DNA of 64,000 bases from a virus, in IMG/VR virus record IMGVR_UViG_3300033148_007227, positions 1-64,000 of that record. The stretch is one strand, 5' to 3'. The notes beneath the pieces were generated by a model. That model searched no databases and was not told where the DNA came from. It worked only from the letters and a program-made list of their open reading frames with translations. Of the stretch, positions 1-64,000 are shown piece by piece (positions within the stretch are counted from its first letter, which is position 1; every line of letters starts with the position of its first letter). The translations under genes were made by a program, and so were the position numbers.

Positions 1-210
1 GAGGCTGGAGCGAATATACATGCTAATGATGATTGCGCTCTCCGGTGGGCGGCTGAAAATGGGCATGTGGAAGTAGTAAAACTTTTACTCAATGCAGGTG
101 CAGATATACATGCTAAAGATGATTCTGCTCTCTGGTGGGCAATCAAAAACGATCACAAGGAAGTAGTGGAAATCTTACAGCAGGCTGGAAAGGAAAGGAG
201 AAAAAAATGA
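1..210 (+). CDS. Ankyrin-repeat protein, 5'-truncated by window edge
   Basis: Frame 1 reads EAGANIHANDDCALRWAAENGHVEVVKLLLNAGADIHAKDDSALWWAIKNDHKEVVEILQQAGKERRKK*; TGA at 208-210 overlaps the next ATG (ATGA). Confidence 0.9.
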   Translation, partial: EAGANIHANDDCALRWAAENGHVEVVKLLLNAGADIHAKDDSALWWAIKNDHKEVVEILQQAGKERRKK

Positions 211-698
211 CAAAAGAATCAATGCTGATAAATGCGGCACGTGAGGGGCGCATTGAAGAGGTAAGAAATTTGATTGATGCGGGTACGGATATCCATGTTG
301 ATGATGATTATGCTCTTCATTGTGCGGCTGTAAAAGGCCATACGAAAGTGGTGAAACTCCTGCTAGATGCTGGTGCGGATATAAATGCCGATGATGATTT
401 TGCTTTTTGCTGGGCGGCTAGAAATGGTCACGTGGATGTGGTTAAACTCCTGATCGAGGCCGAAGCAGATATACATGCTAATGGTGATTGTGCTCTTTAT
501 TGGGCGGCTGAAAATGGTCATACGGAAATAGTAAAAATCCTCCTCGATGCAGGTGCGGACATACATGCTGGTGATGATTGTGCTCTCCGCCGGGCGGCTA
601 GAAATGGTCATACCGACGTGGTTAAAATTTTACTAGATGCAGGCGCAGACATAAAGCTGATAATCAATAGCCAGGAAGGAAAGGAGAGAGAAAAATGA
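207..698 (+). CDS. Ankyrin-repeat protein (30-aa repeats)
   Basis: Start moved from 135 to ATG 207 (MTKESMLINAAREG, the N-cap shared with paralogues; AAGGAG RBS); GADIHAxxDxALxxAAxNGHxEVVKxLL repeats. Confidence 0.92.
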   Translation: MTKESMLINAAREGRIEEVRNLIDAGTDIHVDDDYALHCAAVKGHTKVVKLLLDAGADINADDDFAFCWAARNGHVDVVKLLIEAEADIHANGDCALYWAAENGHTEIVKILLDAGADIHAGDDCALRRAARNGHTDVVKILLDAGADIKLIINSQEGKEREK

Positions 699-1156
699 CA
701 AAAGAATCAATGCTGATAAATGCGGCACGTGAGGGTTTTGTTGAAACGGTAAGGAGTTTGCTCGATGCTGGCGCGAATATCCATGCTGGAGATAATTTTG
801 CTCTCCGTCATGCGGCTGGAGAAAATCATGCGGAAGTGGTAAAGCTCCTGCTCGATGCGGGGGCGGATGTCCGGTGGGCGGCTGAAAATGGGCATGTGGA
901 AGTAGTAAAACTTTTACTCAATGCAGGTGCAGATATACATGCTGACAATGATTATGCTCTTCAGTGGGCATCTGCATATGGTCATGTGGAAGTGGTAAAA
1001 ATCCTACTCGATGCTGGTGCAGATTTACATGCTGACAATGACTATGCTCTCCGCTTGGCAACTGAAAATGGGCACAAGGAAGTGGTGAAAATCCTACAAC
1101 AAGCTGAATCGGAAAGGAGAAAAAAATGTCAAAAGAATCAAAAGAATCAATGCTGA
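695..1156 (+). CDS. Ankyrin-repeat protein
   Basis: Same N-cap and repeats; one repeat has an in-frame deletion (DAGADV-RWAAENG). Confidence 0.92.
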   Translation: MTKESMLINAAREGFVETVRSLLDAGANIHAGDNFALRHAAGENHAEVVKLLLDAGADVRWAAENGHVEVVKLLLNAGADIHADNDYALQWASAYGHVEVVKILLDAGADLHADNDYALRLATENGHKEVVKILQQAESERRKKCQKNQKNQC

Positions 1157-1401
1157 TAAGTGCGGCATATGATGGGTGCATTGAAGAGGTAAGGAGTCTG
1201 CTCGATGCCGGTGCGGACGTACATGCTGAAGATGATTGCGCTCTTCAGTGGGTGGCTGAAGAAGGTCATGCAGACGTGGTGAAAATTTTGCTCGAAGCCG
1301 GAGCAAATATACATGCTTGCAATGATTACGCTCTCCATTGGGCAACCGAAAATGGTCACACGGAGGTGGTGGAAATTTTACAGCAGGCTGGAAAACAATA
1401 A
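1126..1401 (+). CDS. Short ankyrin-repeat protein
   Basis: MSKESKESMLISAA N-cap, two repeats, VVEILQQAG C-cap. Confidence 0.9.
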   Translation: MSKESKESMLISAAYDGCIEEVRSLLDAGADVHAEDDCALQWVAEEGHADVVKILLEAGANIHACNDYALHWATENGHTEVVEILQQAGKQ

Positions 1402-1434
1402 TCAATAGCTGAAATTGGAAAGGAGGACAAGATA

Positions 1435-1666
1435 ATGGAGATGGAGATCAAAAATACAGATTGTAAGATGATCTGTGTGTCTATTAGTGGTAATGTTCTA
1501 AAGAGTATGACTGTTGAGGTAGTGAGAAATATAGACGATCTGTAAGGGTTTGATTTAAATAAGGTCAACATGGAGGGTGAAATTGAAGGGATTTGATCTG
1601 TAAAGAGCAGACCTGCAAGGAGCTAAATTGAAGGAAACGGACCTGACAAACGTGGTATCAGACTAA
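1435..1666 (+). pseudogene. Decayed pentapeptide-repeat protein gene
   Basis: AGGAGG RBS and ATG 1435; reads MEMEIKNTD...DL*GFDLNKVNMEG/KLKGFDL*RADLQGAKLKETDLTNV with two in-frame TAA and one frameshift; A(D/N)Lxx periodicity. Confidence 0.6.
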
Positions 1667-1677
1667 AAGGAGAAGAA

Positions 1678-2661
1678 ATGAAAGCGAGTCAAATTAAGAT
1701 TGCTCTAAAGGTAGCAGTAAAAGCGAAAAAGCCTGTATTTTTATGGGGTAGTCCAGGAATCGGAAAATCAGATGTGGTGAGGCAGGTAGCACATGATAAT
1801 GGTCTTGAATTGATAGATGTGCGGGCTGTACTCCTAGACCCTGTTGATCTCAGAGGAATCCCAGCAATTAACGGAGATCATAAAGCTCATTGGTGTTCTC
1901 CAGCTTTTCTACCAACGGAAGGAAACGGGATACTCTTTCTCGATGAACTTAATGCAGCTCCTCCTCTAGTACAAGCCGCTTGTTATCAGCTTGTACTAGA
2001 TCGCAAGCTCGGAGAGTATAGTCTTCCTCCTGGATGGGCTGTTGTGTCGGCTGGGAACTTGGAGAGTGATAAGGCTATAACCCACAGGATGCCGTCTGCT
2101 TTAGCAAATCGTTTTGTTCATCTTTTGTTTGATGTGGATAGAGATGATTGGATAGAATGGGCTTTGACTGCGGATGTTGTAACAGAAGTGATTTCCTTCC
2201 TTCGATTTCGTGATAATCTTCTTCATTCTTTTGATCCTAAGAAAAATGAAAAAAGTTTTCCGACTCCGAGAGCATGGGAATACGTTTCTGATCTTATAAA
2301 AGAGGGAATACCGAAGGAGATTGAGTATGATTTGATCTCTGGAGCAGTGGGGGAAGGTGCGGCGGCTGAGTTTGTTGGATTTCTTCAAGTTTATCGAAAA
2401 CTGCCTGATCCTGATTTGGTGCTTGCAGACCCAAATAATGCTCCTGTACCTGAAGACCCTGCTACATTATATGCAATCTGTGGAGCTTTGGCAAGGAGGG
2501 CTTCTAATCAAACTGTAATTAACTTACTCAAATATGCCAATCGGCTTCCTGATGAGTTCTCAGTAGTGTTGATTAAAGACTCAAAAAATTACAACCCTGA
2601 TATAACCTTTTCAAGAGGTTTTATAGAGTGGGTATCAAAACACAAGGATGTTTTGATTTAA
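1678..2661 (+). CDS. MoxR-like AAA+ ATPase
   Basis: Walker A GSPGIGKS, Walker B ILFLDELN, sensor-1 SAGN, arginine finger ALANRF, TPRAW. Confidence 0.92.
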   Translation: MKASQIKIALKVAVKAKKPVFLWGSPGIGKSDVVRQVAHDNGLELIDVRAVLLDPVDLRGIPAINGDHKAHWCSPAFLPTEGNGILFLDELNAAPPLVQAACYQLVLDRKLGEYSLPPGWAVVSAGNLESDKAITHRMPSALANRFVHLLFDVDRDDWIEWALTADVVTEVISFLRFRDNLLHSFDPKKNEKSFPTPRAWEYVSDLIKEGIPKEIEYDLISGAVGEGAAAEFVGFLQVYRKLPDPDLVLADPNNAPVPEDPATLYAICGALARRASNQTVINLLKYANRLPDEFSVVLIKDSKNYNPDITFSRGFIEWVSKHKDVLI

Positions 2662-2828
2662 GTGAATCAGGGGAAAGGTGGTGATGTTTGGGATAGTAGA
2701 GCAAGGATTGTTTAAGTTCTTTTTTTAGGGGTTGCTAAAATAGACCCTTTGAGGTCCACCTGACTGAGGTTTTCTTCGGTTACTGATGATACAGAGAAAT
2801 GGATAAATTTCAAACAAAGGAGAAAAGA

Positions 2829-3857
2829 ATGAAATCGAAAGAACTGTCGGAAAAAGCAATGCTGGTAAACTTGCATATCAGTAATTGGTCAGGTCGTAAG
2901 TATGATAGAAGAGTCAGCGACATGGTGGCTGAAGAATATGGTGCTAAGCCAGAATCAGGTAGATATAACAAGTGTCTGGTAGCAAAAGATGCTATTGGGA
3001 AAGTGCAGAATATTGCTGTATTAGCTAGAAACTTTCATTATGAAAACACTCTGCCCTGGACTGATGAGGGGTCAAGAATATTACCAGTTAAAAACTTTGA
3101 CAATTATAGTAATAAACTCAGGAAGTATAGATCACAATACGAGGATGCAGTGCAAGAGTTTTGTGAGATTTATCCTACTCTTAAATCACAAGCAAAAGAT
3201 GACTTGGGAGAGTTATATAATCCTGACGACTATCCCTCTCCAGCAGATATTCCGGGAAAGTTTGATTTTCGGATCAACATCAGTCCTCTTCCTGTGTCTG
3301 ATGATTTTAGGGTAGCTTTGAATGAGGAAGATGTAAGTAAAATCAAAGATGAGATAGAGGAAAGATTGAAAGATGCACAAGACAAAGCTCTCAAAGACTT
3401 GTGGCACAGACTGTATGATGTTGTAGATAAGGTAGCTAATAGATTATCGGAGCCAGACAGAATAAATAAGAAAGGAGAAATCAAACCTCCGGTGTTCCGA
3501 AAATCTTTGATTGGGAACGTGGTGGAGTTGGTTGAGTTGCTTCCTAAACTCAACGTGACTGATGATCCTCGCCTGGAAGAGCTTCGTAAAGAAGTTGAGA
3601 AAAAATTGGCAGGTGTTGTTCCTGCTGATCTTAGGGAAGACTCTGAATATCGAAAACAGACTGCACAAGAGGCTAAGGAAATACTGAATAAAATGTCTGG
3701 ATATGTGGGTGACATCTCGGAAAAGAAAAAAGTTGAAGAGGAAAAAGAGGAAGAGGAGCAAAGTAACAGATTCCAGTGTGTTTGTGGTTTTAGATACTTA
3801 GAGGATTCTTGGCTTAAGTTCTGTCCAAAATGCAAAGAGCCAAGAGTAAAGAATTAA
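2829..3857 (+). CDS. DUF3150-like helical protein with C-terminal Zn ribbon
   Basis: ATG 2829 after AAGGAG; WSGRKYD...TLPW...YNPDDYP pattern typical of the gene found between phage AAA+ and vWA genes; CVCG...CPKC tail. Confidence 0.6.
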   Translation: MKSKELSEKAMLVNLHISNWSGRKYDRRVSDMVAEEYGAKPESGRYNKCLVAKDAIGKVQNIAVLARNFHYENTLPWTDEGSRILPVKNFDNYSNKLRKYRSQYEDAVQEFCEIYPTLKSQAKDDLGELYNPDDYPSPADIPGKFDFRINISPLPVSDDFRVALNEEDVSKIKDEIEERLKDAQDKALKDLWHRLYDVVDKVANRLSEPDRINKKGEIKPPVFRKSLIGNVVELVELLPKLNVTDDPRLEELRKEVEKKLAGVVPADLREDSEYRKQTAQEAKEILNKMSGYVGDISEKKKVEEEKEEEEQSNRFQCVCGFRYLEDSWLKFCPKCKEPRVKN

Positions 3858-3894
3858 ATGAGCTTATCAAAACAAAGTAAAAGAGAACAAAAAA

Positions 3895-5070
3895 ATGAAG
3901 AATGACAAAGCAGAAAAAAAGATCAGAAAGGCAAGGGTGGGTTTGATTCTTGAGCATCCTTTTTTTGGTTCTGTTGCTCTAAGACTCCTGCTTCTTGAAG
4001 ATACTCAGTGTGATACGATGTGGACTGATGGTGTGCATCTAGGCTATAATCCAATGTTCATCGAGAATCTGAGTTTAGGTGTCATCAAAGCAGGTGTAGC
4101 TCATGAGGTCATGCACATTGCTAGTTTTCATCACACAAGGAGACAAAACAGGGATCATCAACAGTGGAATGAGGCTGGTGATCTGGCAATTAATGGTATT
4201 CTTGATAATTGTAAATTTGAAATTCCTAAAGAGTGGCTTCTTGATCCTCAATATAAGGATAAAAGTACTGAGGAAATATATGCTCTAAGATATAGACCTC
4301 CTCAGCAGAAGAAGTCTGAAGGAAAGTTGGAAGTAGGAAATGGGTTAGGACAAGGATCAGAAAAAAGTCAAGAAGAGAAAATGATGACTTTTGGAGAGGT
4401 TAGGGATTATCCGGAAAAAGATGGAAGTGCTTCTTCTGAAGCTGAGTTGAGGAATCATGAAGCTAATGTTAAGGTGATTCTATCTCAAGCTATTCAGGCT
4501 GGTAAAAGTGCAGGATCATTATCTGCTGATTTGGAAAGATATGTTAAGGAATTACTTGATCCTAAACTTTCCTGGCAAGAGATATTGCGGAGATTTGTAG
4601 AGCAATCTGCAAAAAACGATTATTCCTGGTTCCCACCTAATAGGCGATATATTCACCAAGGACTATATCTTCCTTCCTGTCATTCAGACGAACTTGGAGA
4701 GATAGTGTTGGTTGTAGATACATCTGGTTCAATTGCTCAAAAGGAACTAGATGCTTTTGCGGCTGAGATAGGTGGGATTCTTGAAGAATTTCCTACTACG
4801 ACTCTCACAGTTATTTATTGTGATAGTCAAATAAGAAATATAGAAGAAATTACAGAACTTCCTTTAGAGCTTCATCCTAAAGGGGGAGGTGGAACCAGTT
4901 TTATACCTCCCTTCGAGTGGCTTGAGAAAGAAGGAAGAGAGCCTGTATGTTTTATATATCTTACAGACGGATGTTGTAATCTTTATCCAGAAGAACCAAA
5001 TTTTCCAGTTCTTTGGGTAGGTACTCAAGATTTTACTCCTAAATTTGGTGAATTTGTGAATTTGATTTAA
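3895..5070 (+). CDS. Putative metallopeptidase with vWA-like domain (DUF2201 family)
   Basis: HEVMH (HExxH), MIDAS VDTSGS, GGGGT, YLTDG. Confidence 0.9.
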   Translation: MKNDKAEKKIRKARVGLILEHPFFGSVALRLLLLEDTQCDTMWTDGVHLGYNPMFIENLSLGVIKAGVAHEVMHIASFHHTRRQNRDHQQWNEAGDLAINGILDNCKFEIPKEWLLDPQYKDKSTEEIYALRYRPPQQKKSEGKLEVGNGLGQGSEKSQEEKMMTFGEVRDYPEKDGSASSEAELRNHEANVKVILSQAIQAGKSAGSLSADLERYVKELLDPKLSWQEILRRFVEQSAKNDYSWFPPNRRYIHQGLYLPSCHSDELGEIVLVVDTSGSIAQKELDAFAAEIGGILEEFPTTTLTVIYCDSQIRNIEEITELPLELHPKGGGGTSFIPPFEWLEKEGREPVCFIYLTDGCCNLYPEEPNFPVLWVGTQDFTPKFGEFVNLI

Positions 5071-5103
5071 TGAACAATGAAAATCTAAATAAGGAGATAA
5101 AAT

Positions 5104-5658
5104 GTGGTAGAAGGAAGAGATTTAAAGATTGTGAAGAAAGGTTTGATGATTCAGAAAGTGCCTATAAAGTTAAAAAAGTTTAGTTTAAGAATTAAAAAAT
5201 TTGCTCTGAGTACTTGTAAATCTCGTTTATCAAGTAAATGTGCTTTACTTATAAAAAAAGAAAGATTAGGAAAAATTGATGATTTGGGTTTTCTCTTCAA
5301 GAAGTTTAATGTGAAAAATGAAGAAATAGGAAAAATGTGGGAAGTATTTGATAAGGCTTGTAATAAAGGATATTGTAATGAAAGGTTAGCTGGTTATTTT
5401 TGTAAATCATTGAGAAATTATAGAATAAATAATTATAAAAAAAGAGTTAGGGAAGTGACTAACCCATTAAAAATTGAATTATTACCAGATCAAACAATAG
5501 ATTTGGAAAGATGTATTTATATTCAAGATAGAATCAATGCTTTTAAATTTTGGTATCCTGAATATGCTTTATTGCTTGATATGTTCTTGGGAGGAAAAGA
5601 AATAAATAGAATTTCAGTTTGGAATATGGTAGAAAAGTTTGAGGAACTTATGGTATGA
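5104..5658 (+). CDS. Hypothetical protein, weak sigma70 region-2-like segment
   Basis: ORF with AAGGAG RBS; WEVFDKA...GYFCKSLRNYRINNYKK; start codon uncertain. Confidence 0.45.
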   Translation: MVEGRDLKIVKKGLMIQKVPIKLKKFSLRIKKFALSTCKSRLSSKCALLIKKERLGKIDDLGFLFKKFNVKNEEIGKMWEVFDKACNKGYCNERLAGYFCKSLRNYRINNYKKRVREVTNPLKIELLPDQTIDLERCIYIQDRINAFKFWYPEYALLLDMFLGGKEINRISVWNMVEKFEELMV

Positions 5659-5787
5659 TAGGTTGTTTTGTTAGGTGTATTTGTCAATGATTAGATTTTT
5701 TGTAAATGTTTTTGAATAATCTCGTAGTGAGAAAAAAAAGGATAAATGGTAATTCAGGAGACTAGTTGAAAAAAGGAGGAAAGGATT

Positions 5788-6120
5788 ATGAGGACAATGA
5801 CAATAATGGGTTTGACATCAGAAGCAGAGAAATGGTTACAAATAAATGCGGAAGAAGAAGTTGATTTACTTTGTCCTAATTGTAGATGTGTAATTTCTAA
5901 AAAATTAAAGTATGAGATTTATAGTACTCCTGATTGTTGGTATGGGGAAGGTCCTTCTCTTAAGAAGTATAGTTTGAAGAATGGGGGAATAGCGAGGGAA
6001 ATAATCCAGAGTAATAGTTGGTCTTCTGGTCCTTGTATCTTTTTATGTCTTGAAGTGGAGGATTCAGGTGGGACTAGAAAAATGTTTCAATGGCCTGATG
6101 AAGAATTAAATGAAGTGTGA
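5788..6120 (+). CDS. Hypothetical phage protein
   Basis: AGGAGG RBS; CPNC and WSSGPCIFLCL motifs. Confidence 0.75.
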   Translation: MRTMTIMGLTSEAEKWLQINAEEEVDLLCPNCRCVISKKLKYEIYSTPDCWYGEGPSLKKYSLKNGGIAREIIQSNSWSSGPCIFLCLEVEDSGGTRKMFQWPDEELNEV

Positions 6121-6182
6121 GAGTTTAAGAATGAAATGTGAATAAGAGTTTATTAATGAATTTAAGATTGAGGAGGATAAAA

Positions 6183-8804
6183 ATGGATAGTAATATAGAA
6201 AAGATTTTAAAAGTAAGATATTGTAGAGAAGGAGAGTCAACTTGGGAAGATGTAATTAAAAGAGTCTCTTGTGCTTTAGCTTGTAACGATTCAGAGAGAA
6301 TGATATTTGAAGAGTTGATGAGAGATAAATTATTCATTCCTAATTCTCCTACCTTATCAAATGCTGGAGTTGAAGGTGGTCAATTGTCTGCTTGTTTCGT
6401 TCTTCCAGTTGGGGATGATATAGATGAAATTTTTGATGCTTTGAAATACATGGCTAAGATTCATAAAAGTGGAGGAGGAACAGGATTTTCATTTTCAAAT
6501 TTAAGAGAAGAAGGAGCGTCTGTTAAAACTACTAGAGGGATAGCTTCTGGTCCTTTGAGTTTTATGAGAATATTCGATGCGGCAACTGAGGAGATAAAGC
6601 AAGGGGGAAGACGTAGAGGTGCTAATATGGGAGTTTTAGATGTAAGTCATCCTGATATAGAGAATTTCATACTTTCAAAATTAAGAGGTGGATTCAAAAA
6701 CTTTAACTTTTCGGTTATGGTAACTGATGATTTTATGAGGGCTGTAGAATCAGATATAGAGTGGGAACTTAGATCAATAGTGGATGAGACAATTATCAAG
6801 GTTTTAAAAGCTAGAAAAATTTGGAATTTGATGGTGGATTCAGCATGGAAATGTGGTGATCCTGGTATATTGTTTAAAGACGAAATTAACAGAAAGCATA
6901 CTTTATCTTCTGTAAGTTCTATTGAAGCTACTAATCCATGTGTAACTGGAGATACTTTAGTAGCGGTTGCAGATGGTAGAAATGCTGTTACAATCAAACA
7001 GCTTGCAAAAGAAGGAAAAGACGTTCCGGTTTTTTGTAAAGATGATAAAGGAAAAATTAAAGTAAGAATGATGAGAAATCCTAGATTGACCGGAAAGAAA
7101 AAGAGAATACTTAAAATTTATTTAGATAATGGAGACTTTATAAGATGTACTGAGAATCACAAATTTATATTAAGTGATGGTTCAATTAAGGAAGCTAAAA
7201 GTTTAGTTAAAAGTGATAGTTTAAGTATTATGACTAAAAGAATTGCTCCTTTTGAAAAAGTTATAGAAGGATCAAATAGTAAGTCTAATAATTATTGTTG
7301 GATTAATAATACTTTTGAGAAGGAATGGGTATTGGAACATAGACTTATTGCTAATCATTATTTTAAAGAAAGAACAAGGAAAAATGTGAGCTGGGAAAAT
7401 CATGTTGTTCATCATAAAGATTATAAAGGATTTAAGAAAAAAGCTTTAAAAAAACTTAAGGAATGTCAATCTAAGACCAATCTTGAATGTTATCTTGATA
7501 AAGATTCAGTTATGGTTAGAAAAATGTGTGAAGGATGTGGAAAGAAGTTTGATATTTCTTGGACAAAGAGAGAGGTTTGTTTTTGTAGTCATAAATGCTA
7601 TAAGAGTAATTATAAAGATAGTTTTGAAATTAGAAAAAAAGCAAATGGAAAGTTGAATAAAACTTGTTTTGAAAGAGGGAGAATAAAAAGGGATAAACAA
7701 GTTAAGGTTTTTCTTGATTTTAGAAAAGAATTAGGGAGAGTACCTTTTAAGAGTGAATGGGAAAAAAAGTGTGAATCTGAAGGAGTAAGTAACAGATTAA
7801 GAACAAAATATGGATTTTGGAATTATGGAGAACTGAAGGAATTTGCTTTAACTCACAATCATAGAGTAGATTCTATTGAATTTGATGGGTATGAAGATGT
7901 TTACAATGGAACAGTTGACGACTTTCATAATTTTTATATAGGTAATTTCGATGGTGATTTGGATGGTAGTTATTGTTATGTTAATGTTTTGCAATGTGGA
8001 GAGCAACCTCTTATGTTTTACGAAAGTTGTAATTTAGGATCAATGAATCTAGTCAAGTGTGTAGAAAATGGAAAGTTTGATTTTGAATTATTGAAAGAGA
8101 TAACGAAGAAATCTGTTTTGTTTTTGAATAGAGTAATAGATAATAATTGTTATCCACTCCCTCAAATAAAAGATATATCTTCTAAAACTAGAAAAATTGG
8201 GTTAGGTGTGATGGGTTTGGCTGATGCTCTGATTCTTTTGAAGATTAAGTATGGAAGTATGGAAAGTTTGGGTATAATAAATGATATTTTTAAAACTATT
8301 GCTGAAACTGGGTGGACAAGTTCAAGGAATCTGGTTGATGATGAAATCTATAGTGAACCTTTTTTATTGCATGATTCAATGGAGAAGAAGTTGTCTTTTC
8401 AGAGATTGGGGGCTATAAATTCAACTATTACGACTATAGCTCCTACAGGAACTATTTCAATTGTAGTAGGTGTTAGTTCAGGGATAGAGCCGTTATTCAA
8501 AGTTAAGTATAAGAGGAAGGATAGTTTCGGAGAGAGGGATGTAGTTCATCCTTTATTCGAGAAGATTAATTATAGTAAATATAAAAAATATGTTGTTACT
8601 GCTGAGGAATTAGATGCTGTGGATCACTTGAAAGTACAATCTACAATTCAGAAATGGATTGATAATGCTGTATCTAAAACTATTAATTTGCCTTTTGACG
8701 CTACTGTTGAAGATGTTAATGATATTTATATAAATGCTTGGAAAATGGGTTGTAAAGGGGTGACAGTTTTTCGTAGAGGTTCAAAGCAGGGTGTGTTGAG
8801 TTGA
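6183..8804 (+). CDS. nrdJ: Adenosylcobalamin-dependent (class II) ribonucleotide reductase, catalytic subunit, intein-containing
   Basis: ATG 6183 after GAGGAGG; PNSPTLSNAG, LSACFV, GGGTGF, QGGRRRGANM, TNP/CGEQPL, SCNLGS, IAPTGTIS, VSKTINLP, GCKGVTVFR. Confidence 0.93.
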   Translation: MDSNIEKILKVRYCREGESTWEDVIKRVSCALACNDSERMIFEELMRDKLFIPNSPTLSNAGVEGGQLSACFVLPVGDDIDEIFDALKYMAKIHKSGGGTGFSFSNLREEGASVKTTRGIASGPLSFMRIFDAATEEIKQGGRRRGANMGVLDVSHPDIENFILSKLRGGFKNFNFSVMVTDDFMRAVESDIEWELRSIVDETIIKVLKARKIWNLMVDSAWKCGDPGILFKDEINRKHTLSSVSSIEATNPCVTGDTLVAVADGRNAVTIKQLAKEGKDVPVFCKDDKGKIKVRMMRNPRLTGKKKRILKIYLDNGDFIRCTENHKFILSDGSIKEAKSLVKSDSLSIMTKRIAPFEKVIEGSNSKSNNYCWINNTFEKEWVLEHRLIANHYFKERTRKNVSWENHVVHHKDYKGFKKKALKKLKECQSKTNLECYLDKDSVMVRKMCEGCGKKFDISWTKREVCFCSHKCYKSNYKDSFEIRKKANGKLNKTCFERGRIKRDKQVKVFLDFRKELGRVPFKSEWEKKCESEGVSNRLRTKYGFWNYGELKEFALTHNHRVDSIEFDGYEDVYNGTVDDFHNFYIGNFDGDLDGSYCYVNVLQCGEQPLMFYESCNLGSMNLVKCVENGKFDFELLKEITKKSVLFLNRVIDNNCYPLPQIKDISSKTRKIGLGVMGLADALILLKIKYGSMESLGIINDIFKTIAETGWTSSRNLVDDEIYSEPFLLHDSMEKKLSFQRLGAINSTITTIAPTGTISIVVGVSSGIEPLFKVKYKRKDSFGERDVVHPLFEKINYSKYKKYVVTAEELDAVDHLKVQSTIQKWIDNAVSKTINLPFDATVEDVNDIYINAWKMGCKGVTVFRRGSKQGVLS
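6939..7994 (+). mobile_element. Intein (352 aa) in NrdJ with degenerate HNH-type endonuclease; C-terminal Gln
   Basis: Splits the NPCGEQ motif: TNP|CVTGDTLV...CTENHKF (block B)...VYNGTVDDFHNF (block F)...VNVLQ|CGEQPL. Confidence 0.9.
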
Positions 8805-8839
8805 TATATAAAATATATTGATAATTATTATAAAGTTAA

Positions 8840-9034
8840 GTGTGTGAGAATATAGCAAAGGAGAAAAGTATGGAAAACCTTAATTTGAAAGAAAAATGTC
8901 CGATTTGTAAGAGAATCATATCAGTAGATAAGAGAGGAGTTTTTTGTAAGCATAAAGTGAAAAATGGAAAGAAAAATTCTTATTGTATTAATAGTGGAAA
9001 AAAGTTTGTGGAAAGAATATTTAAGGAGTGTTAA
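8840..9034 (+). CDS. Small Cys/His-rich hypothetical protein
   Basis: CPIC...KH...CINSG; the start may be the internal ATG (MENLNL) after AAGGAG. Confidence 0.6.
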   Translation: MCENIAKEKSMENLNLKEKCPICKRIISVDKRGVFCKHKVKNGKKNSYCINSGKKFVERIFKEC

Positions 9035-9493
9035 ATGAATAGAGGTGAAATAAGAGAGCTTTCTGGCAAAACAATATGGGTAATGACTGGATGTGGAAAG
9101 CTTTATATAACTATAAATCGTAGTGAAAGTGGAAAAATCATAGAGACATTTTTTAATTTAGGAAGGTCTGGTGGTTGTGCTTCGGGATTTTTAGAGACTC
9201 TTGGAAGATTTGTTAGTCTTATGTTTCAAGAATCTGAAAGAAATGAGGAGAAAATTATTAAACAAATGAGGGGAATAAAGTGTCCAAGGTTTGCTTTTGA
9301 TAATGAATATGGAAAAATAGAAAGTTGTATTGATGCTATTTATTCAGTTTTGAGTAAGGAACTGGAATTTGTTCCAACTAGTAAATTGGATGGGGAAGCT
9401 CTTGAATATCAATGTGAGCAATGTGGATCAGAAAATATTGTTTTTGAAGGAAAATGTTATACTTGTATGGATTGTGATTTTACTAAATGTTAG
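9035..9493 (+). CDS. TSCPD-domain protein (NrdJb-like C-terminal part of a split class II RNR) with Zn ribbon
   Basis: TGCGKLYITIN, GRSGGC, MRGIKC, SCIDAI; terminal CEQC...CYTCMDCDFTKC. Confidence 0.85.
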   Translation: MNRGEIRELSGKTIWVMTGCGKLYITINRSESGKIIETFFNLGRSGGCASGFLETLGRFVSLMFQESERNEEKIIKQMRGIKCPRFAFDNEYGKIESCIDAIYSVLSKELEFVPTSKLDGEALEYQCEQCGSENIVFEGKCYTCMDCDFTKC

Positions 9494-9528
9494 TTTGATT
9501 TATCTTGTAAAAGATTAAAAAAAAGAGA

Positions 9529-9912
9529 ATGAAAAGAACCATAAATGAAATTGAATCTTTACTAATAGAAGCAGGTAAGAAATTTAAGAATTTGCAGTTT
9601 ATGGCTGATTATCTAGATATATCATATCAAGTACTTACTTATTGGATAGAGGTGTATCTGGGAATAAGAAAGGAAGATTTTTTCAGAAAGTGTATTTGTA
9701 AGAGAAATTGTAAACTTTTAAAAATGAAAGAAGGTTATAGATATATTGTTGATAAAAAAATTGAAAAAGAAGTAAATTGTAGATGTAGGATAGGACATGA
9801 TAATTTAATAGTTAGTATAGAGGATCAAGACTTGAAAGAATTTTGTTTAAAAAATGGATTTGAAATAAATGAAATAGTGTTAAATGATGAATATGAAATT
9901 AAAGTTAAGTAA
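9529..9912 (+). CDS. Hypothetical protein, possible HTH
   Basis: LQFMADYLDISYQVLTYWI resembles an HTH. Confidence 0.6.
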   Translation: MKRTINEIESLLIEAGKKFKNLQFMADYLDISYQVLTYWIEVYLGIRKEDFFRKCICKRNCKLLKMKEGYRYIVDKKIEKEVNCRCRIGHDNLIVSIEDQDLKEFCLKNGFEINEIVLNDEYEIKVK

Positions 9913-9975
9913 TTGTTGATTTGGTTGTTTTTCAGGTGGAAAGCGCTTTAAAAAAGGAACTTAGTATATAAGTTT

Positions 9976-10006
9976 TTTAAATTTTTTTACTCTAATATGG
10001 TATGAT
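9976..10006 (+). promoter_or_regulatory. Putative late promoter (TTTAAA-T-tract-N-TATGAT)
   Basis: Same architecture recurs in front of 26383, 30185, 32415 and 46362/46521. Confidence 0.55.
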
Positions 10007-10042
10007 AATACTGTATGAAAGGTTTTATAGGGGGATGATTTT

Positions 10043-10273
10043 ATGAGAAATCCAATTGAAAGTAATATTTTGAATGGTGATATCATTTTAAAATTAGCAG
10101 ATCATTTTGGGATTGAAGTACGAAGTAAAAGTGAAAGAATTAAAGTCAAAAAGAGTGATTTGAATAGAATGGAAAAAGTTGGGAACAAAATATATAAGTT
10201 TGGTCATAAAGTTTGGGAATTGAAAAAAGAAGGAGATGAATTTTTTCTGTGTAGATTAAAAGATGAAGAGTAA
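10043..10273 (+). CDS. Hypothetical protein
   Basis: ORF with GGGGA RBS downstream of the promoter motif. Confidence 0.75.
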   Translation: MRNPIESNILNGDIILKLADHFGIEVRSKSERIKVKKSDLNRMEKVGNKIYKFGHKVWELKKEGDEFFLCRLKDEE

Positions 10274-10297
10274 TTTTTTCAAACAAAGGATAGTTAG

Positions 10298-10567
10298 ATG
10301 AATACTGTAAAAAAAGCATTGGATGATTATGGAAAATTGTACTGGTCGAAGTATCTTGAAAATACAGGAATGGACAAACAACTTTTGAAAGTAGCTATAA
10401 ATGAAGTTACAGAATTGGTTAGTATTGAAGATGAGCTAACTCCTCACGATCTTAGAAAATTTTATATAACTCTTGCTAAGAAATATGAAAGTAATGGTGG
10501 TTTGGAGTTTATAAGAAATCTTCGTTCGGATTTAATAGAGTTTGTCAAAAAGGAGATTGAAAAATGA
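10298..10567 (+). CDS. Hypothetical protein
   Basis: ORF with RBS; begins MNTVKKAL. Confidence 0.75.
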   Translation: MNTVKKALDDYGKLYWSKYLENTGMDKQLLKVAINEVTELVSIEDELTPHDLRKFYITLAKKYESNGGLEFIRNLRSDLIEFVKKEIEK

Positions 10568-11964
10568 ACACTGTGAGTGATTTTTATAGCAGATTGTATC
10601 AAGAATCAAAAGAAGTAAAAAGTCTTAATGAAGCTAAAGGATATGTTATTAATCCTATGATAGTGAAAGGAAAGAAATTTTATCAGGATATAAAGAATGT
10701 GGGTGGGGATGATATCTATTGGAGAGAACTGGAAAAGATAGCTTTGAATAGAAAATCATCTTCCTGGACTCTTGAAGATTTGTCTGATCTTCATGGATAT
10801 TTTTCTAGATTTGGATCAGCAGGGGATGTAGTTAGATTTATTCAGGATTACTTGAAACAGGAAGCAGATAAGGTGGATTGGAATGATCTATCTCGATTTG
10901 CCAAACAGATAGATGATGAAACTGATTTTAGAAATGTTGTAAATTATATGAATATCGAAGGTTCTGATCTTAAATCTAAAATTATAAGAAGTTATCTTGG
11001 TGAGTTTGTGCGGGAATATAGAGGTAAAGTTTTGGGAGAAGACTTAAATATTTCGATTAATCCTAATGAATTTGGTGTGGATACAGAAAAAGAAATTATG
11101 GATTCTATGGGAAATGCTGTTACTGAAATTGCAAAAGAAGAATCTGAAAAAATTCTTAGTACAGCGTCTAAAGAATCTAGGCATAAACTTTATGAAACTT
11201 TGATAACTCTTGCAAATGAATACTTAGATGGAGGATTAAATTCTAAACAGTTAATTAAAAAATTAGAAAAAATTGATAGAGATTTAGCTGATGGAGTTAG
11301 ACATCTGGCAGAAGAAAATGAAATTGTAAAGATGATTGAAGAACCTGAAGAAATTAAATATGTAAAGTTAAATAAAAATGTGAAGTATGGAGAAGATATA
11401 CTTGTTGAAAAAGGAAGTGTAGGAAAAGTGATAAAAGAAAATAAGAAAGAAATGACTGTAAGGTTTGATGATGGAATAATAGTAACTTCTGATAAAGATG
11501 ATTTTGAAGAAGTATCAAAAAAGAAAACAAAATCTCAAAAGTATCTGATAAAAGCTTACGCTCTTGATAATGAATCTAGGAGATCAATTGAGCGAGGATA
11601 TTGTATTGTTTGCTCAGGAAAACTGATACCTAGAAGCAGAAAGGTATTATCTTGTTCAAGTTGTAAAGCTATGTATGAAGGTTTGAGAATAAAAGCTCAG
11701 GAAGGGGTATATAACGATTATTCAGGAACAACAGCCAATCCTATTGGAATAGGTAAAGCTGTCAGAATAGAAGGGAATCCAGCTAGTGCTTATTATGGAA
11801 AAATTGGGTTAATAGAAAGAATCACAGAAGACGGCTTTATTGGGGTTAATCTTAGAGATGGTAATTACATAGAAAGACCTGCTGAAGATTTGACTCCGGC
11901 TCCTAAGCAGGATTTTTATAAGAATATTGAAAATATAAAATCTGATGTTGATATGGGGGAATAA
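10564..11964 (+). CDS. Mosaic hypothetical protein (SH3/KOW-like and Zn-ribbon modules)
   Basis: Modules separated by KKKTKSQ and RIKAQ; CIVC...CSSC. Confidence 0.75.
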   Translation: MNTVSDFYSRLYQESKEVKSLNEAKGYVINPMIVKGKKFYQDIKNVGGDDIYWRELEKIALNRKSSSWTLEDLSDLHGYFSRFGSAGDVVRFIQDYLKQEADKVDWNDLSRFAKQIDDETDFRNVVNYMNIEGSDLKSKIIRSYLGEFVREYRGKVLGEDLNISINPNEFGVDTEKEIMDSMGNAVTEIAKEESEKILSTASKESRHKLYETLITLANEYLDGGLNSKQLIKKLEKIDRDLADGVRHLAEENEIVKMIEEPEEIKYVKLNKNVKYGEDILVEKGSVGKVIKENKKEMTVRFDDGIIVTSDKDDFEEVSKKKTKSQKYLIKAYALDNESRRSIERGYCIVCSGKLIPRSRKVLSCSSCKAMYEGLRIKAQEGVYNDYSGTTANPIGIGKAVRIEGNPASAYYGKIGLIERITEDGFIGVNLRDGNYIERPAEDLTPAPKQDFYKNIENIKSDVDMGE

Positions 11965-11967
11965 TAT

Positions 11968-12291
11968 ATGGATTTTTTGATGCTGATATTTCCATTTTTG
12001 GTACTATTATTAAGTATACCTTTAATTATAAAAGCTAAAAAGATAAGAAAGTATCAAAAATATTTGAAAGATGTAGCTGAATCTCTTGCTAGTATAAATA
12101 AGATTTTTATGGTTTGGGTTGTGTACGATCCATTTTTGTTTATATATTTCATGTATTTTTGTAAACAAAGGTTGAACTTGGATGATGACTCTTTGAATAA
12201 TTTGAATTTGATGATTAAAATGGCAAATAAAGTATATGAAGGAAATTTAGATAGAGATATAGAAAGGGAGTCGAGAGAAATGATACATTAA
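11968..12291 (+). CDS. Putative membrane protein
   Basis: Hydrophobic N-terminus followed by basic residues. Confidence 0.7.
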   Translation: MDFLMLIFPFLVLLLSIPLIIKAKKIRKYQKYLKDVAESLASINKIFMVWVVYDPFLFIYFMYFCKQRLNLDDDSLNNLNLMIKMANKVYEGNLDRDIERESREMIH

Positions 12292-12300
12292 GGGCTAAAA

Positions 12301-14841
12301 ATGTCAATAAAAAATTATAATGTTATACATGATGGGGTAGTTGTAGAAGCTTCGGGGGGTTTCCCAACTTCTCATGCTTCAACTCATAAAACTTCTGGTT
12401 CTGATCCTGTAGACCATTCTGATCTTTTTACTGATTATCTGATTCAAGTCTCTTCTGATTTTGTAGCTAATGATAACTATAATATTTATCCAACAATAGT
12501 TGCAGGACTGGCTCGTGCTAATGCTTTGGTTTCTGGTGGAGTACCTTTGGTAGAGGTGCGTGTAAGACCTGGATATTACGAAGAAGAGGGTCTTGAAGTT
12601 CAAAGTGGTGTGGTTCTATCTATGGACCCTGGTTCGTCTCTAGTGGGGCCGTCTGGAGGTGCCTCCACGTATTTGCTTCGAGCAAGCGGAACAGGGAGAT
12701 TAAAAAATGTTCTTGTAATCCCGCAATCAAACGGTCCTACAGGTGTTGGAGTTATTCAGATAGCCCCAGATCAAAACAACACCATCCACGAAAACATAAT
12801 CGCAGTGGTGCTTTGGAAAACTGGATGGGACGCAGTATGTAAGGTGGAAGATGTTACGGGTCATGAAAGTGTGTTAATGTTCAATCTGGTTTTCACATCC
12901 TTGCCCGTCGGCACTGCCCTCCTGAATGTAGGGGGCGGGGGAATTACTTACTATAAGGGTATTTTCTCAGGTGAGCGATCCTTGAAAACAATCAATGGGC
13001 TGGTGGGTAGTACGCAGGAAATAGGATTATTTGAATTTTGTGAGTTCGCTGGCCCTGTGGAACTGGATACATATGCAATCATTAATTGTGGAGGGACGAC
13101 ACCCCTGGATTTAAGCACAGCGATTCTTCCCGATGGTTTGAACCAGGTTGTATATCTCCCTCGTGCGACTCAAATGGAACAAAGCGTTTATCCTGATCCG
13201 TTGGTAGTGGGACCTCCACGTGGATTAGTAAATAATGCACTGGTAAAGATCAATGATGTTACGAATGGGTTGATTCTGGATGTGGGTCAGTTGCGGGACA
13301 ATTTGGGTATACTGATAACTGAAGTCCAGATGGAGTCGGATGTGAGTAGCGGGAATTATGAAGGGCTACTGGTCGAAACGTTCGGGTCGGATTTATCCGG
13401 TATAGACCAATCGTCTGGAAAAACCGAAGGTGTGATTCTGAACGGTGATGGTATAGCAATATTTGGAGAAGATGTAACCATTGACAATTTTGAAGGGTAT
13501 GCCAACACCAGTGCCCTGCGAACAGTGTGGTCGGAGTATCCCAACTCCTTAAATCTAAGCATAAACTTGATGGACAGCGGTGGGGCTGTGGGATCAGGTA
13601 AACACATGCAAATTACACTCGACAACAATAATGCTTCTGGTGTCGCCGTGCGAAGGACGCCCTCATCCTCCGACTTTTCCGATCAGGCAGAAATATTTTT
13701 TTATGCTCGTGGTGATGGTAGTGCTATCGGTCCAAATCATTTCCTGCGTTTGCGGGACAACTTAGGAAATACAATCGTATCGCCAGGCTTTAAGGTCAGT
13801 GCTGTATGGGAACTCAAGCGCATAAAATTCACTGCTGACTTCAGGTATCATGATATCGCATACATTGAGATCGTGGTTGGTACGGTAACCGGGTCGGGAA
13901 ATATTTACATAGATGATATATGGGTCGAGAACATTGAAACGTTTTACCAAGAGGGTATAATTTCTGACTGGAATGATGTGACGGAGGTAAATACTTGGAC
14001 CGAGGATGGAGGTGTTGTTGCTTCCTTCAGCACTGCTGACCCCTATTCCGGTGCTGGTAATATTTTGTTGACAAGTATGCCTTCGGGGACATGGTCAATT
14101 TCCAAAACATTTGCTAGTCCTTTAGCTATCTCCAAGCACACGACTATAGCCGCACGTATGAGGTACAGATGGGATTCTACACCTGCTGGATCAAATTTGC
14201 GGTTGCGACTTGAATTTGAGGATGGGTCAGGCAATGTAATATGGTTCCCTGGCTATACCATTGACAGGGTCAATGATACAGTGCAACTGGAGATCAGGCC
14301 CAATGTTAAGAGATGGGAAACTGTGGAATTTTTCTTCACAGATTATTCATTTACTAATGGATCGGCCTTTGATTGGGATGATATAAGGGGAGTAAAAATT
14401 TTTAATTCTATATCTCCGTCTCCAACTGGTGATCTCCATCTCGATTTATTGGAATTTGGACGGCCATCAACAATCGAATCCACGGAACTCGATATTACAG
14501 GATCGGTATTCACACGGTCCAAACCTCACGCTTCATATAGTAGCAGGGGGGAGGTGGACATTTTCGGGATACTTTATGATGGGGTTGAAAACCGGATCGA
14601 GTTGAACTTCAGTGCTCCTGCAACACCATTTAACCGGAATCTCCCCCTGTCGGATGAGGAAGTTCATTTTGCCTGTTATGATGCTCAGATAAGACGTCTT
14701 GGGTCCCCACCCAACCCAGGGCCAGACGGGACTTATGGTGAGTTTCTAGATGTAACTCCTGATGCGTCATTGACTGTAAAATACCGATTTTATTCCAGGC
14801 TCAGAATGAAGAGTGGTGGGATAACCGTGATATGGGATTAG
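12301..14841 (+). CDS. Putative virion receptor-binding/structural protein with two carbohydrate-binding-like jelly-roll domains
   Basis: HASTHKTSGSDPV fibre-type motif; IDNFEGY...FYARGDGS...IYIDDIWV and FDWDDIRGVKI...LHLDLLEFG resemble galactose-binding-like CBMs; visibly GC-richer than flanks. Confidence 0.6.
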   Translation: MSIKNYNVIHDGVVVEASGGFPTSHASTHKTSGSDPVDHSDLFTDYLIQVSSDFVANDNYNIYPTIVAGLARANALVSGGVPLVEVRVRPGYYEEEGLEVQSGVVLSMDPGSSLVGPSGGASTYLLRASGTGRLKNVLVIPQSNGPTGVGVIQIAPDQNNTIHENIIAVVLWKTGWDAVCKVEDVTGHESVLMFNLVFTSLPVGTALLNVGGGGITYYKGIFSGERSLKTINGLVGSTQEIGLFEFCEFAGPVELDTYAIINCGGTTPLDLSTAILPDGLNQVVYLPRATQMEQSVYPDPLVVGPPRGLVNNALVKINDVTNGLILDVGQLRDNLGILITEVQMESDVSSGNYEGLLVETFGSDLSGIDQSSGKTEGVILNGDGIAIFGEDVTIDNFEGYANTSALRTVWSEYPNSLNLSINLMDSGGAVGSGKHMQITLDNNNASGVAVRRTPSSSDFSDQAEIFFYARGDGSAIGPNHFLRLRDNLGNTIVSPGFKVSAVWELKRIKFTADFRYHDIAYIEIVVGTVTGSGNIYIDDIWVENIETFYQEGIISDWNDVTEVNTWTEDGGVVASFSTADPYSGAGNILLTSMPSGTWSISKTFASPLAISKHTTIAARMRYRWDSTPAGSNLRLRLEFEDGSGNVIWFPGYTIDRVNDTVQLEIRPNVKRWETVEFFFTDYSFTNGSAFDWDDIRGVKIFNSISPSPTGDLHLDLLEFGRPSTIESTELDITGSVFTRSKPHASYSSRGEVDIFGILYDGVENRIELNFSAPATPFNRNLPLSDEEVHFACYDAQIRRLGSPPNPGPDGTYGEFLDVTPDASLTVKYRFYSRLRMKSGGITVIWD

Positions 14842-14850
14842 GAGGTTGGG

Positions 14851-15528
14851 ATGGTTGATATCAAACAAGGTGATAAAACTACGGGAACTCAATTTCCCAT
14901 CATAAAATCAGATGGGTTACATATCAGGATCAAAGGTGGTAATGTAAGTAGAGCGAATGTGTCTATTGCTGTTTTGAAGGTAGACATTACACTAATCGCA
15001 TCCGCTGTAAATTATGTTTTTATTGATTGGGTTGATAATGCAATCAAGGCCAATACTACAGGATTTCCTCAAGTATGCACAGAGCTATATGAGATTACAA
15101 CCAGCACAGATAAAATATTGAGTATTGTGGACAGACGTTCTTTACTGAGAATGTCGGCTCATAGTGATTTTCAAACTTCAGATTCCTGGTTGGTAGAGGT
15201 TACTTTTGATACTGATAAAGATTGGACTGATTTGGATTTATCGAACTTGGTTTCAATTCCATCAGGGGCTACGGGAGTGTGGTTAGAAGTACATGTTAAG
15301 GAATCTGGAGTAATTCCATCTACAACTGCTGTGCATTTGTTATTACGTAGACCTGGAGATACATCACAAAGTCAATGGAAAGCTATATTACCACAAGTAA
15401 GTGATAGATGGTTTACGAGAATGGTCCCTGTTAAACTAGGAGATGATGGAAAAACAATTCAATATAAGGTTAATGTTGAAACTCAAATACAAATTAAACT
15501 AGCTTTGAACGGTTGGATTTTTGGTTAG
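14851..15528 (+). CDS. Putative tail-fibre-associated structural protein
   Basis: GGAGG RBS; beta-rich; WTDLDLSNLVSIPSGATGV and LALNGW fibre-tip-like motifs. Confidence 0.55.
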   Translation: MVDIKQGDKTTGTQFPIIKSDGLHIRIKGGNVSRANVSIAVLKVDITLIASAVNYVFIDWVDNAIKANTTGFPQVCTELYEITTSTDKILSIVDRRSLLRMSAHSDFQTSDSWLVEVTFDTDKDWTDLDLSNLVSIPSGATGVWLEVHVKESGVIPSTTAVHLLLRRPGDTSQSQWKAILPQVSDRWFTRMVPVKLGDDGKTIQYKVNVETQIQIKLALNGWIFG

Positions 15529-15542
15529 TCGGAGGTTATTTA

Positions 15543-15806
15543 ATGGTTGAATCAATTTTCATATCAGTAGTGGGAATTACATTAGCAAGTTTGATAGTTG
15601 CATTTTTTACTAAAACTAATTCTAAATTTAAAGATTTGAAGACTGAAGTGGTCAATAAGGATGTTTGTAGTGAAAGACATCAAGGTCTTGATAATACAAT
15701 CAAGCATTTAGAAAAATTACATGAAAAACAGTTTGAGAAACTTGAAAAAATTGAAACCACATTGAATGATGTGAAAGTGCAAGTAGCTAAAATCAATAGT
15801 ACTTAA
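15543..15806 (+). CDS. Single-TM coiled-coil protein (holin/XhlA-like candidate)
   Basis: ATG 15543 after GGAGG; one N-terminal TM helix followed by coiled coil. Confidence 0.5.
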   Translation: MVESIFISVVGITLASLIVAFFTKTNSKFKDLKTEVVNKDVCSERHQGLDNTIKHLEKLHEKQFEKLEKIETTLNDVKVQVAKINST

Positions 15807-15814
15807 TATATATT

Positions 15815-16219
15815 ATGAAAAAAATATATCAATCTGATAATAATATTTTAATGAATCCTCCAACATGGTTGCCAGAGGAGTATCATGAATGGTGGAAAGA
15901 TTTTTCTTTATATTTTCCATTTCTTATATCACAAGGTTGGAAATTTTCAATTCCTGTATTCAAAGGGTTATTAAAAAGATATCATTATGAAGTTTACAAG
16001 AATATATTTGGAGAATGGAGAAGTAAGTTTGACAGGATAGAAGAAGCAAAGAAATATTTGAAAGTAATATTATCACCTTATATTAGTGTTGATAATATAA
16101 GAACAAGAGATGTGGAAATAGTGGTAATTTTGGAAGAAGATGATGAATATATCAGAAACATCACTCCACAAAGAATATTTGGTGTAAACGTAAACTTTCA
16201 AATTGGAGAAGACTTTTGA
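15815..16219 (+). CDS. Hypothetical protein
   Basis: ORF in operon context; basic leader MKKIYQS. Confidence 0.7.
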   Translation: MKKIYQSDNNILMNPPTWLPEEYHEWWKDFSLYFPFLISQGWKFSIPVFKGLLKRYHYEVYKNIFGEWRSKFDRIEEAKKYLKVILSPYISVDNIRTRDVEIVVILEEDDEYIRNITPQRIFGVNVNFQIGEDF

Positions 16220-17592
16220 ATTTAATGGTGAAAAGTAAAGCATCACCTTTCAGGTTGGATGTTGCTGGAAGAAAAAAACTTTTAGAATTTTTTCAAGATT
16301 TTGATATGGATGGTTATATATCAGATATAAAGGTGAGAAGAATGATTCAAGAACCTGATAGTAAAAAAGGAACTGTGACTTATGGTGTAACTATTAGAGG
16401 TTATACTTCAGGAAATATTGATTTAGAAATTCCTTTAACTTTTGATGCAGATTTGAAAGAATTAAGCATTCCTGTTATAGCTTTCATAAATGGAAGAGCA
16501 ACTTTGATAAATCAAGGATTGATGGACAGTTTATTGTCGAGTTATAATTTTGAAAAGAAGTTTTATCCTGGATGGATGGATGTGTATAATTTAACTTCTC
16601 CAGCATCATATTTTATATATAATAGATTTAATGAAAGATATAGTAATAAAATAGGCAAAAAAATAACGAGAAAAAAAGAGTGGGAAGATTGTGTAAATGA
16701 TTTTTTAATAAATATGCTCTCAGGAAATAAAAGTGTTGGAAGAGTCTTTAAAAAGAAGATTAAAAATATAAGAGGAAGCAACGAAGACGAACTTACAAGT
16801 TTGATACTATCTTTTGGTTCAAGAATAAGATTAAGTTCTATTATAAATATATATGAATATACATTATCAAAAAAGTCAAATATAAATAAAATTTATAACG
16901 AGAATAGAGTAGTAAAGGCTGAAGACTTACCAGAATTTCCTGAATACAACCCATTAGATTTTATAGAAGATGAAGAAGAAAAAGATGAAGACTTACCAGA
17001 ATTTCCTGATTATAGTCCTCTTGATTTTATAGAAGAAGAACCGGAAGAGTTGGAGGTGATTCCCGTTCCTTCGGAATATGAAGAACAGGAATTTAAGGAT
17101 GTAGATATAGTAATTCCAGAGACTTACACTAAGATTGTTTATCCTGAACCTAGAGAATTAATAGAGTTGATTAGACTCTATAGGATTATAAGATTTACAT
17201 ATAAAAAGTTGAATGATGAGTGGGTGATGAGAACAGGAGAACCACATTATCTTTGGTTAACTAAAAAAGGTAATATTATCTGTATCTTATGGGATTATTA
17301 CAGGGGAAATTGGAGAGCTTTTGATATATCAAGAATGAAGGATGTAGAGGTTTATTATAGTGATAGATGGTTGCAGTTAGGACAATTTTTAGAAGTATTG
17401 GAAAATTTCAGACAGGAAGGTGCAGAAATAGGTTATGATTATACGGAGATTTTCTCTCCTAGAGGTCCTTATCACGATAGTTTAGTTTACGTGAGAGGTA
17501 ATTTAAAAAAGATGAATAGTAAGTTTGGTGAACCACTCAGAGGATTAGTGGATAACATGATAGAAAAAATTGAATTGTGTTTAGGAGGGTAA
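16216..17592 (+). CDS. Multi-module protein with C-terminal WYL-like domain
   Basis: IRFTYKK...RTGEPHYL...ILWDYYRGNWRAFDISRMKDV matches the WYL consensus; acidic duplicated linker. Confidence 0.75.
   Translation: MNLMVKSKASPFRLDVAGRKKLLEFFQDFDMDGYISDIKVRRMIQEPDSKKGTVTYGVTIRGYTSGNIDLEIPLTFDADLKELSIPVIAFINGRATLINQGLMDSLLSSYNFEKKFYPGWMDVYNLTSPASYFIYNRFNERYSNKIGKKITRKKEWEDCVNDFLINMLSGNKSVGRVFKKKIKNIRGSNEDELTSLILSFGSRIRLSSIINIYEYTLSKKSNINKIYNENRVVKAEDLPEFPEYNPLDFIEDEEEKDEDLPEFPDYSPLDFIEEEPEELEVIPVPSEYEEQEFKDVDIVIPETYTKIVYPEPRELIELIRLYRIIRFTYKKLNDEWVMRTGEPHYLWLTKKGNIICILWDYYRGNWRAFDISRMKDVEVYYSDRWLQLGQFLEVLENFRQEGAEIGYDYTEIFSPRGPYHDSLVYVRGNLKKMNSKFGEPLRGLVDNMIEKIELCLGG
16921..17009 (+). repeat. 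Intragenic direct repeat (EDLPEFPxYxPLDFIE twice)
   Basis: gaagacttaccagaatttcctga is identical at 16921 and 16987. Confidence 0.85.
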
Positions 17593-17595
17593 AAA

Positions 17596-17871
17596 ATGAA
17601 AAGAGTAAAAGTAAGTAAAAGAATTGCAAACTCTGAAGATTCTCTAGATTCTCTTATAAAGATTTTGGGAGACCTTATTAGTCTTCTTGAGGAAGTATCT
17701 AATGAATATTATAATGATGCTAAAGATTATGAAAATGATGATGATATGAGGAACTGGGCTGAAGGTATGGCTGAAGGTATTGAATATAGTGCTGATTTTA
17801 TTAGAAAAAGGTTAAGATGGAGAGGTATTGAATTGAGTGCTAAGTTTGTTAGAGAAAGGTTAATGAGATAA
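17596..17871 (+). CDS. Small acidic protein, paralogue A
   Basis: MKRVKVSKRIANS leader; near-duplicate of 17884..18111. Confidence 0.8.
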   Translation: MKRVKVSKRIANSEDSLDSLIKILGDLISLLEEVSNEYYNDAKDYENDDDMRNWAEGMAEGIEYSADFIRKRLRWRGIELSAKFVRERLMR

Positions 17872-17883
17872 GAAGATAAAAAA

Positions 17884-18111
17884 ATGAAAAGAGTAAAAGT
17901 AAGTAAAAAAATTGTAAGCTCCGAAGATTCTCTTGTAGAGAGTTTGGAAGACCTTATTAGTTTTCTTGAGGAAACATCTAACGAATATTATAATGACGCT
18001 GAAGATTTTGAAGAAGATGCTGTTATGAGGAGCTGGTATGAAGGAATGGCTAAAGGTACTGAATTGAGTGCTAAGTTTATCAGAGAAAGGTTAATGAGAT
18101 GGGAGAGATAA
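17884..18111 (+). CDS. Small acidic protein, paralogue B
   Basis: MKRVKVSKKIVSS leader; tandem duplicate of 17596..17871. Confidence 0.8.
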   Translation: MKRVKVSKKIVSSEDSLVESLEDLISFLEETSNEYYNDAEDFEEDAVMRSWYEGMAKGTELSAKFIRERLMRWER

Positions 18112-18114
18112 AGA

Positions 18115-18435
18115 ATGAAAAGACTCAAAAAGTTTTCTGGTGCTTGGGTAGTTCCATTTACTGAAGAACGAGCACGGCAGTTGCAGGATATTGTGAATTG
18201 GATTGAGATAGGAGGACTTAGGGATATTGTGGATGAGAAACTATATGATGTATATGGATCAGATGAATTGTTTGACAGTATCGAGGACTTGATTGATGAT
18301 ATATCTGATAAACTTTCTAATTTGATTAGAACTGAAGTTTTGGGTTTGCTTTCAGATTATGATGATGAACCTGAAGGATTTCAGGAGAAACTTGAGCCAG
18401 AAGCTAAAGAAATATTGGAGAAACTTGTGAGATAA
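18115..18435 (+). CDS. Small acidic protein with basic leader
   Basis: MKRLKKFS followed by a D/E-rich body. Confidence 0.75.
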   Translation: MKRLKKFSGAWVVPFTEERARQLQDIVNWIEIGGLRDIVDEKLYDVYGSDELFDSIEDLIDDISDKLSNLIRTEVLGLLSDYDDEPEGFQEKLEPEAKEILEKLVR

Positions 18436-18529
18436 ATGAAAATAAGGAAAGAAATTAAAAAATGAAAAGAGTAATCAAAATTGGTGAAAACTTAAAAATT
18501 TATTGGGATGGTTAAGGGAGGAAAGAAAG

Positions 18530-19624
18530 ATGACAAGGAAGATGCAAATTGTGAAAGTTAAATACTCTGATTCTGAAATCAGAAATAATCAAACAGGAAC
18601 CGGAAAGATTGTGTCTTCATCTATGAATGGAACAAATGTGAAAATCAGACAGGGTAAGAACAACAAACTTATAAATATTCCTCCTGGTAATATTAGAGTT
18701 ATAGGAAATAAGAAAGCTCAGGATGATGAAGATGGTGATTTTGTACCTGGTGAGTGGGATGAGCAAACAGTAACAATAGAGATGGCTAAGGAACTTGAGA
18801 TTGATCCTAATCTTGATATAGATGATTTACTCGATATTTTTGAATCTTTGGCTGAGAGAGTAGGAGAGGATTTTTACCCAGAGGATGTGGTAGACGCTCT
18901 TAATTTGGATCAATTTGATATCTCTACAATAGATGGATTGGAAAAAGCTGTGGACTTGATTCTTGAAAGTTATGATTTTTTTCCTGTGGAAAAAGGTGGT
19001 GTGTTTGAGGAATTAGAAGAATTTATAGATATATATGTTGAAGATGCTTCAGATTTTGGTGTGTTTTACTTTAAAGTTACAGCAGAAGGAAAAGAATATC
19101 TAGTTTTTATGGATGATAATGATGCTAGACATTATGCTGAAAGTTATGTAAAAGAAATGATGGAGACAGAACCAGAACTTTTTGCTAAGGATTTTTTGAA
19201 AGATTATGTTTATATCTCTCTAACTGATAGAAGGATGATTGCTCTTGATATGGCAAATAGTTATGTCTCGGATATTGATGATTATAGAGTAGTAGCGGAA
19301 GCTGGTATAGAAGATGAGTATATAGAAGCTGAAGAAAATGAAAATTATGAAATGATGAATGAGATAGTTGAAGAAGCCAGAGTAATTTTATCTGATAAGA
19401 TAGTGGCTGAGTGGGAAGAAGGGTTGAAAAATGATCCTATTGGTTTTTTGATTGATGAACAAGGTCTCTATTCAAGTGTTGATGAAATTGATTTCTTACA
19501 GTTTGATTATGATGAAGCAGTTAAGGATGCAATACGGATAGATGGGGTCGCTCATTTCATTGCTCATTATGATGGAAAAGAAAGGGAAACATCTAATGGG
19601 TTGTTATATTATAGAACTAATTAA
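18530..19624 (+). CDS. Highly acidic protein (possible DNA mimic) behind a basic SH3-like leader
   Basis: ATG 18530 after GGGAGG; the composition switches at NKKAQ to a D/E-rich domain. Confidence 0.75.
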   Translation: MTRKMQIVKVKYSDSEIRNNQTGTGKIVSSSMNGTNVKIRQGKNNKLINIPPGNIRVIGNKKAQDDEDGDFVPGEWDEQTVTIEMAKELEIDPNLDIDDLLDIFESLAERVGEDFYPEDVVDALNLDQFDISTIDGLEKAVDLILESYDFFPVEKGGVFEELEEFIDIYVEDASDFGVFYFKVTAEGKEYLVFMDDNDARHYAESYVKEMMETEPELFAKDFLKDYVYISLTDRRMIALDMANSYVSDIDDYRVVAEAGIEDEYIEAEENENYEMMNEIVEEARVILSDKIVAEWEEGLKNDPIGFLIDEQGLYSSVDEIDFLQFDYDEAVKDAIRIDGVAHFIAHYDGKERETSNGLLYYRTN

Positions 19625-19739
19625 TATTTAAGGTAAGATAATATGATGGGTGATTCAGTGAGAGTTAGTTTTGATTTCTATAATTATTTTCGTCATCATG
19701 GAAACCTGTCGAGAAAACTGTTGGGGTTTAGAAGTTTGA

Positions 19740-19958
19740 ATGAGAGAAATGAAAAAACTGAGAAATAAGAAGAAAGGAAAAGTTATAGGAGAATATTTGG
19801 TTATTGGTGTTCTCAGAAATAATGAATCTGAATCTTTTTATGTTCCTGAAGGTTATATTCCTGTGTCGGCTACTGCTTGGCCTTTTGGACATAGAATTAT
19901 ATGTGAAAAGAAAAGTTTACTCTATAAATATAGAAGATGGATAAGAGGAATTATTTAG
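19740..19958 (+). CDS. Hypothetical protein
   Basis: ORF only. Confidence 0.5.
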   Translation: MREMKKLRNKKKGKVIGEYLVIGVLRNNESESFYVPEGYIPVSATAWPFGHRIICEKKSLLYKYRRWIRGII

Positions 19959-20006
19959 TTAGAGAAAGTTAAAATTTGTATTATTTATTTAGGAGGAATT
20001 GAAAAT

Positions 20007-20234
20007 ATGAAAAGGATTAAACAATCTCAAACTTTATCTTCTGAGTACGCTTCAGTATTGAGAGATATGCTTGCTAATGAAAGTTTTTCAAATGTTTTGG
20101 ATTATATGGCTATGGAGGCCAGATATTATCGTGTTGAAGAAGATAATCCTGGGTTTATGGATATTGCAAATATTATAGAAGAAGCTAAAAGAAAAGTATG
20201 GGACATTGAAGGTGAGATGGTAGAAGGAGTTTGA
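20007..20234 (+). CDS. Small acidic protein with MKRIKQSQ leader
   Basis: AGGAGG RBS; basic leader followed by acidic helix. Confidence 0.8.
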   Translation: MKRIKQSQTLSSEYASVLRDMLANESFSNVLDYMAMEARYYRVEEDNPGFMDIANIIEEAKRKVWDIEGEMVEGV

Positions 20235-20236
20235 TT

Positions 20237-20385
20237 ATGAAAAGAATTAAATGAGCACAGGAAGGTCTTGAAACTGTTCTGATCTGGTATTATCAACAGT
20301 TCATAAAATTGATGGGTATCTGATAGAACTAAGGGATTTAAGGACGGCTTTGGAAGAGGCCAGCAAAGGAATAGCGGAAGAATAA
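20237..20385 (+). pseudogene. Decayed small gene with MKRIK*AQ leader
   Basis: AAGGAG RBS; MKRIK*AQEGLETV, then a 1-nt frameshift into SDLVLSTVHKIDGYLIELRDLRTALEEASKGIAEE*. Confidence 0.55.
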
Positions 20386-20387
20386 TT

Positions 20388-21047
20388 ATGTGGAAATTGG
20401 ATTCATTAAATAAAGCACAATTTATTTCTTTTATGATGGAAAAATGTAAACTTGTCAAACCTTATTGTGAAGAATGTAATTTTAATAGTAAAGATGGAAA
20501 AAGAGGACTATGTGATAAATTAAGAGATAAAGTAAAAAATACACTAAAAAATGTTGAGAATGAAGATTACAAAAAAATTAAAGAGCTGGTGAAAGTAATG
20601 CCTGAAAAAGATAAAAGAGATTTTACTATGAAAGAATTTGAAAGTGAGAAGCATACTTGCTTGAGGAGAACAAGTCAGATTGGTCCTTGGGATAGAAGTG
20701 AAAATCTTGACACCTGGGAAAAGAGAGGTAAGGATAGAGTTTGTTCATTCTGTGGATCAATGCACCCTGATGAGTTTTTAAAGTTTTGTAAAGATGTTGA
20801 TGGAATTAATAGATATGTGTTACAATCAGATAGGAAGAATAAGTTTTATATAAGAAGACCAGAAGTCAATAATGCAGGAGAGGGAGCTATAAAGTTTTAT
20901 TTACATCATTCTAAAGGATTTAGTGATGAAGAAATTGCTATAATCAAAGGAGCTATTGAATTATCAAACTTGAAAGGAAATGAGAGAATGAAAGAATACA
21001 AACAGAAACTAAAAAAATTGATTGAAGAGGATAAAAAGGAAGAATAG
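20388..21047 (+). CDS. Hypothetical Zn-binding phage protein
   Basis: CEEC, CSFCGSMHP, KFYLHH motifs. Confidence 0.75.
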   Translation: MWKLDSLNKAQFISFMMEKCKLVKPYCEECNFNSKDGKRGLCDKLRDKVKNTLKNVENEDYKKIKELVKVMPEKDKRDFTMKEFESEKHTCLRRTSQIGPWDRSENLDTWEKRGKDRVCSFCGSMHPDEFLKFCKDVDGINRYVLQSDRKNKFYIRRPEVNNAGEGAIKFYLHHSKGFSDEEIAIIKGAIELSNLKGNERMKEYKQKLKKLIEEDKKEE

Positions 21048-21255
21048 GTTGGCTTATTTTAATTCATGTTCTATTTGTAAAAAAGATGACATTGGACTTG
21101 AAACTTGTTTCAAATGTTCAGATTTTACATTTGACAGACCTATATCTTTTATACTTCCTAGTTCTAAATTGACAAGAGATGAATTTATAACAAAATTGTA
21201 TCAGATGATTATGGAAGATAAGAAATTTGGAATGGAATTTTTTGAATTAGGATGA
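21022..21255 (+). CDS. Small Cys-rich hypothetical protein
   Basis: TTG start after GAAG; CSIC...CFKC. Confidence 0.5.
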   Translation: MKRIKRKNRLAYFNSCSICKKDDIGLETCFKCSDFTFDRPISFILPSSKLTRDEFITKLYQMIMEDKKFGMEFFELG

Positions 21256-21343
21256 AAAGAATTAACACAGTAGCAGAGATGAATCTGGATATAATAAGGA
21301 ATTTGTTGAGCTGGAAGAACGTAATTAACAAAGGAGGGAAAAA

Positions 21344-22246
21344 ATGTCAAAAGAATCAATGCTAACAAACGTGGCACGGAAAGGTCGTGCTAAGAAGGTA
21401 ATGAGCCTGCTCGAAGTCAGTGCAGATGTATACGCTGATAATGATGTTGGTTATGATCTCCGGTGGGCGGCTGAAGAAGGTGAGACGGAAGCAGTAAAAC
21501 TTTTGCTCGATGCTGGTGCGGATGTACACACTGATAATGATTATGCTCTTCGTTTAGCGGCTGAAAATGGTCATACGGAAATAGTAAAAATCCTACTCGA
21601 TGCAGGTGCAGATGTACACGCTGAAGATGATTATGCTCTTCGTTGGGCGGCTAATGAAGGTCATGCGGACGTGGTAAAAATCCTGCTGGATGCTGGTGCG
21701 GATGTACATACTAGAAATGATTGTGCTCTCCAGTGGGCGGCTAAAAACGGTCATACGGAAGTAGTAAAAATCCTCCTCGAAGCTGGAGCAGGTATACATG
21801 CTAATGGTGGTTGCGCTCTCTGTTGGGCGGCTGAATATGGTCATACAGAGGTGGTGAAAGTCCTGCTCGATGTCGGGGCGGATATACATGCTAACAATGA
21901 CGAGGCTCTTCGTTGGACGGCTAAAAATGGTTATGCAGAAGTAGTAAAAATTTTGCTTGATGCTGGAGCGAATATACACGCTATAGATGATTATGCTCTC
22001 CGTTGGGCGGCTAAAAATGGACATATAGACGTAGTAAAACTCCTGCTCGATGCTGGAGCGAATATACATGCTGATGATGATTACGCTCTCCGGTGGGCGG
22101 CTAGAAATGGCCACGTGGACGTGGTGAAACTCCTACTTGATGCAGGAGCGGATGTACATGCTGAGAATGATTACGCTCTCCGCTGGGCAATCGAAAATGG
22201 TTATATGGAGATAGTGGAAATTTTACAGCAAGCTGATAATCAATAG
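21344..22246 (+). CDS. Ankyrin-repeat protein (about 9 repeats)
   Basis: MSKESMLTNVARKG N-cap, 30-aa repeats, IVEILQQADNQ C-cap. Confidence 0.93.
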   Translation: MSKESMLTNVARKGRAKKVMSLLEVSADVYADNDVGYDLRWAAEEGETEAVKLLLDAGADVHTDNDYALRLAAENGHTEIVKILLDAGADVHAEDDYALRWAANEGHADVVKILLDAGADVHTRNDCALQWAAKNGHTEVVKILLEAGAGIHANGGCALCWAAEYGHTEVVKVLLDVGADIHANNDEALRWTAKNGYAEVVKILLDAGANIHAIDDYALRWAAKNGHIDVVKLLLDAGANIHADDDYALRWAARNGHVDVVKLLLDAGADVHAENDYALRWAIENGYMEIVEILQQADNQ

Positions 22247-22267
22247 CCAGGAAGGAAAGAAGGAAAA

Positions 22268-22975
22268 ATGTCAAAAGAATCAATGCTAATAAACGTGGCA
22301 CAGAAAGGTCGTGTTGATGATGATATTAATCACGATCTCTGGTGGGCGGCTGAAGAAGGTCACGCGGACGTGGTAAAACTCCTGCTCGATGCAGGAGCAG
22401 ATATACATGCTGATGATGATTGGGCTCTTCGTTTAGCGGCTAGAAAAGGTCATATAGAAGTAGTGAAACTTCTCCTCGATGCTGGCGCGGATATCCATGC
22501 TGATAACGATTATGCTCTCCGGTGGGCGGCTAAAGAAGGCCATACGGACGTGGTAAAACTCCTCCTCGATGCTGGTGCAAATATACATGCTAATGATGAT
22601 TGTGCTTTCCGATGGGCTGTTATAACAAATCATGCAGATATAGTAAAAATCTTGATAGATGCTGGTGCGGATGTACACACTGATAATGATTATGCTCTTC
22701 GTTTAGCGGCTGAAAATGGTTATGTGGAAGTAGTAAAACTCCTGCTCGATGCAGGTGCAGATATACATGCTGACAATGATTCTGCTCTCCGCTGGGCGGT
22801 TAGAAATGACCATGTGGAAGTGGTGAAAATACTGATAGATGCAGGTGCAGATGTACATGCTAACAATGATGAGGCTCTCCGTTGTGCAGTTGCATATGAT
22901 TATGTAGAAATAGTGAAAATTCTGCTCAATGCAGGTGCGAATATACACGCTAGAAATGGTTCTGCTCTTTGCTAA
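22268..22975 (+). CDS. Ankyrin-repeat protein with premature stop before the C-cap
   Basis: Repeats end at ALC*; the frame continues TIENDHTEIVKILQQADNQ* to 23035. Confidence 0.88.
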   Translation: MSKESMLINVAQKGRVDDDINHDLWWAAEEGHADVVKLLLDAGADIHADDDWALRLAARKGHIEVVKLLLDAGADIHADNDYALRWAAKEGHTDVVKLLLDAGANIHANDDCAFRWAVITNHADIVKILIDAGADVHTDNDYALRLAAENGYVEVVKLLLDAGADIHADNDSALRWAVRNDHVEVVKILIDAGADVHANNDEALRCAVAYDYVEIVKILLNAGANIHARNGSALC

Positions 22976-23061
22976 ACAATCGAAAATGACCATACGGAGA
23001 TAGTAAAAATTCTACAACAAGCTGATAATCAATAGCCAGAAAGGAAAGGAGAGAAAGAGAA

Positions 23062-23268
23062 GTGGATGATTTGAAAGAAATAGTTGAAGGTTTGAAGGCA
23101 ATGAAGAATATTTTTAAAAAGAAGGAAGAGCAGTACAGACAAGCGGTTAAAGAAGGAAAATTAACTTTTTATGATTATTCTGAGTTCTTGGAAAAAGTTT
23201 CTATGTGTGTAGTACACGATAAACATCTTTTAGATTTAATTACAAAGTTAGATGATACAGTATCTTAG
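23062..23268 (+). CDS. Hypothetical protein
   Basis: GTG start after purine-rich RBS region. Confidence 0.55.
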   Translation: MDDLKEIVEGLKAMKNIFKKKEEQYRQAVKEGKLTFYDYSEFLEKVSMCVVHDKHLLDLITKLDDTVS

Positions 23269-23290
23269 TAATGTGATATAAATTAATAAT

Positions 23291-24013
23291 ATGAGACAAG
23301 CACTCACAACAGTCTCAGATAGTGAGAATATCAGGCATACAGCAGTTACGGGAAATTGTGCTGTTTGTAAACTCACAAGAATTAATCCTGAAGTGGATAG
23401 GATTGTTCATAAACAGAAATTTGATGAACAACTTATGGTTAAAGATGTTATTGATATTCTTGAAGAGAAAGGTATAAGTGATATTAAGTATCAGGTTCTT
23501 GGAAAACATTATAGGAATCATCTTCCTCCTAATCTTTCTATGGAGTATAGAAAACAATCTTATGCAAACAGGATCAGGAATAAAGGTCCAGTAGATTGTG
23601 CTGATACCAGAAAGTTAAGTATGGAGTTTGATGCTCTTGTTCAACTGAAGGAATTGTTTGCTGATTTATCAGCTAAAATGTCAAAATTCGAGAGAGAGCA
23701 TGGATCAGAACTCAAGGTTTCTCATCTTCCTGTTATGAGTAGTATAACAGGAGAACTAAGAAGGATAGCTAATGATATATCTAAAATTACAACCGATAGA
23801 GAATATGTAAAAGAGATAGTTGTAAAAGTTTATTATGATAATTTTAAAAGTATCTCAGTAGATGTCGGTAATCTTTTTAAGGAAGTGATATTGAGCTCAA
23901 TTGACAACCCTGGAAAAAGAGAAGAAATGCTGTTTCTCATAAAAGAAAGATTGGGTAGATCATTTGAGAAGAACTTCAAAAAGTTTGATGAAGAGTTAGG
24001 AAAGAAATTATAA
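23291..24013 (+). CDS. Terminase small subunit candidate
   Basis: CAVC...HYRNH Zn/HTH-like N-terminus, helical C-terminus, located just upstream of TerL. Confidence 0.5.
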   Translation: MRQALTTVSDSENIRHTAVTGNCAVCKLTRINPEVDRIVHKQKFDEQLMVKDVIDILEEKGISDIKYQVLGKHYRNHLPPNLSMEYRKQSYANRIRNKGPVDCADTRKLSMEFDALVQLKELFADLSAKMSKFEREHGSELKVSHLPVMSSITGELRRIANDISKITTDREYVKEIVVKVYYDNFKSISVDVGNLFKEVILSSIDNPGKREEMLFLIKERLGRSFEKNFKKFDEELGKKL

Positions 24014-24113
24014 GTTAGGATAATAGGGTAAAACATACCTGTAAATTTTGTGGAGAATAGTGTGAAGATATAAAATGAGTTTGATAATTGTGTATTAATC
24101 TAAAAGGTGATTT

Positions 24114-24422
24114 ATGATGGAGATGACTACAGATGGAAAGATATATGAATCACGAATAGATTATATAGGTAGATGTTATAGATGTGGGAAGTTTGTTGAT
24201 GGTACAGGTGATTATCATTATTGTATTTCAAGGATAGAATTAATGTCTCCAATGAAATGTCCTAAATGTGGATCAGATACGAATACGGCTGTTTGTGATT
24301 GGATAAACAGAGAAGGTTGTTATGCTAAGTTTGAAAATGGAAAATGGGAGAAAGGATGTATTTTTGATACAGGAAATGATCTTTTCTTAAAAAATTATGC
24401 TACGAAACTGGTAGGAGGGTAA
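24114..24422 (+). CDS. Cys-rich hypothetical protein
   Basis: CYRC, CPKCG motifs. Confidence 0.65.
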   Translation: MMEMTTDGKIYESRIDYIGRCYRCGKFVDGTGDYHYCISRIELMSPMKCPKCGSDTNTAVCDWINREGCYAKFENGKWEKGCIFDTGNDLFLKNYATKLVGG

Positions 24423-26294
24423 TTGTCTTTTCTTGATTCAAGTGCAAGAGTCAGAGAGTTGAGAAGGAATTTAGATTATGTTTTAGATAATGTTATTACT
24501 GATAATAATGTTTTAGAATTGAGACACCCTAGTTCAATTATCGAATGGGCGGCTTCAGGTAAATTTCTTGGACTCAAGGGAATCTTCGATAATAGAGGAC
24601 AGTATTATGCACTGAGGGAGTTCTTTCAGTGTTACTGTCCTCTTTGTGCTTCATTTTCCGGTACTGATGTTTTTACAGTAGATAAGAAAGAACTGTATAA
24701 TGATAAAATCTTAGTATGGGAAAATGGAAAAGAGTATTGTCCTGAATGCGGGTTAGAAAAGAAAACTCTTGTAGAGGAGGGGTTACTTAATAATTATAAT
24801 ATTCTTTTAGGTATAGTGGGAATGAGAGCAGGTAAAACTATGCTTGCCTCAATCATAATGACATATTTTGAACAGTTTATTTTGAGTCTTGGTAATATAA
24901 AAGATTGTCTTGGTCTTCACAAATCTCCTCATATTGAATTATGTTGTCTTGCTGTTTCTGGTAAACAAACAAAAGATACAATATGGGCGCAGTTTATAAA
25001 TTTAAGAAGAGATACAGAGTGGTTTAGGAATCTTGATAATCAAATGGTAGATTTGGGTTTTGTAAAAAGTGGTGATTATATAATCTTATCAGAAGAAATA
25101 ATTAATAATGTTTATGGATATAAGATTGTAGGAATGAACTCATCATCAGCTACTTTAGCAGGTAGAACCAGAATTATTTATGTGATTGATGAGCTTGGAA
25201 GATTTGATACTACTGAATCTAAAAGATCAGCTTCGGAAGTTTGGAGAGTTGGAAATCATAGTTTGAAAACTGTAAGAAAATTAGTAAATGAAAAGAAACT
25301 TCCATACTGGATGGGATCATTAATAGCTATTGAGAGTCCTATATCTGTTGATGATTATGGAATGAAAAGACTTGATGTGAAAGATGAGAATATGTTTTCT
25401 ATGAAATTTTCTACTTGGGAATTTAATAGAGAATATAAAGAAGAAGATTTTGAGCAGGAATTTAAAGAAGACTATCACGGAGCAAAAAGAGACTTTGGAG
25501 CTGATCCTCCTGGTTCTGCTATTCCATTTATTGAAGATTGGGAATTATTTAAAAATTTTGTTGAAGATCATGAGTTAGTTTCTCAATTTGAATTTTCTTC
25601 TGTTGATAGATATGTGGGTGAAGTTTGTTATATCGGAAAAACCATGACTTTTGGAACTGTAGATTTGGGAGACTGGTTTATAGCTTGTGATGCAGGAAAA
25701 AGCAGGGATACATTTGCTATTGTAGGAGCAAAAAGAGAGTTTACTGATAATGGAGAAGTTAAACTTGTCCAAGGTTTTGGAGTTCATATTCTTCCAGACG
25801 CGAAAAATAAAAGATATGTTGATTTTTTAAGTATTGAATCTTTATTGGAATCTATTTGTAAGAAGATAAAAGTTAATAAAATATGCTTTGATTACTGGAA
25901 CTCTGAAACTATAGTTCAAAGTTTACAAAGAAAAGGTTATAATGTTGAACAGTATCCTATGAGTTCTGTAAGACTCGCCGATTTTTTTTCTTTCAAAGCC
26001 GCAGCTCTACAAGGAAAAATAAAGTTGCTTCCAAGGAAAGGTTCTGAGGATGGGGAACCTAAACTTATGGATTCTCAGACGAGGCTTTATTGGGAAATGA
26101 AGAGGATGCAGAGAGATAAAAATTTATCTAAGGTGGATCATTCTCATGATTCTACTTCGGATTTGTTTGAATGTGTTGTCAATTGTCATAGGATGATGAC
26201 TTCTGGTTTTAATAAAAATAATCCAGGATGTTATGGAGGGTCTAATTATTCAACCAGCACAATGGGAAGCATAGCAAGATTTAGTAGATGGTAG
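24423..26294 (+). CDS. terL: Terminase large subunit
   Basis: Walker A GMRAGKT, Walker B IYVIDE, RNase H-like nuclease IACDAG...D, FDYWNS, KVDH...SD. Confidence 0.88.
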   Translation: MSFLDSSARVRELRRNLDYVLDNVITDNNVLELRHPSSIIEWAASGKFLGLKGIFDNRGQYYALREFFQCYCPLCASFSGTDVFTVDKKELYNDKILVWENGKEYCPECGLEKKTLVEEGLLNNYNILLGIVGMRAGKTMLASIIMTYFEQFILSLGNIKDCLGLHKSPHIELCCLAVSGKQTKDTIWAQFINLRRDTEWFRNLDNQMVDLGFVKSGDYIILSEEIINNVYGYKIVGMNSSSATLAGRTRIIYVIDELGRFDTTESKRSASEVWRVGNHSLKTVRKLVNEKKLPYWMGSLIAIESPISVDDYGMKRLDVKDENMFSMKFSTWEFNREYKEEDFEQEFKEDYHGAKRDFGADPPGSAIPFIEDWELFKNFVEDHELVSQFEFSSVDRYVGEVCYIGKTMTFGTVDLGDWFIACDAGKSRDTFAIVGAKREFTDNGEVKLVQGFGVHILPDAKNKRYVDFLSIESLLESICKKIKVNKICFDYWNSETIVQSLQRKGYNVEQYPMSSVRLADFFSFKAAALQGKIKLLPRKGSEDGEPKLMDSQTRLYWEMKRMQRDKNLSKVDHSHDSTSDLFECVVNCHRMMTSGFNKNNPGCYGGSNYSTSTMGSIARFSRW

Positions 26295-26326
26295 TTTAAA
26301 ATTTTTGATGATTAAGTGTTTATAAT
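26295..26326 (+). promoter_or_regulatory. Putative late promoter
   Basis: TTTAAA-atttttgatgattaagtgtt-TATAAT (20-nt spacer). Confidence 0.55.
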
Positions 26327-26382
26327 AGAAGTGATAGAACTTGAATATTGTGATAAGTTATAATATAGGTTAACTAAGGAGT

Positions 26383-29300
26383 TTGAGATTGGTAGAGATT
26401 GAATATTATGATAAATCAAAGCATAAGTTAACTGAAGAATTTAAGGATGAAGTTTATCTTTTTATACCTTCTTTGGGAATGAACTTAGTTATTATATATG
26501 ATGGAAAAATAGTTGGAGGTATAGAAGCTTATAAAAGTGGAGGAGAGATTTTTTTAAGTGCTATTTATGTTCTGTCTTCTTATTCAGGAAAAGGAATTGG
26601 AAAAGATGCAATAAGTAAGCTCTTTGATTTTTTTGGTTCTGATATAATTATTGGAGAAGCAACTGAAGATTCAATAGGTTTTTGGAAAAGTATTGGAGCT
26701 AAGTTTACTGACTCTGAAAAATTTGAATTTGAATTAACGAGGGATGATTTTATGAAAAATGCAAGTATTAAAAAGGATGTATTGGGAACCGGGAATATTC
26801 TGAGATATGTTTGTCCCTCTTGTATGGATTTAATTACATTGACTCAGGAAGATCAAGATTATTGTCCTTCATGTCAATCAAAATTGCTTCCGGTTCTTCA
26901 TGTAAACATGAGCAAGAGTAAGAATAGAAGAAGGTCTTATTTGACGGATGAAGTGGAAAATAAAATTATGGATTTAACGAATTATTTTGGTTATAGTTTG
27001 GATGATCCAGAAGTTTTGGTTGATGAACTTTCTGTTCTTTTTCCTGAATATGAATGGAGTGAATTGTTTGATATGGTTATGGATTATGAAAGAGATTATT
27101 ATGATGAAGATTATGAGGATTTGATGGAGGAGAGACTGTATAAGAAAAATAGGGAAGCTCAAAATAAAGGTAAGAAAAAGTCTCAGGAAAAAGGAACTCC
27201 TGTTTATGAGATAGAAAATTATAGTGTAGAAAATCCAGAAAACTCAAACAATAATGATAAAGGTCTTCCCGGAGGTTTGGCTGATGGGGTTCCTGATGAT
27301 GAGTTCGATCGGAAACAGTTAGAAAAAGGGATCAATGTGGAATTGGAACATACAGACGACCCTGAAATAGCTAAGGACATAGCAAAGGATCATCTCATGG
27401 AAATGAACGATTATTATGATAGGTTAGAAGAAATGGAAGAAGAAGCTAAGAAGGAAAAAACTAAAGGGGCTAAGAAAAGAATAAAAAGTCGAATAGTTAA
27501 AAACAGCACAAACGGAAATGATATATTAAGAGAAAAATGGGAGCATGAACAGCAGGAAATCCAGAATTTGATTGATGAATTTATAAACGATTGGGCTTTA
27601 GAGGCTGGAATTACTGATCCTTTTGATGATAGAATATATGATATTTTAGATGAGTTTCATGAGTTTAAAAAGAAATTTGGGTTGTTTCTAAATTTAGAAG
27701 AATTTTTTGAGAGTATTCTTGATAACTGGCCTTATGAAGAATCGAAAAAAAGTAAACGAGAAATTGGAAAAAATAAAGTTATAGGTTGGATATGGAAGAA
27801 GGCTGAGAGAGAGTGTGGGAAAAATGCTTCTGAAAAGGATGTTAGAGCATTGTATAATAAATTAAAAAATAAATATAGTGAGAAAGGTGAAATTGCTGTA
27901 TCTAGTTCTAAAAGGATAAAACTATATAGTGATGTATCTGATCCTTATAATAAAAATTATCCGTCTCAATTTATTGATGGTCTGGAAGAAGATGAAGGAG
28001 TTTATGATGATGTGGAAGTAGGTGAAGAAGTTTTGATTGATTACTTTGATCCTCTTATCAGAAGACATCGTGTTGATACAGGTTTTGTTGAGAAAATTAG
28101 AGAAGATGGTTTAATTTTAGTTAGATTAAATCATAATAATATGTTAATTAATGTTCCTCTGTTTGATGTACATAAAATTAGCAAGAAATCTTATAATAAA
28201 AATTATTCACAATCAAAGTATTCAAAAGTTAAAAAGATTATTATGGAAAGTAAAAAAAATTCTATGACCGATGAGGCTCAGAAATTTATTAGTGATAAGA
28301 TTCGTAAACTTATGGATGAAGGAAAACCACAGAACCAGGCTATTGCTATAGCTTATGAGATGGCACGAGAAAGAGGTTATGATGTTCCAAATAAACCTAA
28401 GAAATCAAAAGTTATAGACTGGGTTTGGAAAAAGGCTGAATCTAATAAGAAAAGAAGAAATAAAAAAAGAAAAAGTAAACTTCATCTAGAAGAAATATAT
28501 ATAGTCCGAGAGGATGAACCGAAGAAAACTTTGGTGGGAGTTTTTAGAGATAAGGAAAAAGCTTTTAATTATGCCTCTCTTTGGAAAGATGAGAATGGGG
28601 CTAAAGTTTATAAAATTACTGATCCAGAAAAAATAAAATTATATATTGAGTACAGATTCAACTTTGATCTTTCTAGTGATATATCTTATCCTTACTTTAG
28701 GAGTAGTGATAAAAAGAAAAAATCTGTAAATATGGATGATCTGAAAAATGTTCCTGTATCTGGTGTGTATAAACTTGGGAAGAAATCTTTGAATGAGGAT
28801 TATTCTTATTCAAAATCCAAACAGTCAAAAATGAAAAGGTTATATTATCAAACTAAGGAAGATTTAGAAAGAAGGATAACTGAACTTTCAGATAGGTTTA
28901 TGGAACTTGGTGATATGTTGAAGGAAGCTAATGCTCTTCATCAAGAAATAAAAGATATAATTAATACTATTGCTTCTGCAAGGACAGGGTTGCTCTACGA
29001 GCTTAGAAAAGTTACTGATGATTATAAGAGAATGAAAAGACGGTTTTTTAAAATTAAAAAAGCTCAATGGTTTGATACTAATGAAGATAGAGAAATTGAA
29101 GAAATGGGCAAAGATATAGAGCAACTATCAAGAGAATGGGAATCTCTTGATAGAGAAATAAGTGAGACTGAAAGGGAACTTTATGATCTTGAAAGAGATA
29201 GAGAAGATGTAAAAAGAGAAATGGAAGATGTAGCTAGAGAACTTAGTGAAGCTGGAAAAGAATTTGATATTGATACTATGAGTTATTATACATATCCTAT

Positions 29301-30063
29301 GGGATGGATGGCAAGAGCTTTAAGAGACGGTTCTAGAGGAGAAACTGAAGAATTTAATAAACTTATAGCAGATTACGAGGATGCTGAATTAGCTAAACTT
29401 TCAGATGAAGAACTTACAAGTATAGTTAATCAACAAGCCGATCAAATAACAGAATTAATAAACCGGATAAAGATCAAGCAACAGGAGTTAGATGCTTTAA
29501 AATCTCAACATAAAGAAAAGTTAAAGTTTTTCAGCAGACTTCATGATGAATTGAATACTGAAATTTATAAAACTGAGCAATATATGATTAAGATTAAAAA
29601 ATGGTCTCAGAAGAAATCTAAACCTTGGAAACAAATAATTAACTATATGCTTGAAAATGTTAATGAGGATTTGAGAAAGCAATTCCAGGAGTATATAGAT
29701 AGTTTGGAAGAACTTGACGAAAGGATACGTGTTGATGTTACTCCTAAGAATGTTGAAAGTTCAATTCCTGTTTCCGGTCTAAATCCTGAGTTCTATGCTT
29801 ATCAGTTTATAGAAGATTCTTACAAACGAGGAATGAAAAGAAGTAAAATATGGAGTGAAATAGTTAAAAGGTTTGCTCATGAAGTGGATAAGGAGAGGTT
29901 AAGTTATCTTCTGGAATCTTATCATAACAAAAGAAAAGCTGAAGGTGTGTGGGAAAAGATAAAAGGTTATGTTAAGAGACTTTGGGACAGTGGAGTTTCT
30001 TTGCTTAAGAGTTTGAGAGCCTGGAATAAAGAACTTGAACATGCAATTTATGAAGAAGATTGA
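26383..30063 (+). CDS. Large mosaic head-associated protein (GNAT, Zn ribbon, DUF5661-like, SH3-like, coiled coil)
   Basis: IYVLSSYSGKGIGK acetyl-CoA motif A; CPSC..CPSC; GGLADG...QLEKGINVELEHT...IAKDHLMEMNDYY; KIRKLMDEGKPQNQAIAIA; lies between terL and portal. Confidence 0.8.
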   Translation: MRLVEIEYYDKSKHKLTEEFKDEVYLFIPSLGMNLVIIYDGKIVGGIEAYKSGGEIFLSAIYVLSSYSGKGIGKDAISKLFDFFGSDIIIGEATEDSIGFWKSIGAKFTDSEKFEFELTRDDFMKNASIKKDVLGTGNILRYVCPSCMDLITLTQEDQDYCPSCQSKLLPVLHVNMSKSKNRRRSYLTDEVENKIMDLTNYFGYSLDDPEVLVDELSVLFPEYEWSELFDMVMDYERDYYDEDYEDLMEERLYKKNREAQNKGKKKSQEKGTPVYEIENYSVENPENSNNNDKGLPGGLADGVPDDEFDRKQLEKGINVELEHTDDPEIAKDIAKDHLMEMNDYYDRLEEMEEEAKKEKTKGAKKRIKSRIVKNSTNGNDILREKWEHEQQEIQNLIDEFINDWALEAGITDPFDDRIYDILDEFHEFKKKFGLFLNLEEFFESILDNWPYEESKKSKREIGKNKVIGWIWKKAERECGKNASEKDVRALYNKLKNKYSEKGEIAVSSSKRIKLYSDVSDPYNKNYPSQFIDGLEEDEGVYDDVEVGEEVLIDYFDPLIRRHRVDTGFVEKIREDGLILVRLNHNNMLINVPLFDVHKISKKSYNKNYSQSKYSKVKKIIMESKKNSMTDEAQKFISDKIRKLMDEGKPQNQAIAIAYEMARERGYDVPNKPKKSKVIDWVWKKAESNKKRRNKKRKSKLHLEEIYIVREDEPKKTLVGVFRDKEKAFNYASLWKDENGAKVYKITDPEKIKLYIEYRFNFDLSSDISYPYFRSSDKKKKSVNMDDLKNVPVSGVYKLGKKSLNEDYSYSKSKQSKMKRLYYQTKEDLERRITELSDRFMELGDMLKEANALHQEIKDIINTIASARTGLLYELRKVTDDYKRMKRRFFKIKKAQWFDTNEDREIEEMGKDIEQLSREWESLDREISETERELYDLERDREDVKREMEDVARELSEAGKEFDIDTMSYYTYPMGWMARALRDGSRGETEEFNKLIADYEDAELAKLSDEELTSIVNQQADQITELINRIKIKQQELDALKSQHKEKLKFFSRLHDELNTEIYKTEQYMIKIKKWSQKKSKPWKQIINYMLENVNEDLRKQFQEYIDSLEELDERIRVDVTPKNVESSIPVSGLNPEFYAYQFIEDSYKRGMKRSKIWSEIVKRFAHEVDKERLSYLLESYHNKRKAEGVWEKIKGYVKRLWDSGVSLLKSLRAWNKELEHAIYEED

Positions 30064-30066
30064 CGC

Positions 30067-30097
30067 TTGAAAAATGTTTTTAGGTTCAACTTATCAT
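30067..30097 (+). promoter_or_regulatory. Putative late promoter upstream of portal
   Basis: TTGAAA-aatgtttttaggttcaact-TATCAT (19-nt spacer). Confidence 0.45.
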
Positions 30098-30184
30098 GAT
30101 GAGATAATTTATAATTTTGTGATTGATTCTGATAAGTCAATAAAACAAATACGGGAAATTTTAAGAAAGGAGAAAATTTAAGAT

Positions 30185-32323
30185 ATGGCTAAAAAAGTTA
30201 AAAAATCAGGATTGAAGTTTGATAATAAAGAAAACTATTTCCCGATGATAATTCGCACTTCTGGAAACAAAGACTGGATTACAGAGGAAGTCACAAGATT
30301 TTATGAAGGAACTCAAGAAGGTATAAGTAAGTCAGGTCAAATCATAGGAGGGGGAACTTCGGCTGTCAGTCCTAATATTTCTGTAACTGTTCCTCAACCT
30401 TATATTCCTGAGTTTGCATCTCCTGACAGATTGTTTTTTCCAAGCAATGTCAAGGAAGCAATGAAGTATTGGAGATTCTTTTATGCTCTTGATCCAGTTT
30501 GCGGAAATATAATTGATATGTACTCGGAGATGCTTTTGTCTGATGCTGAGCTTTCAGGAGAAGGGTTTGATAGTGAAATAAGGGATATATGTTATCAGGC
30601 TTTGGAGGATACAGAGGCTTTAGGACAATTTAGATGGTTGATAGTTGGTTATATGGTTGATGGAGAGGTTATTCCTCATCTGATTTGGGATGAGAATCAG
30701 GGTCATTGGATTTATCTAGGATTTCAAGACCCTATGAATGTGATAGTTGAGGATGTTCCATTTATAGGAGTTGATCCTTATGTGGAACTTGAAATTTCGG
30801 ATAAAGTTAGAAATATGCTGACTAATCCCGATCCTAAATTTGAAAGATTTAGAAAGAATGTTCCTGAAGAATTTCTTGAATTAATTATGATGGGAAGAAA
30901 TATACCATTAAACACGGAAGAAAATGTAACTTTTATTCCTAGAAGATTAAGTCCTTATGATGTGAGGGGTGTAAGTATATTTAGTAGAATATGGAGAGTT
31001 TTGATGTATGAGGATGCAATATTTAATGCTAGTTTGGCTACTGCTCGAAGACATGCCGGACCTTTGAAAATTGCAAAATTAGGAAACCCTGCAACCGGGT
31101 GGATACCTGGGCCGGAGCATGAAGACAAATTAAGATCATTATTAGCAATAGCTGAAACTGATCCTCATGCTTGGTTAATTTATCATTATGGTTTAAATAT
31201 GGAAGCATTTGGAACAACAGAAAGAGTAATGACTATAGATAAGAATTGGGATGTGATTGAAAGAATTAAACTCATAGCTTTTGGAACTTCCAAGGCTTTT
31301 CTCACAGGAGAGGTGACATATGCCAGCTCTTATGTAGATTCTAATATAACAATGTTTGATAAGTCAACTAAAAGTATTGGTGATGTTAAAATTGGGGATA
31401 AAGTTATAGATAGATTTGGAAATGTTAAAGAAGTGACTGATGTTTTGGTTTATCCGTCTCCTGATGAGATGATGGAAATAACTTTAGTTGATGATAAAAA
31501 ATTAACTATTACAGATAATCATAAATTACCTGTTGGTGAAAATGGTTTAAAGATAAGAGCAGATGAGATTACGGATACTGATTATTTGTATTCTCCCTTA
31601 GAAGATAAATATATAAAAGTTAAGTCTGTAAGTAAAGTAAAGGTTGATAAGAGTGTAAATCCTGAAGTTTATAGTTTGACTGTAAAAGATACGGAGAGTT
31701 ATATTTTAGATGGGATTGCTTCTTATAATTCAGCAGAAAAAGGTTTACAAATATTTCTTTCAAGATTGAATGGTATGAGATCATTCTTTGAAAGGAGATG
31801 GTGGTATCCTAGATTTTTTAAAGTTATGGCTGAGAAAAATGATTGGATCATGCCAACTGAGGCAGAAGTTAAGCATCGAGTAAAAACTAAAAGAAGCAGG
31901 AGAGAACTTGAAGAAGGAAATAGGTATATTATTCCTAAGATAGTATGGAGTAAAAGTCTTGATCCTCAGAGTAAGGGGGACCTTGTAAGATTATATGGGG
32001 AGATAAAAGAAAAATTTGGGGTTAATGTTTCAAGAACTGAAGCATCTGCTACTGTAGGGTTGAATTGGAAGGAGGAGGAAGAAAAATGGAGAGAGGAAAA
32101 TAAAGTTCTTAGAGAATTAGAAGAAAAATATGGAGAAGAAGGTGAGTCTCCTGCTGAAAAAACTCCAGAAAGTTCAGGTGGTTTTTTACCTCCTGGTGGT
32201 CCTCCTCCTCCAGGAATTGGGAGTCCTGGGGAAATGGAGGAATTAGAAACTCCTGTGGAAGGGGAGGAAATTGAAGAAGGAGAAGAAATTCCTCCTGAAG
32301 AAGCTGGAGCAGAAGTTGAATAG
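30185..32323 (+). CDS. Portal protein (intein-containing)
   Basis: Position between terL and protease; WRFFYALDPVCGNIID, RGVSIFSRIWR, KLGN...WIP; Pro/Glu-rich tail. Confidence 0.85.
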   Translation: MAKKVKKSGLKFDNKENYFPMIIRTSGNKDWITEEVTRFYEGTQEGISKSGQIIGGGTSAVSPNISVTVPQPYIPEFASPDRLFFPSNVKEAMKYWRFFYALDPVCGNIIDMYSEMLLSDAELSGEGFDSEIRDICYQALEDTEALGQFRWLIVGYMVDGEVIPHLIWDENQGHWIYLGFQDPMNVIVEDVPFIGVDPYVELEISDKVRNMLTNPDPKFERFRKNVPEEFLELIMMGRNIPLNTEENVTFIPRRLSPYDVRGVSIFSRIWRVLMYEDAIFNASLATARRHAGPLKIAKLGNPATGWIPGPEHEDKLRSLLAIAETDPHAWLIYHYGLNMEAFGTTERVMTIDKNWDVIERIKLIAFGTSKAFLTGEVTYASSYVDSNITMFDKSTKSIGDVKIGDKVIDRFGNVKEVTDVLVYPSPDEMMEITLVDDKKLTITDNHKLPVGENGLKIRADEITDTDYLYSPLEDKYIKVKSVSKVKVDKSVNPEVYSLTVKDTESYILDGIASYNSAEKGLQIFLSRLNGMRSFFERRWWYPRFFKVMAEKNDWIMPTEAEVKHRVKTKRSRRELEEGNRYIIPKIVWSKSLDPQSKGDLVRLYGEIKEKFGVNVSRTEASATVGLNWKEEEEKWREENKVLRELEEKYGEEGESPAEKTPESSGGFLPPGGPPPPGIGSPGEMEELETPVEGEEIEEGEEIPPEEAGAEVE
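31325..31729 (+). mobile_element. Mini-intein (135 aa, Ser1) in portal
   Basis: TYA|SSYVDSNITMFDKSTKSIGDVKIGDKV (block A), ITDNHKL (block B), VYSLTV..ESYILDGIASYN|S (blocks F/G); no endonuclease. Confidence 0.88.
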
Positions 32324-32358
32324 AGAAAAGAATAATAACATGTTTTTTTCTCTTGTTT

Positions 32359-32390
32359 TTTAAATTTTTTGATTCATAATAGGATATTAT
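32359..32390 (+). promoter_or_regulatory. Putative late promoter upstream of protease/capsid operon
   Basis: TTTAAA-ttttttgattcataatagga-TATTAT (20-nt spacer). Confidence 0.55.
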
Positions 32391-32414
32391 GATATATGGA
32401 GGGAAATTGTAATT

Positions 32415-35400
32415 ATGAGAAAAATAAATTCTATTTCAGAAGAAGTTAGGTTACTTCCTTCTATAGCTGCTCGTAATGAAAAAGGAAGATTAAATATTCA
32501 GGAAGCTATTAATATTGTTGCTGATAAATACAAACTTTCAAAAAATCCTGATGATTATGAATATATGGTTTTAATTGCTCTTCATGCTGATGAGCCTAAT
32601 TGTAATGGAGATGCTTTTACACTTGAAGAACTGGAAAGATTCGATCCTAAGTATGGATGTAAAGTTTATCAAAGTTTTACTCTTAAACCTCATTTTATTG
32701 AACATCGGCAGGATGGGGAAGTTTACGGTTTTGTTCTGGATTCTCATCTTGAGAAACCAAAAGAAGGAAATGCTTATGTAGAACTCTGTATTGCAGTTGA
32801 TAAAACCAAAGACCCAGTTTATGGAGAAATGGTTAAGAATGGGGAAGTTGATAAATTCTCTATGGGGTGTTCTGTTGATTATACAGTTTGTAATGTTTGT
32901 GGAAATGAAAGTTATGATGAAGCTAGCTTTTGCAATCATATTTTGAATCATAAAATGTCAACTTTTAAGGTTGCAGATGAGAATGGAAATGAAGAAGAAA
33001 AGTTGGCTTATGAAAAATGCTTCGGAGTTGTGTTTGATGAAATTTCTGCTGTGGGTGATCCTGCTGATGAAGGAGCTTTGAAGCAGGAAACTTTGAAAGC
33101 GGCGATGAAGAAAAGGTTTAAAAAGTTAGAAAAATTAAGTAAGAAAAAAGCTCAGAATGATTTTGATATAGATGAATTGTTATGGGAAGAATTAAAAGAA
33201 TATGTAGGAGCTATAATTTCAAAGTATGGAGATGAGATTAGATATGATCTTGATAAAATAGATGAATTGTTATGGAAAGAATATAGGATTAATGTTGAAG
33301 ATACAGGATTTGACTTGGGTAAGTTAGTTTCTGAGTATTTAATGGAGCGTGAAGGGAAGAAAGATAGAAAAAGTAAAAAATCTCGTTATGAGGGTTCTCT
33401 TTCATCTTTTGGTGGTGATGTGTTTGAGATTATTAAGGATAAATCTGATTTATTAGATTCTCCATTAAAACCTTTAAAATTTGATAATGAGTCTGTAGTT
33501 ATTCATTTTGGTTATGAAGGAATAAATTATTATATGTCATTTGAGAGATATCGTGTACGTGGTCCTGTAACATTGTTTCAAGTTAGTATTTCTGCAACAG
33601 GTGATGGTATTACAGGTGTTATAGGTTTGTCTGGTAATATTTATTCTGATCCACATGATGTGGCTTCTGATCTTATGAATGCATTAGTGGCTTATGAACA
33701 GTTTGGTGATGTAAGAGATGCTGGAACTGTAAAATCTATAAGGAAATTGAGAAATAGAAAAAAGAAATCTCAGAAATGGGTTGATTGGGGTATAAAAGAA
33801 GATAAACCTAAAGAAATATTTGGTAAAAGTAAGGTTTCATTTTCAGAAAGTGAATTAAGGAGTATAGCTAAGAATCTTATAAGAGAAGGATTGAGTAAAA
33901 CTAAAGTTATAGAAACTCTTATGAGATTGAGTAATATCACTCCTTTTGCAACTGCCGAACAAATTGTGGAGGATATAATGTACATGGTAGCTGATAAGAA
34001 AAAGGTTGGGGCACAATCTTCATTCTCAAGAAATCAAGGACATATCAAGAAGGTTTCAAGACTTATAAAAAAGTATAGAGAAGAAACCGAGAGAAAAGAA
34101 TGGGCTTTGGTTTCTAAGGATGATGCAAGCAAAATTTTGAAGTGGTTTGGTCCTGAGAAACCTTCTAAAGAGGAAGTTCAAAAAGAGGAACAACGTGTTC
34201 AGTATTTCAAAAGTAAAGGTAGAAAAATAAAGAAAGTTCAAAATTCAGAAGCTACAAATTATAAATATTGGATGCACACTGTATCAGGTGATGTATATGC
34301 TGTTGGTGTGAATGAAAGAGGAGAAGTTGTAGAATCTGTTGGTCCATTATATTATAAAGAATATCAGGAATTTCAACCAGAAGATTTTAGACATAATATG
34401 ATAACTGAAGATAATGAATGGTTTAATGAAAACTCTGAAGATTTTGTATTAAAATCCAGTAGAAAGAAAGCTCAAGTTCCTGATGAAAATGTTGTTCCTT
34501 CTGAAAAGGAGAGGGGATGGTTATTGAACTTGTCTCAAGATATAACAACTGGTGAGGTTACAGATGAATTTTCTGCTCAACAGTGGTTCAGAGATAAGTA
34601 TAATCGTGAACCTAATTATGGTGAGCAGGAAAATATGAGAAGTTTATTTTCTAAGAAAGGATTGAAAAATAGATTTCTCAAGAAAAAGAAGTTGGATGAG
34701 TCTGGTGTATATGGAAAAACTTTAAATAAAAACAGGAGGAATAAAATGAGAGAAAGAACTAGGAGTGTTAGGAAAACTCCTGTTTCTAGGACTGTTGAAA
34801 GTAAAATTCTTAGAAACAGAAAGGGTAGAAGTTTAGAAAATAACAAAAGAAGAAATCTTAGAAACAGGAAATCGGCAAAGGATTTAGTAAAGAAAGAGTA
34901 TTATATTGAAGGTATTGATAAGAGAGCTACAGATGTGAGGTATCCTAATTATAGAGATTGGAAAATTACTGTATTAGGAAATGGAAAGGTTAAGTTTGTC
35001 AGACTTGGTAATGATAGGAGAACTTCTTTCAGAAAGGTTCTGAAAGCTGGTGATGAGAGAAGGTTTGCAGAAAATGTTCTTGATGATTTGGTGAGAAAGG
35101 GGTTGGCTTTTGTAGTTAAGAAATATGGATTTGGAAGATTTAAATCAATTCTTGAAGATGGAACAATTGACAGGGGTACTGGCAGTCTTTCTCCTAGAGA
35201 AGATAGGTTGACTTCTGATGGTATAACTGATAAAAAGGATTATTCTTTAAAGAATATGAAGGATCAGGTTTCAGATGATGGGTATTGGGATAAGATGAGT
35301 GGTAGAAGGTATAGAAGAAAAGGTTTGAAACTTAACAAATGGAGATTCATAAAAGCTAAGAAGTTGGCTAGAGCTTTGGAGAGACTTTATGAAAAATATG

Positions 35401-36311
35401 AGAAGAAAAGTGATAAAGAAGCTAGGAAGATCATACTTGATTTATTTACAAAAGGAGCTTTGAAGAGGAGAGCTCAAGATGATGAAGAACTTCCTGATAA
35501 TTTGGGACAGGTAATAGAGGAGAATGTAGAGGTAGTGGATGTTCCCGGTTTAGTGGAGGAAGTTACTAATTATTATGTGGATGATATGGAAATGAGTCCT
35601 GAAGATGCCGCTACTGAGATAGTTGATGAATTTGTAGAAAGTGATGCTCCTGATGAAATAAAAGATGAAATAAAGAAAGAAGTGGAGGATATTGCAGAAA
35701 CAGTTGAAGCTGAAACACAGGAGGTTGTGGAAGAAGAGATGGAAGATGTGAGGGAAAAGGTTGATGAGATAGCTGATAAGGTTCCTTCGATGGAAGAGAT
35801 GGGAATAGATGAAGAGGAGATTGAAGTTGCATCTTCCAGAAGAGCGAAGGAATTAAATAAAGCTTTTAGAGATAAATTCTATAGAGCTTTAAAACTTGCG
35901 GCTACAAGACAACTTTTAAACATAGATACTTCCGGTCTCTTTGCTATAAAGGACGAGCTTTGTGAGGAATTGATTCATCCTCATGGAAAGTTCGGAGGTT
36001 TGAAGACAGACACGGCTCTTGATATCATTGAAAGGTCTTTTAGAAAGGTTCTTTCATCAGAGGCTATAGATGAATTTATAAAGTCGGCTGAAAGATTAAT
36101 GGAAATGAATGATGATGCTTTCAATCAGATCGAAGATGATATTAGGAATCTTTCCCCTGTAAGTGTATCGGGGATGTCTGACAAAGAAAAGGAAGCTAGT
36201 AAAAATGACTTGACTGTTGTGGGAAGAACTGGTTCTGGAATTTATAGTGATGAGAATTTTAAAGATTTAGTCAAGAAATCTTTACCTGGTTTTGGACTAG
36301 ACAAAAGTTAA
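32415..36311 (+). CDS. Prohead maturation protease fused to multiple modules and an acidic scaffold-like C-terminus
   Basis: N-terminal PNCNGDAF, FIEH, FSMGCSV..TVCNVC..FCNH, FDEISAVGDPADEGA (HK97/assemblin-type protease pattern); lies between portal and capsid genes. Confidence 0.8.
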   Translation: MRKINSISEEVRLLPSIAARNEKGRLNIQEAINIVADKYKLSKNPDDYEYMVLIALHADEPNCNGDAFTLEELERFDPKYGCKVYQSFTLKPHFIEHRQDGEVYGFVLDSHLEKPKEGNAYVELCIAVDKTKDPVYGEMVKNGEVDKFSMGCSVDYTVCNVCGNESYDEASFCNHILNHKMSTFKVADENGNEEEKLAYEKCFGVVFDEISAVGDPADEGALKQETLKAAMKKRFKKLEKLSKKKAQNDFDIDELLWEELKEYVGAIISKYGDEIRYDLDKIDELLWKEYRINVEDTGFDLGKLVSEYLMEREGKKDRKSKKSRYEGSLSSFGGDVFEIIKDKSDLLDSPLKPLKFDNESVVIHFGYEGINYYMSFERYRVRGPVTLFQVSISATGDGITGVIGLSGNIYSDPHDVASDLMNALVAYEQFGDVRDAGTVKSIRKLRNRKKKSQKWVDWGIKEDKPKEIFGKSKVSFSESELRSIAKNLIREGLSKTKVIETLMRLSNITPFATAEQIVEDIMYMVADKKKVGAQSSFSRNQGHIKKVSRLIKKYREETERKEWALVSKDDASKILKWFGPEKPSKEEVQKEEQRVQYFKSKGRKIKKVQNSEATNYKYWMHTVSGDVYAVGVNERGEVVESVGPLYYKEYQEFQPEDFRHNMITEDNEWFNENSEDFVLKSSRKKAQVPDENVVPSEKERGWLLNLSQDITTGEVTDEFSAQQWFRDKYNREPNYGEQENMRSLFSKKGLKNRFLKKKKLDESGVYGKTLNKNRRNKMRERTRSVRKTPVSRTVESKILRNRKGRSLENNKRRNLRNRKSAKDLVKKEYYIEGIDKRATDVRYPNYRDWKITVLGNGKVKFVRLGNDRRTSFRKVLKAGDERRFAENVLDDLVRKGLAFVVKKYGFGRFKSILEDGTIDRGTGSLSPREDRLTSDGITDKKDYSLKNMKDQVSDDGYWDKMSGRRYRRKGLKLNKWRFIKAKKLARALERLYEKYEKKSDKEARKIILDLFTKGALKRRAQDDEELPDNLGQVIEENVEVVDVPGLVEEVTNYYVDDMEMSPEDAATEIVDEFVESDAPDEIKDEIKKEVEDIAETVEAETQEVVEEEMEDVREKVDEIADKVPSMEEMGIDEEEIEVASSRRAKELNKAFRDKFYRALKLAATRQLLNIDTSGLFAIKDELCEELIHPHGKFGGLKTDTALDIIERSFRKVLSSEAIDEFIKSAERLMEMNDDAFNQIEDDIRNLSPVSVSGMSDKEKEASKNDLTVVGRTGSGIYSDENFKDLVKKSLPGFGLDKS

Positions 36312-36327
36312 TAGGAGGTAATAAAAA

Positions 36328-37014
36328 ATGTTAGATCGTACAAGAAATGTTGTACTGAAAAGGTTAGGGACTGATCCTGTTGATCCTAATGCTACTTTTG
36401 AAGAAGGAGATTTGCTTCATTGGTCTGCTGATGGGTGGACTAAGAGTTCGGATGGAACTGCTGATGTTTTGAGAGGAATTGCAGGTCTTACTAAAAGTAG
36501 TATTCTCTATGCTCCTCAGATTGATGAAGAGGCTGTTTTGACCGAAGAGGATGTTATCGAATTGGCTCATGCAAATATTGTGGATGGTTCTCAGAAGGTT
36601 ACTGATGAGGCGGGAACTACAACTTATGAAGAGGATACTGATTATACTTTTAATGATACTAATGGAACTATTGCTCGTATTGCTACTGGCTCCATTGATG
36701 ACGGTGATACTGTTCTGGTAAGTTATACTTATCAGAGGACTGAGGAGGAGATTCAGGAGGAAATTGGTAAGAACCTTAGAAATGATCTTGATGAAACTTT
36801 TGGATCGGGAAATGTAGTTGTATATCAGGGTCGGATGACTATTGTCACTAATCGTTATGACACTTCTCAGGCTTATGCAGTTAATGATCCTCTCTATGAT
36901 AATGGAGATGGTTTATTGACTTCTGATAGTACTGGTAGTGTTGTGGCAGTAGGTTATGTTAAACAGGTCCCCACCGCTTCTGATCCTTGGTTGATTGCGG
37001 AGTTGGACCTGTAA
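36328..37014 (+). CDS. Head decoration/cement protein
   Basis: Directly upstream of MCP; YDTSQAYAVNDPLY...G.LT...VGYV..VPT motif; inserted beta domain. Confidence 0.65.
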   Translation: MLDRTRNVVLKRLGTDPVDPNATFEEGDLLHWSADGWTKSSDGTADVLRGIAGLTKSSILYAPQIDEEAVLTEEDVIELAHANIVDGSQKVTDEAGTTTYEEDTDYTFNDTNGTIARIATGSIDDGDTVLVSYTYQRTEEEIQEEIGKNLRNDLDETFGSGNVVVYQGRMTIVTNRYDTSQAYAVNDPLYDNGDGLLTSDSTGSVVAVGYVKQVPTASDPWLIAELDL

Positions 37015-37046
37015 GGTTCTAAAAAGTTAATAGGAGGTAATTAAAA

Positions 37047-38099
37047 ATGCGAAAGAATCCTTATAGAGAATATAAGTCTGGTAGAACAGGAAAGTTATGG
37101 GAGGAAGACCCTTTTGAGAAGGATTTTGATAGAAATGGTGAGCTTAATGCTTGGGATAATAAAGATGCTGGAAATAGAATTAGTGATATTTTAAGAAGAG
37201 CTTCTTCTCAAAAAACTGAAGTTATACGTAAATCTTTAGTAGGAGAAGACGTTAGGCGACGTGTGCTTACTGCGGCGGCTAAAGACCCTCAAGAGGGGAT
37301 GAAGGTTATAGCTCAGACTCTTGGAGAAGTTGTTTACAAGATCGTGGACTATGCTGGATGGACTCGAAAGGTTCTGGATGTTGTTACTCTGAATCAGGGT
37401 GAAATATTTAGAATCCCGAAAGATGTTGATGTTCTTGGTTGGGTTGTTGCTGGTGATGGTCAAACCATAGTTTCACAGCTTCGTTCAAAGTATGTTTTCC
37501 CTGGTGAGTTCAAGAATACAGCCTTTGTGGAGATTGATATACTTGATATCGTACAGGCTAATTGGGATATTTTTGATCGTGGTGTGGATCGTGCGGCTCA
37601 GCAGATAATGAGAGGTGAGGATGTTCGGGCACAACAGCTTTTGGATAGGGTTGGTAGAACTGTCAATGATGTTGTTACCTACGCGACTTTGAATCTTAAT
37701 GTCTTTGAAGACGTGAGATTTCAGGTTGAAAGACACAGGCTGACTTGTGATAAGTTCATCATCTCAAGAAGTGAACTTTCTGACATAGTTAAAACTATGT
37801 CCACGGAAGTTGATTTTGTTACTCAGAGAGAGTTGATCCTAGCAGGTTATATTGGGAATGTTCTGAATTGTCAGATCATTACATCTGCTGGTATTGGAGT
37901 AGAGGAGGTTGTTCCTCCTGGTAGGATTTATGCTGTTACTGAGGGTAAGTATCTCGGAAGGCTTGGTGAAAGATTATCACTTCAGAGTGAAGAGTATAAT
38001 ACTCTTGTGAGAAACGAGATTAAGAAGGGTGTTGCTCAGTACGAGATTATTGGTCTTGGTAACGGTAACAGTAAGGCTGTGGCTATCGGTTCTAAGTAA
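37047..38099 (+). CDS. Major capsid protein (HK97 fold)
   Basis: 350 aa, strong AGGAGG RBS, DYAGWTRKVLDV, QIMRGED, VTQRELILAGYIG, VPPGRIY; gene order. Confidence 0.85.
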   Translation: MRKNPYREYKSGRTGKLWEEDPFEKDFDRNGELNAWDNKDAGNRISDILRRASSQKTEVIRKSLVGEDVRRRVLTAAAKDPQEGMKVIAQTLGEVVYKIVDYAGWTRKVLDVVTLNQGEIFRIPKDVDVLGWVVAGDGQTIVSQLRSKYVFPGEFKNTAFVEIDILDIVQANWDIFDRGVDRAAQQIMRGEDVRAQQLLDRVGRTVNDVVTYATLNLNVFEDVRFQVERHRLTCDKFIISRSELSDIVKTMSTEVDFVTQRELILAGYIGNVLNCQIITSAGIGVEEVVPPGRIYAVTEGKYLGRLGERLSLQSEEYNTLVRNEIKKGVAQYEIIGLGNGNSKAVAIGSK

Positions 38100-38125
38100 A
38101 GTTTTTAAGTTTTAATTGGAACAAT

Positions 38126-38169
38126 ACCTTTGTCTTCATGAGGAAGATAAAGAGGTGGGTGAAAATCCC
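38126..38169 (+). other. Two adjacent RNA hairpins after MCP (terminator/structured leader candidate)
   Basis: CTTTGTCTTC-atgag-GAAGATAAAG stem, then GGG-tgaaaat-CCC. Confidence 0.5.
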
Positions 38170-38189
38170 TGATCGAATAATGAAAGAAG

Positions 38190-39068
38190 ATGGAAAATTC
38201 AAAAAAGAGTGTTCAAGTTGTAGATTTAATATATCGAAGGTTAGAGCCTACGAGACCAGGCAAAGCCAGAAAATTATTAGGTTCAGGAAAAGCAAAGTTA
38301 TTAGATGAGGGATTGCCTTTAATTCAACTACAGAAAAAAGTATTCAAAAAGGAGGATACGAAAATGGATCGAAGGAGTATTGAAAGTTATTTTAAGGAAA
38401 ATGATGAAGTATACGTTCAAAATATTTCGGGAGGAGTAGTATCAATGAGTTTTTATTCTGGTCAAAGACCTGAACCTTTTACTCTTCCTAATGATAGAAG
38501 ACCTATAAATCTTTCTGATTATATGACTAAGGAGATAATTAAAAGTTCTCCTGATTTTAGAAAGTTGGTTATGCGGAGACCTCCTGCACTCAGGTTGCTT
38601 ACTGTTGAACAATATGAAAATACTATAAGGAAGATTGCAAAAGAAACTTCTAAAGAACCTGATGATATAGTAGAAGAAATTGCTGAAAAGATCAGTAAGC
38701 ATAGGAGTAAAGAACTTGAACCTTTAAAAGAAGAAAAAGATAGTTTGAAAATGGATGTTATGGAAACTCCTATGGATGAGGGTGTAGAAGATAATGATTT
38801 AGAAATTCCTGGAACTGCTGATACAGGGTTAAATCCTAGAGTGTTACAGATAATTTCTCAAACTTCTTCTTTGTCTGAAAATAGGATGAAAGCTTCTGAA
38901 GTGATTGATGAGCTTGGAAAGTTGAATCTGACTGTTGATGAATACAATTATGTAATTGGTGGTTGTGGTTATAAGACAGTTGTGGCTTGGGCGCAGAAAA
39001 GACTTTCAGTATTACAGAAAGAACAAAGTGAGGAAACTACAGAGAAGAATGATAATATTGAGTCGTAA
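38190..39068 (+). CDS. Post-capsid virion protein with N-terminal PLMP/RRXRR-like extension
   Basis: VQVVDLIYRRLEPTRPGKARKLLGSGKAKLLDEGLPLIQL; second in-frame ATG at 38364 with GGAGG RBS. Confidence 0.75.
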   Translation: MENSKKSVQVVDLIYRRLEPTRPGKARKLLGSGKAKLLDEGLPLIQLQKKVFKKEDTKMDRRSIESYFKENDEVYVQNISGGVVSMSFYSGQRPEPFTLPNDRRPINLSDYMTKEIIKSSPDFRKLVMRRPPALRLLTVEQYENTIRKIAKETSKEPDDIVEEIAEKISKHRSKELEPLKEEKDSLKMDVMETPMDEGVEDNDLEIPGTADTGLNPRVLQIISQTSSLSENRMKASEVIDELGKLNLTVDEYNYVIGGCGYKTVVAWAQKRLSVLQKEQSEETTEKNDNIES

Positions 39069-39105
39069 TTATTTTGTAAATCCTTGATATAATAAGGAGT
39101 AGAAT

Positions 39106-39804
39106 ATGAAAAGGAGATCAATTTTAAATAGGAAAGCTGTAAATAAATCTAATGCAGGTAAATCTCAATATAGAAAAAGTAAAAAGATTAAGTTTCAAAG
39201 AGATGGATATGAAATATATAAAGATAAAGTTCAAGTTTACTATAATTCCTCTACAGAAGCTTTTGATCCTTATACAGTGGTTATAGGAGATTCTGTATTT
39301 ACTATGAGTTCTAATGCTGATAGTCCTCAAGGAGTTAATATGTATATAGGAGAGATTGAAGATTATAATATAGAAGACTTTGGAATACCGATTCCTTTAA
39401 GTGAAGCTCCTGAAGGAGTGCAACGAGGTATTAAACAGAGATTAGTTAATATTTCTTTCAAAGATAAGCTTATTGAGGAAGGATTTAAAATTGATGAACA
39501 TGGAATTATAAGAACTCCAGGAAAATTTGAAGGTGAACGTTATCCTGTAGTTTATTTTTATGATCTGATGATGAATGATGAAGCGGAAGAAGAATATGTT
39601 TGGGGAGACAATACAGGTTTTGCTGTTTTTACTGTTACAGAGGATGATATAAGAGAACTTGGACCTGAGTCTGATCTGCAAGTAGGAGAAAAGGTAGGTA
39701 TTGAATGGACAGAAGAAGGTTTTGTATATTATTTAACTGGTGTGACCGATGAAGATATTGCTCAAGCTAAAGGATATATGGGTGAATATTATGAGGAGGA
39801 GTAA
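39106..39804 (+). CDS. Acidic two-module protein with basic leader
   Basis: MKRRSILNRKA...SKKIKFQ, then acidic modules (DPYTVV..., PGKFEGE...). Confidence 0.75.
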   Translation: MKRRSILNRKAVNKSNAGKSQYRKSKKIKFQRDGYEIYKDKVQVYYNSSTEAFDPYTVVIGDSVFTMSSNADSPQGVNMYIGEIEDYNIEDFGIPIPLSEAPEGVQRGIKQRLVNISFKDKLIEEGFKIDEHGIIRTPGKFEGERYPVVYFYDLMMNDEAEEEYVWGDNTGFAVFTVTEDDIRELGPESDLQVGEKVGIEWTEEGFVYYLTGVTDEDIAQAKGYMGEYYEEE

Positions 39805-39813
39805 GAGCTAAAT

Positions 39814-40185
39814 ATGAAAAAGATAAAAAAAGATTCTTTTAGTGATTTTCCTTCTCTTTCTCAAATTGAGCAGATTATTCAAACTGAGTCTAAACCTACT
39901 GATGTGGGAGGGGAAGCTTTTATTCGTAAATATATTGATAGAGGAGTTGATTGGTTTAAAGAACTTCTTTGGAGAATATATAATGTAGGTGATAAAGATT
40001 TACTTAAAGATATAACTGTAGCTTTAAGGATTCCTGAATATAGTCATTTGTCTCCAGCTCTTTCTGTAGTGAGAGCTAAAAAAAGAAGAAAGGCTGTTAA
40101 GGTAGGTGTGAGAGTAACTGTAACAAAAAGGAATATAAGACATGGGAAAGGTTTTACCAAAGAAACTAGGAAACGTTTACGATAG
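39814..40185 (+). CDS. Hypothetical protein with basic leader
   Basis: MKKIKKDS leader; internal KKRRKA. Confidence 0.65.
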   Translation: MKKIKKDSFSDFPSLSQIEQIIQTESKPTDVGGEAFIRKYIDRGVDWFKELLWRIYNVGDKDLLKDITVALRIPEYSHLSPALSVVRAKKRRKAVKVGVRVTVTKRNIRHGKGFTKETRKRLR

Positions 40186-40519
40186 TTTTGAATTTAGTAG
40201 AGATGATAATTTTGTAGGAACTGAATTTAAGCAAAATTTTGTAGCTAGTTTATCTTCAACTGTAAGAGATATAAGAGTAGTTTTTAATGATGATAGTTTA
40301 TCTAATGTTCTTGTTAGAGGTGTCATTAGAAACTTTGCAGATGATAATAAGCAGATAATTTTTGAAAGTTATGGTAATGGTTTTTTTAACAGAAATGATG
40401 ATAAGATAAATTTAGGAGCAGGACAATACTTTGGAATTGAAACTATAGCATTGGATACAGGCACCCCTCCTGGTGGTAAAGTTGTGTTAGTAATGAAATC
40501 CAACAACTGGAGAGATTAA
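40142..40519 (+). CDS. Hypothetical virion protein
   Basis: Beta-rich ORF coupled to the next gene (TAATG). Confidence 0.65.
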   Translation: MGKVLPKKLGNVYDSFEFSRDDNFVGTEFKQNFVASLSSTVRDIRVVFNDDSLSNVLVRGVIRNFADDNKQIIFESYGNGFFNRNDDKINLGAGQYFGIETIALDTGTPPGGKVVLVMKSNNWRD

Positions 40520-41388
40520 TGGGAGCACAGTTCTCAGGTTTTGATTCTGAAAATCTTTATACAAATCCTGAAGGAGTTATTGTTACTCTTAAAGGGATAA
40601 GTAAAAGATTGAAGATATTTTTTGAAGATTCTAATAATGATCCTTATGATCCTAATGATATAAAATTAACTGTTCAGGATGAGAAAGATAATATTATTGT
40701 TCAGGATGATCTTGCTAGCGGTTTAATTGAGAAAGAAAGTGTTGGGGTTTTTTATATTGATGCTGTGAATAGTACTTATGTTCCTAACTATGATCTTGTG
40801 GTTAATGCTCCTAAACATTATACTTTGCAATGGCAATGGCAGGATGTGTCTGCTGGAGAATGGTTTTTGATTCTTTCTTACCTTAGTGTTCTTAGGAACT
40901 CTACATTTGGTTGGTTTCCTAGATTGAAAAATGAGTTGGATAAAGCATTTAAATTAGTAGGAGATGCAAGGATAGGATATACAGATGCAAACCTTATGTA
41001 TTATTTACAGGGAGGGTTAGATGAGATTAACACTTTTCCTCCTGTAACTGGATTTACATTAGATAATTATCCTAAAACTTATGGTCAACTTTTAATTGAT
41101 TCTGCAACTGTGGTGGGGATTACATCACAAGCTATGTTTGCTATTGATACGGATGTGGGCGCTTTTTCAGATCAAGGATTCTCATTTACTTTAGATCACT
41201 TTAGTAAGTTAAATAGTATGATGACATCATTACTTGCTAAAATAAAAGATCAATTAAGAATGTTTAAAATGGAGTTTACAAGTATTGGAGGAGTGCAGGT
41301 ACAGATGGTTCCTTCATTTCCATTTTATACTTTTTTACGAACAGCTCCAGCGGGATCATTGTTTAGAAATTTCTTTGTTTCGGGTTAA
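40519..41388 (+). CDS. Head-tail adaptor/neck protein candidate
   Basis: YTDANLMYYLQGGLDEINTFPP, FSDQGFSFTLD; position after the capsid genes. Confidence 0.6.
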   Translation: MGAQFSGFDSENLYTNPEGVIVTLKGISKRLKIFFEDSNNDPYDPNDIKLTVQDEKDNIIVQDDLASGLIEKESVGVFYIDAVNSTYVPNYDLVVNAPKHYTLQWQWQDVSAGEWFLILSYLSVLRNSTFGWFPRLKNELDKAFKLVGDARIGYTDANLMYYLQGGLDEINTFPPVTGFTLDNYPKTYGQLLIDSATVVGITSQAMFAIDTDVGAFSDQGFSFTLDHFSKLNSMMTSLLAKIKDQLRMFKMEFTSIGGVQVQMVPSFPFYTFLRTAPAGSLFRNFFVSG

Positions 41389-41402
41389 TAAGGAGATATT
41401 AA

Positions 41403-42488
41403 ATGAAAAAGAAATCATTGGAACTTTGGGAACCGGCTTCTAATTATTTAGGGGAAGATTTTAGAGATTATTATATAGGTCCTTCTATTAGTAGAGATAG
41501 TGGTGCTCTTGAAAAATCTAATTTTGAAGTGGCTTTGGAGATGTTAGGGGGAGAAGGTGATGGGGTTAGTGTTGAAAGATTTAGTCATTGGGCGGTAGGA
41601 TGGATTGAGGTTATTTTAGTTCACAAAGATGCCTCAGATAAAATTGCTATATTGGAAGATATTGAAAGACGATTGGAAGATTATCCTATTCTTGATGAAT
41701 ATGATTATTCAGAAAAAGAAAGTGAGGAGATTACTGAGAATTATAATTCATGGGGAAAAGATTATATTATAAACATCATAAATTTGGATGAACTCATGGA
41801 TTTTAATTTTGATTCTTTATCTGATGAAACTAGAGCAACAATTGAAGATTCCTTGTGGAATCTTTATAGAAATAATGCTGAATACACAGGATCAGAAGTA
41901 GATGTTGATGAAAGAGGAGTAGAGGAGGATTGGAAAAGAGAAATTAAAAGATTGTCGGAAAAAGGAATTAACTTTATATATACTTATGATGGGATGATAG
42001 TTGGTGTTTGGGGGGAATCTGATATAGAAGAACTGAAACAATATTATGGGGAAGATGAAATCAAAGCTCTTCCTGAACATGAGCCAGTTCCTAAAGAGCA
42101 GATGAGTTTGCCTTTTGAAAGTAAAAAAGCTCAGGAATTTGAAGTAGTGAATCCTGAAGATGAGGATTTTTGGAAAAATACATATCTGATTTATCTCGGA
42201 CCTTTTGGAAGCAAGTTTGTTGTTTATGCTGATAATGAGGATGATGCTCTTGATTATTTGATTGATTATGCTGACGAGAAAAATTATAAAGGCTTCTTTT
42301 TGGATGATGAGAAAATTAATGAACTTGAAGAAGAGGGATGTTTAGATGAATATATAAGTGGTGGGAATTATGGAAAGTATTTAAGTTTTCCAGAGAATGA
42401 AGTTAGGATTAAAAGAATAAAAAGTTTAAGTTTTATAAATTCTTCTAAATATAAAAAGCTCAAGAGTTTAAGCCTGGAGATAAAGTAG
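41403..42488 (+). CDS. Acidic multi-module protein
   Basis: MKKKS leader; RDSGALEKSNF...FSHWAVGWIE...DYPILDE module; second module after SKKAQ. Confidence 0.8.
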   Translation: MKKKSLELWEPASNYLGEDFRDYYIGPSISRDSGALEKSNFEVALEMLGGEGDGVSVERFSHWAVGWIEVILVHKDASDKIAILEDIERRLEDYPILDEYDYSEKESEEITENYNSWGKDYIINIINLDELMDFNFDSLSDETRATIEDSLWNLYRNNAEYTGSEVDVDERGVEEDWKREIKRLSEKGINFIYTYDGMIVGVWGESDIEELKQYYGEDEIKALPEHEPVPKEQMSLPFESKKAQEFEVVNPEDEDFWKNTYLIYLGPFGSKFVVYADNEDDALDYLIDYADEKNYKGFFLDDEKINELEEEGCLDEYISGGNYGKYLSFPENEVRIKRIKSLSFINSSKYKKLKSLSLEIK

Positions 42489-42589
42489 AAGTTTTGGTTG
42501 ATGATAAACAACCTTATTTATCGTATGAGGGTGAAATAGATAAAGTTTTGAGTGAAATGGGGAGTGAAGTTTTATCACAGATAAAATAG
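42455..42589 (+). other. Out-of-frame (-1) third module KAQEFKPGDKVEV... of the 41403 gene
   Basis: The -1 frame reads KAQEFKPGDKVEVLVDDKQPYLSYEGEIDKVLSEMGSEVLSQIK*, opening at the TAT AAA AAG A-run. Confidence 0.55.
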
Positions 42590-42607
42590 TAATTAAAGGA
42601 GGAAAAA

Positions 42608-42865
42608 ATGTTAAATTTAGTTATTGTGGGGTCAATTTGTTTGGTGATTGGTATTATATCCGGTTATATTATTTCTAATTTGAAGCAGGTTAAGAATTTT
42701 GAATCTCAAATGCAAAAAGAAATAGAAAAGATAAAGTTTCAAGGGAAGAAGGAGATTGATAACTTTGAAGCAGAGATTGAAAATAAAGTAAATTTAGGAA
42801 AAGAAGCTAAGAATATTTTGGTTGAGAATATAAAAAAGATGAAAGAGCAACTAGAGAATCTTTGA
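42608..42865 (+). CDS. Single-TM coiled-coil protein
   Basis: AGGAGG RBS; N-terminal TM helix. Confidence 0.75.
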   Translation: MLNLVIVGSICLVIGIISGYIISNLKQVKNFESQMQKEIEKIKFQGKKEIDNFEAEIENKVNLGKEAKNILVENIKKMKEQLENL

Positions 42866-42868
42866 AAA

Positions 42869-43045
42869 ATGAAAATTATTGATAATGAAAAAAGTAATTA
42901 AATTGATTTTGATACTTATGATGAAGCTATGGACTATGCTAAGTCTTTAACTGAGAATTGATGAGAAACAGTTAAAATTTATGAAGATGGAATAAAAGAA
43001 TCTGTTGGTTGTGTTGATAAAGAAGGTGATGGTAAATTTCATTAA
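42869..43045 (+). pseudogene. Decayed small gene
   Basis: MKIIDNEKSN*IDFDTYDEAMDYAKSLTEN**ETVKIYEDG...KFH*; coding-like frame with three stops. Confidence 0.45.
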
Positions 43046-43071
43046 TTTAGATTTTTGAGAAATTATTTATT

Positions 43072-43815
43072 ATGGGGATAATTGAAATATCAAAAGAATT
43101 AAGAAATTGGATAATCCTGATTGTAGTTTTAGGAGTATTGGGGTTGGTAGGTTGTCTATATGGAAAGAACTATATAGACAATAAAAATAAACAAATAAAT
43201 GATCTTGAGAAAAAACTGAGAGAGAAACCTAAAGTTGAAATCAAGTACCAGGATAGGGTAGTTGAAAAGGAAGTTATCAAATATAAAGATAGATGGCGTG
43301 TAAAGACGGAAGAGAGGATAGTCTATAAAGAACCCTCACTGGAGGTGCAAAAGGCATTTTTGATCTATTGCGAAGCATGTGAGAAGGAAAATATATCTCC
43401 TTTGATAAGTATAGATGCTCTGAGATTCAAATGCACTGCTAATATCTGCAATCAGGAAGAATCAGAATGTGATGTGCAGGAGGGATATACGATTGTTAAA
43501 GAAAAAGAAATTAAAGATAAAATAGCTAAAATTTCTGTGATTGGTGGTTATGAATTTGTAAATAAAGGTATGATGATAGGAGCTAGTTTTATAGATTATA
43601 AAGGAATAACAGTGGGAGCAGATATGGTTTCTGATTTTGAAAATGCTGAAAATTCAGGAATTGGAGGGTTTGTAGGGTATAGACCACAAACTAAGAAATG
43701 GAAATTGAATACAGTTGTTGGAGTAGGAGCTTTAAGTCATTTTGATGATTTTTCTGAGATAGGACTTCAAGGTTTCATAGGTTTTAATATAATTGATCGG
43801 AAGAGTAGAAAATGA
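43072..43815 (+). CDS. Membrane-anchored coiled-coil protein with C-terminal amphipathic beta-strands (spanin-like candidate)
   Basis: N-terminal TM, coiled coil, Cys cluster, Gly/aromatic alternating strands ending GFIGFNI. Confidence 0.6.
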   Translation: MGIIEISKELRNWIILIVVLGVLGLVGCLYGKNYIDNKNKQINDLEKKLREKPKVEIKYQDRVVEKEVIKYKDRWRVKTEERIVYKEPSLEVQKAFLIYCEACEKENISPLISIDALRFKCTANICNQEESECDVQEGYTIVKEKEIKDKIAKISVIGGYEFVNKGMMIGASFIDYKGITVGADMVSDFENAENSGIGGFVGYRPQTKKWKLNTVVGVGALSHFDDFSEIGLQGFIGFNIIDRKSRK

Positions 43816-44135
43816 AAAAAATAAGAATATATGAGAAACTTAAAGGTTGGAAATTAAAATGGTATGTTGCTGGATGGGATGATTTGGATTTGGCAAGAAA
43901 ATGGTATGAGGCAGGATGGGACAATCCTACCTCAGCTATGGGTTTTTATGAAGCTGGTTGGTTAGACCCTATATTAGCTCTTGAATGGAAAAAATCTGGA
44001 TGGAGTGGGATTGATGCTGATTATGCTCTGAAATATTATAATAAAGGTTTTGATCCTTCAGAGGCTCTTCATTTTTTTGAAGATGAAGGTTTAAGACCTG
44101 ATGAAGCTTTGGAGATGATGAAAAATGACGTTTAA
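43812..44135 (+). CDS. W-x-x-A-G-W repeat protein
   Basis: About 14-aa repeats WYVAGW/WYEAGW/FYEAGW/WKKSGW/YYNKGF. Confidence 0.75.
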   Translation: MKKIRIYEKLKGWKLKWYVAGWDDLDLARKWYEAGWDNPTSAMGFYEAGWLDPILALEWKKSGWSGIDADYALKYYNKGFDPSEALHFFEDEGLRPDEALEMMKNDV

Positions 44136-44340
44136 TGAGATTATGGATGTTCTTCAGAGTATGGCTTTTGATGTTCCTGAGTATCGTGATAAAATAAGAG
44201 AAGTTGCTATGTCTATTGAAAGTAAAAGAAATCGTTTGAGAGATTATGTTAATGAATTAGAAGAATTATCTTATTATTATAATGATAAAGAATTAGAAGA
44301 TATTTTTAAGAAACTTGATAATGTTGTGTATGGAGATTAA
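44125..44340 (+). CDS. Hypothetical protein
   Basis: ORF with GGAG RBS, helical. Confidence 0.65.
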   Translation: MTFNEIMDVLQSMAFDVPEYRDKIREVAMSIESKRNRLRDYVNELEELSYYYNDKELEDIFKKLDNVVYGD

Positions 44341-45282
44341 TTGATGGTATATTGGGGAAGGAATCCTAATAAAGTTATAGATCAATGGTGTGAACTTGAT
44401 CGAGTAAGAAAACAAGTAGAAACAGGCAGAGATATTATTCAAATTAGAGCTAATTTGTGGATGGTGATAAATGATGGTGTAACTTGTTCTTGTAAGAAGA
44501 ACGAAGGATTTGATAAACTTTGTTTTACTTGTTATGGAACTGGATTTATAGGTGGATTTAGGAAGATAATAAACTTTTATAATACATTAAGTGCTACTGG
44601 ATCAGTAAGTTATAATCAGAATGGGGTTGTTTCTTCTATTTCCAATCCTCTTTTGGTTAATATAGAGCAAGTTACAGATATTCTTCCTTTTAGATATAGA
44701 CTTGTAGATGGAGAAGGATCAGGAACTATTGAGTGGACTGGGTTAGATTTATCTGATATTTATGATTTTCAGTTTGATAATAGAGCTTTTTTGAGAGATA
44801 CAGATTTAGGAACTGCTGAAGTATCTGTTGACATTAATGTTGATGCTTCGGGTTATGTACCAATTACAACTTTGGTTGGGAATGATTTTGTAGGAGCTCA
44901 TAGTGCTGATGTGAGAATATCTTTGAGTAGAAGTGATTTGAGTATGAGAAGCCCTCTATTTGAAATTTTGAGGATACGGGGAAGGAAAATCAAGAAAGAT
45001 GTAGATTATATAATAATTTCAAAAAGTAGAGGACCAGAAGATGAAGCTTTTGAAAGAACTGGAAAGATTGATATTGAAAGTGGTATATCTGGATTGTGGA
45101 CCATACTTGAATTTGAGATTACCCCAAAAGCTCTAATTGAGATGATTGATTCTCCATTTACTGGTAATAGGTATCAATTATTTAATTTTAGAAGATCATT
45201 TTGGAAAGACAAAACTTTCAGGCAGATTTTTGACGGGCGTATGATATCTCGTGATCGTGAGATTTTCAATGAGGTTTTTTAA
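44341..45282 (+). CDS. Neck/head-closure protein candidate
   Basis: CSC...CFTCYGTGFIGGF motif common in neck proteins of large myoviruses; position. Confidence 0.55.
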   Translation: MMVYWGRNPNKVIDQWCELDRVRKQVETGRDIIQIRANLWMVINDGVTCSCKKNEGFDKLCFTCYGTGFIGGFRKIINFYNTLSATGSVSYNQNGVVSSISNPLLVNIEQVTDILPFRYRLVDGEGSGTIEWTGLDLSDIYDFQFDNRAFLRDTDLGTAEVSVDINVDASGYVPITTLVGNDFVGAHSADVRISLSRSDLSMRSPLFEILRIRGRKIKKDVDYIIISKSRGPEDEAFERTGKIDIESGISGLWTILEFEITPKALIEMIDSPFTGNRYQLFNFRRSFWKDKTFRQIFDGRMISRDREIFNEVF

Positions 45283-46221
45283 TTGTCTGATATAATAACA
45301 GGATTCGAGAGACTGAGTGATTTTGTAAGAAGCACTTTTGTTTCTAGGATATCAGAATTTTTTAGTGCTCAAGATGGATTTTTAAGAGCTGTAGTTTCTG
45401 AAGTTCCAAATATAGAAAAGTATGAGATAACGGAAAATCAGGAAAGATTTTCAAGTTCAGTTCATATTCAGAGATATTTTGCTGATCTTTTTGAAAAATT
45501 ACCTTTGATAGCTATAACAACTACAGGAGCCAGACAAGCTTTCAATCAGGTGGGAATACAGGAATTTATGAATGAATATAATCCAGTTGTAATATCATCT
45601 TTGGATGCTCCTTACACTTTAGCCGATCAGGATGATCTTGTAGTAAAAATTAATGGTGTAGAATATACTATAATTTTTGAAAGTATAATGTTTGATGATA
45701 TTACAGATGTTTCTATTAAAGAGTTTAAGGATGTTGTGGATCAACTATTAATTTTTTTGAGGTCTTATGACGTAGAAGGAAAGTTGGCTCTTAGAGATGT
45801 TTATTCAAGACCACTTGAGATAGTGGGTGGTTCAGCAGTGACAAAGTTAGGTTTTACAAGTGGTCAAACTCCTGCTAATACTTTTATAAAATATTCTTTA
45901 ATTTCTGAATCTATGGAAGCAGTTGTGGATATTGTAACTTCTGATAGAAATCAAAGAGTGGAAATTATGGATTTACTTTCTTCACTTTTTGGATTCTATG
46001 TTTTTGATAGATATCTTGGGCAATGGTTGGAGGAGGAAGGTTTTATATTCTTTACAACTAATTATAGTAGGAGAGGAGAATCTGAAACTTTTTTGGATAA
46101 TGCTCCTGTGGAAAAATTGTATTTTGATACTTTATCTATTCCGGTTAGAGCGTTTGTTCAAATTGATAGAGAGGAAAATTTTGAAGAATTGAATATATCG
46201 AAAGAAGGAATTATTCTGTGA
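45283..46221 (+). CDS. Tail completion/terminator protein candidate
   Basis: LPLIAIT...VDIVTSDRNQRVEIMDLL pattern; immediately upstream of sheath. Confidence 0.55.
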   Translation: MSDIITGFERLSDFVRSTFVSRISEFFSAQDGFLRAVVSEVPNIEKYEITENQERFSSSVHIQRYFADLFEKLPLIAITTTGARQAFNQVGIQEFMNEYNPVVISSLDAPYTLADQDDLVVKINGVEYTIIFESIMFDDITDVSIKEFKDVVDQLLIFLRSYDVEGKLALRDVYSRPLEIVGGSAVTKLGFTSGQTPANTFIKYSLISESMEAVVDIVTSDRNQRVEIMDLLSSLFGFYVFDRYLGQWLEEEGFIFFTTNYSRRGESETFLDNAPVEKLYFDTLSIPVRAFVQIDREENFEELNISKEGIIL

Positions 46222-46223
46222 TT

Positions 46224-46255
46224 TTTAAAATTTTTTCAGTAAATTAGGTTATCAT
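46224..46255 (+). promoter_or_regulatory. Putative late promoter upstream of the tail operon
   Basis: TTTAAA-attttttcagtaaattaggt-TATCAT (20-nt spacer). Confidence 0.55.
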
Positions 46256-46361
46256 AGAGAGTGTAAAAAGGAACTTTCTGAAACTTGATATTTATATTCA
46301 AATAGCTTCAAAGATGATTGGGATATTAAGCTAAGTTTCAGTAGTTAAGGAGATTGCTTAA

Positions 46362-46493
46362 ATGTAAAAAATTTTTGTGGTTGATAGGAAAGGAAAGTCA
46401 TTTCTTTCGACTTGTTCTACAAGAGCAAGATTATTATTGAAGAAAAATAAAGCTAAAATTATATATGGTTTTCCATTCGTAATTCAGTTGTAA
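46362..46493 (+). pseudogene. PLMP/RRXRR-like relic (IscB/IsrB N-terminal domain)
   Basis: AAGGAG RBS, then M*KIFVVDRKGKSFLSTCSTRARLLLKKNKAKIIYGFPFVIQL*; in frame with the sheath ATG. Confidence 0.7.
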
Positions 46494-46520
46494 ATTGAAT
46501 AAAAAGGGAGGTCATGTAAG

Positions 46521-48521
46521 ATGACACAATATATTGAGCCTGGAACTTATATAACTGAGTTGTTTAAACCTCAAGCTGTTATTCCTCCTGGTTTGGGTTT
46601 GAATCTAGTTATTGTAGGAGTAGGGAGTAAACAAAAGTCTATAGTCAATGAGGAAGTTTTGAGAGGAGGAATATATAATGAACTTTTGACTGTGTCCGGT
46701 ACGTCTCCTCATTCAGCTACGTTGGTTAATACTTCAGATCAGAAAAAGGAAAACACAACTATTTATGCTGATGGAATTGCTCTGACTTTGGATCAGTGGC
46801 AGTTTAATTCTGCTACTGAGGTTCAGATTCTTGATGCTTATTTTAATTCAGGAGCTACTTATACAATAGATTATGTAGCGATTGATTCATATATTGATGA
46901 TCTTGATAATGAAATTCAAAGTGTGGATAAGGTGGGTTTGTTTTCTGGAAGTTCAAATTACAAAGAAAATGAGGATTTTCAAATAACAGGTGGTGATATT
47001 GATTGGACAATATTAACTGATGCGGAGTTTACTGGATTAAATACTGAAACTTTTGATGTATCTACCAATAAAAATTTGAAGCTGAGTTTAGATGGAAAAC
47101 CTTCTATAACGATTGATGTTTCTGCGACCGCATCTGATCCTGCAAATGCGACTGCGACTGAGATTGTTACTGACATTAATGCGGCTTTGGTGGCAAGTGG
47201 AGATTATGGAGCTGATTATGGATCGGTTGCTTCTGATGTTGGTGGAAAAGTTAAACTTACTGCTCCAGGTCTTGATCCTTATGTCGGGATCAATTCTATA
47301 ATAACTTTGTTTACCACAACTGATTCTGCTCTTGATACAATTTTTGGTTTGTCTGAAGATGATGCTCCTTATGAGTATAGAGGAACAGGAAAGAGACCTT
47401 TAGCTGGTCAAACATATTTTGTGGATTATAAAATAACTAGACCTAGCTCAGATTATAATAAAGTAAGACAATTTAATAATGATATTGATTTTTACAATGA
47501 CATAGGTTACCCGGCTGAGGGTAATACATTGGCTAATGCGGGAGAGTTGGCTTGGTCAAGAGGTGTTTTAACTCTGTTTGTTGTTCAGGTGGAAGATGCT
47601 GATGATGATGGGGTTTATACAAATTCTGATTTTATTACTGCAATTGATGCTCTTGTGGATGAGAGAGAGGCTACTGATATTGTGGTCTTGAGAAGTAATG
47701 CTACGATAAGAGCAAAGGTGAGAGATGTACTTACAAATGAGAGTGCGCAACTGAAATCAAACTATAAGAGATATTGGTGTGGGATGCCAAGAGGATCATC
47801 TTTGGGAGATGTAGATACTCCTGATACGGCTATTTGGGTGGCCCAGAGAGAGTTTTCTGTCACCCCTGATTCAGTAGCAAGAGGAAGATTTATAGTTATC
47901 TTTCCTTCTGATTTACAACAGACGATTGTTGAGAATACAACAGAAAAAATTCTTGATGTTGATTCTAATTATATGGCTACGATTCTTGCGGCCGAGACTG
48001 TAAGTTTTGAAAATGCAAGTAATAGTCTCTTTGGAAAAACTTTCTCAGGGTTGACAGTTGAAAATAATCTCAGTAAGGCTGATATGAGATTTGCGGCGGC
48101 TAACGGTATAACTTGTGTTTTCCAGGAAGGGGGAGTATTGAAGTTGTTTGATGTTCTTACTACCGATGCTTCCGGGGATGCAAGATATGAAGAACCTTCA
48201 AGCTCTACACAGAAAGATAATTTAGCTTTCAAAATGATTGATGCTATTGATAATAATTTAAAAGGGATAGTACCTGATAATCCTTCAGAATTTGTTGGTA
48301 CTATTAAAGCGGTTGCTGGAGGAGTTATACTTGGAGAAATTGAATCTGGTAATATTGGATACTATACAGATGATGATGGGAATGTGAGAGATATAGATTA
48401 TAATGTTGATCTAGTAGCTTTCAGAGAAGCTGGTGATCCTAGAAATTATCGGTTGAGATACTACTTTAATTTGAGATATGTTGCTAAGAGATTCTTTGGT
48501 GAGTTCACCGTTACGATTTAA
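46521..48521 (+). CDS. Contractile tail sheath protein
   Basis: MTQYIEPGTYITE N-terminus, 666 aa, AANGIT...DVLTTD, YYFNLRYVAKRF C-terminus. Confidence 0.88.
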   Translation: MTQYIEPGTYITELFKPQAVIPPGLGLNLVIVGVGSKQKSIVNEEVLRGGIYNELLTVSGTSPHSATLVNTSDQKKENTTIYADGIALTLDQWQFNSATEVQILDAYFNSGATYTIDYVAIDSYIDDLDNEIQSVDKVGLFSGSSNYKENEDFQITGGDIDWTILTDAEFTGLNTETFDVSTNKNLKLSLDGKPSITIDVSATASDPANATATEIVTDINAALVASGDYGADYGSVASDVGGKVKLTAPGLDPYVGINSIITLFTTTDSALDTIFGLSEDDAPYEYRGTGKRPLAGQTYFVDYKITRPSSDYNKVRQFNNDIDFYNDIGYPAEGNTLANAGELAWSRGVLTLFVVQVEDADDDGVYTNSDFITAIDALVDEREATDIVVLRSNATIRAKVRDVLTNESAQLKSNYKRYWCGMPRGSSLGDVDTPDTAIWVAQREFSVTPDSVARGRFIVIFPSDLQQTIVENTTEKILDVDSNYMATILAAETVSFENASNSLFGKTFSGLTVENNLSKADMRFAAANGITCVFQEGGVLKLFDVLTTDASGDARYEEPSSSTQKDNLAFKMIDAIDNNLKGIVPDNPSEFVGTIKAVAGGVILGEIESGNIGYYTDDDGNVRDIDYNVDLVAFREAGDPRNYRLRYYFNLRYVAKRFFGEFTVTI

Positions 48522-48749
48522 GTGTTTGATGCTGTGTTGGGAGCTTTACAAGATGAATGTTATATTATATGAGAAGATGGAGAATATTCTTTGGCTCCTG
48601 GTTATGAAAACATATCTTTAGAGAAATTAAAAATGAAGATGCTGGAAGTTCCTTTAGTTACTATTTCAGGAAGAAATTTTAAGTTGAGTAACTTAGAAGA
48701 TGTTGTTATTGAGCTTATTATAGAACAAACTATAGACTGGATTATATAA
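48522..48749 (+). pseudogene. Interrupted small ORF between sheath and tube
   Basis: GTG directly after the sheath stop; 75 codons with one in-frame TGA at 48570. Confidence 0.4.
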
Positions 48750-48772
48750 AAATAAAATAGGAGGATAGTAAA

Positions 48773-49249
48773 ATGCCTGAAACTTTTCCAGTAAATAATC
48801 CCCCTGATACTTTGATAAAATCCTCACATGGGATACAAATTAAAGTAAGGGGAGAAACAATCGGAGCTATTGCGTCTTGGAGACCAGCAGATTATTCAAG
48901 GGAGATGAGACACATTTTTGAGTTGAATCCTTTGTCATCTGGTCATCCTATTGATGTGGTTCCTGGGAACCTTGGTGGTTTTACACTTGATGTGGAAAGA
49001 TATGATATCTGGCGTAGAGAGTTTGAAACTATCTTTGGTGGTGATGTAAGCTTGTATGAAGCTCTTGGGAGACAGGATAATCCTTTTGAGATTTATCAGT
49101 ATTTATGGCATCCTGATGGGTTCAAAGAATTGGTAGTATATAGAGGAACTTGGTTTAATCGTGTGGGTAGAGAGTATAGGGCTGATGGAGAAAGGACAGT
49201 TATGGTTAGAGCAGGGTTGACTTTTGTGAGGAGAGATAAAGTGATATAA
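48773..49249 (+). CDS. Tail tube protein
   Basis: 158 aa after sheath; IKVRGETIGAI, VPGN, QDNPFEI, YRGTWF. Confidence 0.85.
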   Translation: MPETFPVNNPPDTLIKSSHGIQIKVRGETIGAIASWRPADYSREMRHIFELNPLSSGHPIDVVPGNLGGFTLDVERYDIWRREFETIFGGDVSLYEALGRQDNPFEIYQYLWHPDGFKELVVYRGTWFNRVGREYRADGERTVMVRAGLTFVRRDKVI

Positions 49250-49305
49250 AACTTTCTTTTTTTTAAGACAAAGCAAACTTTAAAATTAATCAAAGGAGGA
49301 TTGTA

Positions 49306-49833
49306 ATGGGAGACATTTTAAAAGATTTAGGTGAACTGTTTTTGAAGGGTTTTGTGGAAGATGAAGTTGAGATTTCCGGGTTCAAATTCAAATTGAGAAC
49401 TCTTGATGAACAAGAATCTATATGGAGAGATAAATACACTGATCTCTCCATGAATACTTCTTTTTTATCATCCAGGAGAGTTCCTACATTGGCTATATCT
49501 ATTCGGGAAATTAATGGAAAAAAAGTTAAAGATATAGTTGATATTAGTGAAGAAGAAAAGAAGAAGTATGAAGATAAAGAAGATAATTATAAGTATTTGG
49601 TAGCAGAGAAAGTTAAAGATTTTCTTCTTGAAGCTCCTCCTTCATTCATTGATAAACTCTGGTCTAAGTATCAGGAATTGGAAAGTAGATCATCTACGTT
49701 TTTGGGGGATATAAAAGACCCTGAGTTTTTTCGTAAAGAGGGGAAAGGAAAATCCCCTTCTAATGATGAAACTGGAAGTGATGAAGCAAATGAATCTGCT
49801 CCCAACGGAGGAGAGAGTAGGCAAGCTCTCTGA
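49306..49833 (+). CDS. Tail assembly chaperone (G-like)
   Basis: Between tube and tape measure; FKLRTL..E, LAISIREING, IDKLWSKYQEL. Confidence 0.75.
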   Translation: MGDILKDLGELFLKGFVEDEVEISGFKFKLRTLDEQESIWRDKYTDLSMNTSFLSSRRVPTLAISIREINGKKVKDIVDISEEEKKKYEDKEDNYKYLVAEKVKDFLLEAPPSFIDKLWSKYQELESRSSTFLGDIKDPEFFRKEGKGKSPSNDETGSDEANESAPNGGESRQAL

Positions 49834-50230
49834 TTTTCAATGGATAATTTTATATAAATATATTCAGGAAAGAAAAAATAATGAATTGGAAAATTATCTT
49901 ACTATCATTCATAGAGTTCTCGGTACTGATGTTTTGGGAGATGATAAACTGATTCCTCTAACAGCGTTTATGAATGTGGATATGTTCAAAGAATTAATTA
50001 AGCAAAGAGAGATAGATGGAGAAGTGGATTCTGATCTTCTATCAGAAGATATAGACCTGAAAGCTCAACAGATGTTTGAGAGTGATATAGAAGGAGCTTT
50101 TACAGAGGAAGATTGGAAGAAGATGGAAGAATATGAAATGAAGAAAAGAGAAGAATGGGAACGTCTTGAAAAAATAGCAGGAATAAAAGTGATTGAAAAA
50201 GGTGAGGACATAGAAGATGCCTCCGACTAA
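49763..50230 (+). CDS. Tail assembly chaperone second ORF (T-like; probably reached by frameshift)
   Basis: Overlaps the G-like ORF; frame open from 49715; LLPTEERV..LSDFQW. Confidence 0.7.
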   Translation: MMKLEVMKQMNLLPTEERVGKLSDFQWIILYKYIQERKNNELENYLTIIHRVLGTDVLGDDKLIPLTAFMNVDMFKELIKQREIDGEVDSDLLSEDIDLKAQQMFESDIEGAFTEEDWKKMEEYEMKKREEWERLEKIAGIKVIEKGEDIEDASD

Positions 50231-52343
50231 TAAAGAATTACAAGAGCAAATTGAAATTCTTGACCATCTTGGTAGAGTAATGAAAAGTACTACTGGTTCT
50301 GTGGATTCAACTGTTGATGCTACTAATGAATTAGGTGAAAGAATTGAAGATGCTGGAGAGAGAGTTGAAAGGTTAAAAAATAAATTATCTGATCTCAGAA
50401 TAGCTTTTCAACAAGGAGTTGAAGTTAATCAAGAGATGCAGGATGCTATGGAAAATCTTGGTATAAAGTTTAAGACTTTTACAGAAGAAGATATGAAAAA
50501 AATGAAGGATAATATAGATGTATTAAAACAAAGATGGAGTGAATTACCAGAGCATGTAAAAAAGAAAGTTAATGAAATGGAAGCTGAATTGAAGAGGTTG
50601 AGTAGTGGAACTGAAAGTTTAATAAAGAGAGTTGGAAAAATTACAGCAGAAGGAGCAAGAAGTACGGTACAGCAAGTTGGTGCTATAACTCAAAGTGAGA
50701 TATCTAATTTAATTCCTGGTGGTAGGGCAATGATGAAATTTGGAATATGGGGAATATTGCTTGGAGCAGCTTTTGCGGGAGTTGAAAGATTTAGAGCAGA
50801 AAGATCACAAATTGTAAATGAATGGAGAAGAATGACATTTGCAGTAGGTGAAGGTGTTGGTAAAGTTACAGCAGATGTTTCTTCTTTAGGAAGTCAGTTT
50901 GATGCTTTTAGAGAAAAATGGCAATTTGTGATGACTGAAGAACAGATGGTTAAAGTTATGGGTGGAGTAGGTGGAGTTTTGGATCAATTTCAAGGAAATA
51001 TTGGTGGTGTGACAAGTGAAATGGATAATCTTATTATGACTACTACTAATTTAGATTTAGTGATGGGTACTCAATATGGATCAACAGTCAATCAGCTTAC
51101 TAATATGATGACTCAATATAATGTGAATGTGCAGAGAACAGTAGGAAATATGGATAATCTTGCAAGTAAGTTTGAAGATAATATAGGGCCGACAAATTTA
51201 TGGTTGCAGAATGTTATGGATTTACAGTCCAGGTTAGGGTCTCTTGGAAAAGATTTAGGAAGAGTAGGAGAAACTTTAGATATTACAGGTGAAGCTTCTC
51301 AGAGATTGGGTGGTGGTATGACTCAGGCCAGAAAGGCTACTGAAGAAATAATGGGGATTTTTGGAAAAGTTGATATTCCTTTTCAGTATTTATTGGGAGG
51401 AAGGATTGCTGGTGAGGGTGCTGGAGCTATGGAGAGAATTTTTGCTTTTAGAAGACAGGCTAGGTTTGCTGGAATTGAGGGAAAGTTACAACCTGAAATG
51501 TTTATGCAACTCTTGGAAACTGTGGCTCCAGGATTAAGAACAGCTAGAACAGGAGAAGATGTAAGAAAGCAGTTGTTTGCGGCTGAGAAAATGTTGGGAT
51601 TATCTGAAGAAACTACTACCATTCTTGAGGAATTATTTACTACAGCTGAGGACGAACCTAGAAGCAGGAAAGAAATGTTGAAAGCTTTATCTAAGAGTGG
51701 TGATTTGAGTGAATCAATGAAAAGTGATGCTGAAAAATTGAGGAACTCTTTAAAAGAAAATGTGGGGGCAGTTGAAAGAGCTATAGGAGAATTAAAAGAT
51801 ATAATATTTAATCTTTTAGGTTTGATATTAAGTGCTATTCTTGGAGGTATTGCAGTTTTGGCCGCTCCTGACAGAAAGGCTGCCGCTGAAGCTTATATGA
51901 ATATATTGGGAGGGAAAACTAATGTAATTATATCTTCTCTTAAAGGATTAGGAAAGACAGCAGGAGCTTTTCAGATTGTTAAAGATTTGGAAAGGATATA
52001 TGGGGCAGGATCACCTTTAACAGAAGAGGAAGTAAGTGCAATTTGGAAAGAACATGAATCTACTACTCTTGAAGGAAGAGCTAGACCATTGCTTTTTGAC
52101 ATTCCAGAGGGAACAGAAAAGTCCAAATCTCTTTCATCTGCTTTTGAAGCTTTTAGAATGAGAGAAATTGGAGAAGGTCTTAAAAAAAGTAGATTTGATT
52201 TTTATGATGTAACTAAGGAAGGTGGGCAATTAGTAATAAAAGCAAATATTGTAATGGATGAGAATACTTCAAGTAAATTGAGTTCTAAGTTAAATACAAG
52301 TGGAAAAGATTCTGAACCGATTCCATCAGCTCCTACAGAGTAA
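50217..52343 (+). CDS. Tape measure protein
   Basis: 708 aa helical/coiled-coil, Gly/Ala-rich with hydrophobic segments; position. Confidence 0.78.
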   Translation: MPPTNKELQEQIEILDHLGRVMKSTTGSVDSTVDATNELGERIEDAGERVERLKNKLSDLRIAFQQGVEVNQEMQDAMENLGIKFKTFTEEDMKKMKDNIDVLKQRWSELPEHVKKKVNEMEAELKRLSSGTESLIKRVGKITAEGARSTVQQVGAITQSEISNLIPGGRAMMKFGIWGILLGAAFAGVERFRAERSQIVNEWRRMTFAVGEGVGKVTADVSSLGSQFDAFREKWQFVMTEEQMVKVMGGVGGVLDQFQGNIGGVTSEMDNLIMTTTNLDLVMGTQYGSTVNQLTNMMTQYNVNVQRTVGNMDNLASKFEDNIGPTNLWLQNVMDLQSRLGSLGKDLGRVGETLDITGEASQRLGGGMTQARKATEEIMGIFGKVDIPFQYLLGGRIAGEGAGAMERIFAFRRQARFAGIEGKLQPEMFMQLLETVAPGLRTARTGEDVRKQLFAAEKMLGLSEETTTILEELFTTAEDEPRSRKEMLKALSKSGDLSESMKSDAEKLRNSLKENVGAVERAIGELKDIIFNLLGLILSAILGGIAVLAAPDRKAAAEAYMNILGGKTNVIISSLKGLGKTAGAFQIVKDLERIYGAGSPLTEEEVSAIWKEHESTTLEGRARPLLFDIPEGTEKSKSLSSAFEAFRMREIGEGLKKSRFDFYDVTKEGGQLVIKANIVMDENTSSKLSSKLNTSGKDSEPIPSAPTE

Positions 52344-52348
52344 ATACA

Positions 52349-53095
52349 ATGACTGATTTTTTATCTACATATGACACAGATAGTTTATTACGGAATATAC
52401 TGTCAAGAGAAGTTTCACAATACGGGGTTTCCAGAATACCTTTCTGGTTTGGTAGTACAAAGAGTACAGGGATCAGAGTTTCTGATTTGGTTGAGGATGA
52501 AACTTTTAGGATAAATTTTGAAGCTTTGAGAAAGATGCTAAGATTGAAAGTTAATCCTAATTCAATAGAAATAACTCCTTATATAAGATTTGCAGAATCA
52601 AGGACCAATGCAGGAAGGATTTATTATCATTGGGTGAATGAAGAAGGAAAGGCAGTAGATATATATGAAATTTCAATGAGAGGTCAAACAGGAAATCTTT
52701 TGCCAGGAAATGCTGAAGCTAAAAGGAAACTTTATTTGTGGATGAAATTAAGGGAACTTTCTTATGAACCTAGAGTGTTTAAAAGTACAGAAATTACTGA
52801 AGATAGAGTTAGAGTTGGACCTGAATTTCAAACAATTACAAGTGAAAAAACTAAAGAAATAAAAAATGAGTTTTTCATATTTGTTAGAACTGTTAGTTTA
52901 CCGACTCTTATTATGTTTACAGGATTCTTCAAGACTCCAATAGTTATAACAGAAAGAGCAGAGGATCAGTATAACATTGAATGGAGCTTTACTTTTGGAG
53001 TTACTAATGTATATCCAAGATTAGAAACTTTATCTAAGGTAGCTATGATACCTTTTTTCCCACAATTATTGCATAGAGTGTTTGGAGAAACTTGA
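52349..53095 (+). CDS. Tail tube initiator/baseplate protein
   Basis: LKVNPNSI, ISMRGQTG, FTGFF, WSFTF tube-like motifs. Confidence 0.65.
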   Translation: MTDFLSTYDTDSLLRNILSREVSQYGVSRIPFWFGSTKSTGIRVSDLVEDETFRINFEALRKMLRLKVNPNSIEITPYIRFAESRTNAGRIYYHWVNEEGKAVDIYEISMRGQTGNLLPGNAEAKRKLYLWMKLRELSYEPRVFKSTEITEDRVRVGPEFQTITSEKTKEIKNEFFIFVRTVSLPTLIMFTGFFKTPIVITERAEDQYNIEWSFTFGVTNVYPRLETLSKVAMIPFFPQLLHRVFGET

Positions 53096-55035
53096 TGGCT
53101 CTTCAAAGTAAAAATATAGAGCTTAGAGTTTATATTGATGGTGTTAATGTTACAGAAAGATGTACCGGAGTAAGTGGTGTATCTTATCAGTTGAATAATC
53201 CTTCTTATTGTACTATTACTTTAGAATGTCCTGATTTTGATTTTCTTATTACTGAAGAAGATTTACAGAAAATAGATAATGCTAGAAAGACTAAAACTTT
53301 TAATAGTTTAACCTTCAATAATAAGTTTAAAAACTCTTTCTTGCCTGAACTAGCAGAAAAGACTTATGGATCAATAGCTAAAGGTGAAGCTGGTGGAACG
53401 GGTGAAGTAAAACCTAAATTTTTATATAAATTTGGTTTATTTAATCATGTAGTTCCGGTTCGAGCTAACGTAAGAGTTTTTGTTAAAGTAAATGGGATAT
53501 GGTATTATGTTTTTACAGGAGTGGTAAATGGAAGATCATTCACTGTTGATGAAAATGGTAGATATTTTGTTACCTATCAGGTTATAGATGTCTTTTGGTT
53601 CTTGAAGAGATCAACTCAAAGTACTTCTCTAGGAATATATGAACCAGCTAATCTTGTAGAATTTTTCAAAAATTATATAAAAATTGTGTCAAGAAAGACT
53701 AATAATGAAGATAAAGATTTGATAAGGGTTGTAAATGATACAGATGGGATATTTGCTATTCCTAATATTAACTATAGCATTACAAGATTTGGAATTAAGG
53801 AAAGAGAATTTATCCCGGCACTTATTTATACAGTTTATGGGGATGTTCCTTTGGATATATCTAGTTATGGAGATGAAACAGAATCTATTAAAATAGGTGA
53901 AAATATAATTGAAAGGAATACAAATTCTTCTGGTCTTTGGAGTTTGCATCAGATTGAAGTTGGTGTGTTTGGACAAGGTGCTGAAAATTTCAGATCAACT
54001 TTGGATACTCTTTATAGTGGAAGAGGATGGAGAGGAAAAATCAGGACTATTCAGGATTTATCAGTTTGGGATGATATAGTAGGAAATGTAGTGAGAAGGG
54101 AAGATGTAAGGGATTTAGCTGTTGTTGAAAATGAACCTGTTCCTGGTGAAAGTACTTCGATGGATGAGGTTGTTGATATTATTGGAAAAGGAACAAGAAA
54201 CACAGGTCTTTATCCAGCAGGAGGACAAGGACTGAAAATTCTTATGCCTGGCTCATTGACTTCAGAAATTTATAATAAGTTGATCCCTTCTGATATTAAG
54301 AGTGAATCATTGGAATTTCATAATTTTCAAACAAGATTGCAAGCCTTTTCTTGGATTGTTCAGAGAAGGACTGATATGTTTTTCTATAGCAGTCCTAAAG
54401 GACATTTAGTGGTGGAACTTCCTATGTATGATGTAGATCATTATGGAAGAGATGGTTGGAGAATTTTTACAAGAAATGATTGGTCAGGATCATTCTCTGA
54501 TAACGAAAATCTTGATGGTCTTTTTTCAGTAGCAAGGGCTACTCCTCAAGTTGGTGCTGATGATCTTAGTATTGCTGGAAATCCTGCTGTAGTAGATATA
54601 ATTCCTGAAGCTCAAGGAGCAATAAGTGAAGAATTAGTTCATAAGATAGGAGTTAGATATTTGGATAATGATGTTGGGTTTGGTTATATTCCTAATGATT
54701 CGAGGGCTGCTGAAATTAAAGCTAGAATTATTTTAAGTTTAGCTAACAGAAAGTCTTATACTGGAAATGTATCTTTAATTTTTGATCCTAGAATAATGTT
54801 GAATAGACAAGTTCAATTTAAAGAATTAGGAAGAGCAGGATTGGTTACAAGTCAAAGTACGAATTTGATTCCTGAGAATGCTCCTAGTGTAGATGTAAAC
54901 TTGGGATATATGAGACAAAAAGGAGCAAATGGAAAATTTAGTATAGCTTTTGGAACTGAGCTTAAAGATTTGTCTATAGAATATGATAGATTTTTCAACC
55001 CGGAAGTTTTTGATAAACCTAAAGAGGAAAGCTGA
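53092..55035 (+). CDS. Baseplate hub protein
   Basis: RVYIDGV, VFTGVV, FYSSPKGHLVVELP, DPRIMLNR; position. Confidence 0.7.
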   Translation: MMALQSKNIELRVYIDGVNVTERCTGVSGVSYQLNNPSYCTITLECPDFDFLITEEDLQKIDNARKTKTFNSLTFNNKFKNSFLPELAEKTYGSIAKGEAGGTGEVKPKFLYKFGLFNHVVPVRANVRVFVKVNGIWYYVFTGVVNGRSFTVDENGRYFVTYQVIDVFWFLKRSTQSTSLGIYEPANLVEFFKNYIKIVSRKTNNEDKDLIRVVNDTDGIFAIPNINYSITRFGIKEREFIPALIYTVYGDVPLDISSYGDETESIKIGENIIERNTNSSGLWSLHQIEVGVFGQGAENFRSTLDTLYSGRGWRGKIRTIQDLSVWDDIVGNVVRREDVRDLAVVENEPVPGESTSMDEVVDIIGKGTRNTGLYPAGGQGLKILMPGSLTSEIYNKLIPSDIKSESLEFHNFQTRLQAFSWIVQRRTDMFFYSSPKGHLVVELPMYDVDHYGRDGWRIFTRNDWSGSFSDNENLDGLFSVARATPQVGADDLSIAGNPAVVDIIPEAQGAISEELVHKIGVRYLDNDVGFGYIPNDSRAAEIKARIILSLANRKSYTGNVSLIFDPRIMLNRQVQFKELGRAGLVTSQSTNLIPENAPSVDVNLGYMRQKGANGKFSIAFGTELKDLSIEYDRFFNPEVFDKPKEES

Positions 55036-56006
55036 TGGTTGTAGATATTTATAACAGGTTGATAAGAGGTCATATTACATCTGTAGATATAAATAAAAAT
55101 ACTTGTACTGTTTTGTCGGCAGATAAATCAGGAGAATATGAATGTTATTTAAGTCACCCTTTTATAAGTTCTACTTCAGGAATAAGATTTGCTCCAAGAG
55201 GAGGTGAAACTGTATTAGTAAGTTTTTCAGCTATAGGAGTTCCTACGATAGTGGGCTTTATATTGGAACAACAAAAAATAGAAGCTCAAAGAGCAAATAA
55301 AGATAAAGTTTTTTTTAGAGAATTAAAATCTAATGAATTAGTTATATATGGGGGAGCAACTGGAGATAGTGAGATTTATATAGATCAAAATGGTAATATA
55401 CAAATAGGAGCAGGTGTAAGTGTTCTTAATCTTGATCCATTTAGAAGAACTATTGACTTCATTACTGGTTCTTTGAGAGGGTCCACATTGAATGGTGTTA
55501 ATGTAGATATGGGAAATGTGATAAGAGAGATAGCGGGACAGACTCAGGTAATTCCTGAAACCGTAGAATTTAGAGCACACGTTGAAACTAAGGATTTATC
55601 AGTTGTAGATGTAAAGTTTGGAAACGTGATAACTGATTCGGGAATACCTGATGTGAGTAGTAGAGCGCTTCCTAAAGTTTTTAGTTTGGTTACTTATGCA
55701 GGAATAGTTAAGTTAGGAGAAATATATGTGGATCAGGGAGGTTTAATAGAAGTGACTTCCACGAATCAACTGAGTATTGATGCTCCTTTGATTCAGCTAG
55801 GAGGAAATCTTGCTCTTAGTTCTCTGGTAAAAGGAGAAGTATTGAATAGTCAATTAACAGAAATTATAAATATTTTGATTGAAGCTTTAGGAGCATTGAA
55901 ACCAAAAGAGGGTTTTGAGAGTGTTCCTGCAACATTGATTACTCAATTAACTACTCTTTTAGGACAGATACCTTTGAATCTGTCTAGTTCAGTGAAGGTT
56001 AAATAA
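55035..56006 (+). CDS. Baseplate central spike (gpV/gp45-like)
   Basis: OB-fold RGHITSVD...PRGGETVLV, beta-repeat region, IDAPLIQLG, LVKGE. Confidence 0.75.
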   Translation: MVVDIYNRLIRGHITSVDINKNTCTVLSADKSGEYECYLSHPFISSTSGIRFAPRGGETVLVSFSAIGVPTIVGFILEQQKIEAQRANKDKVFFRELKSNELVIYGGATGDSEIYIDQNGNIQIGAGVSVLNLDPFRRTIDFITGSLRGSTLNGVNVDMGNVIREIAGQTQVIPETVEFRAHVETKDLSVVDVKFGNVITDSGIPDVSSRALPKVFSLVTYAGIVKLGEIYVDQGGLIEVTSTNQLSIDAPLIQLGGNLALSSLVKGEVLNSQLTEIINILIEALGALKPKEGFESVPATLITQLTTLLGQIPLNLSSSVKVK

Positions 56007-56510
56007 ATGGCAGTTGAATTTGATGAAAGTGAATTTTTGTGTCTGGTAGATTACTTTGTGAGGGAAGTCAAGAGGGAAGCTTTGCTGGCTCTGAGAAATA
56101 CAGCTATTCTTCTGAAAAGTTTGTTACAGACTTATTTAGTTACAAATATTAATGGTCTTATAGATAGACAACTGGAACAGACTCTAATAAATTTGAAGTT
56201 TGCTAATCCTGTAACTCAGGCTACTGATGATGCTACGAGATATATAAACGAAATTAGAACTTTGATGCCTCCTGATAATATATCTGAATGTGTAGGAGCT
56301 AATCTTATTTTGGAAACTGTCAATATTGCAATGGGATTTGTTTTGAGTTTTAAGTCTTTCTCTGATTCATATTTTAATAGATATAGAATTATATCTTTTG
56401 CTGAGAGTTTAAGAGAAGACCTTTTTAATGATGCTCTTAGCTATTTGGATATTTTAGTGACTATTATAGATGATGCTTTGACTAAGAAAACGGAGGAAGG
56501 ACTTGGCTAA
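56007..56510 (+). CDS. Hypothetical baseplate-region protein
   Basis: Helical ORF coupled between spike and wedge genes. Confidence 0.7.
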   Translation: MAVEFDESEFLCLVDYFVREVKREALLALRNTAILLKSLLQTYLVTNINGLIDRQLEQTLINLKFANPVTQATDDATRYINEIRTLMPPDNISECVGANLILETVNIAMGFVLSFKSFSDSYFNRYRIISFAESLREDLFNDALSYLDILVTIIDDALTKKTEEGLG

Positions 56511-56886
56511 GATTTTTAAAATAACTGATGGTGATCTTGAAAAGGATAGTTTAAAAAGATTGAAAGTTATTACAGGAACAGATATTATTAGACAAGATGT
56601 AAGAGAGATAGTTCTTAATTCTTTATCTCCTGATCTTGTTAGTGAGGATGGGGATGCTTTTTCTGATTTGGTGGAAGGGTTAATAACTTTAAGAATAACA
56701 GCCATGATGGAAAAGTTACAAGACCTCTTTAATCAAACAGATATTGAAAGAGATGAAACTGAAAGAATAAGAGAGATAGATGCTGTGGTTGTAAGAAGAT
56801 CAAAGATTGATCCAAGAACTATGAAATTTTGGATCAGGCTTTTAACATTAAGTGGAACCGAGCAGGAGATTACGGGAGAAGTATAA
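56503..56886 (+). CDS. Baseplate wedge/sheath initiator (gp25/gpW-like)
   Basis: FKITDGDL...ITGTDIIRQD...DPRT; size and position before J. Confidence 0.7.
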   Translation: MAKIFKITDGDLEKDSLKRLKVITGTDIIRQDVREIVLNSLSPDLVSEDGDAFSDLVEGLITLRITAMMEKLQDLFNQTDIERDETERIREIDAVVVRRSKIDPRTMKFWIRLLTLSGTEQEITGEV

Positions 56887-58304
56887 TGGCTGTAAGATCA
56901 AAAGAAGAATGGGTTACTTATCTGAATAACTTAATACTAGGAGTTGATCGAAGCTTAGATGTTAGTTTTGGTCCTCTAAAGAATATATTTGTTGATCCTT
57001 CTGCTAATGGGCTTTCAATTCTTGATTTTGAGTTGGATAGAGTTAAGAAGATATTGAATATAGATAATAATGATTTGATGACTGATGATGAGTTTGAAGC
57101 AATATTAGGAAACTATTTAGTAGAGCAACTTTCTGGTATTAAAGCTACAGGAGTTGTTTATTTCCAAACGAGTAATTTGAATTTTGATGTTACAATTCCA
57201 AGAGGTTTTCCTATAAGCACAAATCCTAGATTTGGAAATAGGGTTATTTTTACAACTACTGAGAGCAAGACTATGTTTGTTGCTAGTGCTCCTAGTTTTT
57301 TCAATCCGAGTGAAAATGTCTATGAAGTAGCTGTAAATGTAGAAGCTACTATAGCAGGGGATATAGGAAATGTGCCAGAAGAGTCTATAACTGTGATGCT
57401 TAGAGGTATTACTGGGATAGATAGAGTTATAAACAAGAATGAATTTAATACAGGATCGGGAGAAGAAACAAGAAATGAATCTGTAAGGAGACTGAAGGGA
57501 TTTTTGAAGTCTAATGGAATATTGATGTTAAGAAAAGGTTTGCTTTTTGATGCTCTTAGACTTGTGGAGGATGCTTCGGTGATTGGAGCAGGAGATGAGG
57601 GATTTACAAGAGACTCTGAAAATAGTGGAGCAGTTGATTTATTTGTCATTGCTGAAGAATTAACAGAAGTAACAGATTATTTTAGAGTGGGGTATCATTA
57701 TTTGGAAGACCCCTCAAATGGTGTAACTTGGATTTTTGAGAATCAACCTGTGAATGAGATAGTTGAAGTTATTATAGATGGTAATGATGAAACTTCTTTA
57801 TTTACTTTACAAAAAGATGATGGGGTTTATTCAGATTCTATAAGAGCTAAAGATGCTTTGTTTACTTCAACTCCAGCATCTCTTGATCCATACTTTGGGA
57901 AAAATGCTTCTGTAAAGTATAAGTATAATTCAAAAGTTGGGAGTGTGAACTCAATTTATAATAATTTTGACAGGAGAGTTTGGGGTAGAGATTTGTTGGT
58001 GAGGGAAGCAACTAGTGTCAAGGCTGTAATAACAGCTACGATTACAATTCTTTCTGGTTTTGATAAGCCTACGATTGCTTCTACTGCCAAGACTAAAATT
58101 ATTGATTATGTTAATGCTCTTAATATAGGTGATCCTCTTGAGATTGCTGATATAACTTTTATTGTCAGAGGTATTCCAGGTGTAGATAATGTAGTTTATA
58201 GTGATTTTAGAAAAGAAAGTGATCCAGGAGGAATAGTTGAAGATGTAATTGTAAATAGAAATCAATATTTGAGAACTAATTCTTCATTGGTTACTGTATT
58301 ATGA
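56886..58304 (+). CDS. Baseplate J-like wedge protein
   Basis: Start moved to ATG 56886 (MAVRSKEE); KATGVVYF, IPRG, VEATIAGDIGNV, GSGEET, GAVDLFV, IPGVDNV. Confidence 0.88.
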   Translation: MAVRSKEEWVTYLNNLILGVDRSLDVSFGPLKNIFVDPSANGLSILDFELDRVKKILNIDNNDLMTDDEFEAILGNYLVEQLSGIKATGVVYFQTSNLNFDVTIPRGFPISTNPRFGNRVIFTTTESKTMFVASAPSFFNPSENVYEVAVNVEATIAGDIGNVPEESITVMLRGITGIDRVINKNEFNTGSGEETRNESVRRLKGFLKSNGILMLRKGLLFDALRLVEDASVIGAGDEGFTRDSENSGAVDLFVIAEELTEVTDYFRVGYHYLEDPSNGVTWIFENQPVNEIVEVIIDGNDETSLFTLQKDDGVYSDSIRAKDALFTSTPASLDPYFGKNASVKYKYNSKVGSVNSIYNNFDRRVWGRDLLVREATSVKAVITATITILSGFDKPTIASTAKTKIIDYVNALNIGDPLEIADITFIVRGIPGVDNVVYSDFRKESDPGGIVEDVIVNRNQYLRTNSSLVTVL

Positions 58305-58987
58305 ATTTGATTGAGACAAATAGTATCATTTTGAAAATAGAGGATGATGTTCTTGATAGTTTCGATTATCAGGAGCAAGTGGAATTTTTCAAACGAAGAG
58401 ATTTCTATAAAAGTGCTGATTTTGTAATTCCTTATTTTAGAGATGGTGTAACAATAGTTGCTGAAGGAGAAGCTGGAGTAAACTATCGAGTGGAAGCTGG
58501 AGATTTATCTTTTGATTTTGTAGAGTCAAGAAATATGTTTTTTCCAGCTACGGCAATAGAAAGTAGAATTTTGGATATAAATGTTTACAAGGAAGGAAGT
58601 TATCTTGCAGGAACCTCTGTGGCTTTTGTTTTTTATATGATATTTTCTTATGTGGTTTATAAGGTATTGCTTGAACTTTTAGAGAGAGCTAGAGAAGTCA
58701 AGAAAAGTCGTTATCTTTTGGATAATACGGATTTTGCTGAAGGATTTGAAACAGTATGGGGAAGACTTTATGAAATAGGAAGATTTGATACTTGGTCTTT
58801 TGATGAATATAAAGATTTGGTTATTCAGATAATATCAATTTTCAAGAATACTGTTGAGAAAAGTTTGAAAGAAGCTGTTACTGGAACTGGGTTTAAGATA
58901 TTTGTTGAAGATGGAAGTAGAGTGGAAAGATATAGTAGTGGTTGGAATAAGATAACGAATGATAATTGGGAAATTGAAAAAATTTAG
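58301..58987 (+). CDS. Baseplate wedge (gpI/gp7-like) candidate
   Basis: Follows J; WGRLYEIGR...FDEYKDLV. Confidence 0.55.
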   Translation: MNLIETNSIILKIEDDVLDSFDYQEQVEFFKRRDFYKSADFVIPYFRDGVTIVAEGEAGVNYRVEAGDLSFDFVESRNMFFPATAIESRILDINVYKEGSYLAGTSVAFVFYMIFSYVVYKVLLELLERAREVKKSRYLLDNTDFAEGFETVWGRLYEIGRFDTWSFDEYKDLVIQIISIFKNTVEKSLKEAVTGTGFKIFVEDGSRVERYSSGWNKITNDNWEIEKI

Positions 58988-58997
58988 AAGGTGAAAT

Positions 58998-59219
58998 ATG
59001 GAACTTAAAATTATAAGTGATGGAACTGCTGTTGGAACTCAGGTTGTGGACAGTGAGACTGGTAAACCTGTTAGTTTTGTTCAGTATGTGGAATGGAGTG
59101 TGGATGCTGAAAAAGGGATAGCTGAAGCTGTCTTGAAAGTTTCTAAAATAGAAGTTGATTTGACTGTAAAAAAAGAAGATACAGAGATAGTGGAGAGAAA
59201 AATAGATGCCGATCTATAG
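58998..59219 (+). CDS. Small hypothetical phage protein
   Basis: KIISDGT..GTQVVD..TG...VQYVEW. Confidence 0.7.
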   Translation: MELKIISDGTAVGTQVVDSETGKPVSFVQYVEWSVDAEKGIAEAVLKVSKIEVDLTVKKEDTEIVERKIDADL

Positions 59220-60960
59220 TGATATCTCAAAAAATATCACTCTTTCATCTGCTACAGATGAAGGGATAACTGTACTCGTAAGAGATTTAGGAATTATAAA
59301 ATGGGTCAGTAGATGGAAGCTGGTAGCTGATATAGAAGTTGATACAGACAATGGATTCAGTTTTGATTGTGCTATAAAGTTCTGGAACAATGATTTTTCA
59401 GTTCAATCCAGCCCTATAACTTTTACAGATTTACAAAGAAAAATTATAAGTTTTGAGGATTTTGTTTTTTGTGGTAATGAAGACTGGTTTTATGTGACTA
59501 TTGAAGTGATTGATTATAATGGTAATACGTCTATTGATTTTACAATTCACAATTCATTTTTAGTAAAAGGTGTTGATACTTTATTAATAAATAGCAATGG
59601 TAATTTGTTAAAAGATGAGCATCATTATAATTCCAGCTTGATTCTTGATGTTATAGATAATGAAGGAATCAATAGTGCTGGTTATCAAAGTTTAGTGGAT
59701 TCATTGACAAGAGATTTAGTTCAAAGCCATTTGAGTATAAATAAGATTAGTGGTTTGTATCCTAGAGCTTTTGCAGATGGAGATTTTAGAGTGTTTAATG
59801 ATGAAGGTGACAGTATGATTATTGTAAGTTTCGATCACAATAATGGTACTGATATAGAAACCATAAATGTTACGTATTTAACAGGAACAGATGAGGTAAA
59901 AGTGACTACAGCTTTGGGATCGAATACTTTAAGTTATACTGGTCCTAATTTTTATGAATTTCAAATAGTAAGTGGGCTCGATCAAGAAGATATAAGAGTG
60001 TGGGTAGATGTGGAAAAATCGAAAAGTCCTGGTCCTGTCAGTATAGGAGATATAGACACAACAGTAGTTAGAAAGTATTTGAAAGGTTCTTTAGTAGAGC
60101 AAAAGAACTTTGATTTTATTGATCGGGGAAATGACTGGTTCAATTATTATAGACCTAAGAATAAGAGTGTGTTTGAGGAGAATCTTAATTTTTCTTTTGT
60201 GGGACCAGATTGGGAAGCTGATCTGACTTATGAAGCTATTCAAGATAAGAATTTATGTTTACTTTTGAGAGATGGAGTTCCTATTCCTGATATTTATTGG
60301 GATTTTGTTGATAGTAATACAATCTCACTCGACAATGCTGAATTTGATAGCACGGCTGTTTATACTTTCAGTTACAAACTTGATCTTTTTATAACTTTTG
60401 AAATTGATATATCAGGATTTACGAGTATTAATGAAATGTATTTGTTACCTCTGATTGATAATTTTAATCCTAATAGAAGTTTGATAGGAGAAGTTGATTT
60501 AGAAGAATCTGTAAACATAAATTCTGCTGGTGACGGAACTTTAAGGTTTTTTTCTAATGGAAATTTGGAGGATGTGGAAGTAAGAAGAATTGATAGAGAT
60601 AGAGAGTTTATTCTTCCGGCTGATGGGATAATAGAAGTTGTAGATGATAGGATAAGAATAAATCCTTTTTATTTTAATGAGAATAGTTTGTATGTTGTGA
60701 GTTATAAGGGATTTCTTGCAAATGTGGATAGTTTTGCTGATGTATCTGTTACATGGAGATATCAGAAAGAAGATTTAAGTTGGTCATCTTTTACGGGTTG
60801 GGATGGAAGGACTTTAATTCCTCATAAATATTTTGACACAACAGTCAAGAATGTTCAAAAAATCGAATTAAAAGCTGAGATTGATACAATAGATAATCTT
60901 TTCTTTTTAAGAGGAATGGGATTAGTTTTTGTAAGTTTGAGAGCAGGAGAATTATTTTAG
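59206..60960 (+). CDS. Putative baseplate/tail structural protein
   Basis: 584 aa beta-rich ORF in the tail module. Confidence 0.7.
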   Translation: MPIYSDISKNITLSSATDEGITVLVRDLGIIKWVSRWKLVADIEVDTDNGFSFDCAIKFWNNDFSVQSSPITFTDLQRKIISFEDFVFCGNEDWFYVTIEVIDYNGNTSIDFTIHNSFLVKGVDTLLINSNGNLLKDEHHYNSSLILDVIDNEGINSAGYQSLVDSLTRDLVQSHLSINKISGLYPRAFADGDFRVFNDEGDSMIIVSFDHNNGTDIETINVTYLTGTDEVKVTTALGSNTLSYTGPNFYEFQIVSGLDQEDIRVWVDVEKSKSPGPVSIGDIDTTVVRKYLKGSLVEQKNFDFIDRGNDWFNYYRPKNKSVFEENLNFSFVGPDWEADLTYEAIQDKNLCLLLRDGVPIPDIYWDFVDSNTISLDNAEFDSTAVYTFSYKLDLFITFEIDISGFTSINEMYLLPLIDNFNPNRSLIGEVDLEESVNINSAGDGTLRFFSNGNLEDVEVRRIDRDREFILPADGIIEVVDDRIRINPFYFNENSLYVVSYKGFLANVDSFADVSVTWRYQKEDLSWSSFTGWDGRTLIPHKYFDTTVKNVQKIELKAEIDTIDNLFFLRGMGLVFVSLRAGELF

Positions 60961-60972
60961 TCGGAGGGTGTG

Positions 60973-63900
60973 ATGGATAAGTCTAATTTTCCAAATTCAG
61001 TTCCTTTTACTGGATCAGACTTAGTTTTTGAGTCTAATGCTAGGCAAAAGGTTGATAGAAGAACTATAAAAGAAGGACTGCAAACAGGAGTAATTGAGGG
61101 TCTTATAGTATCTGTAAACGGATCAGATGCGACTAAGGTTGATATTTCTCCTGGAAATGGATATGTGGGAGATGTTGATTTTGGGGATAAGTTAGATTCA
61201 GAGTTTGGTTCTTATATAAAACATGGATCAGGGGCCACTTTAAATGCTCCTATTGGTGGATGGATTGCTGGAACTAATTATTATGTTAATGCTGTTTATA
61301 ATGAGACTGTTACAATTCAAAGACCTGATGAAGATGGAACATCTTTATTTGATGTAAGAACTGAAAGCACGTCAGTTGATTGTACCTTTGAGATTATAAC
61401 TGTTACAGATTATCTGGCTCTTAGTGATATTGATAAGCATAAGAGATTGAAGCTTGCTATAGTAACTCCCTCTGGAACTTCATTGGTGAGCAGTGATATA
61501 GAAAATTCTTATGTTATTGAAAGAGTTAAAACTGCTGGAACTTTATCTTTGACAGGTGTAGAAGTTCTTGAAGTTTCTTCAACTGCTGTTGATGGAACTT
61601 CTGAAATTGACTGGAATCAAGCAACAACAGAATTGAAATGGAAGGACGCAGGAGATGGCTCGTTTGGAGCGTCTGTAGATATTTCGACAGATGGAATACA
61701 TATTTTAGAATCTAACGTTACAAGTAAATTTATAAAAGTAAGAACCACATTAGCATTGTTTCCAGCTTCAAGTGGAACCTTTGATCTTGAGATAAATGAT
61801 CTGTATGAAGGAGTTATTAGACCTGCAAGTGGTGCAGATAGACTTTTAAGGAGTTATGGTGGGTCTGCTCTTAAAACCAGAACAAATCCTTTGGGGTTGA
61901 GTATAGATGATTTGGGTGTTGGTGTGGGAGAAGATATAAAATCTCATAGAGTATATATGCACAAGAATGGAATTGTATCTGATAATAGTAATACTCTAAA
62001 AGCTTCTATAATTCAAACATTGGAAGATTATTTAAGTTTAGGGGTTCTTGCCGGTGCTGACAGATTCTTCGTGAAAGGGAATGTGTTTACTGGTATAGTT
62101 GAATCTGAAGACTCTGCTCCTGCCGGGAATGAATATACGATTCAATTTAATGATTTTGATGATGGAGACTGGCATTTATTGGAGGTTTATGTTGATGAAT
62201 TTGGAACTTTGAGCAGAAATGAATTGGCTAGTGTAAGTTCTCCTAATGTGATAGGAGTCGTTTTGCTTGATCTTCTTTTAGAAACACAAGCTAATTTTGA
62301 TATTGATTATACTTATGTAAGTGTTGAGGAAAGGACTCTTCAATTTAATAACGGAGAAACTGTAACTTTAATTCCTGGAGCAGATGCTACTTATGAATTA
62401 ACTGGAGAAAATGGATATGATAAACTTATAGTTTATGTGGATTGGGATGAACTTGATACTTCAAATGCTTCTGATACCTGGGATATTGCTAATGCTCCTG
62501 TTGATGGAGTTGATGATAGTTTGAAGATTTGTAATATAGTTTATTTTAATTCAGTTCTTTATGGAGAGAATGCGGACTATATAACTGGTGGTGGAACTCC
62601 TTATGATTTAAGACAGTTTGGTACTCTAGGAGAAGAGAACTTTAGAAAGGATACAAAGGAATATATAGAGTTCCCAGGAAGAGAGATTTTAAGTAATGGG
62701 GTGATTCAAGGATTTGTATTGAATGAAAATCCTGCTAATAGTCTTGAGATTGGTCCAGGTAGGGGATACATAAAGGGAAAAGAAGTAGTATTGACTGATA
62801 GTACAACTATTGATTTTAGTACAGGTGCTTATGATAACAAAACTTGGTATGTATGGCTTTCTGATGATGGAACAATAGAAGCTCTTGAAGAACCTTTAGA
62901 TAATAGCTCTAATGTGCTTGAGAGTGTTCTAGTTAGATTAGCTTCTGAAAGAATAATACTAGCAAAAGTGGTAGTTGGTTCTAGTATAATATCTTCTTAT
63001 TTGGATATGAGAAGCTATGTTGGAGTTGAAGATAGAAAAACAGATGATGATGAAAGTTTAGGTGTTTTAGTTCCTGAGTTGGAGATAAATAAATCTTTGA
63101 TTTATCCTTCAGGAAGAATTATAAGGCTTGATGATGAGTTGCATATAACTAAAAATTTGAGAAGGAATTATAGTACTGGAAAGTGGGAGTTAGAGGATTC
63201 TAGTAAACACGGAGTTACGGTTATTATTAAGTCCAATAGTGAAGATAAGGATTTATTTTCAGTTAGACAACTTGAACCTTCATCTTCTCCTGTATCTGAA
63301 ATTGATGATAGGGTATTATTTCAACAGAGTCCTTTCATACCTTATTTTAAAACACTATATGGAAATGGTGAATTAGGTAATGTTGAACTATCGTCTAATA
63401 CAGATTTGGGGACTGATAGAATAAGACAGTATAAGAATTTAACAATTAAAAGTGGAGTAGAATTAACAGGGAATGGTCCTTTTTTGATTATAGGAGTTCA
63501 GGAAAAACTTACTATTGAAAGTGGTGCAGTAATAAGACTTGATGGAATTGCAGGAGCTAGTTCTGTTGGAGGTCCTGGAAAGGGTGGAGTTGGGGGAAAT
63601 GGTGGTTCAAATCCTGGAAATCCAGGACTTGCAAGTGGACCAGCTTCATATCCTAATTACTATGCAAAAAATGGGTCAGCTAGAATAGGTGGTGGGGTTT
63701 TTTCTCCTTATTCTTTTGCCTCTGGTGGTGGTGGTGGTGGTGGTGGTTTAAGTTCTATCGGAGGAGGTGGTGCTGGTGGTGGTTACGGAGGTAATGGTGG
63801 TGATGTTTTTGTTGTTGGAAGTTCTGGAGTTGTAACTATGAATGGGATAGGAGAATCTGCTTTAACTACAATTAAGATTAATAAACCTGAAGGTTTAATT

Positions 63901-64000
63901 TTAGTATCTAAAGGTGGAATTTTAGGATGGGGAGGGGGAGGAGGTGGTGGTGGTGTTGGTGGTGCTGGTGGTGGTGGTGGTGGTGCTATTTATATTGAAG
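60973..64000 (+). CDS. Tail fibre protein, 3'-truncated by window edge
   Basis: GGAGG RBS; open from MDKSNFPNS to the window end (>1000 aa); GVIEGLIVS/GVIQGFVL baseplate-attachment repeats; Gly-rich GGGGG distal region. Confidence 0.8.
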   Translation, partial: MDKSNFPNSVPFTGSDLVFESNARQKVDRRTIKEGLQTGVIEGLIVSVNGSDATKVDISPGNGYVGDVDFGDKLDSEFGSYIKHGSGATLNAPIGGWIAGTNYYVNAVYNETVTIQRPDEDGTSLFDVRTESTSVDCTFEIITVTDYLALSDIDKHKRLKLAIVTPSGTSLVSSDIENSYVIERVKTAGTLSLTGVEVLEVSSTAVDGTSEIDWNQATTELKWKDAGDGSFGASVDISTDGIHILESNVTSKFIKVRTTLALFPASSGTFDLEINDLYEGVIRPASGADRLLRSYGGSALKTRTNPLGLSIDDLGVGVGEDIKSHRVYMHKNGIVSDNSNTLKASIIQTLEDYLSLGVLAGADRFFVKGNVFTGIVESEDSAPAGNEYTIQFNDFDDGDWHLLEVYVDEFGTLSRNELASVSSPNVIGVVLLDLLLETQANFDIDYTYVSVEERTLQFNNGETVTLIPGADATYELTGENGYDKLIVYVDWDELDTSNASDTWDIANAPVDGVDDSLKICNIVYFNSVLYGENADYITGGGTPYDLRQFGTLGEENFRKDTKEYIEFPGREILSNGVIQGFVLNENPANSLEIGPGRGYIKGKEVVLTDSTTIDFSTGAYDNKTWYVWLSDDGTIEALEEPLDNSSNVLESVLVRLASERIILAKVVVGSSIISSYLDMRSYVGVEDRKTDDDESLGVLVPELEINKSLIYPSGRIIRLDDELHITKNLRRNYSTGKWELEDSSKHGVTVIIKSNSEDKDLFSVRQLEPSSSPVSEIDDRVLFQQSPFIPYFKTLYGNGELGNVELSSNTDLGTDRIRQYKNLTIKSGVELTGNGPFLIIGVQEKLTIESGAVIRLDGIAGASSVGGPGKGGVGGNGGSNPGNPGLASGPASYPNYYAKNGSARIGGGVFSPYSFASGGGGGGGGLSSIGGGGAGGGYGGNGGDVFVVGSSGVVTMNGIGESALTTIKINKPEGLILVSKGGILGWGGGGGGGGVGGAGGGGGGAIYIE

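Follow-up and report, generated by a model that had tools for sequence, protein, structure and literature searches.

In the genome half examined here, the basic motif Lys-Lys-Ala/Ser-Gln/Glu is over-represented only in two giant proteins of the head module, and we put at roughly 55% the probability that it marks the cut sites of the phage's own head protease, which would make internal head proteins and scaffold from two polyproteins. The window, by which we mean the whole stretch of 64,000 nucleotides that was analysed, comprises that half of an uncultured jumbo phage genome which encodes head and tail. The evidence obtained comprises the enrichment of the motif, its restriction to the two giants, the conservation of junctions among relatives, the placement of sites in predicted coil and the fold of the protease. 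Giant 1 lies between the terminase and portal genes, and the C-terminal region of giant 2 adjoins the decoration and major capsid genes:

24423..26294, plus strand: large terminase, context (phrog_17415, E 1e-40)
26383..30063, plus strand: giant 1, 1226 aa (Pfam and PHROG matches, sequence read-through)
30185..32323, plus strand: portal protein, context (phrog_16240, E 1e-71), without the motif
32415..36311, plus strand: giant 2, 1298 aa (PHROG 18299/2774; homologs P0002-P0005, L002 and L003)
37047..38099, plus strand: major capsid protein, context (phrog_2522, E 3e-44), 350 aa, without a delta domain and without the strict motif

For the strict motif, [KR][KR][AS][QE], the window has 13 occurrences where per-protein or local-40-aa shuffles predict 4.8-5.0, Gln being more frequent than Glu at the last position (9 vs 4); the two giants hold 9 against 1.3-1.5 expected from the same shuffles, and 6 against 0.4 for [KR][KR]AQ. 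A null that fixes the observed [KR][KR] and [AS][QE] dipeptides gives 1.60 expected in the giants for the 9 observed (OR 7.6, p=1.7e-5). The motif codons vary synonymously from site to site, and at the DNA level the word occurs essentially only in frame. A first-pass annotation of this DNA, which had proposed the signal, listed 11 internal strings (NKKAQ, RIKAQ, VVKAE, KKKSQ twice, IKKAQ, KRKAE, KKKAQ, RKKAQ, KRRAQ and SKKAQ), all of which are present within ~6 nt of where it located them, as is its pseudogene start MKRIK*AQ, found at nt 20237. RIKAQ and VVKAE match only a loose K-A-[QE] pattern, which has no overall enrichment, and the flip from K/R-rich to D/E-rich composition that the annotation described accompanies ~6/11 sites and not the rest. 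Its expectation of enrichment over a composition-matched background was borne out in the giants, as was its remark that tail proteins are without the signal (0 strict sites in tail genes; 0 also in the last 40 kb of the contig, positions 64-104 kb). The claim that the motif subdivides many proteins was not upheld, since the annotated region (10-44 kb) outside the two giants has 2 strict sites vs 1.97 expected. Single occurrences are found in two smaller proteins:

18710..18721, plus strand: KKAQ in p18503 (aa 70-73), followed by DDEDGD; numerically consistent with chance
42123..42134, plus strand: KKAQ in p41403 (aa 241-244), followed by an acidic stretch; numerically consistent with chance

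The C-terminal half of p18503 has a homolog encoded in the head module of L002, and judging by its sequence its KKAQ is a possible propeptide site.

Giant 2 consists of an N-terminal prohead protease followed by ~1050 aa in which variable modules lead through a basic linker to a C-terminal region that is acidic, helical and conserved:

32415..33155, plus strand: gp21/assemblin-fold serine protease domain, aa 1-247 (tblastn, AF2 model, invariant columns)
33144..33155, plus strand: site KKAQ, aa 244-247, at the C-terminal edge of the protease; junction kept in relatives, pLDDT dip between two helices
33762..33773, plus strand: site KKSQ, aa 450-453, where the P0002 homology block begins; low-confidence segment, next structured block ~22 aa on
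34464..34475, plus strand: site KKAQ, aa 684-687, preceding a conserved EKExGW(L/I)NL block; coil in the model
35466..35477, plus strand: site RRAQ, aa 1018-1021, at the start of the acidic tail; helix end, then an 8-residue coil
35478..36308, plus strand: acidic region and conserved helical C-terminal domain, aa 1022-1298 (conservation; a separate gene in L002)

By profile and predicted fold, the N-terminus of giant 2 is a gp21/assemblin-fold prohead protease, in agreement with the first-pass annotation, which had placed a protease in this ORF. Residues 18-222 match PHROG 18299 'head maturation protease' (E 1.5e-33), and jumbo-phage 'prohead core proteases' are 31-33% identical by tblastn (E down to 3e-16); no sequence match to the domain was found in Pfam, NCBIfam or PDB. 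Its AF2 model (pLDDT 69) has T4 gp21 (5JBL) as first Foldseek match (E 0.11), with a moderate VIA-align Z of 7.2 (rmsd 3.6, 130/165 residues), and the next structural matches are at least 7 herpesvirus proteases (assemblins) with Z 4-6.3. The domain carries a Cys/His cluster and an invariant SMGC motif; S149, within that motif, and H97, H111 and H175 are invariant in 8 relatives and are candidate catalytic residues.

From its sequence context, the KKAQ at aa 244-247 is a candidate autocleavage site, this junction reading KKAQ, KKAQ, KKAQ and KKTAQ in 4/6 relatives; L002 has no site after the protease. All members having the EKExGW(L/I)NL block (5/5) carry a site before it (RKKAQ, KRKAQ, RVKAQ, SKKAQ and KRVLSQ), with a Pro-rich linker of varying length after each, and the acidic-tail junction is KRRAQ, KKAQ, VKAQ, RKAQ and RTAE in 5/7 relatives. 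The C-terminal domain is the best-conserved block besides the protease and occurs in all relatives, and its position beside the decoration and major capsid genes suggests that it is a scaffold. In the AF2 model the four strict sites fall in coil or low-pLDDT segments 5-25 aa ahead of the next structured block, in line with the proposed match between motifs and domain boundaries, although, the model being weak (pLDDT 52, with values under 50 for about half of it), coil at 4/4 sites has a chance of ~1 in 16. The position after the protease fold, the kept junctions and the coil are what would be expected if, as the first-pass annotation had it, the motif is the site of this protease.

Giant 1 is built like beads on a string, with a GNAT domain (aa 23-102), a CxxC...CxxC Zn ribbon, DUF5661 (aa 309-354), an SH3-like domain, a phrog_2423 domain, a small alpha/beta domain and a conserved coiled-coil head protein; in combining a number of unrelated domains in a single chain whose gene lies among those for virion proteins, it resembles the polyvalent proteins:

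27175..27186, plus strand: site KKSQ, aa 265-268, strict motif in the basic linker before DUF5661, without homolog support
27796..27807, plus strand: site KKAE, aa 472-475, in KVIGWIWKKAE; this 11-mer recurs at aa 676-686
28429..28440, plus strand: site KKAE, aa 683-686, in KVIDWVWKKAE; strict motif within the repeated element
28831..30060, plus strand: coiled-coil head-module family, aa 817-1226 (stand-alone homologs; SMC-like coiled-coil matches)
29056..29067, plus strand: site KKAQ, aa 892-895, ~75 aa into the conserved family (alignment of family members)
29932..29943, plus strand: site RKAE, aa 1184-1187, ~40 aa from the C-terminus (family alignment)

The WxWKKAE sites may be structural elements and not cut sites, since P0012 has KIVDWIWEKAKKAL without the Q/E. 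The alignment makes the KKAQ at aa 892-895 a candidate propeptide cleavage site: KKAQ, KTAQ, KIAQ, RLAQ, RLAQ and RQAE stand there in 6/8 members between weakly conserved flanks, the comparison covering 7 members and excluding P0012, which does not align at this point. KRKAE, KEAQ, KRKAQ and KRKAQ align to aa 1184-1187 in 4/8 members. Stand-alone homologs of the C-terminal family are 305-405 aa long and align from their residue ~7, and one of this family (L002:5455-6678) occupies the same terminase-portal slot. A fossil start, MKRLYY, is seen at aa 817 of giant 1.

The motif is also enriched in the independent relative P0002 (6 vs 1.45 expected, p=0.003), including the part that is not homologous to the window (3 vs 0.35-0.54 expected, p=0.005-0.015). 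Across relatives the core [KR]-x-A-[QE] is kept at three giant 2 junctions and at two in the giant 1 family, with variable, Pro-rich or acidic flanks. Giant 2 relatives have the N- and C-terminal blocks in common and differ in the middle modules, homology blocks beginning at sites, and P0002 has an AAA+ ATPase module between sites. L002 encodes the N- and C-terminal parts of giant 2 in two genes, and several relatives have the C-terminal family of giant 1 as a free-standing protein; neither the L002 split point nor the N-terminus of the free-standing family (aa ~817) lies at a strict site. The more distant L003, whose major capsid protein is 75% identical, shows no enrichment, and two of its junctions read KRAS and KFAD.

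On the head-protease reading, giant 2 would be part of the core and assemble together with the capsid protein, and giant 1 would carry in GNAT, DUF5661 and its other modules likewise, provided that its coiled-coil head protein is a core component. The modules would need no tag for entry into the head, because they are physically fused to core components (protease, scaffold-like tail, coiled-coil head protein). Inside the prohead, the protease would cut within linkers, at sites built on the core [KR]-x-[AS]-[QE], which in this phage is mostly K-K-A-Q. The first cut would free it from its C-terminal extension, as in the autocleavage of SPN3US gp245, and further cuts would separate fragments of ~100-330 aa and detach the scaffold tail; the fragments, too large to leave the shell, would stay as internal head proteins and might later be ejected. 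By analogy, the bond cut is most probably the one after Q/E: T4, phiKZ and SPN3US all cut after Glu, which makes P1 = Q/E likelier than A/S, and this family precedent disfavours the cut at 'basic...A/S' of the first-pass annotation. [quoted passage not shown] It seems rather doubtful that giant 2 goes as far as a self-processing, protease-led head polyprotein, in which a gp21-like protease of unusual K-K-A-Q specificity heads its own substrate, the clade swaps folded modules between standard sites (an AAA+ ATPase in P0002, GNAT/DUF5661 on the adjacent polyprotein) and any insert is packaged automatically, released and delivered with the DNA.

It was originally suggested that the basic-A/S signal is a portable capsid-targeting tag on small proteins and captured domains, to be freed inside the head and then injected as effectors. 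The enrichment in the head polyproteins is real, these contain GNAT and AAA+ modules, T4 CTS and polyvalent proteins offer precedents, five small proteins have the start MKR[VIL]K in common, and at least 3 K/R in residues 2-8 are commoner in 10-44 kb (13/35 proteins vs 7/77 elsewhere, p=0.0009). We nevertheless consider the tag unlikely, as 0/36 proteins have [KR][KR].?[AS][QE] in their first 14 residues, so that the motif does not head the small proteins, and where a T4-type CTS is a 10-20-residue leader ending in the protease motif, these leaders are simply basic. Two of the MKR-start proteins are paralogs (67% identity), the WYL protein has only the loose VVKAE, and the absence of enrichment outside the giants argues against the WYL, SH3/KOW and Zn-ribbon proteins there being cargo. 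Basic N-termini are a soft head-versus-tail trend only (mean K/R in residues 2-8 of 1.94 in head vs 0.59 in tail genes, p=0.003), and since other genome regions are also fairly basic, with intermediate means of 1.3-1.7, the contrast is mainly a depletion in tail genes. It is highly improbable that the motif is an artefact of chance or composition in K-rich, low-GC coding sequence, picked post hoc. The motif was indeed defined after looking at the data, and KKAQ, the second most over-represented exact 4-mer of the 104-kb contig proteome (5 vs 0.21), is borderline once corrected for the ~24,000 4-mers tested (3e-6 x 23,649 = ~0.07). Order-permuted and substituted control motifs are mostly flat, with the exception of [QE][AS][KR][KR] (12 vs 4.8 in the window, 4 vs 1.3-1.5 in the giants). 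The dipeptide-conditioned null, the replication in P0002 and the position-specific conservation across relatives speak against such an artefact.

There is some, if limited, probability that the motif is a conserved linker element that is never cut (a docking or DNA-binding patch, or a helix cap) and that the giants work intact. It always lies in or beside K/R-rich linkers, the WxWKKAE repeat and a KKW[SA]Q element are conserved along with their flanks, like structural elements, and some polyvalent proteins are delivered full length (PMC5512222). Charge alone, however, hardly explains a small residue and Q/E after the basic pair, given the mostly flat permuted controls; the motif stands exactly at the end of the protease fold, where family relatives autocleave, and the parts occur as separate genes in relatives. 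The sites might instead serve only to destroy a scaffold and clear it from the head, giant 2 being a protease-scaffold fusion of the lambda C/Nu3 or P2 gpO type, perhaps with a second start nested within it at aa 778, and its modules no functional cargo. This overlaps with the head-protease reading, from which it differs only in the fate of the pieces, and it agrees with the conserved acidic helical tail beside the gene for a major capsid protein that has no delta domain, and with the cultured phage Pupper, which has a 1082-aa protease fusion in the same position. An in-frame ATG (nt 34746) with a perfect AGGAGG 6 nt upstream lies near the start of the separate C-terminal gene of L002, and P0002 retains its Met, although roughly one such combination would be expected from chance alone. 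Fragments of ~200 aa are far above the size of debris able to exit the capsid, an AAA+ ATPase is embedded in P0002 and giant 1 has GNAT and other folded domains, all of which makes destruction as the sole purpose improbable.

Should the sites be cut by the head protease, they would form a compact rule, readable from sequence, for loading and partitioning the internal head proteins of a jumbo phage clade, in which a four-residue linker site and fusion to protease or scaffold would suffice. The specificity of gp21-type proteases would be widened to basic P4/P3 and Gln at the last position, mature virion proteins would become predictable from metagenomic sequence, and a simple way to load foreign proteins into phage heads would suggest itself; a self-processing cassette, if real, would be a natural plug-in cargo system. 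If the sites are uncut, the finding is one of two large multidomain head proteins sharing a conserved linker motif.

Proteases of the 3C/3CL type cut viral polyproteins after Gln. They resemble giant 2, by analogy only, in being embedded in their own polyprotein with recurrent sites of a small residue and Gln/Glu, and differ in their unrelated fold, viruses and biology, no homology being implied. Protease-scaffold fusions or nested genes are known from lambda C/Nu3 and P2 gpO, whose protease folds are unrelated to that of the window. Like giant 2, these and Gordonia phage Pupper gp94 have a protease and a scaffold-like region in one frame beside the major capsid gene, and gp94 (a 1082-aa 'capsid maturation protease' of PHROG 2774 type) further shares an N-terminal gp21-like domain (32% identity) and the gene order; it has no KKAQ motif, A-x-E being mildly in excess (16 vs 9.5). 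Unlike all of these, the window's version has exchangeable folded modules between its sites. For polyvalent proteins, packaging, delivery and proteolytic processing were predicted by Iyer et al. 2017, and some have assemblin-like peptidases (PMC5512222). Giant 1 is likewise a many-domain protein (GNAT, Zn ribbon, DUF5661) among virion genes. In polyvalent proteins, however, the assemblin-like peptidase is reported to be always C-terminal (PMC5512222), whereas the window's protease is N-terminal, and for processing we propose a defined recurrent linker motif and a head protease acting in trans or cis, not a zincin-like MPTase. Proteases of the gp21 type cleave numerous head proteins at a 3-residue motif whose last position is Glu, and they also autocleave at their own C-terminus (PMC5694885, PMC10052503). 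Compared with T4 gp21, phiKZ gp175 and SPN3US gp245 (MEROPS S77/S80), proteases of 210-270 aa with the motifs [LI]xE, [SAG]xE and AxE, the protease of the window heads a 1298-aa polyprotein and its putative motif is [KR][KR][AS][QE], more often with Q than with E; no site is present in the capsid and portal proteins, and short CTS-like leaders ending in the motif are absent. As in those systems, the head module encodes a serine protease of assemblin fold and one short linear motif recurs in several head proteins; the C-terminal autocleavage of gp245 (AQE-203) matches the candidate site directly after the giant 2 protease fold. Long N-terminal propeptides, of which we propose one for the giant 1 family, are typical of SPN3US and phiKZ, and the products of the T4, phiKZ and SPN3US systems include internal or ejection proteins. 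The scheme thus probably resembles T4, phiKZ and SPN3US maturation with a different motif and an N-terminal protease: most likely, it is this variant motif and this arrangement that are new, within a head maturation scheme that is already known, and not a general capsid-targeting tag.

The linker motif [KR][KR][AS][QE], mostly KKAQ, is real in this window, yet it belongs to two proteins and not to the "many" for which the first-pass annotation had proposed a capsid-cargo system between 10298 and 44135. Both proteins, here called giant 1 and giant 2, lie in the head module. The window covers bases 1-64000 of its parent, an IMG/VR viral contig of 103,855 nt with a CheckV completeness of ~47%, which therefore probably comes from a jumbo phage of ~200 kb; its + strand carries nearly all genes, GC is ~33% and the purine skew is strong. 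One 846-aa ORF (12301-14841) has a local GC of ~41% vs 30-33%, and found no PHROG or Pfam matches.

Head module of the window (nearly all genes on the + strand)
24423-26294, large terminase
26383-30063, giant 1, 1226 aa
30185-32323, portal
32415-36311, giant 2, 1298 aa
between giant 2 and the major capsid protein, Ig-like protein, 228 aa
37047-38099, major capsid protein (MCP)
3' of the MCP, connector-type genes, then the tail module from ~44.3 kb

All internal strings listed in the first-pass annotation are present within a few bases of where it placed them. Against shuffles preserving the composition of each protein or of each 40-aa block, the strict motif occurs 13 times in the window where ~5 are expected; the two giants hold nine of these sites (1.3-1.5 expected), and [KR][KR]AQ alone is found six times where 0.4 are expected. 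In giant 2 the strict sites are KKAQ247, KKSQ453, KKAQ687 and RRAQ1021; in giant 1 they end at aa 268, 475, 686, 895 and 1187. Of five control motifs with permuted order or substituted residues, four were flat. An exact 4-mer scan of the whole contig proteome placed KKAQ second to GGGG in over-representation (5 vs 0.21), which as a blind discovery is borderline after multiple-testing correction; the many ankyrin-repeat paralogs (window 135-1401 and 21344-22975, contig 97-103 kb), with their constant N-cap M[ST]KESML, were left out of the k-mer statistics. Because basic residues cluster, a second null took the [KR][KR] and [AS][QE] dipeptides present as given. Under it the giants keep their excess (9 vs 1.60; odds ratio 7.6; p=1.7e-5), whereas all other contig proteins have 4 vs 6.65 and the rest of the 10298-44135 region 2 vs 1.97, and strict sites are absent from the tail genes and from the 40 kb past the window. 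The motif is thus a property of the two giants, and the enrichment seen in the head module is limited to this pair.

Single KKAQ strings, each directly followed by an acidic run, occur in the proteins starting at 18503 and 41403; as sites they are suggestive, and numerically compatible with chance. RIKAQ (protein starting at 10564) and VVKAE (in the WYL protein), also put forward as instances, match only a loose pattern (K-A-[QE]) that is not enriched. Among non-head proteins, taken from the contig beyond 10-44 kb, [KR].A[QE] is rarer than expected (5 vs 11.1), possibly a weak hint of site avoidance.

Giant 2 begins with a head-maturation protease (PHROG 18299, E 1.5e-33) that is 31-33% identical to proteins annotated as prohead core proteases in jumbo phages, Gordonia phages and mycobacteriophages, and goes undetected by Pfam, NCBIfam and PDB sequence searches. 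In a structure comparison, the AF2 model of this domain (pLDDT 69; built from eight relatives) matches T4 gp21 best (Z 7.2, 130/165 residues, rmsd 3.6 Å), and a run of herpesvirus assemblins comes next (Z 4-6.3). Invariant among the relatives are S149 (in SMGC), several His and a Cys/His cluster. This cluster, C152/C159/C162/C173/H175 (window 32859-32945, aa ~149-177), is unchanged in 8/8 relatives directly after the SMG serine motif, and from its sequence resembles a zinc ribbon inserted into a protease of the gp21 type.

Six relatives of giant 2 (P0002-P0005 and the loci L002 and L003, with P0161 being the protease piece of L002) resemble one another in the protease and over the last 500 aa, made up of a folded domain, an acidic stretch and conserved helices at the end, and differ in the middle part; an additional relative, P0162 (423 aa), covers the protease end only. 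L002 and L003 are the two independent loci from alignment-based scans; a single-sequence scan of viral contigs gave no close relatives, and in cultured phages similarity is confined to the protease domain. In L002 two genes stand in place of giant 2, one for the protease piece (408 aa) and one for the C-terminal piece (614 aa), and the middle part of P0002 (1789 aa) includes an AAA+ ATPase. The latter shows no BLAST similarity to the ATPase that Dickeya phage JA29 encodes between its protease and MCP, and the resemblance is a positional analogy only.

These loci also differ in their portals. A ~134-aa insertion in the window portal (window ~31328-31729, portal aa ~382-515) is missing from that of L002, where its flanks join exactly (GEVTYS|SAEKGLQIF); it starts with Ser, ends in SYN followed by Ser, and has a match to Pfam Intein_splicing (E 4e-7, below cutoff), and is likely a mini-intein. 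The L003 portal, at 1511 aa, has two larger insertions. L002 further encodes eight acidic paralogs of ~175 aa (30-58% identical), without known domain and dispersed in its head module (L002:3651-8164, 11411-13050), three of them between the halves of the split protease-scaffold gene; an HMM search found no homolog of this family among the window proteins.

The motif recurs at the junctions of giant 2 and its relatives. In giant 2 itself a KKAQ ends at aa 247, ~30 residues past the last conserved protease block, and this post-protease junction reads KKAQ, KKAQ, KKAQ and KKTAQ in four of the six relatives. All five members having the EKExGW(L/I)NL block carry RKKAQ, KRKAQ, RVKAQ, SKKAQ or KRVLSQ ahead of it, with a Pro-rich linker of variable length and sequence after the site, and the acidic tail is preceded by KRRAQ, KKAQ, VKAQ, RKAQ or RTAE. 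P0002 is itself enriched (6 vs 1.45, p=0.003), including the part without a window counterpart (3 vs 0.35-0.54). The first reading had implied that the motifs fall between folded domains, and the AF2 model for aa 230-1298 of giant 2 agrees: each of the four strict sites lies in coil or at low confidence, with a structured block starting 5-25 residues further on. The model is weak (pLDDT 52) and supportive only. Two further strings are probably not sites: RRFAE (giant 2 aa 882-886) lies inside a confident AF2 helix, and KKWSQ (giant 1 aa 1072-1076) is conserved along with its flanks.

Giant 1 is a chain of small domains with K/R-rich linkers between them (GNAT, Zn ribbon, acidic helices, DUF5661, helical, SH3-like, phrog_2423 and small alpha/beta), joined at aa ~817 to a member of a coiled-coil family ~400 aa long. 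This family is free-standing in several relatives (305-405 aa), the L002 member occupying the same terminase-portal slot, and a fossil start, MKRLYY, within giant 1 aligns to the N-termini of the free-standing proteins. Six of eight members have KKAQ, KTAQ, KIAQ, RLAQ, RLAQ or RQAE ~75 residues from the N-terminus, and KRKAE, KEAQ, KRKAQ and KRKAQ are found ~40 residues from the C-terminus. By analogy with SPN3US and phiKZ head proteins, the former site would delimit an N-terminal propeptide of similar length. Close relatives of giant 1 were absent among the cultured phages searched, and the ESM Atlas gave no usable match to its C-terminal family. NCBIfam assigned no specific subtype to the GNAT domain, and we dropped the idea that it acetylates new A/S termini. 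The first four strict sites (27175-29067) follow one another at intervals of 207, 211 and 209 aa; the modules between them have no detectable homology, and the spacing, absent in P0002, is unexplained.

We propose that the modules would enter the prohead as covalent parts of core components, namely the protease, the scaffold-like tail and the conserved coiled-coil head protein, and that the protease would then cut linker sites of the form [KR]-x-[AS]-[QE], most probably after Q/E. Cutting would release the protease itself, and the other products, fragments of ~100-330 aa, would stay inside as internal proteins. A DNA-level element was rejected as the cause of the motif: synonymous codons differ among sites and the DNA word occurs almost solely in frame, which places the signal at the peptide level (Ala is encoded by GCT at 9/9 sites vs 62% usage, a minor oddity). 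Nor are the sites a by-product of domain duplication, since BLAST finds no internal repeats in the giants and Smith-Waterman similarity between modules is weak (z 4-7), driven by basic linkers and a shared WxWKKAE end. Position and conservation suggest a functional linker site that would be cleaved in this phage.

Other observations weigh against cleavage, and it is possible that the motif marks a linker that stays uncleaved. No site is present in the capsid or portal protein, and no strict one lies at the L002 split point or where the free-standing giant-1 family begins. In L003 (capsid protein 75% identical) two junctions read KRAS and KFAD and the motif is not enriched, and L002 lacks the post-protease site, so under cleavage the specificity would need to drift within the clade. 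Two giant-1 sites lie inside a repeated KVIxWxWKKAE element whose P0012 counterpart, in a further relative, is without Q/E, and homologs lend no support to the N-terminal sites of giant 1. If the linkers are cut, scaffold clearance could possibly be the sole role of the cuts. A nested scaffold gene in the style of lambda C/Nu3 is likewise possible: nt 34746 is an in-frame ATG (giant 2 aa 778) with a perfect AGGAGG 6 nt upstream (window 34728-34748), it lies near the point where the separate C-terminal gene of L002 starts, and P0002 has Met at the aligned position, but chance alone would give about one such case. A complex prediction for the MCP with giant 2 aa 1140-1298 was uninformative (score 0.13 vs a mark of 0.32).

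The basic leaders, read earlier as the same signal heading small genes, do not amount to a defined tag: no leader contains the motif, and no protein of the region has it in residues 1-14. What exists is a soft, unexplained contrast between head and tail modules, with mean K/R in residues 2-8 of 1.94 vs 0.59 (p=0.003) and three or more such residues in 7/16 vs 0/17 proteins, the rest of the genome being intermediate (1.3-1.7). It could stem from electrostatic attraction to the scaffold-like tail, which is acidic, or from effects on translation initiation. The portal and protease genes of L002 and L003 begin MKRK, MKRN or MRK. Five small proteins, most of them acidic past the leader, start with MKR[VIL]K (17596, 17884, 18115, 20007 and 21022; window 17596-21255), those at 17596 and 17884 being paralogs (67% identical), and a broken copy, MKRIK*AQ, lies at 20237.

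In overall scheme the giants follow head maturation as known from T4, phiKZ and SPN3US, with cleavage here inferred from sequence. SPN3US gp245 and phiKZ gp175 autocleave after the protease, gp245 at AQE (PMC5694885, PMC10052503), and the giant-2 KKAQ junction occupies the equivalent place. Characterised gp21-type motifs ([LI]xE, [SAG]xE, AxE) are all cleaved after Glu (PMC5694885, PMC10052503); the present motif deviates from all of them, with Q more frequent than E at the last position. The giants also share the scheme of the polyvalent proteins described by Iyer et al., in which assemblin-like peptidases were noted solely at C-termini (PMC5512222), whereas that of giant 2 is N-terminal. A cultured-phage precedent for a large N-terminal-protease fusion beside the capsid gene is gp94 of Gordonia phage Pupper (1082 aa, PHROG 2774 type), which lacks the KKAQ motif and has only a mild A-x-E excess. 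New here are a distinct candidate specificity, the density of candidate sites within the protease's own polyprotein and the neighbouring polyvalent protein, and evidence, from sequence comparison, for an apparent exchange of inter-site modules among relatives.

Follow-up and report, generated by a model that had tools for sequence, protein, structure and literature searches.

A PLMP domain without a nuclease, encoded behind a conserved tandem-hairpin leader in a predicted dual-start gene of uncultured large phages

IscB and IsrB are transposon nucleases ancestral to Cas9, and their PLMP domain was lost on the way to Cas9. To our knowledge, every description of PLMP so far treats it as integral to these two proteins. 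Its role in OMEGA systems has been read from cryo-EM structures, in which it holds the terminal hairpins of the omega RNA and is in contact with the SD. In IsrB, PLMP binds two hairpins in tandem, SL7 and SL8, and touches the SD just upstream of the ORF (PMC9581776). The contacts of PLMP to RNA are reported to be mostly sequence-independent (PMC9640706). In both IscB and IsrB the domain also packs extensively against RuvC and TI (PMC9581776; PMC9640706), and its fold resembles IF3-N, a ribosome-binding domain (PMC9581776). In the literature searched, we found no paper on a phage gene that carries PLMP without a nuclease.

Such a gene lies in the window, the 64-kb stretch of DNA analysed here, which is part of a 103,855-base virus record. 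The GC content is ~33%, the GC skew is strong and every gene is on the + strand, the strand of all features given below. Its head module comprises the large terminase (24423-26294), the portal (30185-32323), a 1298-aa protease fusion (32415-36311), a 228-aa decoration-like protein and the major head (capsid) protein gene (37047..38099; phrog_2522, E 2.8e-44). By tblastn, the kin of the capsid protein are the major head proteins of jumbo myophages (phiRSL1, PaBG, Bacillus phage G and Erwinia Y3-like phages), and the nearest record is Virus Rctr197k (50%). Directly after the capsid gene, where the preliminary description of this DNA had placed it, comes the ORF with the N-terminal PLMP (38190..39068, 292 aa). 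The gap between the two is only 90 nt, and the same gene order is found in the relatives L001 and L003. Its neighbours are capsid and tail genes, and 38190-39068 is best explained as a conserved late gene with two starts, located within a large myophage's head module.

The preliminary description had recognised PLMP-like residues up to the motif LIQL. Running Pfam PF14239 (RRXRR) against the first 58 residues, we obtained 28.7 bits (E 1.4e-6) against a gathering cut-off of 25. The match spans only positions 1-48 of the 174 in the profile, the part that is PLMP and not RuvC. An AlphaFold model built on 11 relatives (pLDDT 80-87 in the PLMP part) displays an antiparallel beta-sheet and one helix, superposing on solved IscB/IsrB PLMP domains (the domain is solved in 9K2Z, 9K30, 8DMB, 9NVU, 7XHT and 7UTN). 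Using VIA-align, model residues 6-57 fit IscB/IsrB chain residues 1-53 with an rmsd of 1.6-2.1 A at 33-41% identity, and the superposition Z was 9.5 for HfmIscB, 8.2 for TbaIscB, 7.7 for DtIsrB and 7.4 for OrufIscB. When Foldseek was run with the model, the best 8 matches were all IscB/IsrB. A profile of 13 phage PLMPs, searched against all PDB chains, returned nine IscB/IsrB sequences at E 1.8e-15 to 1.4e-5 (TbaIscB 1.8e-15, OgeuIscB 1.5e-8, IsrB 1.4e-5), the sole other match being marginal and unrelated (E 9e-4).

The P-L-M-P tetrad of strand 2 is not kept. The window has R-L-E-P at this site, its clade L-E-(P/S)-T, and distant members L-L-P-T or L-S-Y-T; only the L and the following T/P-x-P are retained. 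The most conserved stretch of the domain is the basic helix, T/P-x-P-x-K/R-A-R-K-L. By profile and by model, which agree, the N-terminus of ORF 38190-39068 is a real PLMP domain. The N-terminal extension of the predicted long isoform (38190..38363) consists of this domain (fold residues 6-57) and an 11-codon linker.

The earlier claim that RuvC and HNH are missing also held, with the Pfam match stopping at 48 of 174. Residues 59-292 gave no Pfam or PHROG nuclease match, no conserved D or E stands at the positions of RuvC-I, -II or -III after PLMP among the relatives, and nothing after residue 58 is similar to HNH, a bridge helix or TI/WED, the C-terminus being an acidic linker and a helical bundle. 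The body common to both predicted isoforms (38364..39068, 234 aa; phrog_17686, E 2.6e-4) begins with a compact domain of alpha/beta type (ORF residues 59-177), continues through a disordered, acidic linker (about 175-211) and ends in a C-terminal helical domain (about 212-292). The model of the middle domain (59-177) is confident (pLDDT 93, pTM 0.84) and found no match in the PDB (best Z 4.3, Foldseek E 0.36). We had considered this beta-beta-beta-alpha-beta-alpha domain as a decayed RuvC/RNase H; since such a confident model has no RNase H match, the idea was dropped, although a missing fold match decides little by itself. Matches to the middle domain (E 5e-5 to 2e-2) do exist in PaBG, Motura, BcepSaruman and phiRSL1, where the proteins are ~200-240 aa long and uncharacterised. 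There are relatives that have the body but no PLMP, and by fold it is also present in jumbo phages, PaBG and phiRSL1 among them. The body is the ancestral part, an old protein of this large-phage lineage, and PLMP was added later.

Performing an exhaustive profile search, we recovered 329 cluster representatives at E <= 1e-3. PF14239 was positive in 64 of the 118 family members scanned; many of the short forms in the databases are gene-caller truncations. For example, P0047 is the L014 gene called from the internal Met, and the L014 DNA has an in-frame PLMP upstream. The 10-11 close relatives (41-57% identity) are all 282-306 aa long and all carry PLMP, with 13 PLMP residues invariant. When eight distant viral loci were fetched with a body-only query, seven had an in-frame upstream PLMP (28-37 bits each with Pfam), L021 being the sole one without it. 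In 15/15 PLMP-bearing DNA loci, the reading frame passes from PLMP into the body without a stop, even at a body identity down to about 28-35%. For L003/L010, the one unsaturated pair (dS about 0.25), dN/dS was 0.29 for PLMP and 0.27 for the body. The preliminary description had raised the question of whether relatives keep PLMP under purifying selection; judged by these substitution patterns they do, and the PLMP part is selected like the rest of the gene. Across the available sequences, dozens of 50%-identity clusters from uncultured phages retain the in-frame fusion. No prophage relatives were found among genome contigs, a tblastn of GenBank phages returned only Virus Rctr197k, annotated 'hypothetical', and the Protein Atlas gave only viral clusters without a name.

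A second ATG had been noted 11 codons past LIQL, with its own GGAGG. We confirmed this internal ribosome-binding site and start (38350..38366): AGGAGG at 38350-38355 sits 8 nt ahead of the ATG at 38364-38366. The PLMP/body junction was read in 12 loci, and all of them have an in-frame ATG there with a GGAG core about 6-10 nt ahead of it. The peptide encoded over this SD differs by locus (KKED, NKEG, ERGG, VRRI, IRRK, PKEDR and others). As the nucleotides are kept while the peptide varies, the conserved object is the ribosome-binding site and not the peptide. The SD-bearing linker shows 0 changes in 12 codons between L003 and L010, a small sample. Ahead of the upstream ATG at 38190, the purine-rich site is weaker (in the window, GAAAGAAG), and the conserved GAGGU of the leader, 33 nt from this ATG, is too far away to be its SD. 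Because the internal SD and ATG are conserved, a long and a short isoform are predicted, the short one (234 aa) frequent and the PLMP-tagged long one rarer. Gene callers frequently begin the gene at the internal ATG, so that the PLMP domain is hidden in annotation; internal-ATG calls in this family should be read with that warning.

Two hairpins had been reported just upstream of the ORF (38126-38169), and they are real. The leader follows the plan ACC-P1-GA-GGU-P2. P0 pairs ACC (38126-38128) with GGT (38154-38156), and P1 pairs 38129-38137 with 38143-38151 around the loop 38138-38142. A GA bulge (38152-38153) completes this P0/P1 unit (38126-38156), and P2 (38157-38169) pairs GGG (38157-38159) with CCC (38167-38169) around the loop TGAAAAT (38160-38166). 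A small out-of-frame ORF overlapping the leader (38138-38308) was taken as spurious. The structure draws on covariation and on a plan shared across clades. In the alignment of seven relatives, 96.5% of cells pair, compared with 42-51% when the partners are slid, and 10 of the 15 pairs have changes on both sides, which 0/500 shuffles reached; the structure was derived by eye from the same sequences as tested, which favours it in these comparisons. The sequence of P1 is entirely different between loci, and P1 beats its own shuffles in every locus. P2 covaries as well (GGG/CCC, AGG/CCT, GAC/GTC). An ACC-P1-GAGGY-P2 plan recurs in distant clades (L018, L020, L022, L024 and L025, and in relaxed form L014 and L026), and the leader lies 22-39 nt ahead of the PLMP start, even where the body shares only about 30% identity. 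As read from these alignments, a covarying structured RNA is conserved before the PLMP start.

The strict hairpin pattern has 1 site in the 64-kb window, both strands included. Searching the 104-kb record with the covariance models R1/R2 and a regex, we found no second leader; the best look-alike (L155:7240) lies inside a coding ORF. We dismissed a weak R1 match at 44088-44149 (E 0.61) as noise. R1/R2 were built from the close clade and are too narrow, missing distant-clade motifs that are visible by eye and by regex. In a DNA pattern scan of viral contigs, 116 of the 117 matches listed had neither a P1 stem of 4 bp or more nor a downstream PLMP, and the one true match among those listed was the known L003 contig. 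The leader accompanies PLMP in all PLMP-bearing loci examined, and it is absent from the PLMP-less loci of L021, PaBG and phiRSL1; the contrast is with very few PLMP-less loci. L001 has two leader copies, one of them right after the capsid gene and before an inserted ORF, with no PLMP behind it.

The preliminary description had also suggested a search for an omegaRNA upstream of the domain. A search with HEARO (Rfam) gave no match at E <= 10 in either 38080-38240 or 37000-39500, and Rfam searches around both PLMP copies of the record found no HEARO/omega RNA and no other credible family. As a positive control, HEARO scored 86-139 bits at seven sites in 6 of the 7 genuine IscB loci searched. 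Likewise, R1/R2 had no match at genuine IscB loci. Sequence tests of leader homology are low-powered, as the PLMP contacts are mostly sequence-independent. With no cross-matches between the leader and HEARO/omega RNA, the parallel is positional and architectural only.

Scanning the 103,855-base record with PF14239, we found matches only here and at 46371-46553, neither with a nuclease. This second copy (46347..46523) is interrupted and runs in a single frame: an SD (AAGGAG, 46347-46352), an ATG (46362), a TAA (46365), 41 intact PLMP codons (46368-46490), two further TAA codons (46491 and 46500), an SD (AAGGGAGG, 46504-46511) and the ATG (46521) that opens a 666-aa gene at the tail-sheath position. 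It scored 31.8 bits on DNA (46371-46553) and 29.4 bits on the 41-aa peptide. L001 and L003 lack the copy ahead of the orthologous gene, none of the 17 homologues of the 666-aa protein has PF14239, and no hairpin leader was found at 46368. Possible readings are a decayed second fusion, a mini-protein with a non-ATG start and an assembly error.

The conserved second start and the conserved two-hairpin RNA suggest that RNA and protein here form a captured control module. Across a large clade of uncultured phages, an N-terminal PLMP without RuvC, HNH or a guide RNA has been gained by the body. The strong internal SD and ATG (38350-38366) would yield an abundant short isoform, and the upstream ATG (38190), with its weaker site, a long, PLMP-tagged isoform in smaller amounts. 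PLMP on this isoform would then bind the leader (38126-38169) on its own mRNA, as PLMP does with the terminal omega-RNA hairpins, the leader being placed, with respect to the PLMP codons, where those hairpins are in IscB/IsrB. Such binding would limit or tune initiation at ATG 38190 and so fix the long:short ratio. We favour this mechanism, in which PLMP binds its own leader and sets the amount of the long isoform, and give it about an even chance. One reading in the preliminary description, a domesticated RNA-binding leader with two isoforms, stands at the sequence level, with the internal SD and ATG and the upstream RNA conserved; we infer that PLMP binds the leader, that regulation takes this direction and that both isoforms exist. 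Weighed against autoregulation were the dissimilarity of the leader to HEARO, the degenerate tetrad, the distance of GAGGU from the start, the extra leader in L001, the leaderless second copy, the very small number of PLMP-less loci behind the co-occurrence and the packing of PLMP against protein in IscB/IsrB.

The long isoform may owe its PLMP to a different kind of contact. The domain could be a protein-protein adaptor that docks a minority of the body protein onto a further phage or host protein, such as the capsid, the portal or the ribosome, or onto the body itself, the hairpins having an unrelated task. We hold this to be unlikely, and still worth weighing, as PLMP packs against RuvC and TI in IscB/IsrB (PMC9581776; PMC9640706), its fold is IF3-N-like (ribosome-binding; 1tif came at Foldseek rank 32), and the gene lies in the head module. 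However, the partner surfaces, RuvC and TI, are missing here, the best-conserved part of the domain is a basic helix that suits nucleic-acid contact, and leader and PLMP go together in all the PLMP-bearing loci examined.

The hairpins could instead serve the capsid message, for example by stabilising its 3' side, by being processed or by attenuating expression downstream, with the PLMP isoform binding a different RNA in trans, in the virion or in the host. The leader does start 27 nt past the capsid stop codon, and the additional L001 copy directly follows the capsid gene, before a different inserted ORF. No terminator-like site was predicted in the window, however, and there is no T-run at the leader. 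In L014, L024, L018 and L026, a separate terminator-like hairpin lies ahead of the leader, between the capsid stop and the motif. From these two observations, the leader is not simply the terminator of the capsid gene. The distance from the motif to PLMP is also held at 22-39 nt, and the capsid genes of the PLMP-less L021, PaBG and phiRSL1 loci have no motif behind them. We regard a role for the capsid message as quite improbable.

A further reading gives the PLMP codons no protein function: they would be a translated, uORF-like leader that opens the mRNA for the internal start. The invariant internal SD and ATG and the linker unchanged between L003 and L010 would fit. A mere spacer would not keep a domain, however, and here amino-acid conservation follows the PLMP fold, with 13 invariant residues, a dN/dS of 0.29, Pfam-positive sequences at 30% body identity and a confident fold, which leaves this reading with very little probability. 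Least credible, to the point that we reject it for the 38190 copy, is the preliminary suggestion of a deleted IS200/605 element, that is, a neutral relic of an IscB/IsrB insertion that lost its nuclease part: PLMP is otherwise known only from IscB/IsrB and the stop-interrupted copy at 46362-46493, not kept in relatives, is relic-like, but the 38190 fusion is in frame in 15/15 loci and across dozens of clusters under purifying selection, has no omega/HEARO RNA in a search that detects HEARO at true IscB loci, and comes with no TnpA, no RuvC remnant and no multi-copy pattern among the PF14239 copies and their neighbours in the 104-kb record.

There is also a broader and distinctly speculative idea, to which we give a low probability. 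PLMP and the pair of terminal hairpins may form an autonomous, portable translational-control cassette outside OMEGA, which the phages either captured independently or preserve as a surviving ancestral context. If so, IsrB/IscB may have taken PLMP and the 3' end of the omega RNA from that ancestral context, and the second PLMP copy before the sheath-position gene would be a further insertion of the cassette. Apart from this idea, the locus likely represents a new class of translational switch in phages, one by which two nested proteins would be made in a set ratio. It also offers a minimal natural system in which the action of PLMP on RNA and translation can be probed without a nuclease, and a PLMP that is under selection by itself in dozens of phage clusters offers a way to trace where the PLMP/omega-RNA 3' module came from.

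Comparing the locus with OMEGA systems, we find the arrangement known from Hirano et al. and Kato et al. mirrored by the phage hairpins, the SD-like GAGG and the PLMP codons. Like the PLMP of IscB/IsrB, the phage domain has about 50 residues at the very N-terminus, folds as a beta-sheet with a basic helix, shares the pattern V-x-V-x-D ... P-x-K-A-R-x-L-L ... P-x-I-Q-L, and is encoded directly downstream of tandem RNA hairpins. Unlike in IscB/IsrB, it is followed by a non-nuclease body and not by RuvC, a bridge helix, HNH and TI; its P-L-M-P is degenerate, an internal start bypasses the domain, and the gene sits in a head module and not in an IS200/605 element. The two adjacent hairpins 5' of the PLMP codons resemble the end of the omega RNA (SL7/SL8 in IsrB, terminal hairpins 1 and 2 in IscB), and an SD-like GAGG lies in or beside them, as the terminal hairpin of IsrB carries the SD and is held by PLMP. 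Unlike the omega RNA, with its HEARO-type scaffold of 200-400 nt (RF02033), the phage leader has no guide, nexus or pseudoknot and is only about 45 nt long.

Two other kinds of phage system come close in logic. Phage autorepressors such as T4 RegA, gp32 and the MS2/PP7 coat protein bind an operator hairpin on their own mRNA. The proposed logic here is similar, in that a protein would limit its own synthesis via a small operator near its start. It differs from theirs in using another RNA-binding fold and in carrying the module only on the longer of two in-frame products, with the binding itself proposed. Dual-start phage genes with nested in-frame products include lambda C/Nu3 and the S holin/antiholin pair. 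Like them, the phage gene has an internal in-frame SD and ATG from which two nested proteins in a set ratio are predicted. Unlike in lambda C/Nu3 and the S pair, the extra N-terminal piece is a complete borrowed domain with a conserved leader of its own.

In public gene calls for the family of the PLMP gene (window 38190-39068, + strand), the internal ATG (38364 in the window) is often taken as the start codon, as we noticed for the database proteins P0013 and P0047 and for other "short forms". Many deposited family proteins lack the PLMP domain because their calls begin at this internal codon. Upstream of the gene, the relative IMGVR_UViG_3300004481_000290 (locus L001) carries two copies of the hairpin leader, at L001:5519-5552 and L001:5928-5965. 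There, one leader copy directly follows the stop codon of the capsid gene; next come an ORF insertion (about 100 aa), the second leader copy and then the PLMP gene.

Checking the window as a whole (1-64000), we find an unusually strong and uniform strand asymmetry. The + strand carries every ORF of at least 150 aa that is not nested in a longer + strand ORF; GC skew stays between +0.16 and +0.50 throughout.

The portal gene (30185-32323) matched phrog_16240 (E 1e-71) in two separate stretches. Residues 413-504 of its product gave a Pfam Intein_splicing match below the cut-off (E 4e-7), and the portal protein probably contains an intein here. The PHROG match of the large subunit of ribonucleotide reductase (6138-8804) is likewise split, covering residues 21-273 and then about 619-880; the insert of about 340 aa between these parts may be an intein or a homing element.

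Two large ORFs flank the portal gene. A 1226-aa ORF (26383-30063), with the terminase on its other side, encodes a GNAT acetyltransferase domain and DUF5661. In the product of a 1298-aa ORF (32415-36311), the N-terminal ~220 residues are a head maturation protease (phrog_18299, E 1.5e-33), and the other ~1000 residues form a repetitive, highly charged extension, possibly a fused scaffold.

The genuine multi-copy IscB loci of Baaleninema simplex PCC 7105 (L030-L035) served as controls. Reading by eye, we noted a likeness to the phage leader that may be due to chance: the final hairpin 5' of the ATG in these loci, ACC-CC-UUUU-GG-GAGUU, and the phage leader have a common ACC...GAG(G/U)U frame.

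Follow-up and report, generated by a model that had tools for sequence, protein, structure and literature searches.

An IscB-type PLMP domain in the 5′ leader of a phage sheath-like gene, probably a disabled PLMP-only cassette

Known PLMP domains and their settings

IscB is the ancestor of Cas9, and its PLMP domain is the small front domain that contacts RNA. To our knowledge, the domain has been described in no setting other than the N-terminal end of the transposon nucleases IscB and IsrB. In IsrB it contacts the terminal hairpin of the omega-RNA and the Shine-Dalgarno sequence of its own gene, and it resembles the N-domain of IF3 (PMC9581776). Phage-borne IscB genes are annotated as 'HNH endonuclease' (phrog_119 / phrog_2214). 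One of these, in the AT-rich viral contig L022, is an intact 416-aa IscB that stands with its HEARO RNA between virion structural genes and on the same strand as they do. The whole element there is 1.5 kb (a 226-nt HEARO and the full nuclease), whereas the locus described here has a leader of ~140 nt and the first domain alone.

PLMP-only ORFs were also found in metagenomes (the 61-aa cluster of P0151; P0043, P0072 and P0143). The 61-aa cluster was present on >400 contigs, up to 108 kb long, and a search for its context returned only full-length IscB genes, in Selenomonas/Veillonellaceae genomes. These ORFs are of similar length class to the one described here, stop soon after IQL and have a degenerate PLMP motif. 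They are intact, whereas the present ORF has TAA at codon 2, although its ribosome site, ATG and stop fit.

Layout of the sheath-gene leader

The DNA analysed (the window) comprises positions 1 to 64,000 of the IMG/VR virus record IMGVR_UViG_3300033148_007227, 64,000 nt in all, from a large uncultured phage. The segment under study lies between a 312-aa gene and a sheath-like gene, and the following features were assigned.

46223..46236, + strand: AT-rich, promoter-like motif TTTTAAAATTTTTT, directly 3′ of the stop of the upstream 312-aa gene; a TATCAT hexamer is next, at 46250-46255
46272..46346, + strand: imperfect stem-loop with outer AACT/AGTT, 9-bp arms and inner AGCTT/AAGCT
46347..46352, + strand: Shine-Dalgarno AAGGAG, 9 nt ahead of ATG 46362
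46362..46367, + strand: ATG 46362 and TAA 46365, a start-stop or a codon-2 nonsense mutation in a 43-codon ORF
46368..46490, + strand: 41 PLMP-encoding codons, a complete fold; the internal GTG 46377 opens a 38-aa ORF
46491..46502, + strand: stop codons, TAA 46491-46493 directly after IQL and a second in-frame TAA (46500-46502) three codons on
46506..48521, + strand: sheath-like gene with its own ribosome site GGGAGGT (46506-46512) and ATG 46521, encoding a 666-aa protein

The original prediction had read the segment as AAGGAG, ATG-TAA, GTG and IQL-TAA with 10 codons to the sheath ATG in the same frame, and every one of these features is present. The AT-rich motif that it had named as promoter-like was likewise present: TTTWAAAWTTTTT gave 4 matches in the window against 0.35 expected, at positions including 9975, 32358 and 46223. 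All matches lay in + strand gaps preceding large genes, and the motif is a putative promoter. The predicted stem-loop held in part. Its 9-bp repeat (CTGAAACTT at 46278-46286, AAGTTTCAG at 46333-46341) and inner pair (AGCTT 46304-46308, AAGCT 46328-46332) are present, and its 3′ end lies 1 nt ahead of the Shine-Dalgarno, but its stability was no better than chance (MFE -12.8 kcal/mol, z -1.25, 22 of 200 shuffles folding equally well). The window has 39 perfect inverted repeats of 9 bp whose loop is ≤60 nt, against ~27 in shuffles, which likewise places the leader stem-loop within chance.

The AAGGAG is as strong as the ribosome sites in the top third of the window's genes; no comparable site precedes GTG 46377. 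The codon-2 TAA (46365-46367) rests on one metagenome assembly. One DNA run (a hydrothermal vent metagenome, small share) yielded near-identical phage contigs of 151-162 nt, none of them spanning 46223-46623, and no RNA run was listed among the sequencing runs holding the phage. The frame after this TAA reads K-I-F-V-V-D-R-K-G-K, which matches strand 1 of PLMP (for example M-S-K-V-Y-V-I-D-R-N-G-K in P0151). The 41 PLMP codons contain 0 frameshifts and 0 internal stops, and their use is typical of the phage, with a value of 0.757 in frame vs 0.635 and 0.532 off frame, at the 52nd percentile of the phage's own genes. The ORF ends where the last strand of the fold ends. The sheath ATG 46521 stands in the same frame, 10 codons past the L of IQL, with 27 nt left after the stop.

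Atlas structural matches of the sheath-like protein were Phage_sheath clusters, and its gene is followed by a 158-aa gene, an overlapping pair and the tape measure gene (phrog_167). A 3-bp CAT/ATG mini-hairpin was seen at the sheath start; L006 and L007 do not share it, and it was therefore put down to chance.

Sheath loci of relatives were compared at four loci from two lineages (L006/L015, L007, L014 and L016, of which the last three are almost the same in this region), none as close to the phage as its nearest relative (P0163/P0282, on a 14.8-kb contig, with 85% capsid identity). The gap from the 312-aa gene to the sheath gene was 18-66 nt in these relatives, and PLMP was absent from the orthologous site at all four. 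Because the gap is only 18-66 nt there, the ~240-300 nt cassette is, as judged from these loci, specific to the present lineage.

Identity and relatives of the PLMP segment

The PLMP segment, which had been missed by the ORF track, proved to be a real homologue, as originally predicted. The 38-aa ORF matched Pfam PF14239 RRXRR (positions 1-50) with E 6.1e-5 and 23.4 bits, just below the cut-off of 25 bits for that profile. An extension of this match to profile position 62 was rejected as coincidence because it overlaps YIEPGTYI, a conserved feature of the sheath N-terminus among relatives. All 8 of 8 matches in a PDB sequence search were IscB, end-to-end, at 36-42% identity over 41 residues. 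The 41-residue domain was modelled with AF2 at pLDDT 90.5, with strands at 2-5, 11-15, 30-33 and 37-40 and a helix at 17-25; the model has the four-stranded antiparallel sheet and single helix of the PLMP domain, and Foldseek gave TM 0.85-0.94 and rmsd 0.6-1.2 Å against IscB PLMP domains. The similarity is far beyond chance, and 46368-46490 encodes a true IscB-type PLMP domain. Identity to the PLMP of the L022 IscB was 46%, including an identical run of 11 residues.

With the PLMP domains of IscB and IsrB (PF14239; PDB 9K30, 7UTN, 7XHT, 8DMB) the segment shares the fold and homology over all 41 residues, and like the starts of iscB and isrB it lies directly behind a hairpin and a Shine-Dalgarno. 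Unlike them, it is followed by no RuvC, bridge helix, HNH or TI domain and preceded by no HEARO or omega-RNA, and its ORF of 43 codons is stopped at codon 2. The conserved P-L-M-P motif of strand 2 is not retained either: the aligned positions read S-F-L-S, and both prolines are gone. The N-domain of IF3 also appeared in the Foldseek rows as a similar small alpha/beta fold (see also PMC9581776), at TM 0.49-0.56 and E about 1; the likeness shown is one of fold.

Searches for the remaining parts of an OMEGA element covered the 103.8-kb record, ~47% of the genome. RuvC and HNH were absent from it, as were the Y1 transposase TnpA and TnpB, taken for IS200/IS605 context (no match to PF01797 or PF07282). 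HEARO (RF02033) was not detected in 45900-46600 even with E allowed up to 10, nor in the window at gathering score, and the same search detected its positive controls at L003, L004 and L022; a HEARO of 211 nt is too long for the 140-nt leader. Rfam returned nothing relevant at either PLMP leader. An equation of the leader stem AACT...AGTT with the 'ACCT...AGGT' hairpin of omega-RNA was rejected because the HEARO alignment of L022 pairs those bases elsewhere. Neither blastn nor tblastn gave a match in INPHARED phages, nor did a word-based protein search with the 41-aa piece, and scans of viral contigs with the sheath protein and the solo PLMPs P0143, P0009, P0043 and P0014 returned no relatives. 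The PLMP alignment varied too much to give a pattern for scanning.

The 103.8-kb record contained only two PLMP matches. The phage thus carries PLMP twice without a nuclease, as the free 43-codon cassette in the sheath leader and as a domain of a conserved head-region protein, which served as comparison locus.

38126-38169, + strand: covarying leader element of the post-capsid gene, ACCT-hairpin-AGAGGT
38190..39068, + strand: 292-aa post-capsid protein with a PLMP-like domain at residues 8-47

The copy at 38190 had been taken as truncated at IQL, but its frame continues without a stop into the conserved 292-aa protein. Within this gene an internal AAGGAGG and ATG 38364 start the core protein; the internal start is conserved, and the PLMP domain is placed 10-11 codons 5′ of it, in frame. 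The PLMP-fusion family has 13 members, with a folded N-terminal PLMP domain conserved in all 13 homologues, and no description of it was found in the literature searched. The suggestion that a recurrent collapse had led twice to a similar outcome finds no support in this result, the 38190 copy being a conserved domain and not a relic.

Like this family, the sheath-leader PLMP has no nuclease, lies in the late-gene region and stands 10-11 codons 5′ of a strong ribosome site and ATG, in frame. The fusion without a stop, the signatures (TRPGKAR and PPxIQL), the conservation in all members and the covarying leader of the family are all lacking in the sheath-leader copy. Identity between the two PLMP copies was 34-40%, and the sheath-leader copy had no DNA similarity within the genome. 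A covariance model of the 38190 leader (R1) recovered 38120-38178 alone (E 5e-8), without a + strand match in the sheath leader; its best other matches were at 36278 (E 0.65) and 49713 (E 1.3). A conserved PLMP/leader unit for late operons, the other reading offered originally, was not supported by the sheath loci of relatives, by the R1 search, which finds no second copy, and by the lack of HEARO.

Origin and present state of the cassette

The sheath-leader segment is probably an IscB-derived PLMP-only cassette that is now dead. Positions 46222-46505, ~240-300 nt, would have been inserted into the sheath gene's 5′ leader in this lineage alone, and the insert would be a compact cassette from the front of an IscB-type (OMEGA) gene, with a leader stem-loop, a good ribosome site and a PLMP-only ORF. 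A phage-borne IscB element, or a fragment of one, may have landed in the sheath leader and then been cut down to the PLMP module. The OMEGA-derived origin proposed at the outset is plausible, since an intact IscB and HEARO lie between virion structural genes in L022; the segment's score with an HMM of 22 IscB-type PLMPs (followed by RuvC-I), 54.2 bits, agrees with it. Judging by its clean boundaries, the module may once have existed as a separate protein of 43 residues. At present the good ribosome site belongs to ATG 46362, with TAA as codon 2; GTG 46377 lacks a ribosome site, and the codon-2 TAA would block normal translation. In a tree of PLMP domains the terminal branch of the copy is long (1.79 vs a median of 0.36), which also fits a disabled gene. 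Most likely, the cassette today is carried along in the sheath mRNA leader, inert or decaying, and is not a conserved control unit. If it is such a leftover, it records the invasion of phage late-gene clusters by IscB elements, reducible to one domain, and suggests how the conserved post-capsid fusion arose.

Several observations do not sit easily with a relic. A random deletion in iscB would rarely end at a domain boundary while keeping the ribosome site and the whole fold. The intact frame and phage-like codon use fit recent, or even ongoing, translation. Termination at ATG-TAA with re-initiation at the GTG 10 nt downstream could yield a 38-residue peptide.

A working stand-alone PLMP mini-protein, which would bind an RNA hairpin and Shine-Dalgarno and tune late-gene translation, is the main rival reading, though a doubtful one. 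It would be made by re-initiation at GTG 46377 after ATG-TAA, or from the ATG should the TAA prove to be a polymorphism or an assembly error, and its target would be the hairpin by the Shine-Dalgarno, either that of its own leader or that ahead of the post-capsid PLMP gene, much as the IsrB PLMP acts on omega-RNA. The complete fold and clean stop, the ribosome site of its own and the phage-like in-frame codon use speak for it, as do the hairpin ending 1 nt ahead of the Shine-Dalgarno, the contacts and IF3 likeness of the IsrB PLMP (PMC9581776) and the 10-11-codon spacing to a strong internal start that the post-capsid family keeps. PLMP-only ORFs exist elsewhere, and the solo forms were the nearest rows to the sheath-leader copy in a tree. 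Such a protein would, however, have to contend with a TAA at codon 2 and a GTG start that lacks a ribosome site and would cut into strand 1 of the fold. Also against it, two relative lineages have no such cassette at their sheath loci, both prolines of the motif are lost, and the hairpin is no better than chance and does not match the conserved post-capsid leader element. A broader proposal, which we consider unlikely, is that two PLMP types were independently recruited 10-11 codons 5′ of the strong ribosome sites of major late structural genes, in frame, as IF3-N-like RNA-binding switches acting on hairpin and Shine-Dalgarno; they would then form a module of translational control, of Cas9-ancestor origin and not described before, with the sheath cassette as its second and free-standing version. 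If the cassette does work, no smaller derivative of a Cas9-ancestor gene would be known, and its reuse would be in regulation through RNA binding.

Very unlikely is an old duplicate of the phage's own post-capsid N-terminal domain, moved with its linker and start region to a place before the sheath gene. It would account for the shared spacing and frame ahead of a strong ribosome site and ATG, and the first proline of the motif is missing in the post-capsid type too. An AU test did not reject one clade of the sheath-leader copy and the post-capsid type (p 0.64), but the free tree put the copy outside the post-capsid clade (SH-aLRT 92); this phylogeny has 49 usable columns, with which the origin of the copy is not resolvable. 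Further against duplication, the post-capsid-type HMM scored the copy at 26.0 bits, compared with 69.9 bits for a true member and 54 bits for the copy with the IscB-type HMM, and the low identity, missing signatures and lack of DNA similarity point the same way. It is highly improbable that PLMP serves the sheath protein as an optional N-terminal extension, through TAA read-through or recoding. The frame is shared with the sheath gene and the spacing is like that of the fused post-capsid gene, but translation would have to pass three in-frame TAA codons. In this phage 30 of 54 genes end in TAA, more than in any other stop, and read-through into the sheath gene is therefore not expected. The sheath proteins of relatives, moreover, begin at the conserved YI(E/P)PGTYI, with no extension.

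Late gene block and the sheath leader

The window covers positions 1 to 64,000 of a 103,855-base IMG/VR virus record, whose completeness was judged to be ~47%. All genes are on the + strand, GC is ~34% and G strongly exceeds C. The PLMP cassette region is part of the late gene block, ordered as follows.

Late gene block around the PLMP cassette
37047-38099, + strand, major head protein (phrog_2522)
After the major head gene, + strand, 292-aa protein and then several unknown genes (gene order)
45283-46221, + strand, 312-aa gene directly upstream of the sheath-like gene
46521-48521, + strand, 666-aa sheath-like gene (gene order, conserved N-terminus, Atlas matches)
Downstream of the sheath-like gene, + strand, 158-aa gene, overlapping gene pair and tape measure gene (phrog_167), in that order

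The 666-aa protein received no name from Pfam, PHROGs or PDB profiles; it is called sheath-like on the strength of its place in the gene order, an N-terminal YIEPGTYI that is conserved, and structural matches in the Atlas to Phage_sheath clusters. A 22-nt ribosome-site block (agttaataggaggtaat[a/t]aaaa) stands in almost the same form before the ATG of a 228-aa gene (36306-36327) and before that of the major head gene (37025-37046). Elsewhere in the window, ankyrin-repeat genes (135-698 and 695-1156) lie within a GC-richer stretch (44%; 1-1700), with ankyrin-like sequence extending into unannotated 1157-1400 and recurring at 22976 (22976-23040). A MoxR-like AAA ATPase, an unknown gene and a DUF2201 metallopeptidase/VWA-like protein are consecutive at 1678-5070, the ribonucleotide reductase large subunit (6138-8804) contains an intein (Intein_splicing, residues 277-601), and a WYL-domain protein is encoded at 16216-17592.

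A gap of 299 nt separates the sheath gene from the 312-aa gene, and every sequence element that the original prediction had placed in it was found at its position. The gap opens with TTTTAAAATTTTTT, a motif also present in + strand gaps at 9975 and 32358 (4 matches vs 0.35 expected). The stem-loop that follows was present, with outer AACT/AGTT pairs, 9-bp arms, an inner AGCTT/AAGCT pair and a 3' end adjoining AAGGAG, but it was weak (z-score -1.25; 22/200 shuffles folded equally well). Perfect 9-bp inverted repeats with short loops numbered 39, against ~27 in shuffles. The Shine-Dalgarno AAGGAG lies 9 nt ahead of ATG 46362 and is on a par with the sites of the top third of genes in this phage; GTG 46377, the start of the mechanical ORF, has no comparable ribosome site. 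Codon 2 of the frame opened by ATG 46362 is TAA as read from one assembly, and the sole sequencing run containing this phage has no contig covering the cassette. Past this stop the frame reads K-I-F-V-V-D-R-K-G-K ... I-Q-L, TAA, another TAA three codons on, GGGAGGT and the sheath ATG, in frame. An extra, out-of-frame ATGTAA (46514-46519) falls between the ribosome site and the start codon of the sheath gene; a pair of them within one 299-nt leader is mildly unusual (rough expectation 0.26).

Two PLMP domains of different type

The segment in the sheath leader is a PLMP, as had been proposed. Pfam RRXRR matched positions 4-40 (E 6.1e-5), and a single-sequence search of the PDB gave 8 matches, all to IscB proteins, with the PLMP domain aligned across all 41 residues. 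An AF2 model from an alignment of 18 PLMP sequences (pLDDT 90.5) had four strands and one helix. Foldseek matched it to IscB chains with TM 0.85-0.94, rmsd 0.6-1.2 Å and 36-42% identity, and ranked IsrB and the IF3 N-domain lower. The eponymous P-L-M-P is replaced by S-F-L-S.

The domain at 38190, originally read as likewise truncated at I-Q-L, is no relic but something different: a conserved N-terminal domain carried by 13/13 homologues, with its own signature (V-x-V-T-D, F-L-E-S-T-R-P-G-K-A-R, P-P-x-I-Q-L). Three related contigs (L005, L006 and L007) each have exactly one PLMP match, N-terminal in a 283-300-aa gene after the capsid gene. AF2 gave the domain a pLDDT of 84-88, and the model as a whole best matched IscB, IsrB and IF3-N in the PDB. 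A nearly invariant Met lies ~10 residues past I-Q-L and is preceded in 4/4 phages by AAGGAGG-like DNA (window 38347-38366; L005 11393, L006 11333, L007 11724) despite differing linker residues, so the gene has a conserved internal start. No ribosome site serves the first ATG (38190), which together with the internal start points to two isoforms, one containing PLMP and one lacking it. The leader of this gene carries a covarying ACCT-hairpin-AGAGGT element, then a 3-bp stem with a 7-nt loop (TGAAAWW).

Positions of the ACCT-hairpin-AGAGGT leader element
Window, 38126-38169
L006, 11095-11140
L005, 11158-11195
L007, 11081-11116 and 11489-11529

L007 has an additional 102-aa ORF between its capsid and PLMP genes, with one copy of the element on each side. 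Among the weak matches of the element model, the second-best (E 1.3; window 49713-49764) falls where ORFs 49306-49833 and 49763-50230 overlap, immediately upstream of the tape measure gene. Given its GAGTTTTTTCG and GGGG...CCCC hairpin, this stretch may serve tail assembly chaperones as a frameshift site.

Origin and state of the cassette

The cassette has no second copy within the genome and no match in phage databases. Capsid homologues were plentiful; the comparison drew on three viral contigs related to the window and two contigs from metagenomes. The upstream gene ends 18 nt before the sheath ATG in L007, L014 and L016 and ~66 nt before it in L006/L015, and the PLMP profile had no match in any of these gaps. 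L007, L014 and L016 are nearly identical here, and the fetched loci therefore sample two lineages. The window's lineage has thus either gained the cassette by insertion or is unique in having retained it. A six-frame scan gave a longer profile match (positions 1-62) that contains two TAA and reaches the sheath N-terminus; this extension was counted as coincidence because that stretch is conserved in the relatives without PLMP. Read-through into the sheath protein was given almost no credence.

Other parts of an OMEGA element were missing. Only 27 nt are left ahead of the sheath start, no room for RuvC. The 103.8-kb record yielded only the two PLMP matches and no HNH, Y1 transposase or TnpB-type match. 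With E values up to 10 allowed, Rfam detected no HEARO. This negative is meaningful, since the same search detected HEARO at 86-134 bits immediately upstream of full-length IscB genes in three contigs (L003, L004 and L022); a 211-nt HEARO is too long for the 140-nt leader, short of overlapping the conserved upstream gene.

An HMM of 22 PLMPs preceding a RuvC-I motif scored the sheath-leader copy at 54.2 bits and a post-capsid-type HMM at 26.0 bits; the window's post-capsid domain scored 34.4 and 69.9 bits, respectively. In a 49-column tree the post-capsid type formed a single clade (SH-aLRT 92), with the sheath-leader copy outside it, on a long branch closest to solo PLMP ORFs. An AU test did not reject a common clade (p 0.64), so the tree by itself does not decide the origin. 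An old duplicate of the post-capsid domain was considered improbable. A helix-motif pattern scan matched one viral contig, L022 (IMGVR_UViG_3300015370_000023), which is unrelated and AT-rich. At 836-2372 it carries an intact 416-aa IscB with HEARO upstream (86.6 bits) and a PLMP 46% identical to the sheath-leader copy. This element shares the strand of the virion structural genes phrog_6123 and phrog_2729, between which it sits with just 15 nt and 5 nt to spare, and PHROGs holds large 'HNH endonuclease' families of the IscB kind (phrog_119, phrog_2214). IscB elements are thus residents of phage structural modules, and descent of the cassette from IscB is a natural reading.

We consider the cassette probably IscB-derived and now inert. 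A working small RNA-binding protein is a less likely reading, though the cassette is strikingly clean: ribosome site, start, whole fold and a stop exactly at the domain end, in a frame without frameshift. Codon use in the correct frame is phage-typical, a feature that an AT-rich donor carried by a phage, such as L022, would explain too. Also in favour of a working protein, IsrB uses its PLMP to hold the terminal hairpin and the Shine-Dalgarno sequence of the gene that encodes it (PMC9581776), and re-initiation at GTG 46377 past the start-stop is possible. Against a working protein, the only ribosome site backs a frame stopped at codon 2, both motif prolines are gone, the terminal branch is long and the cassette is missing from relatives; the leader hairpin is at chance level and does not match the conserved leader of the post-capsid gene. 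In its favour, PLMP-only ORFs are known elsewhere, one of them on >400 contigs.

That cluster (P0151, P0152, P0009 and P0072, from metagenomes) comprises ORFs of 61-66 aa on contigs of up to 108 kb, and among genomes its closest relatives are full IscB genes from Selenomonas/Veillonellaceae.
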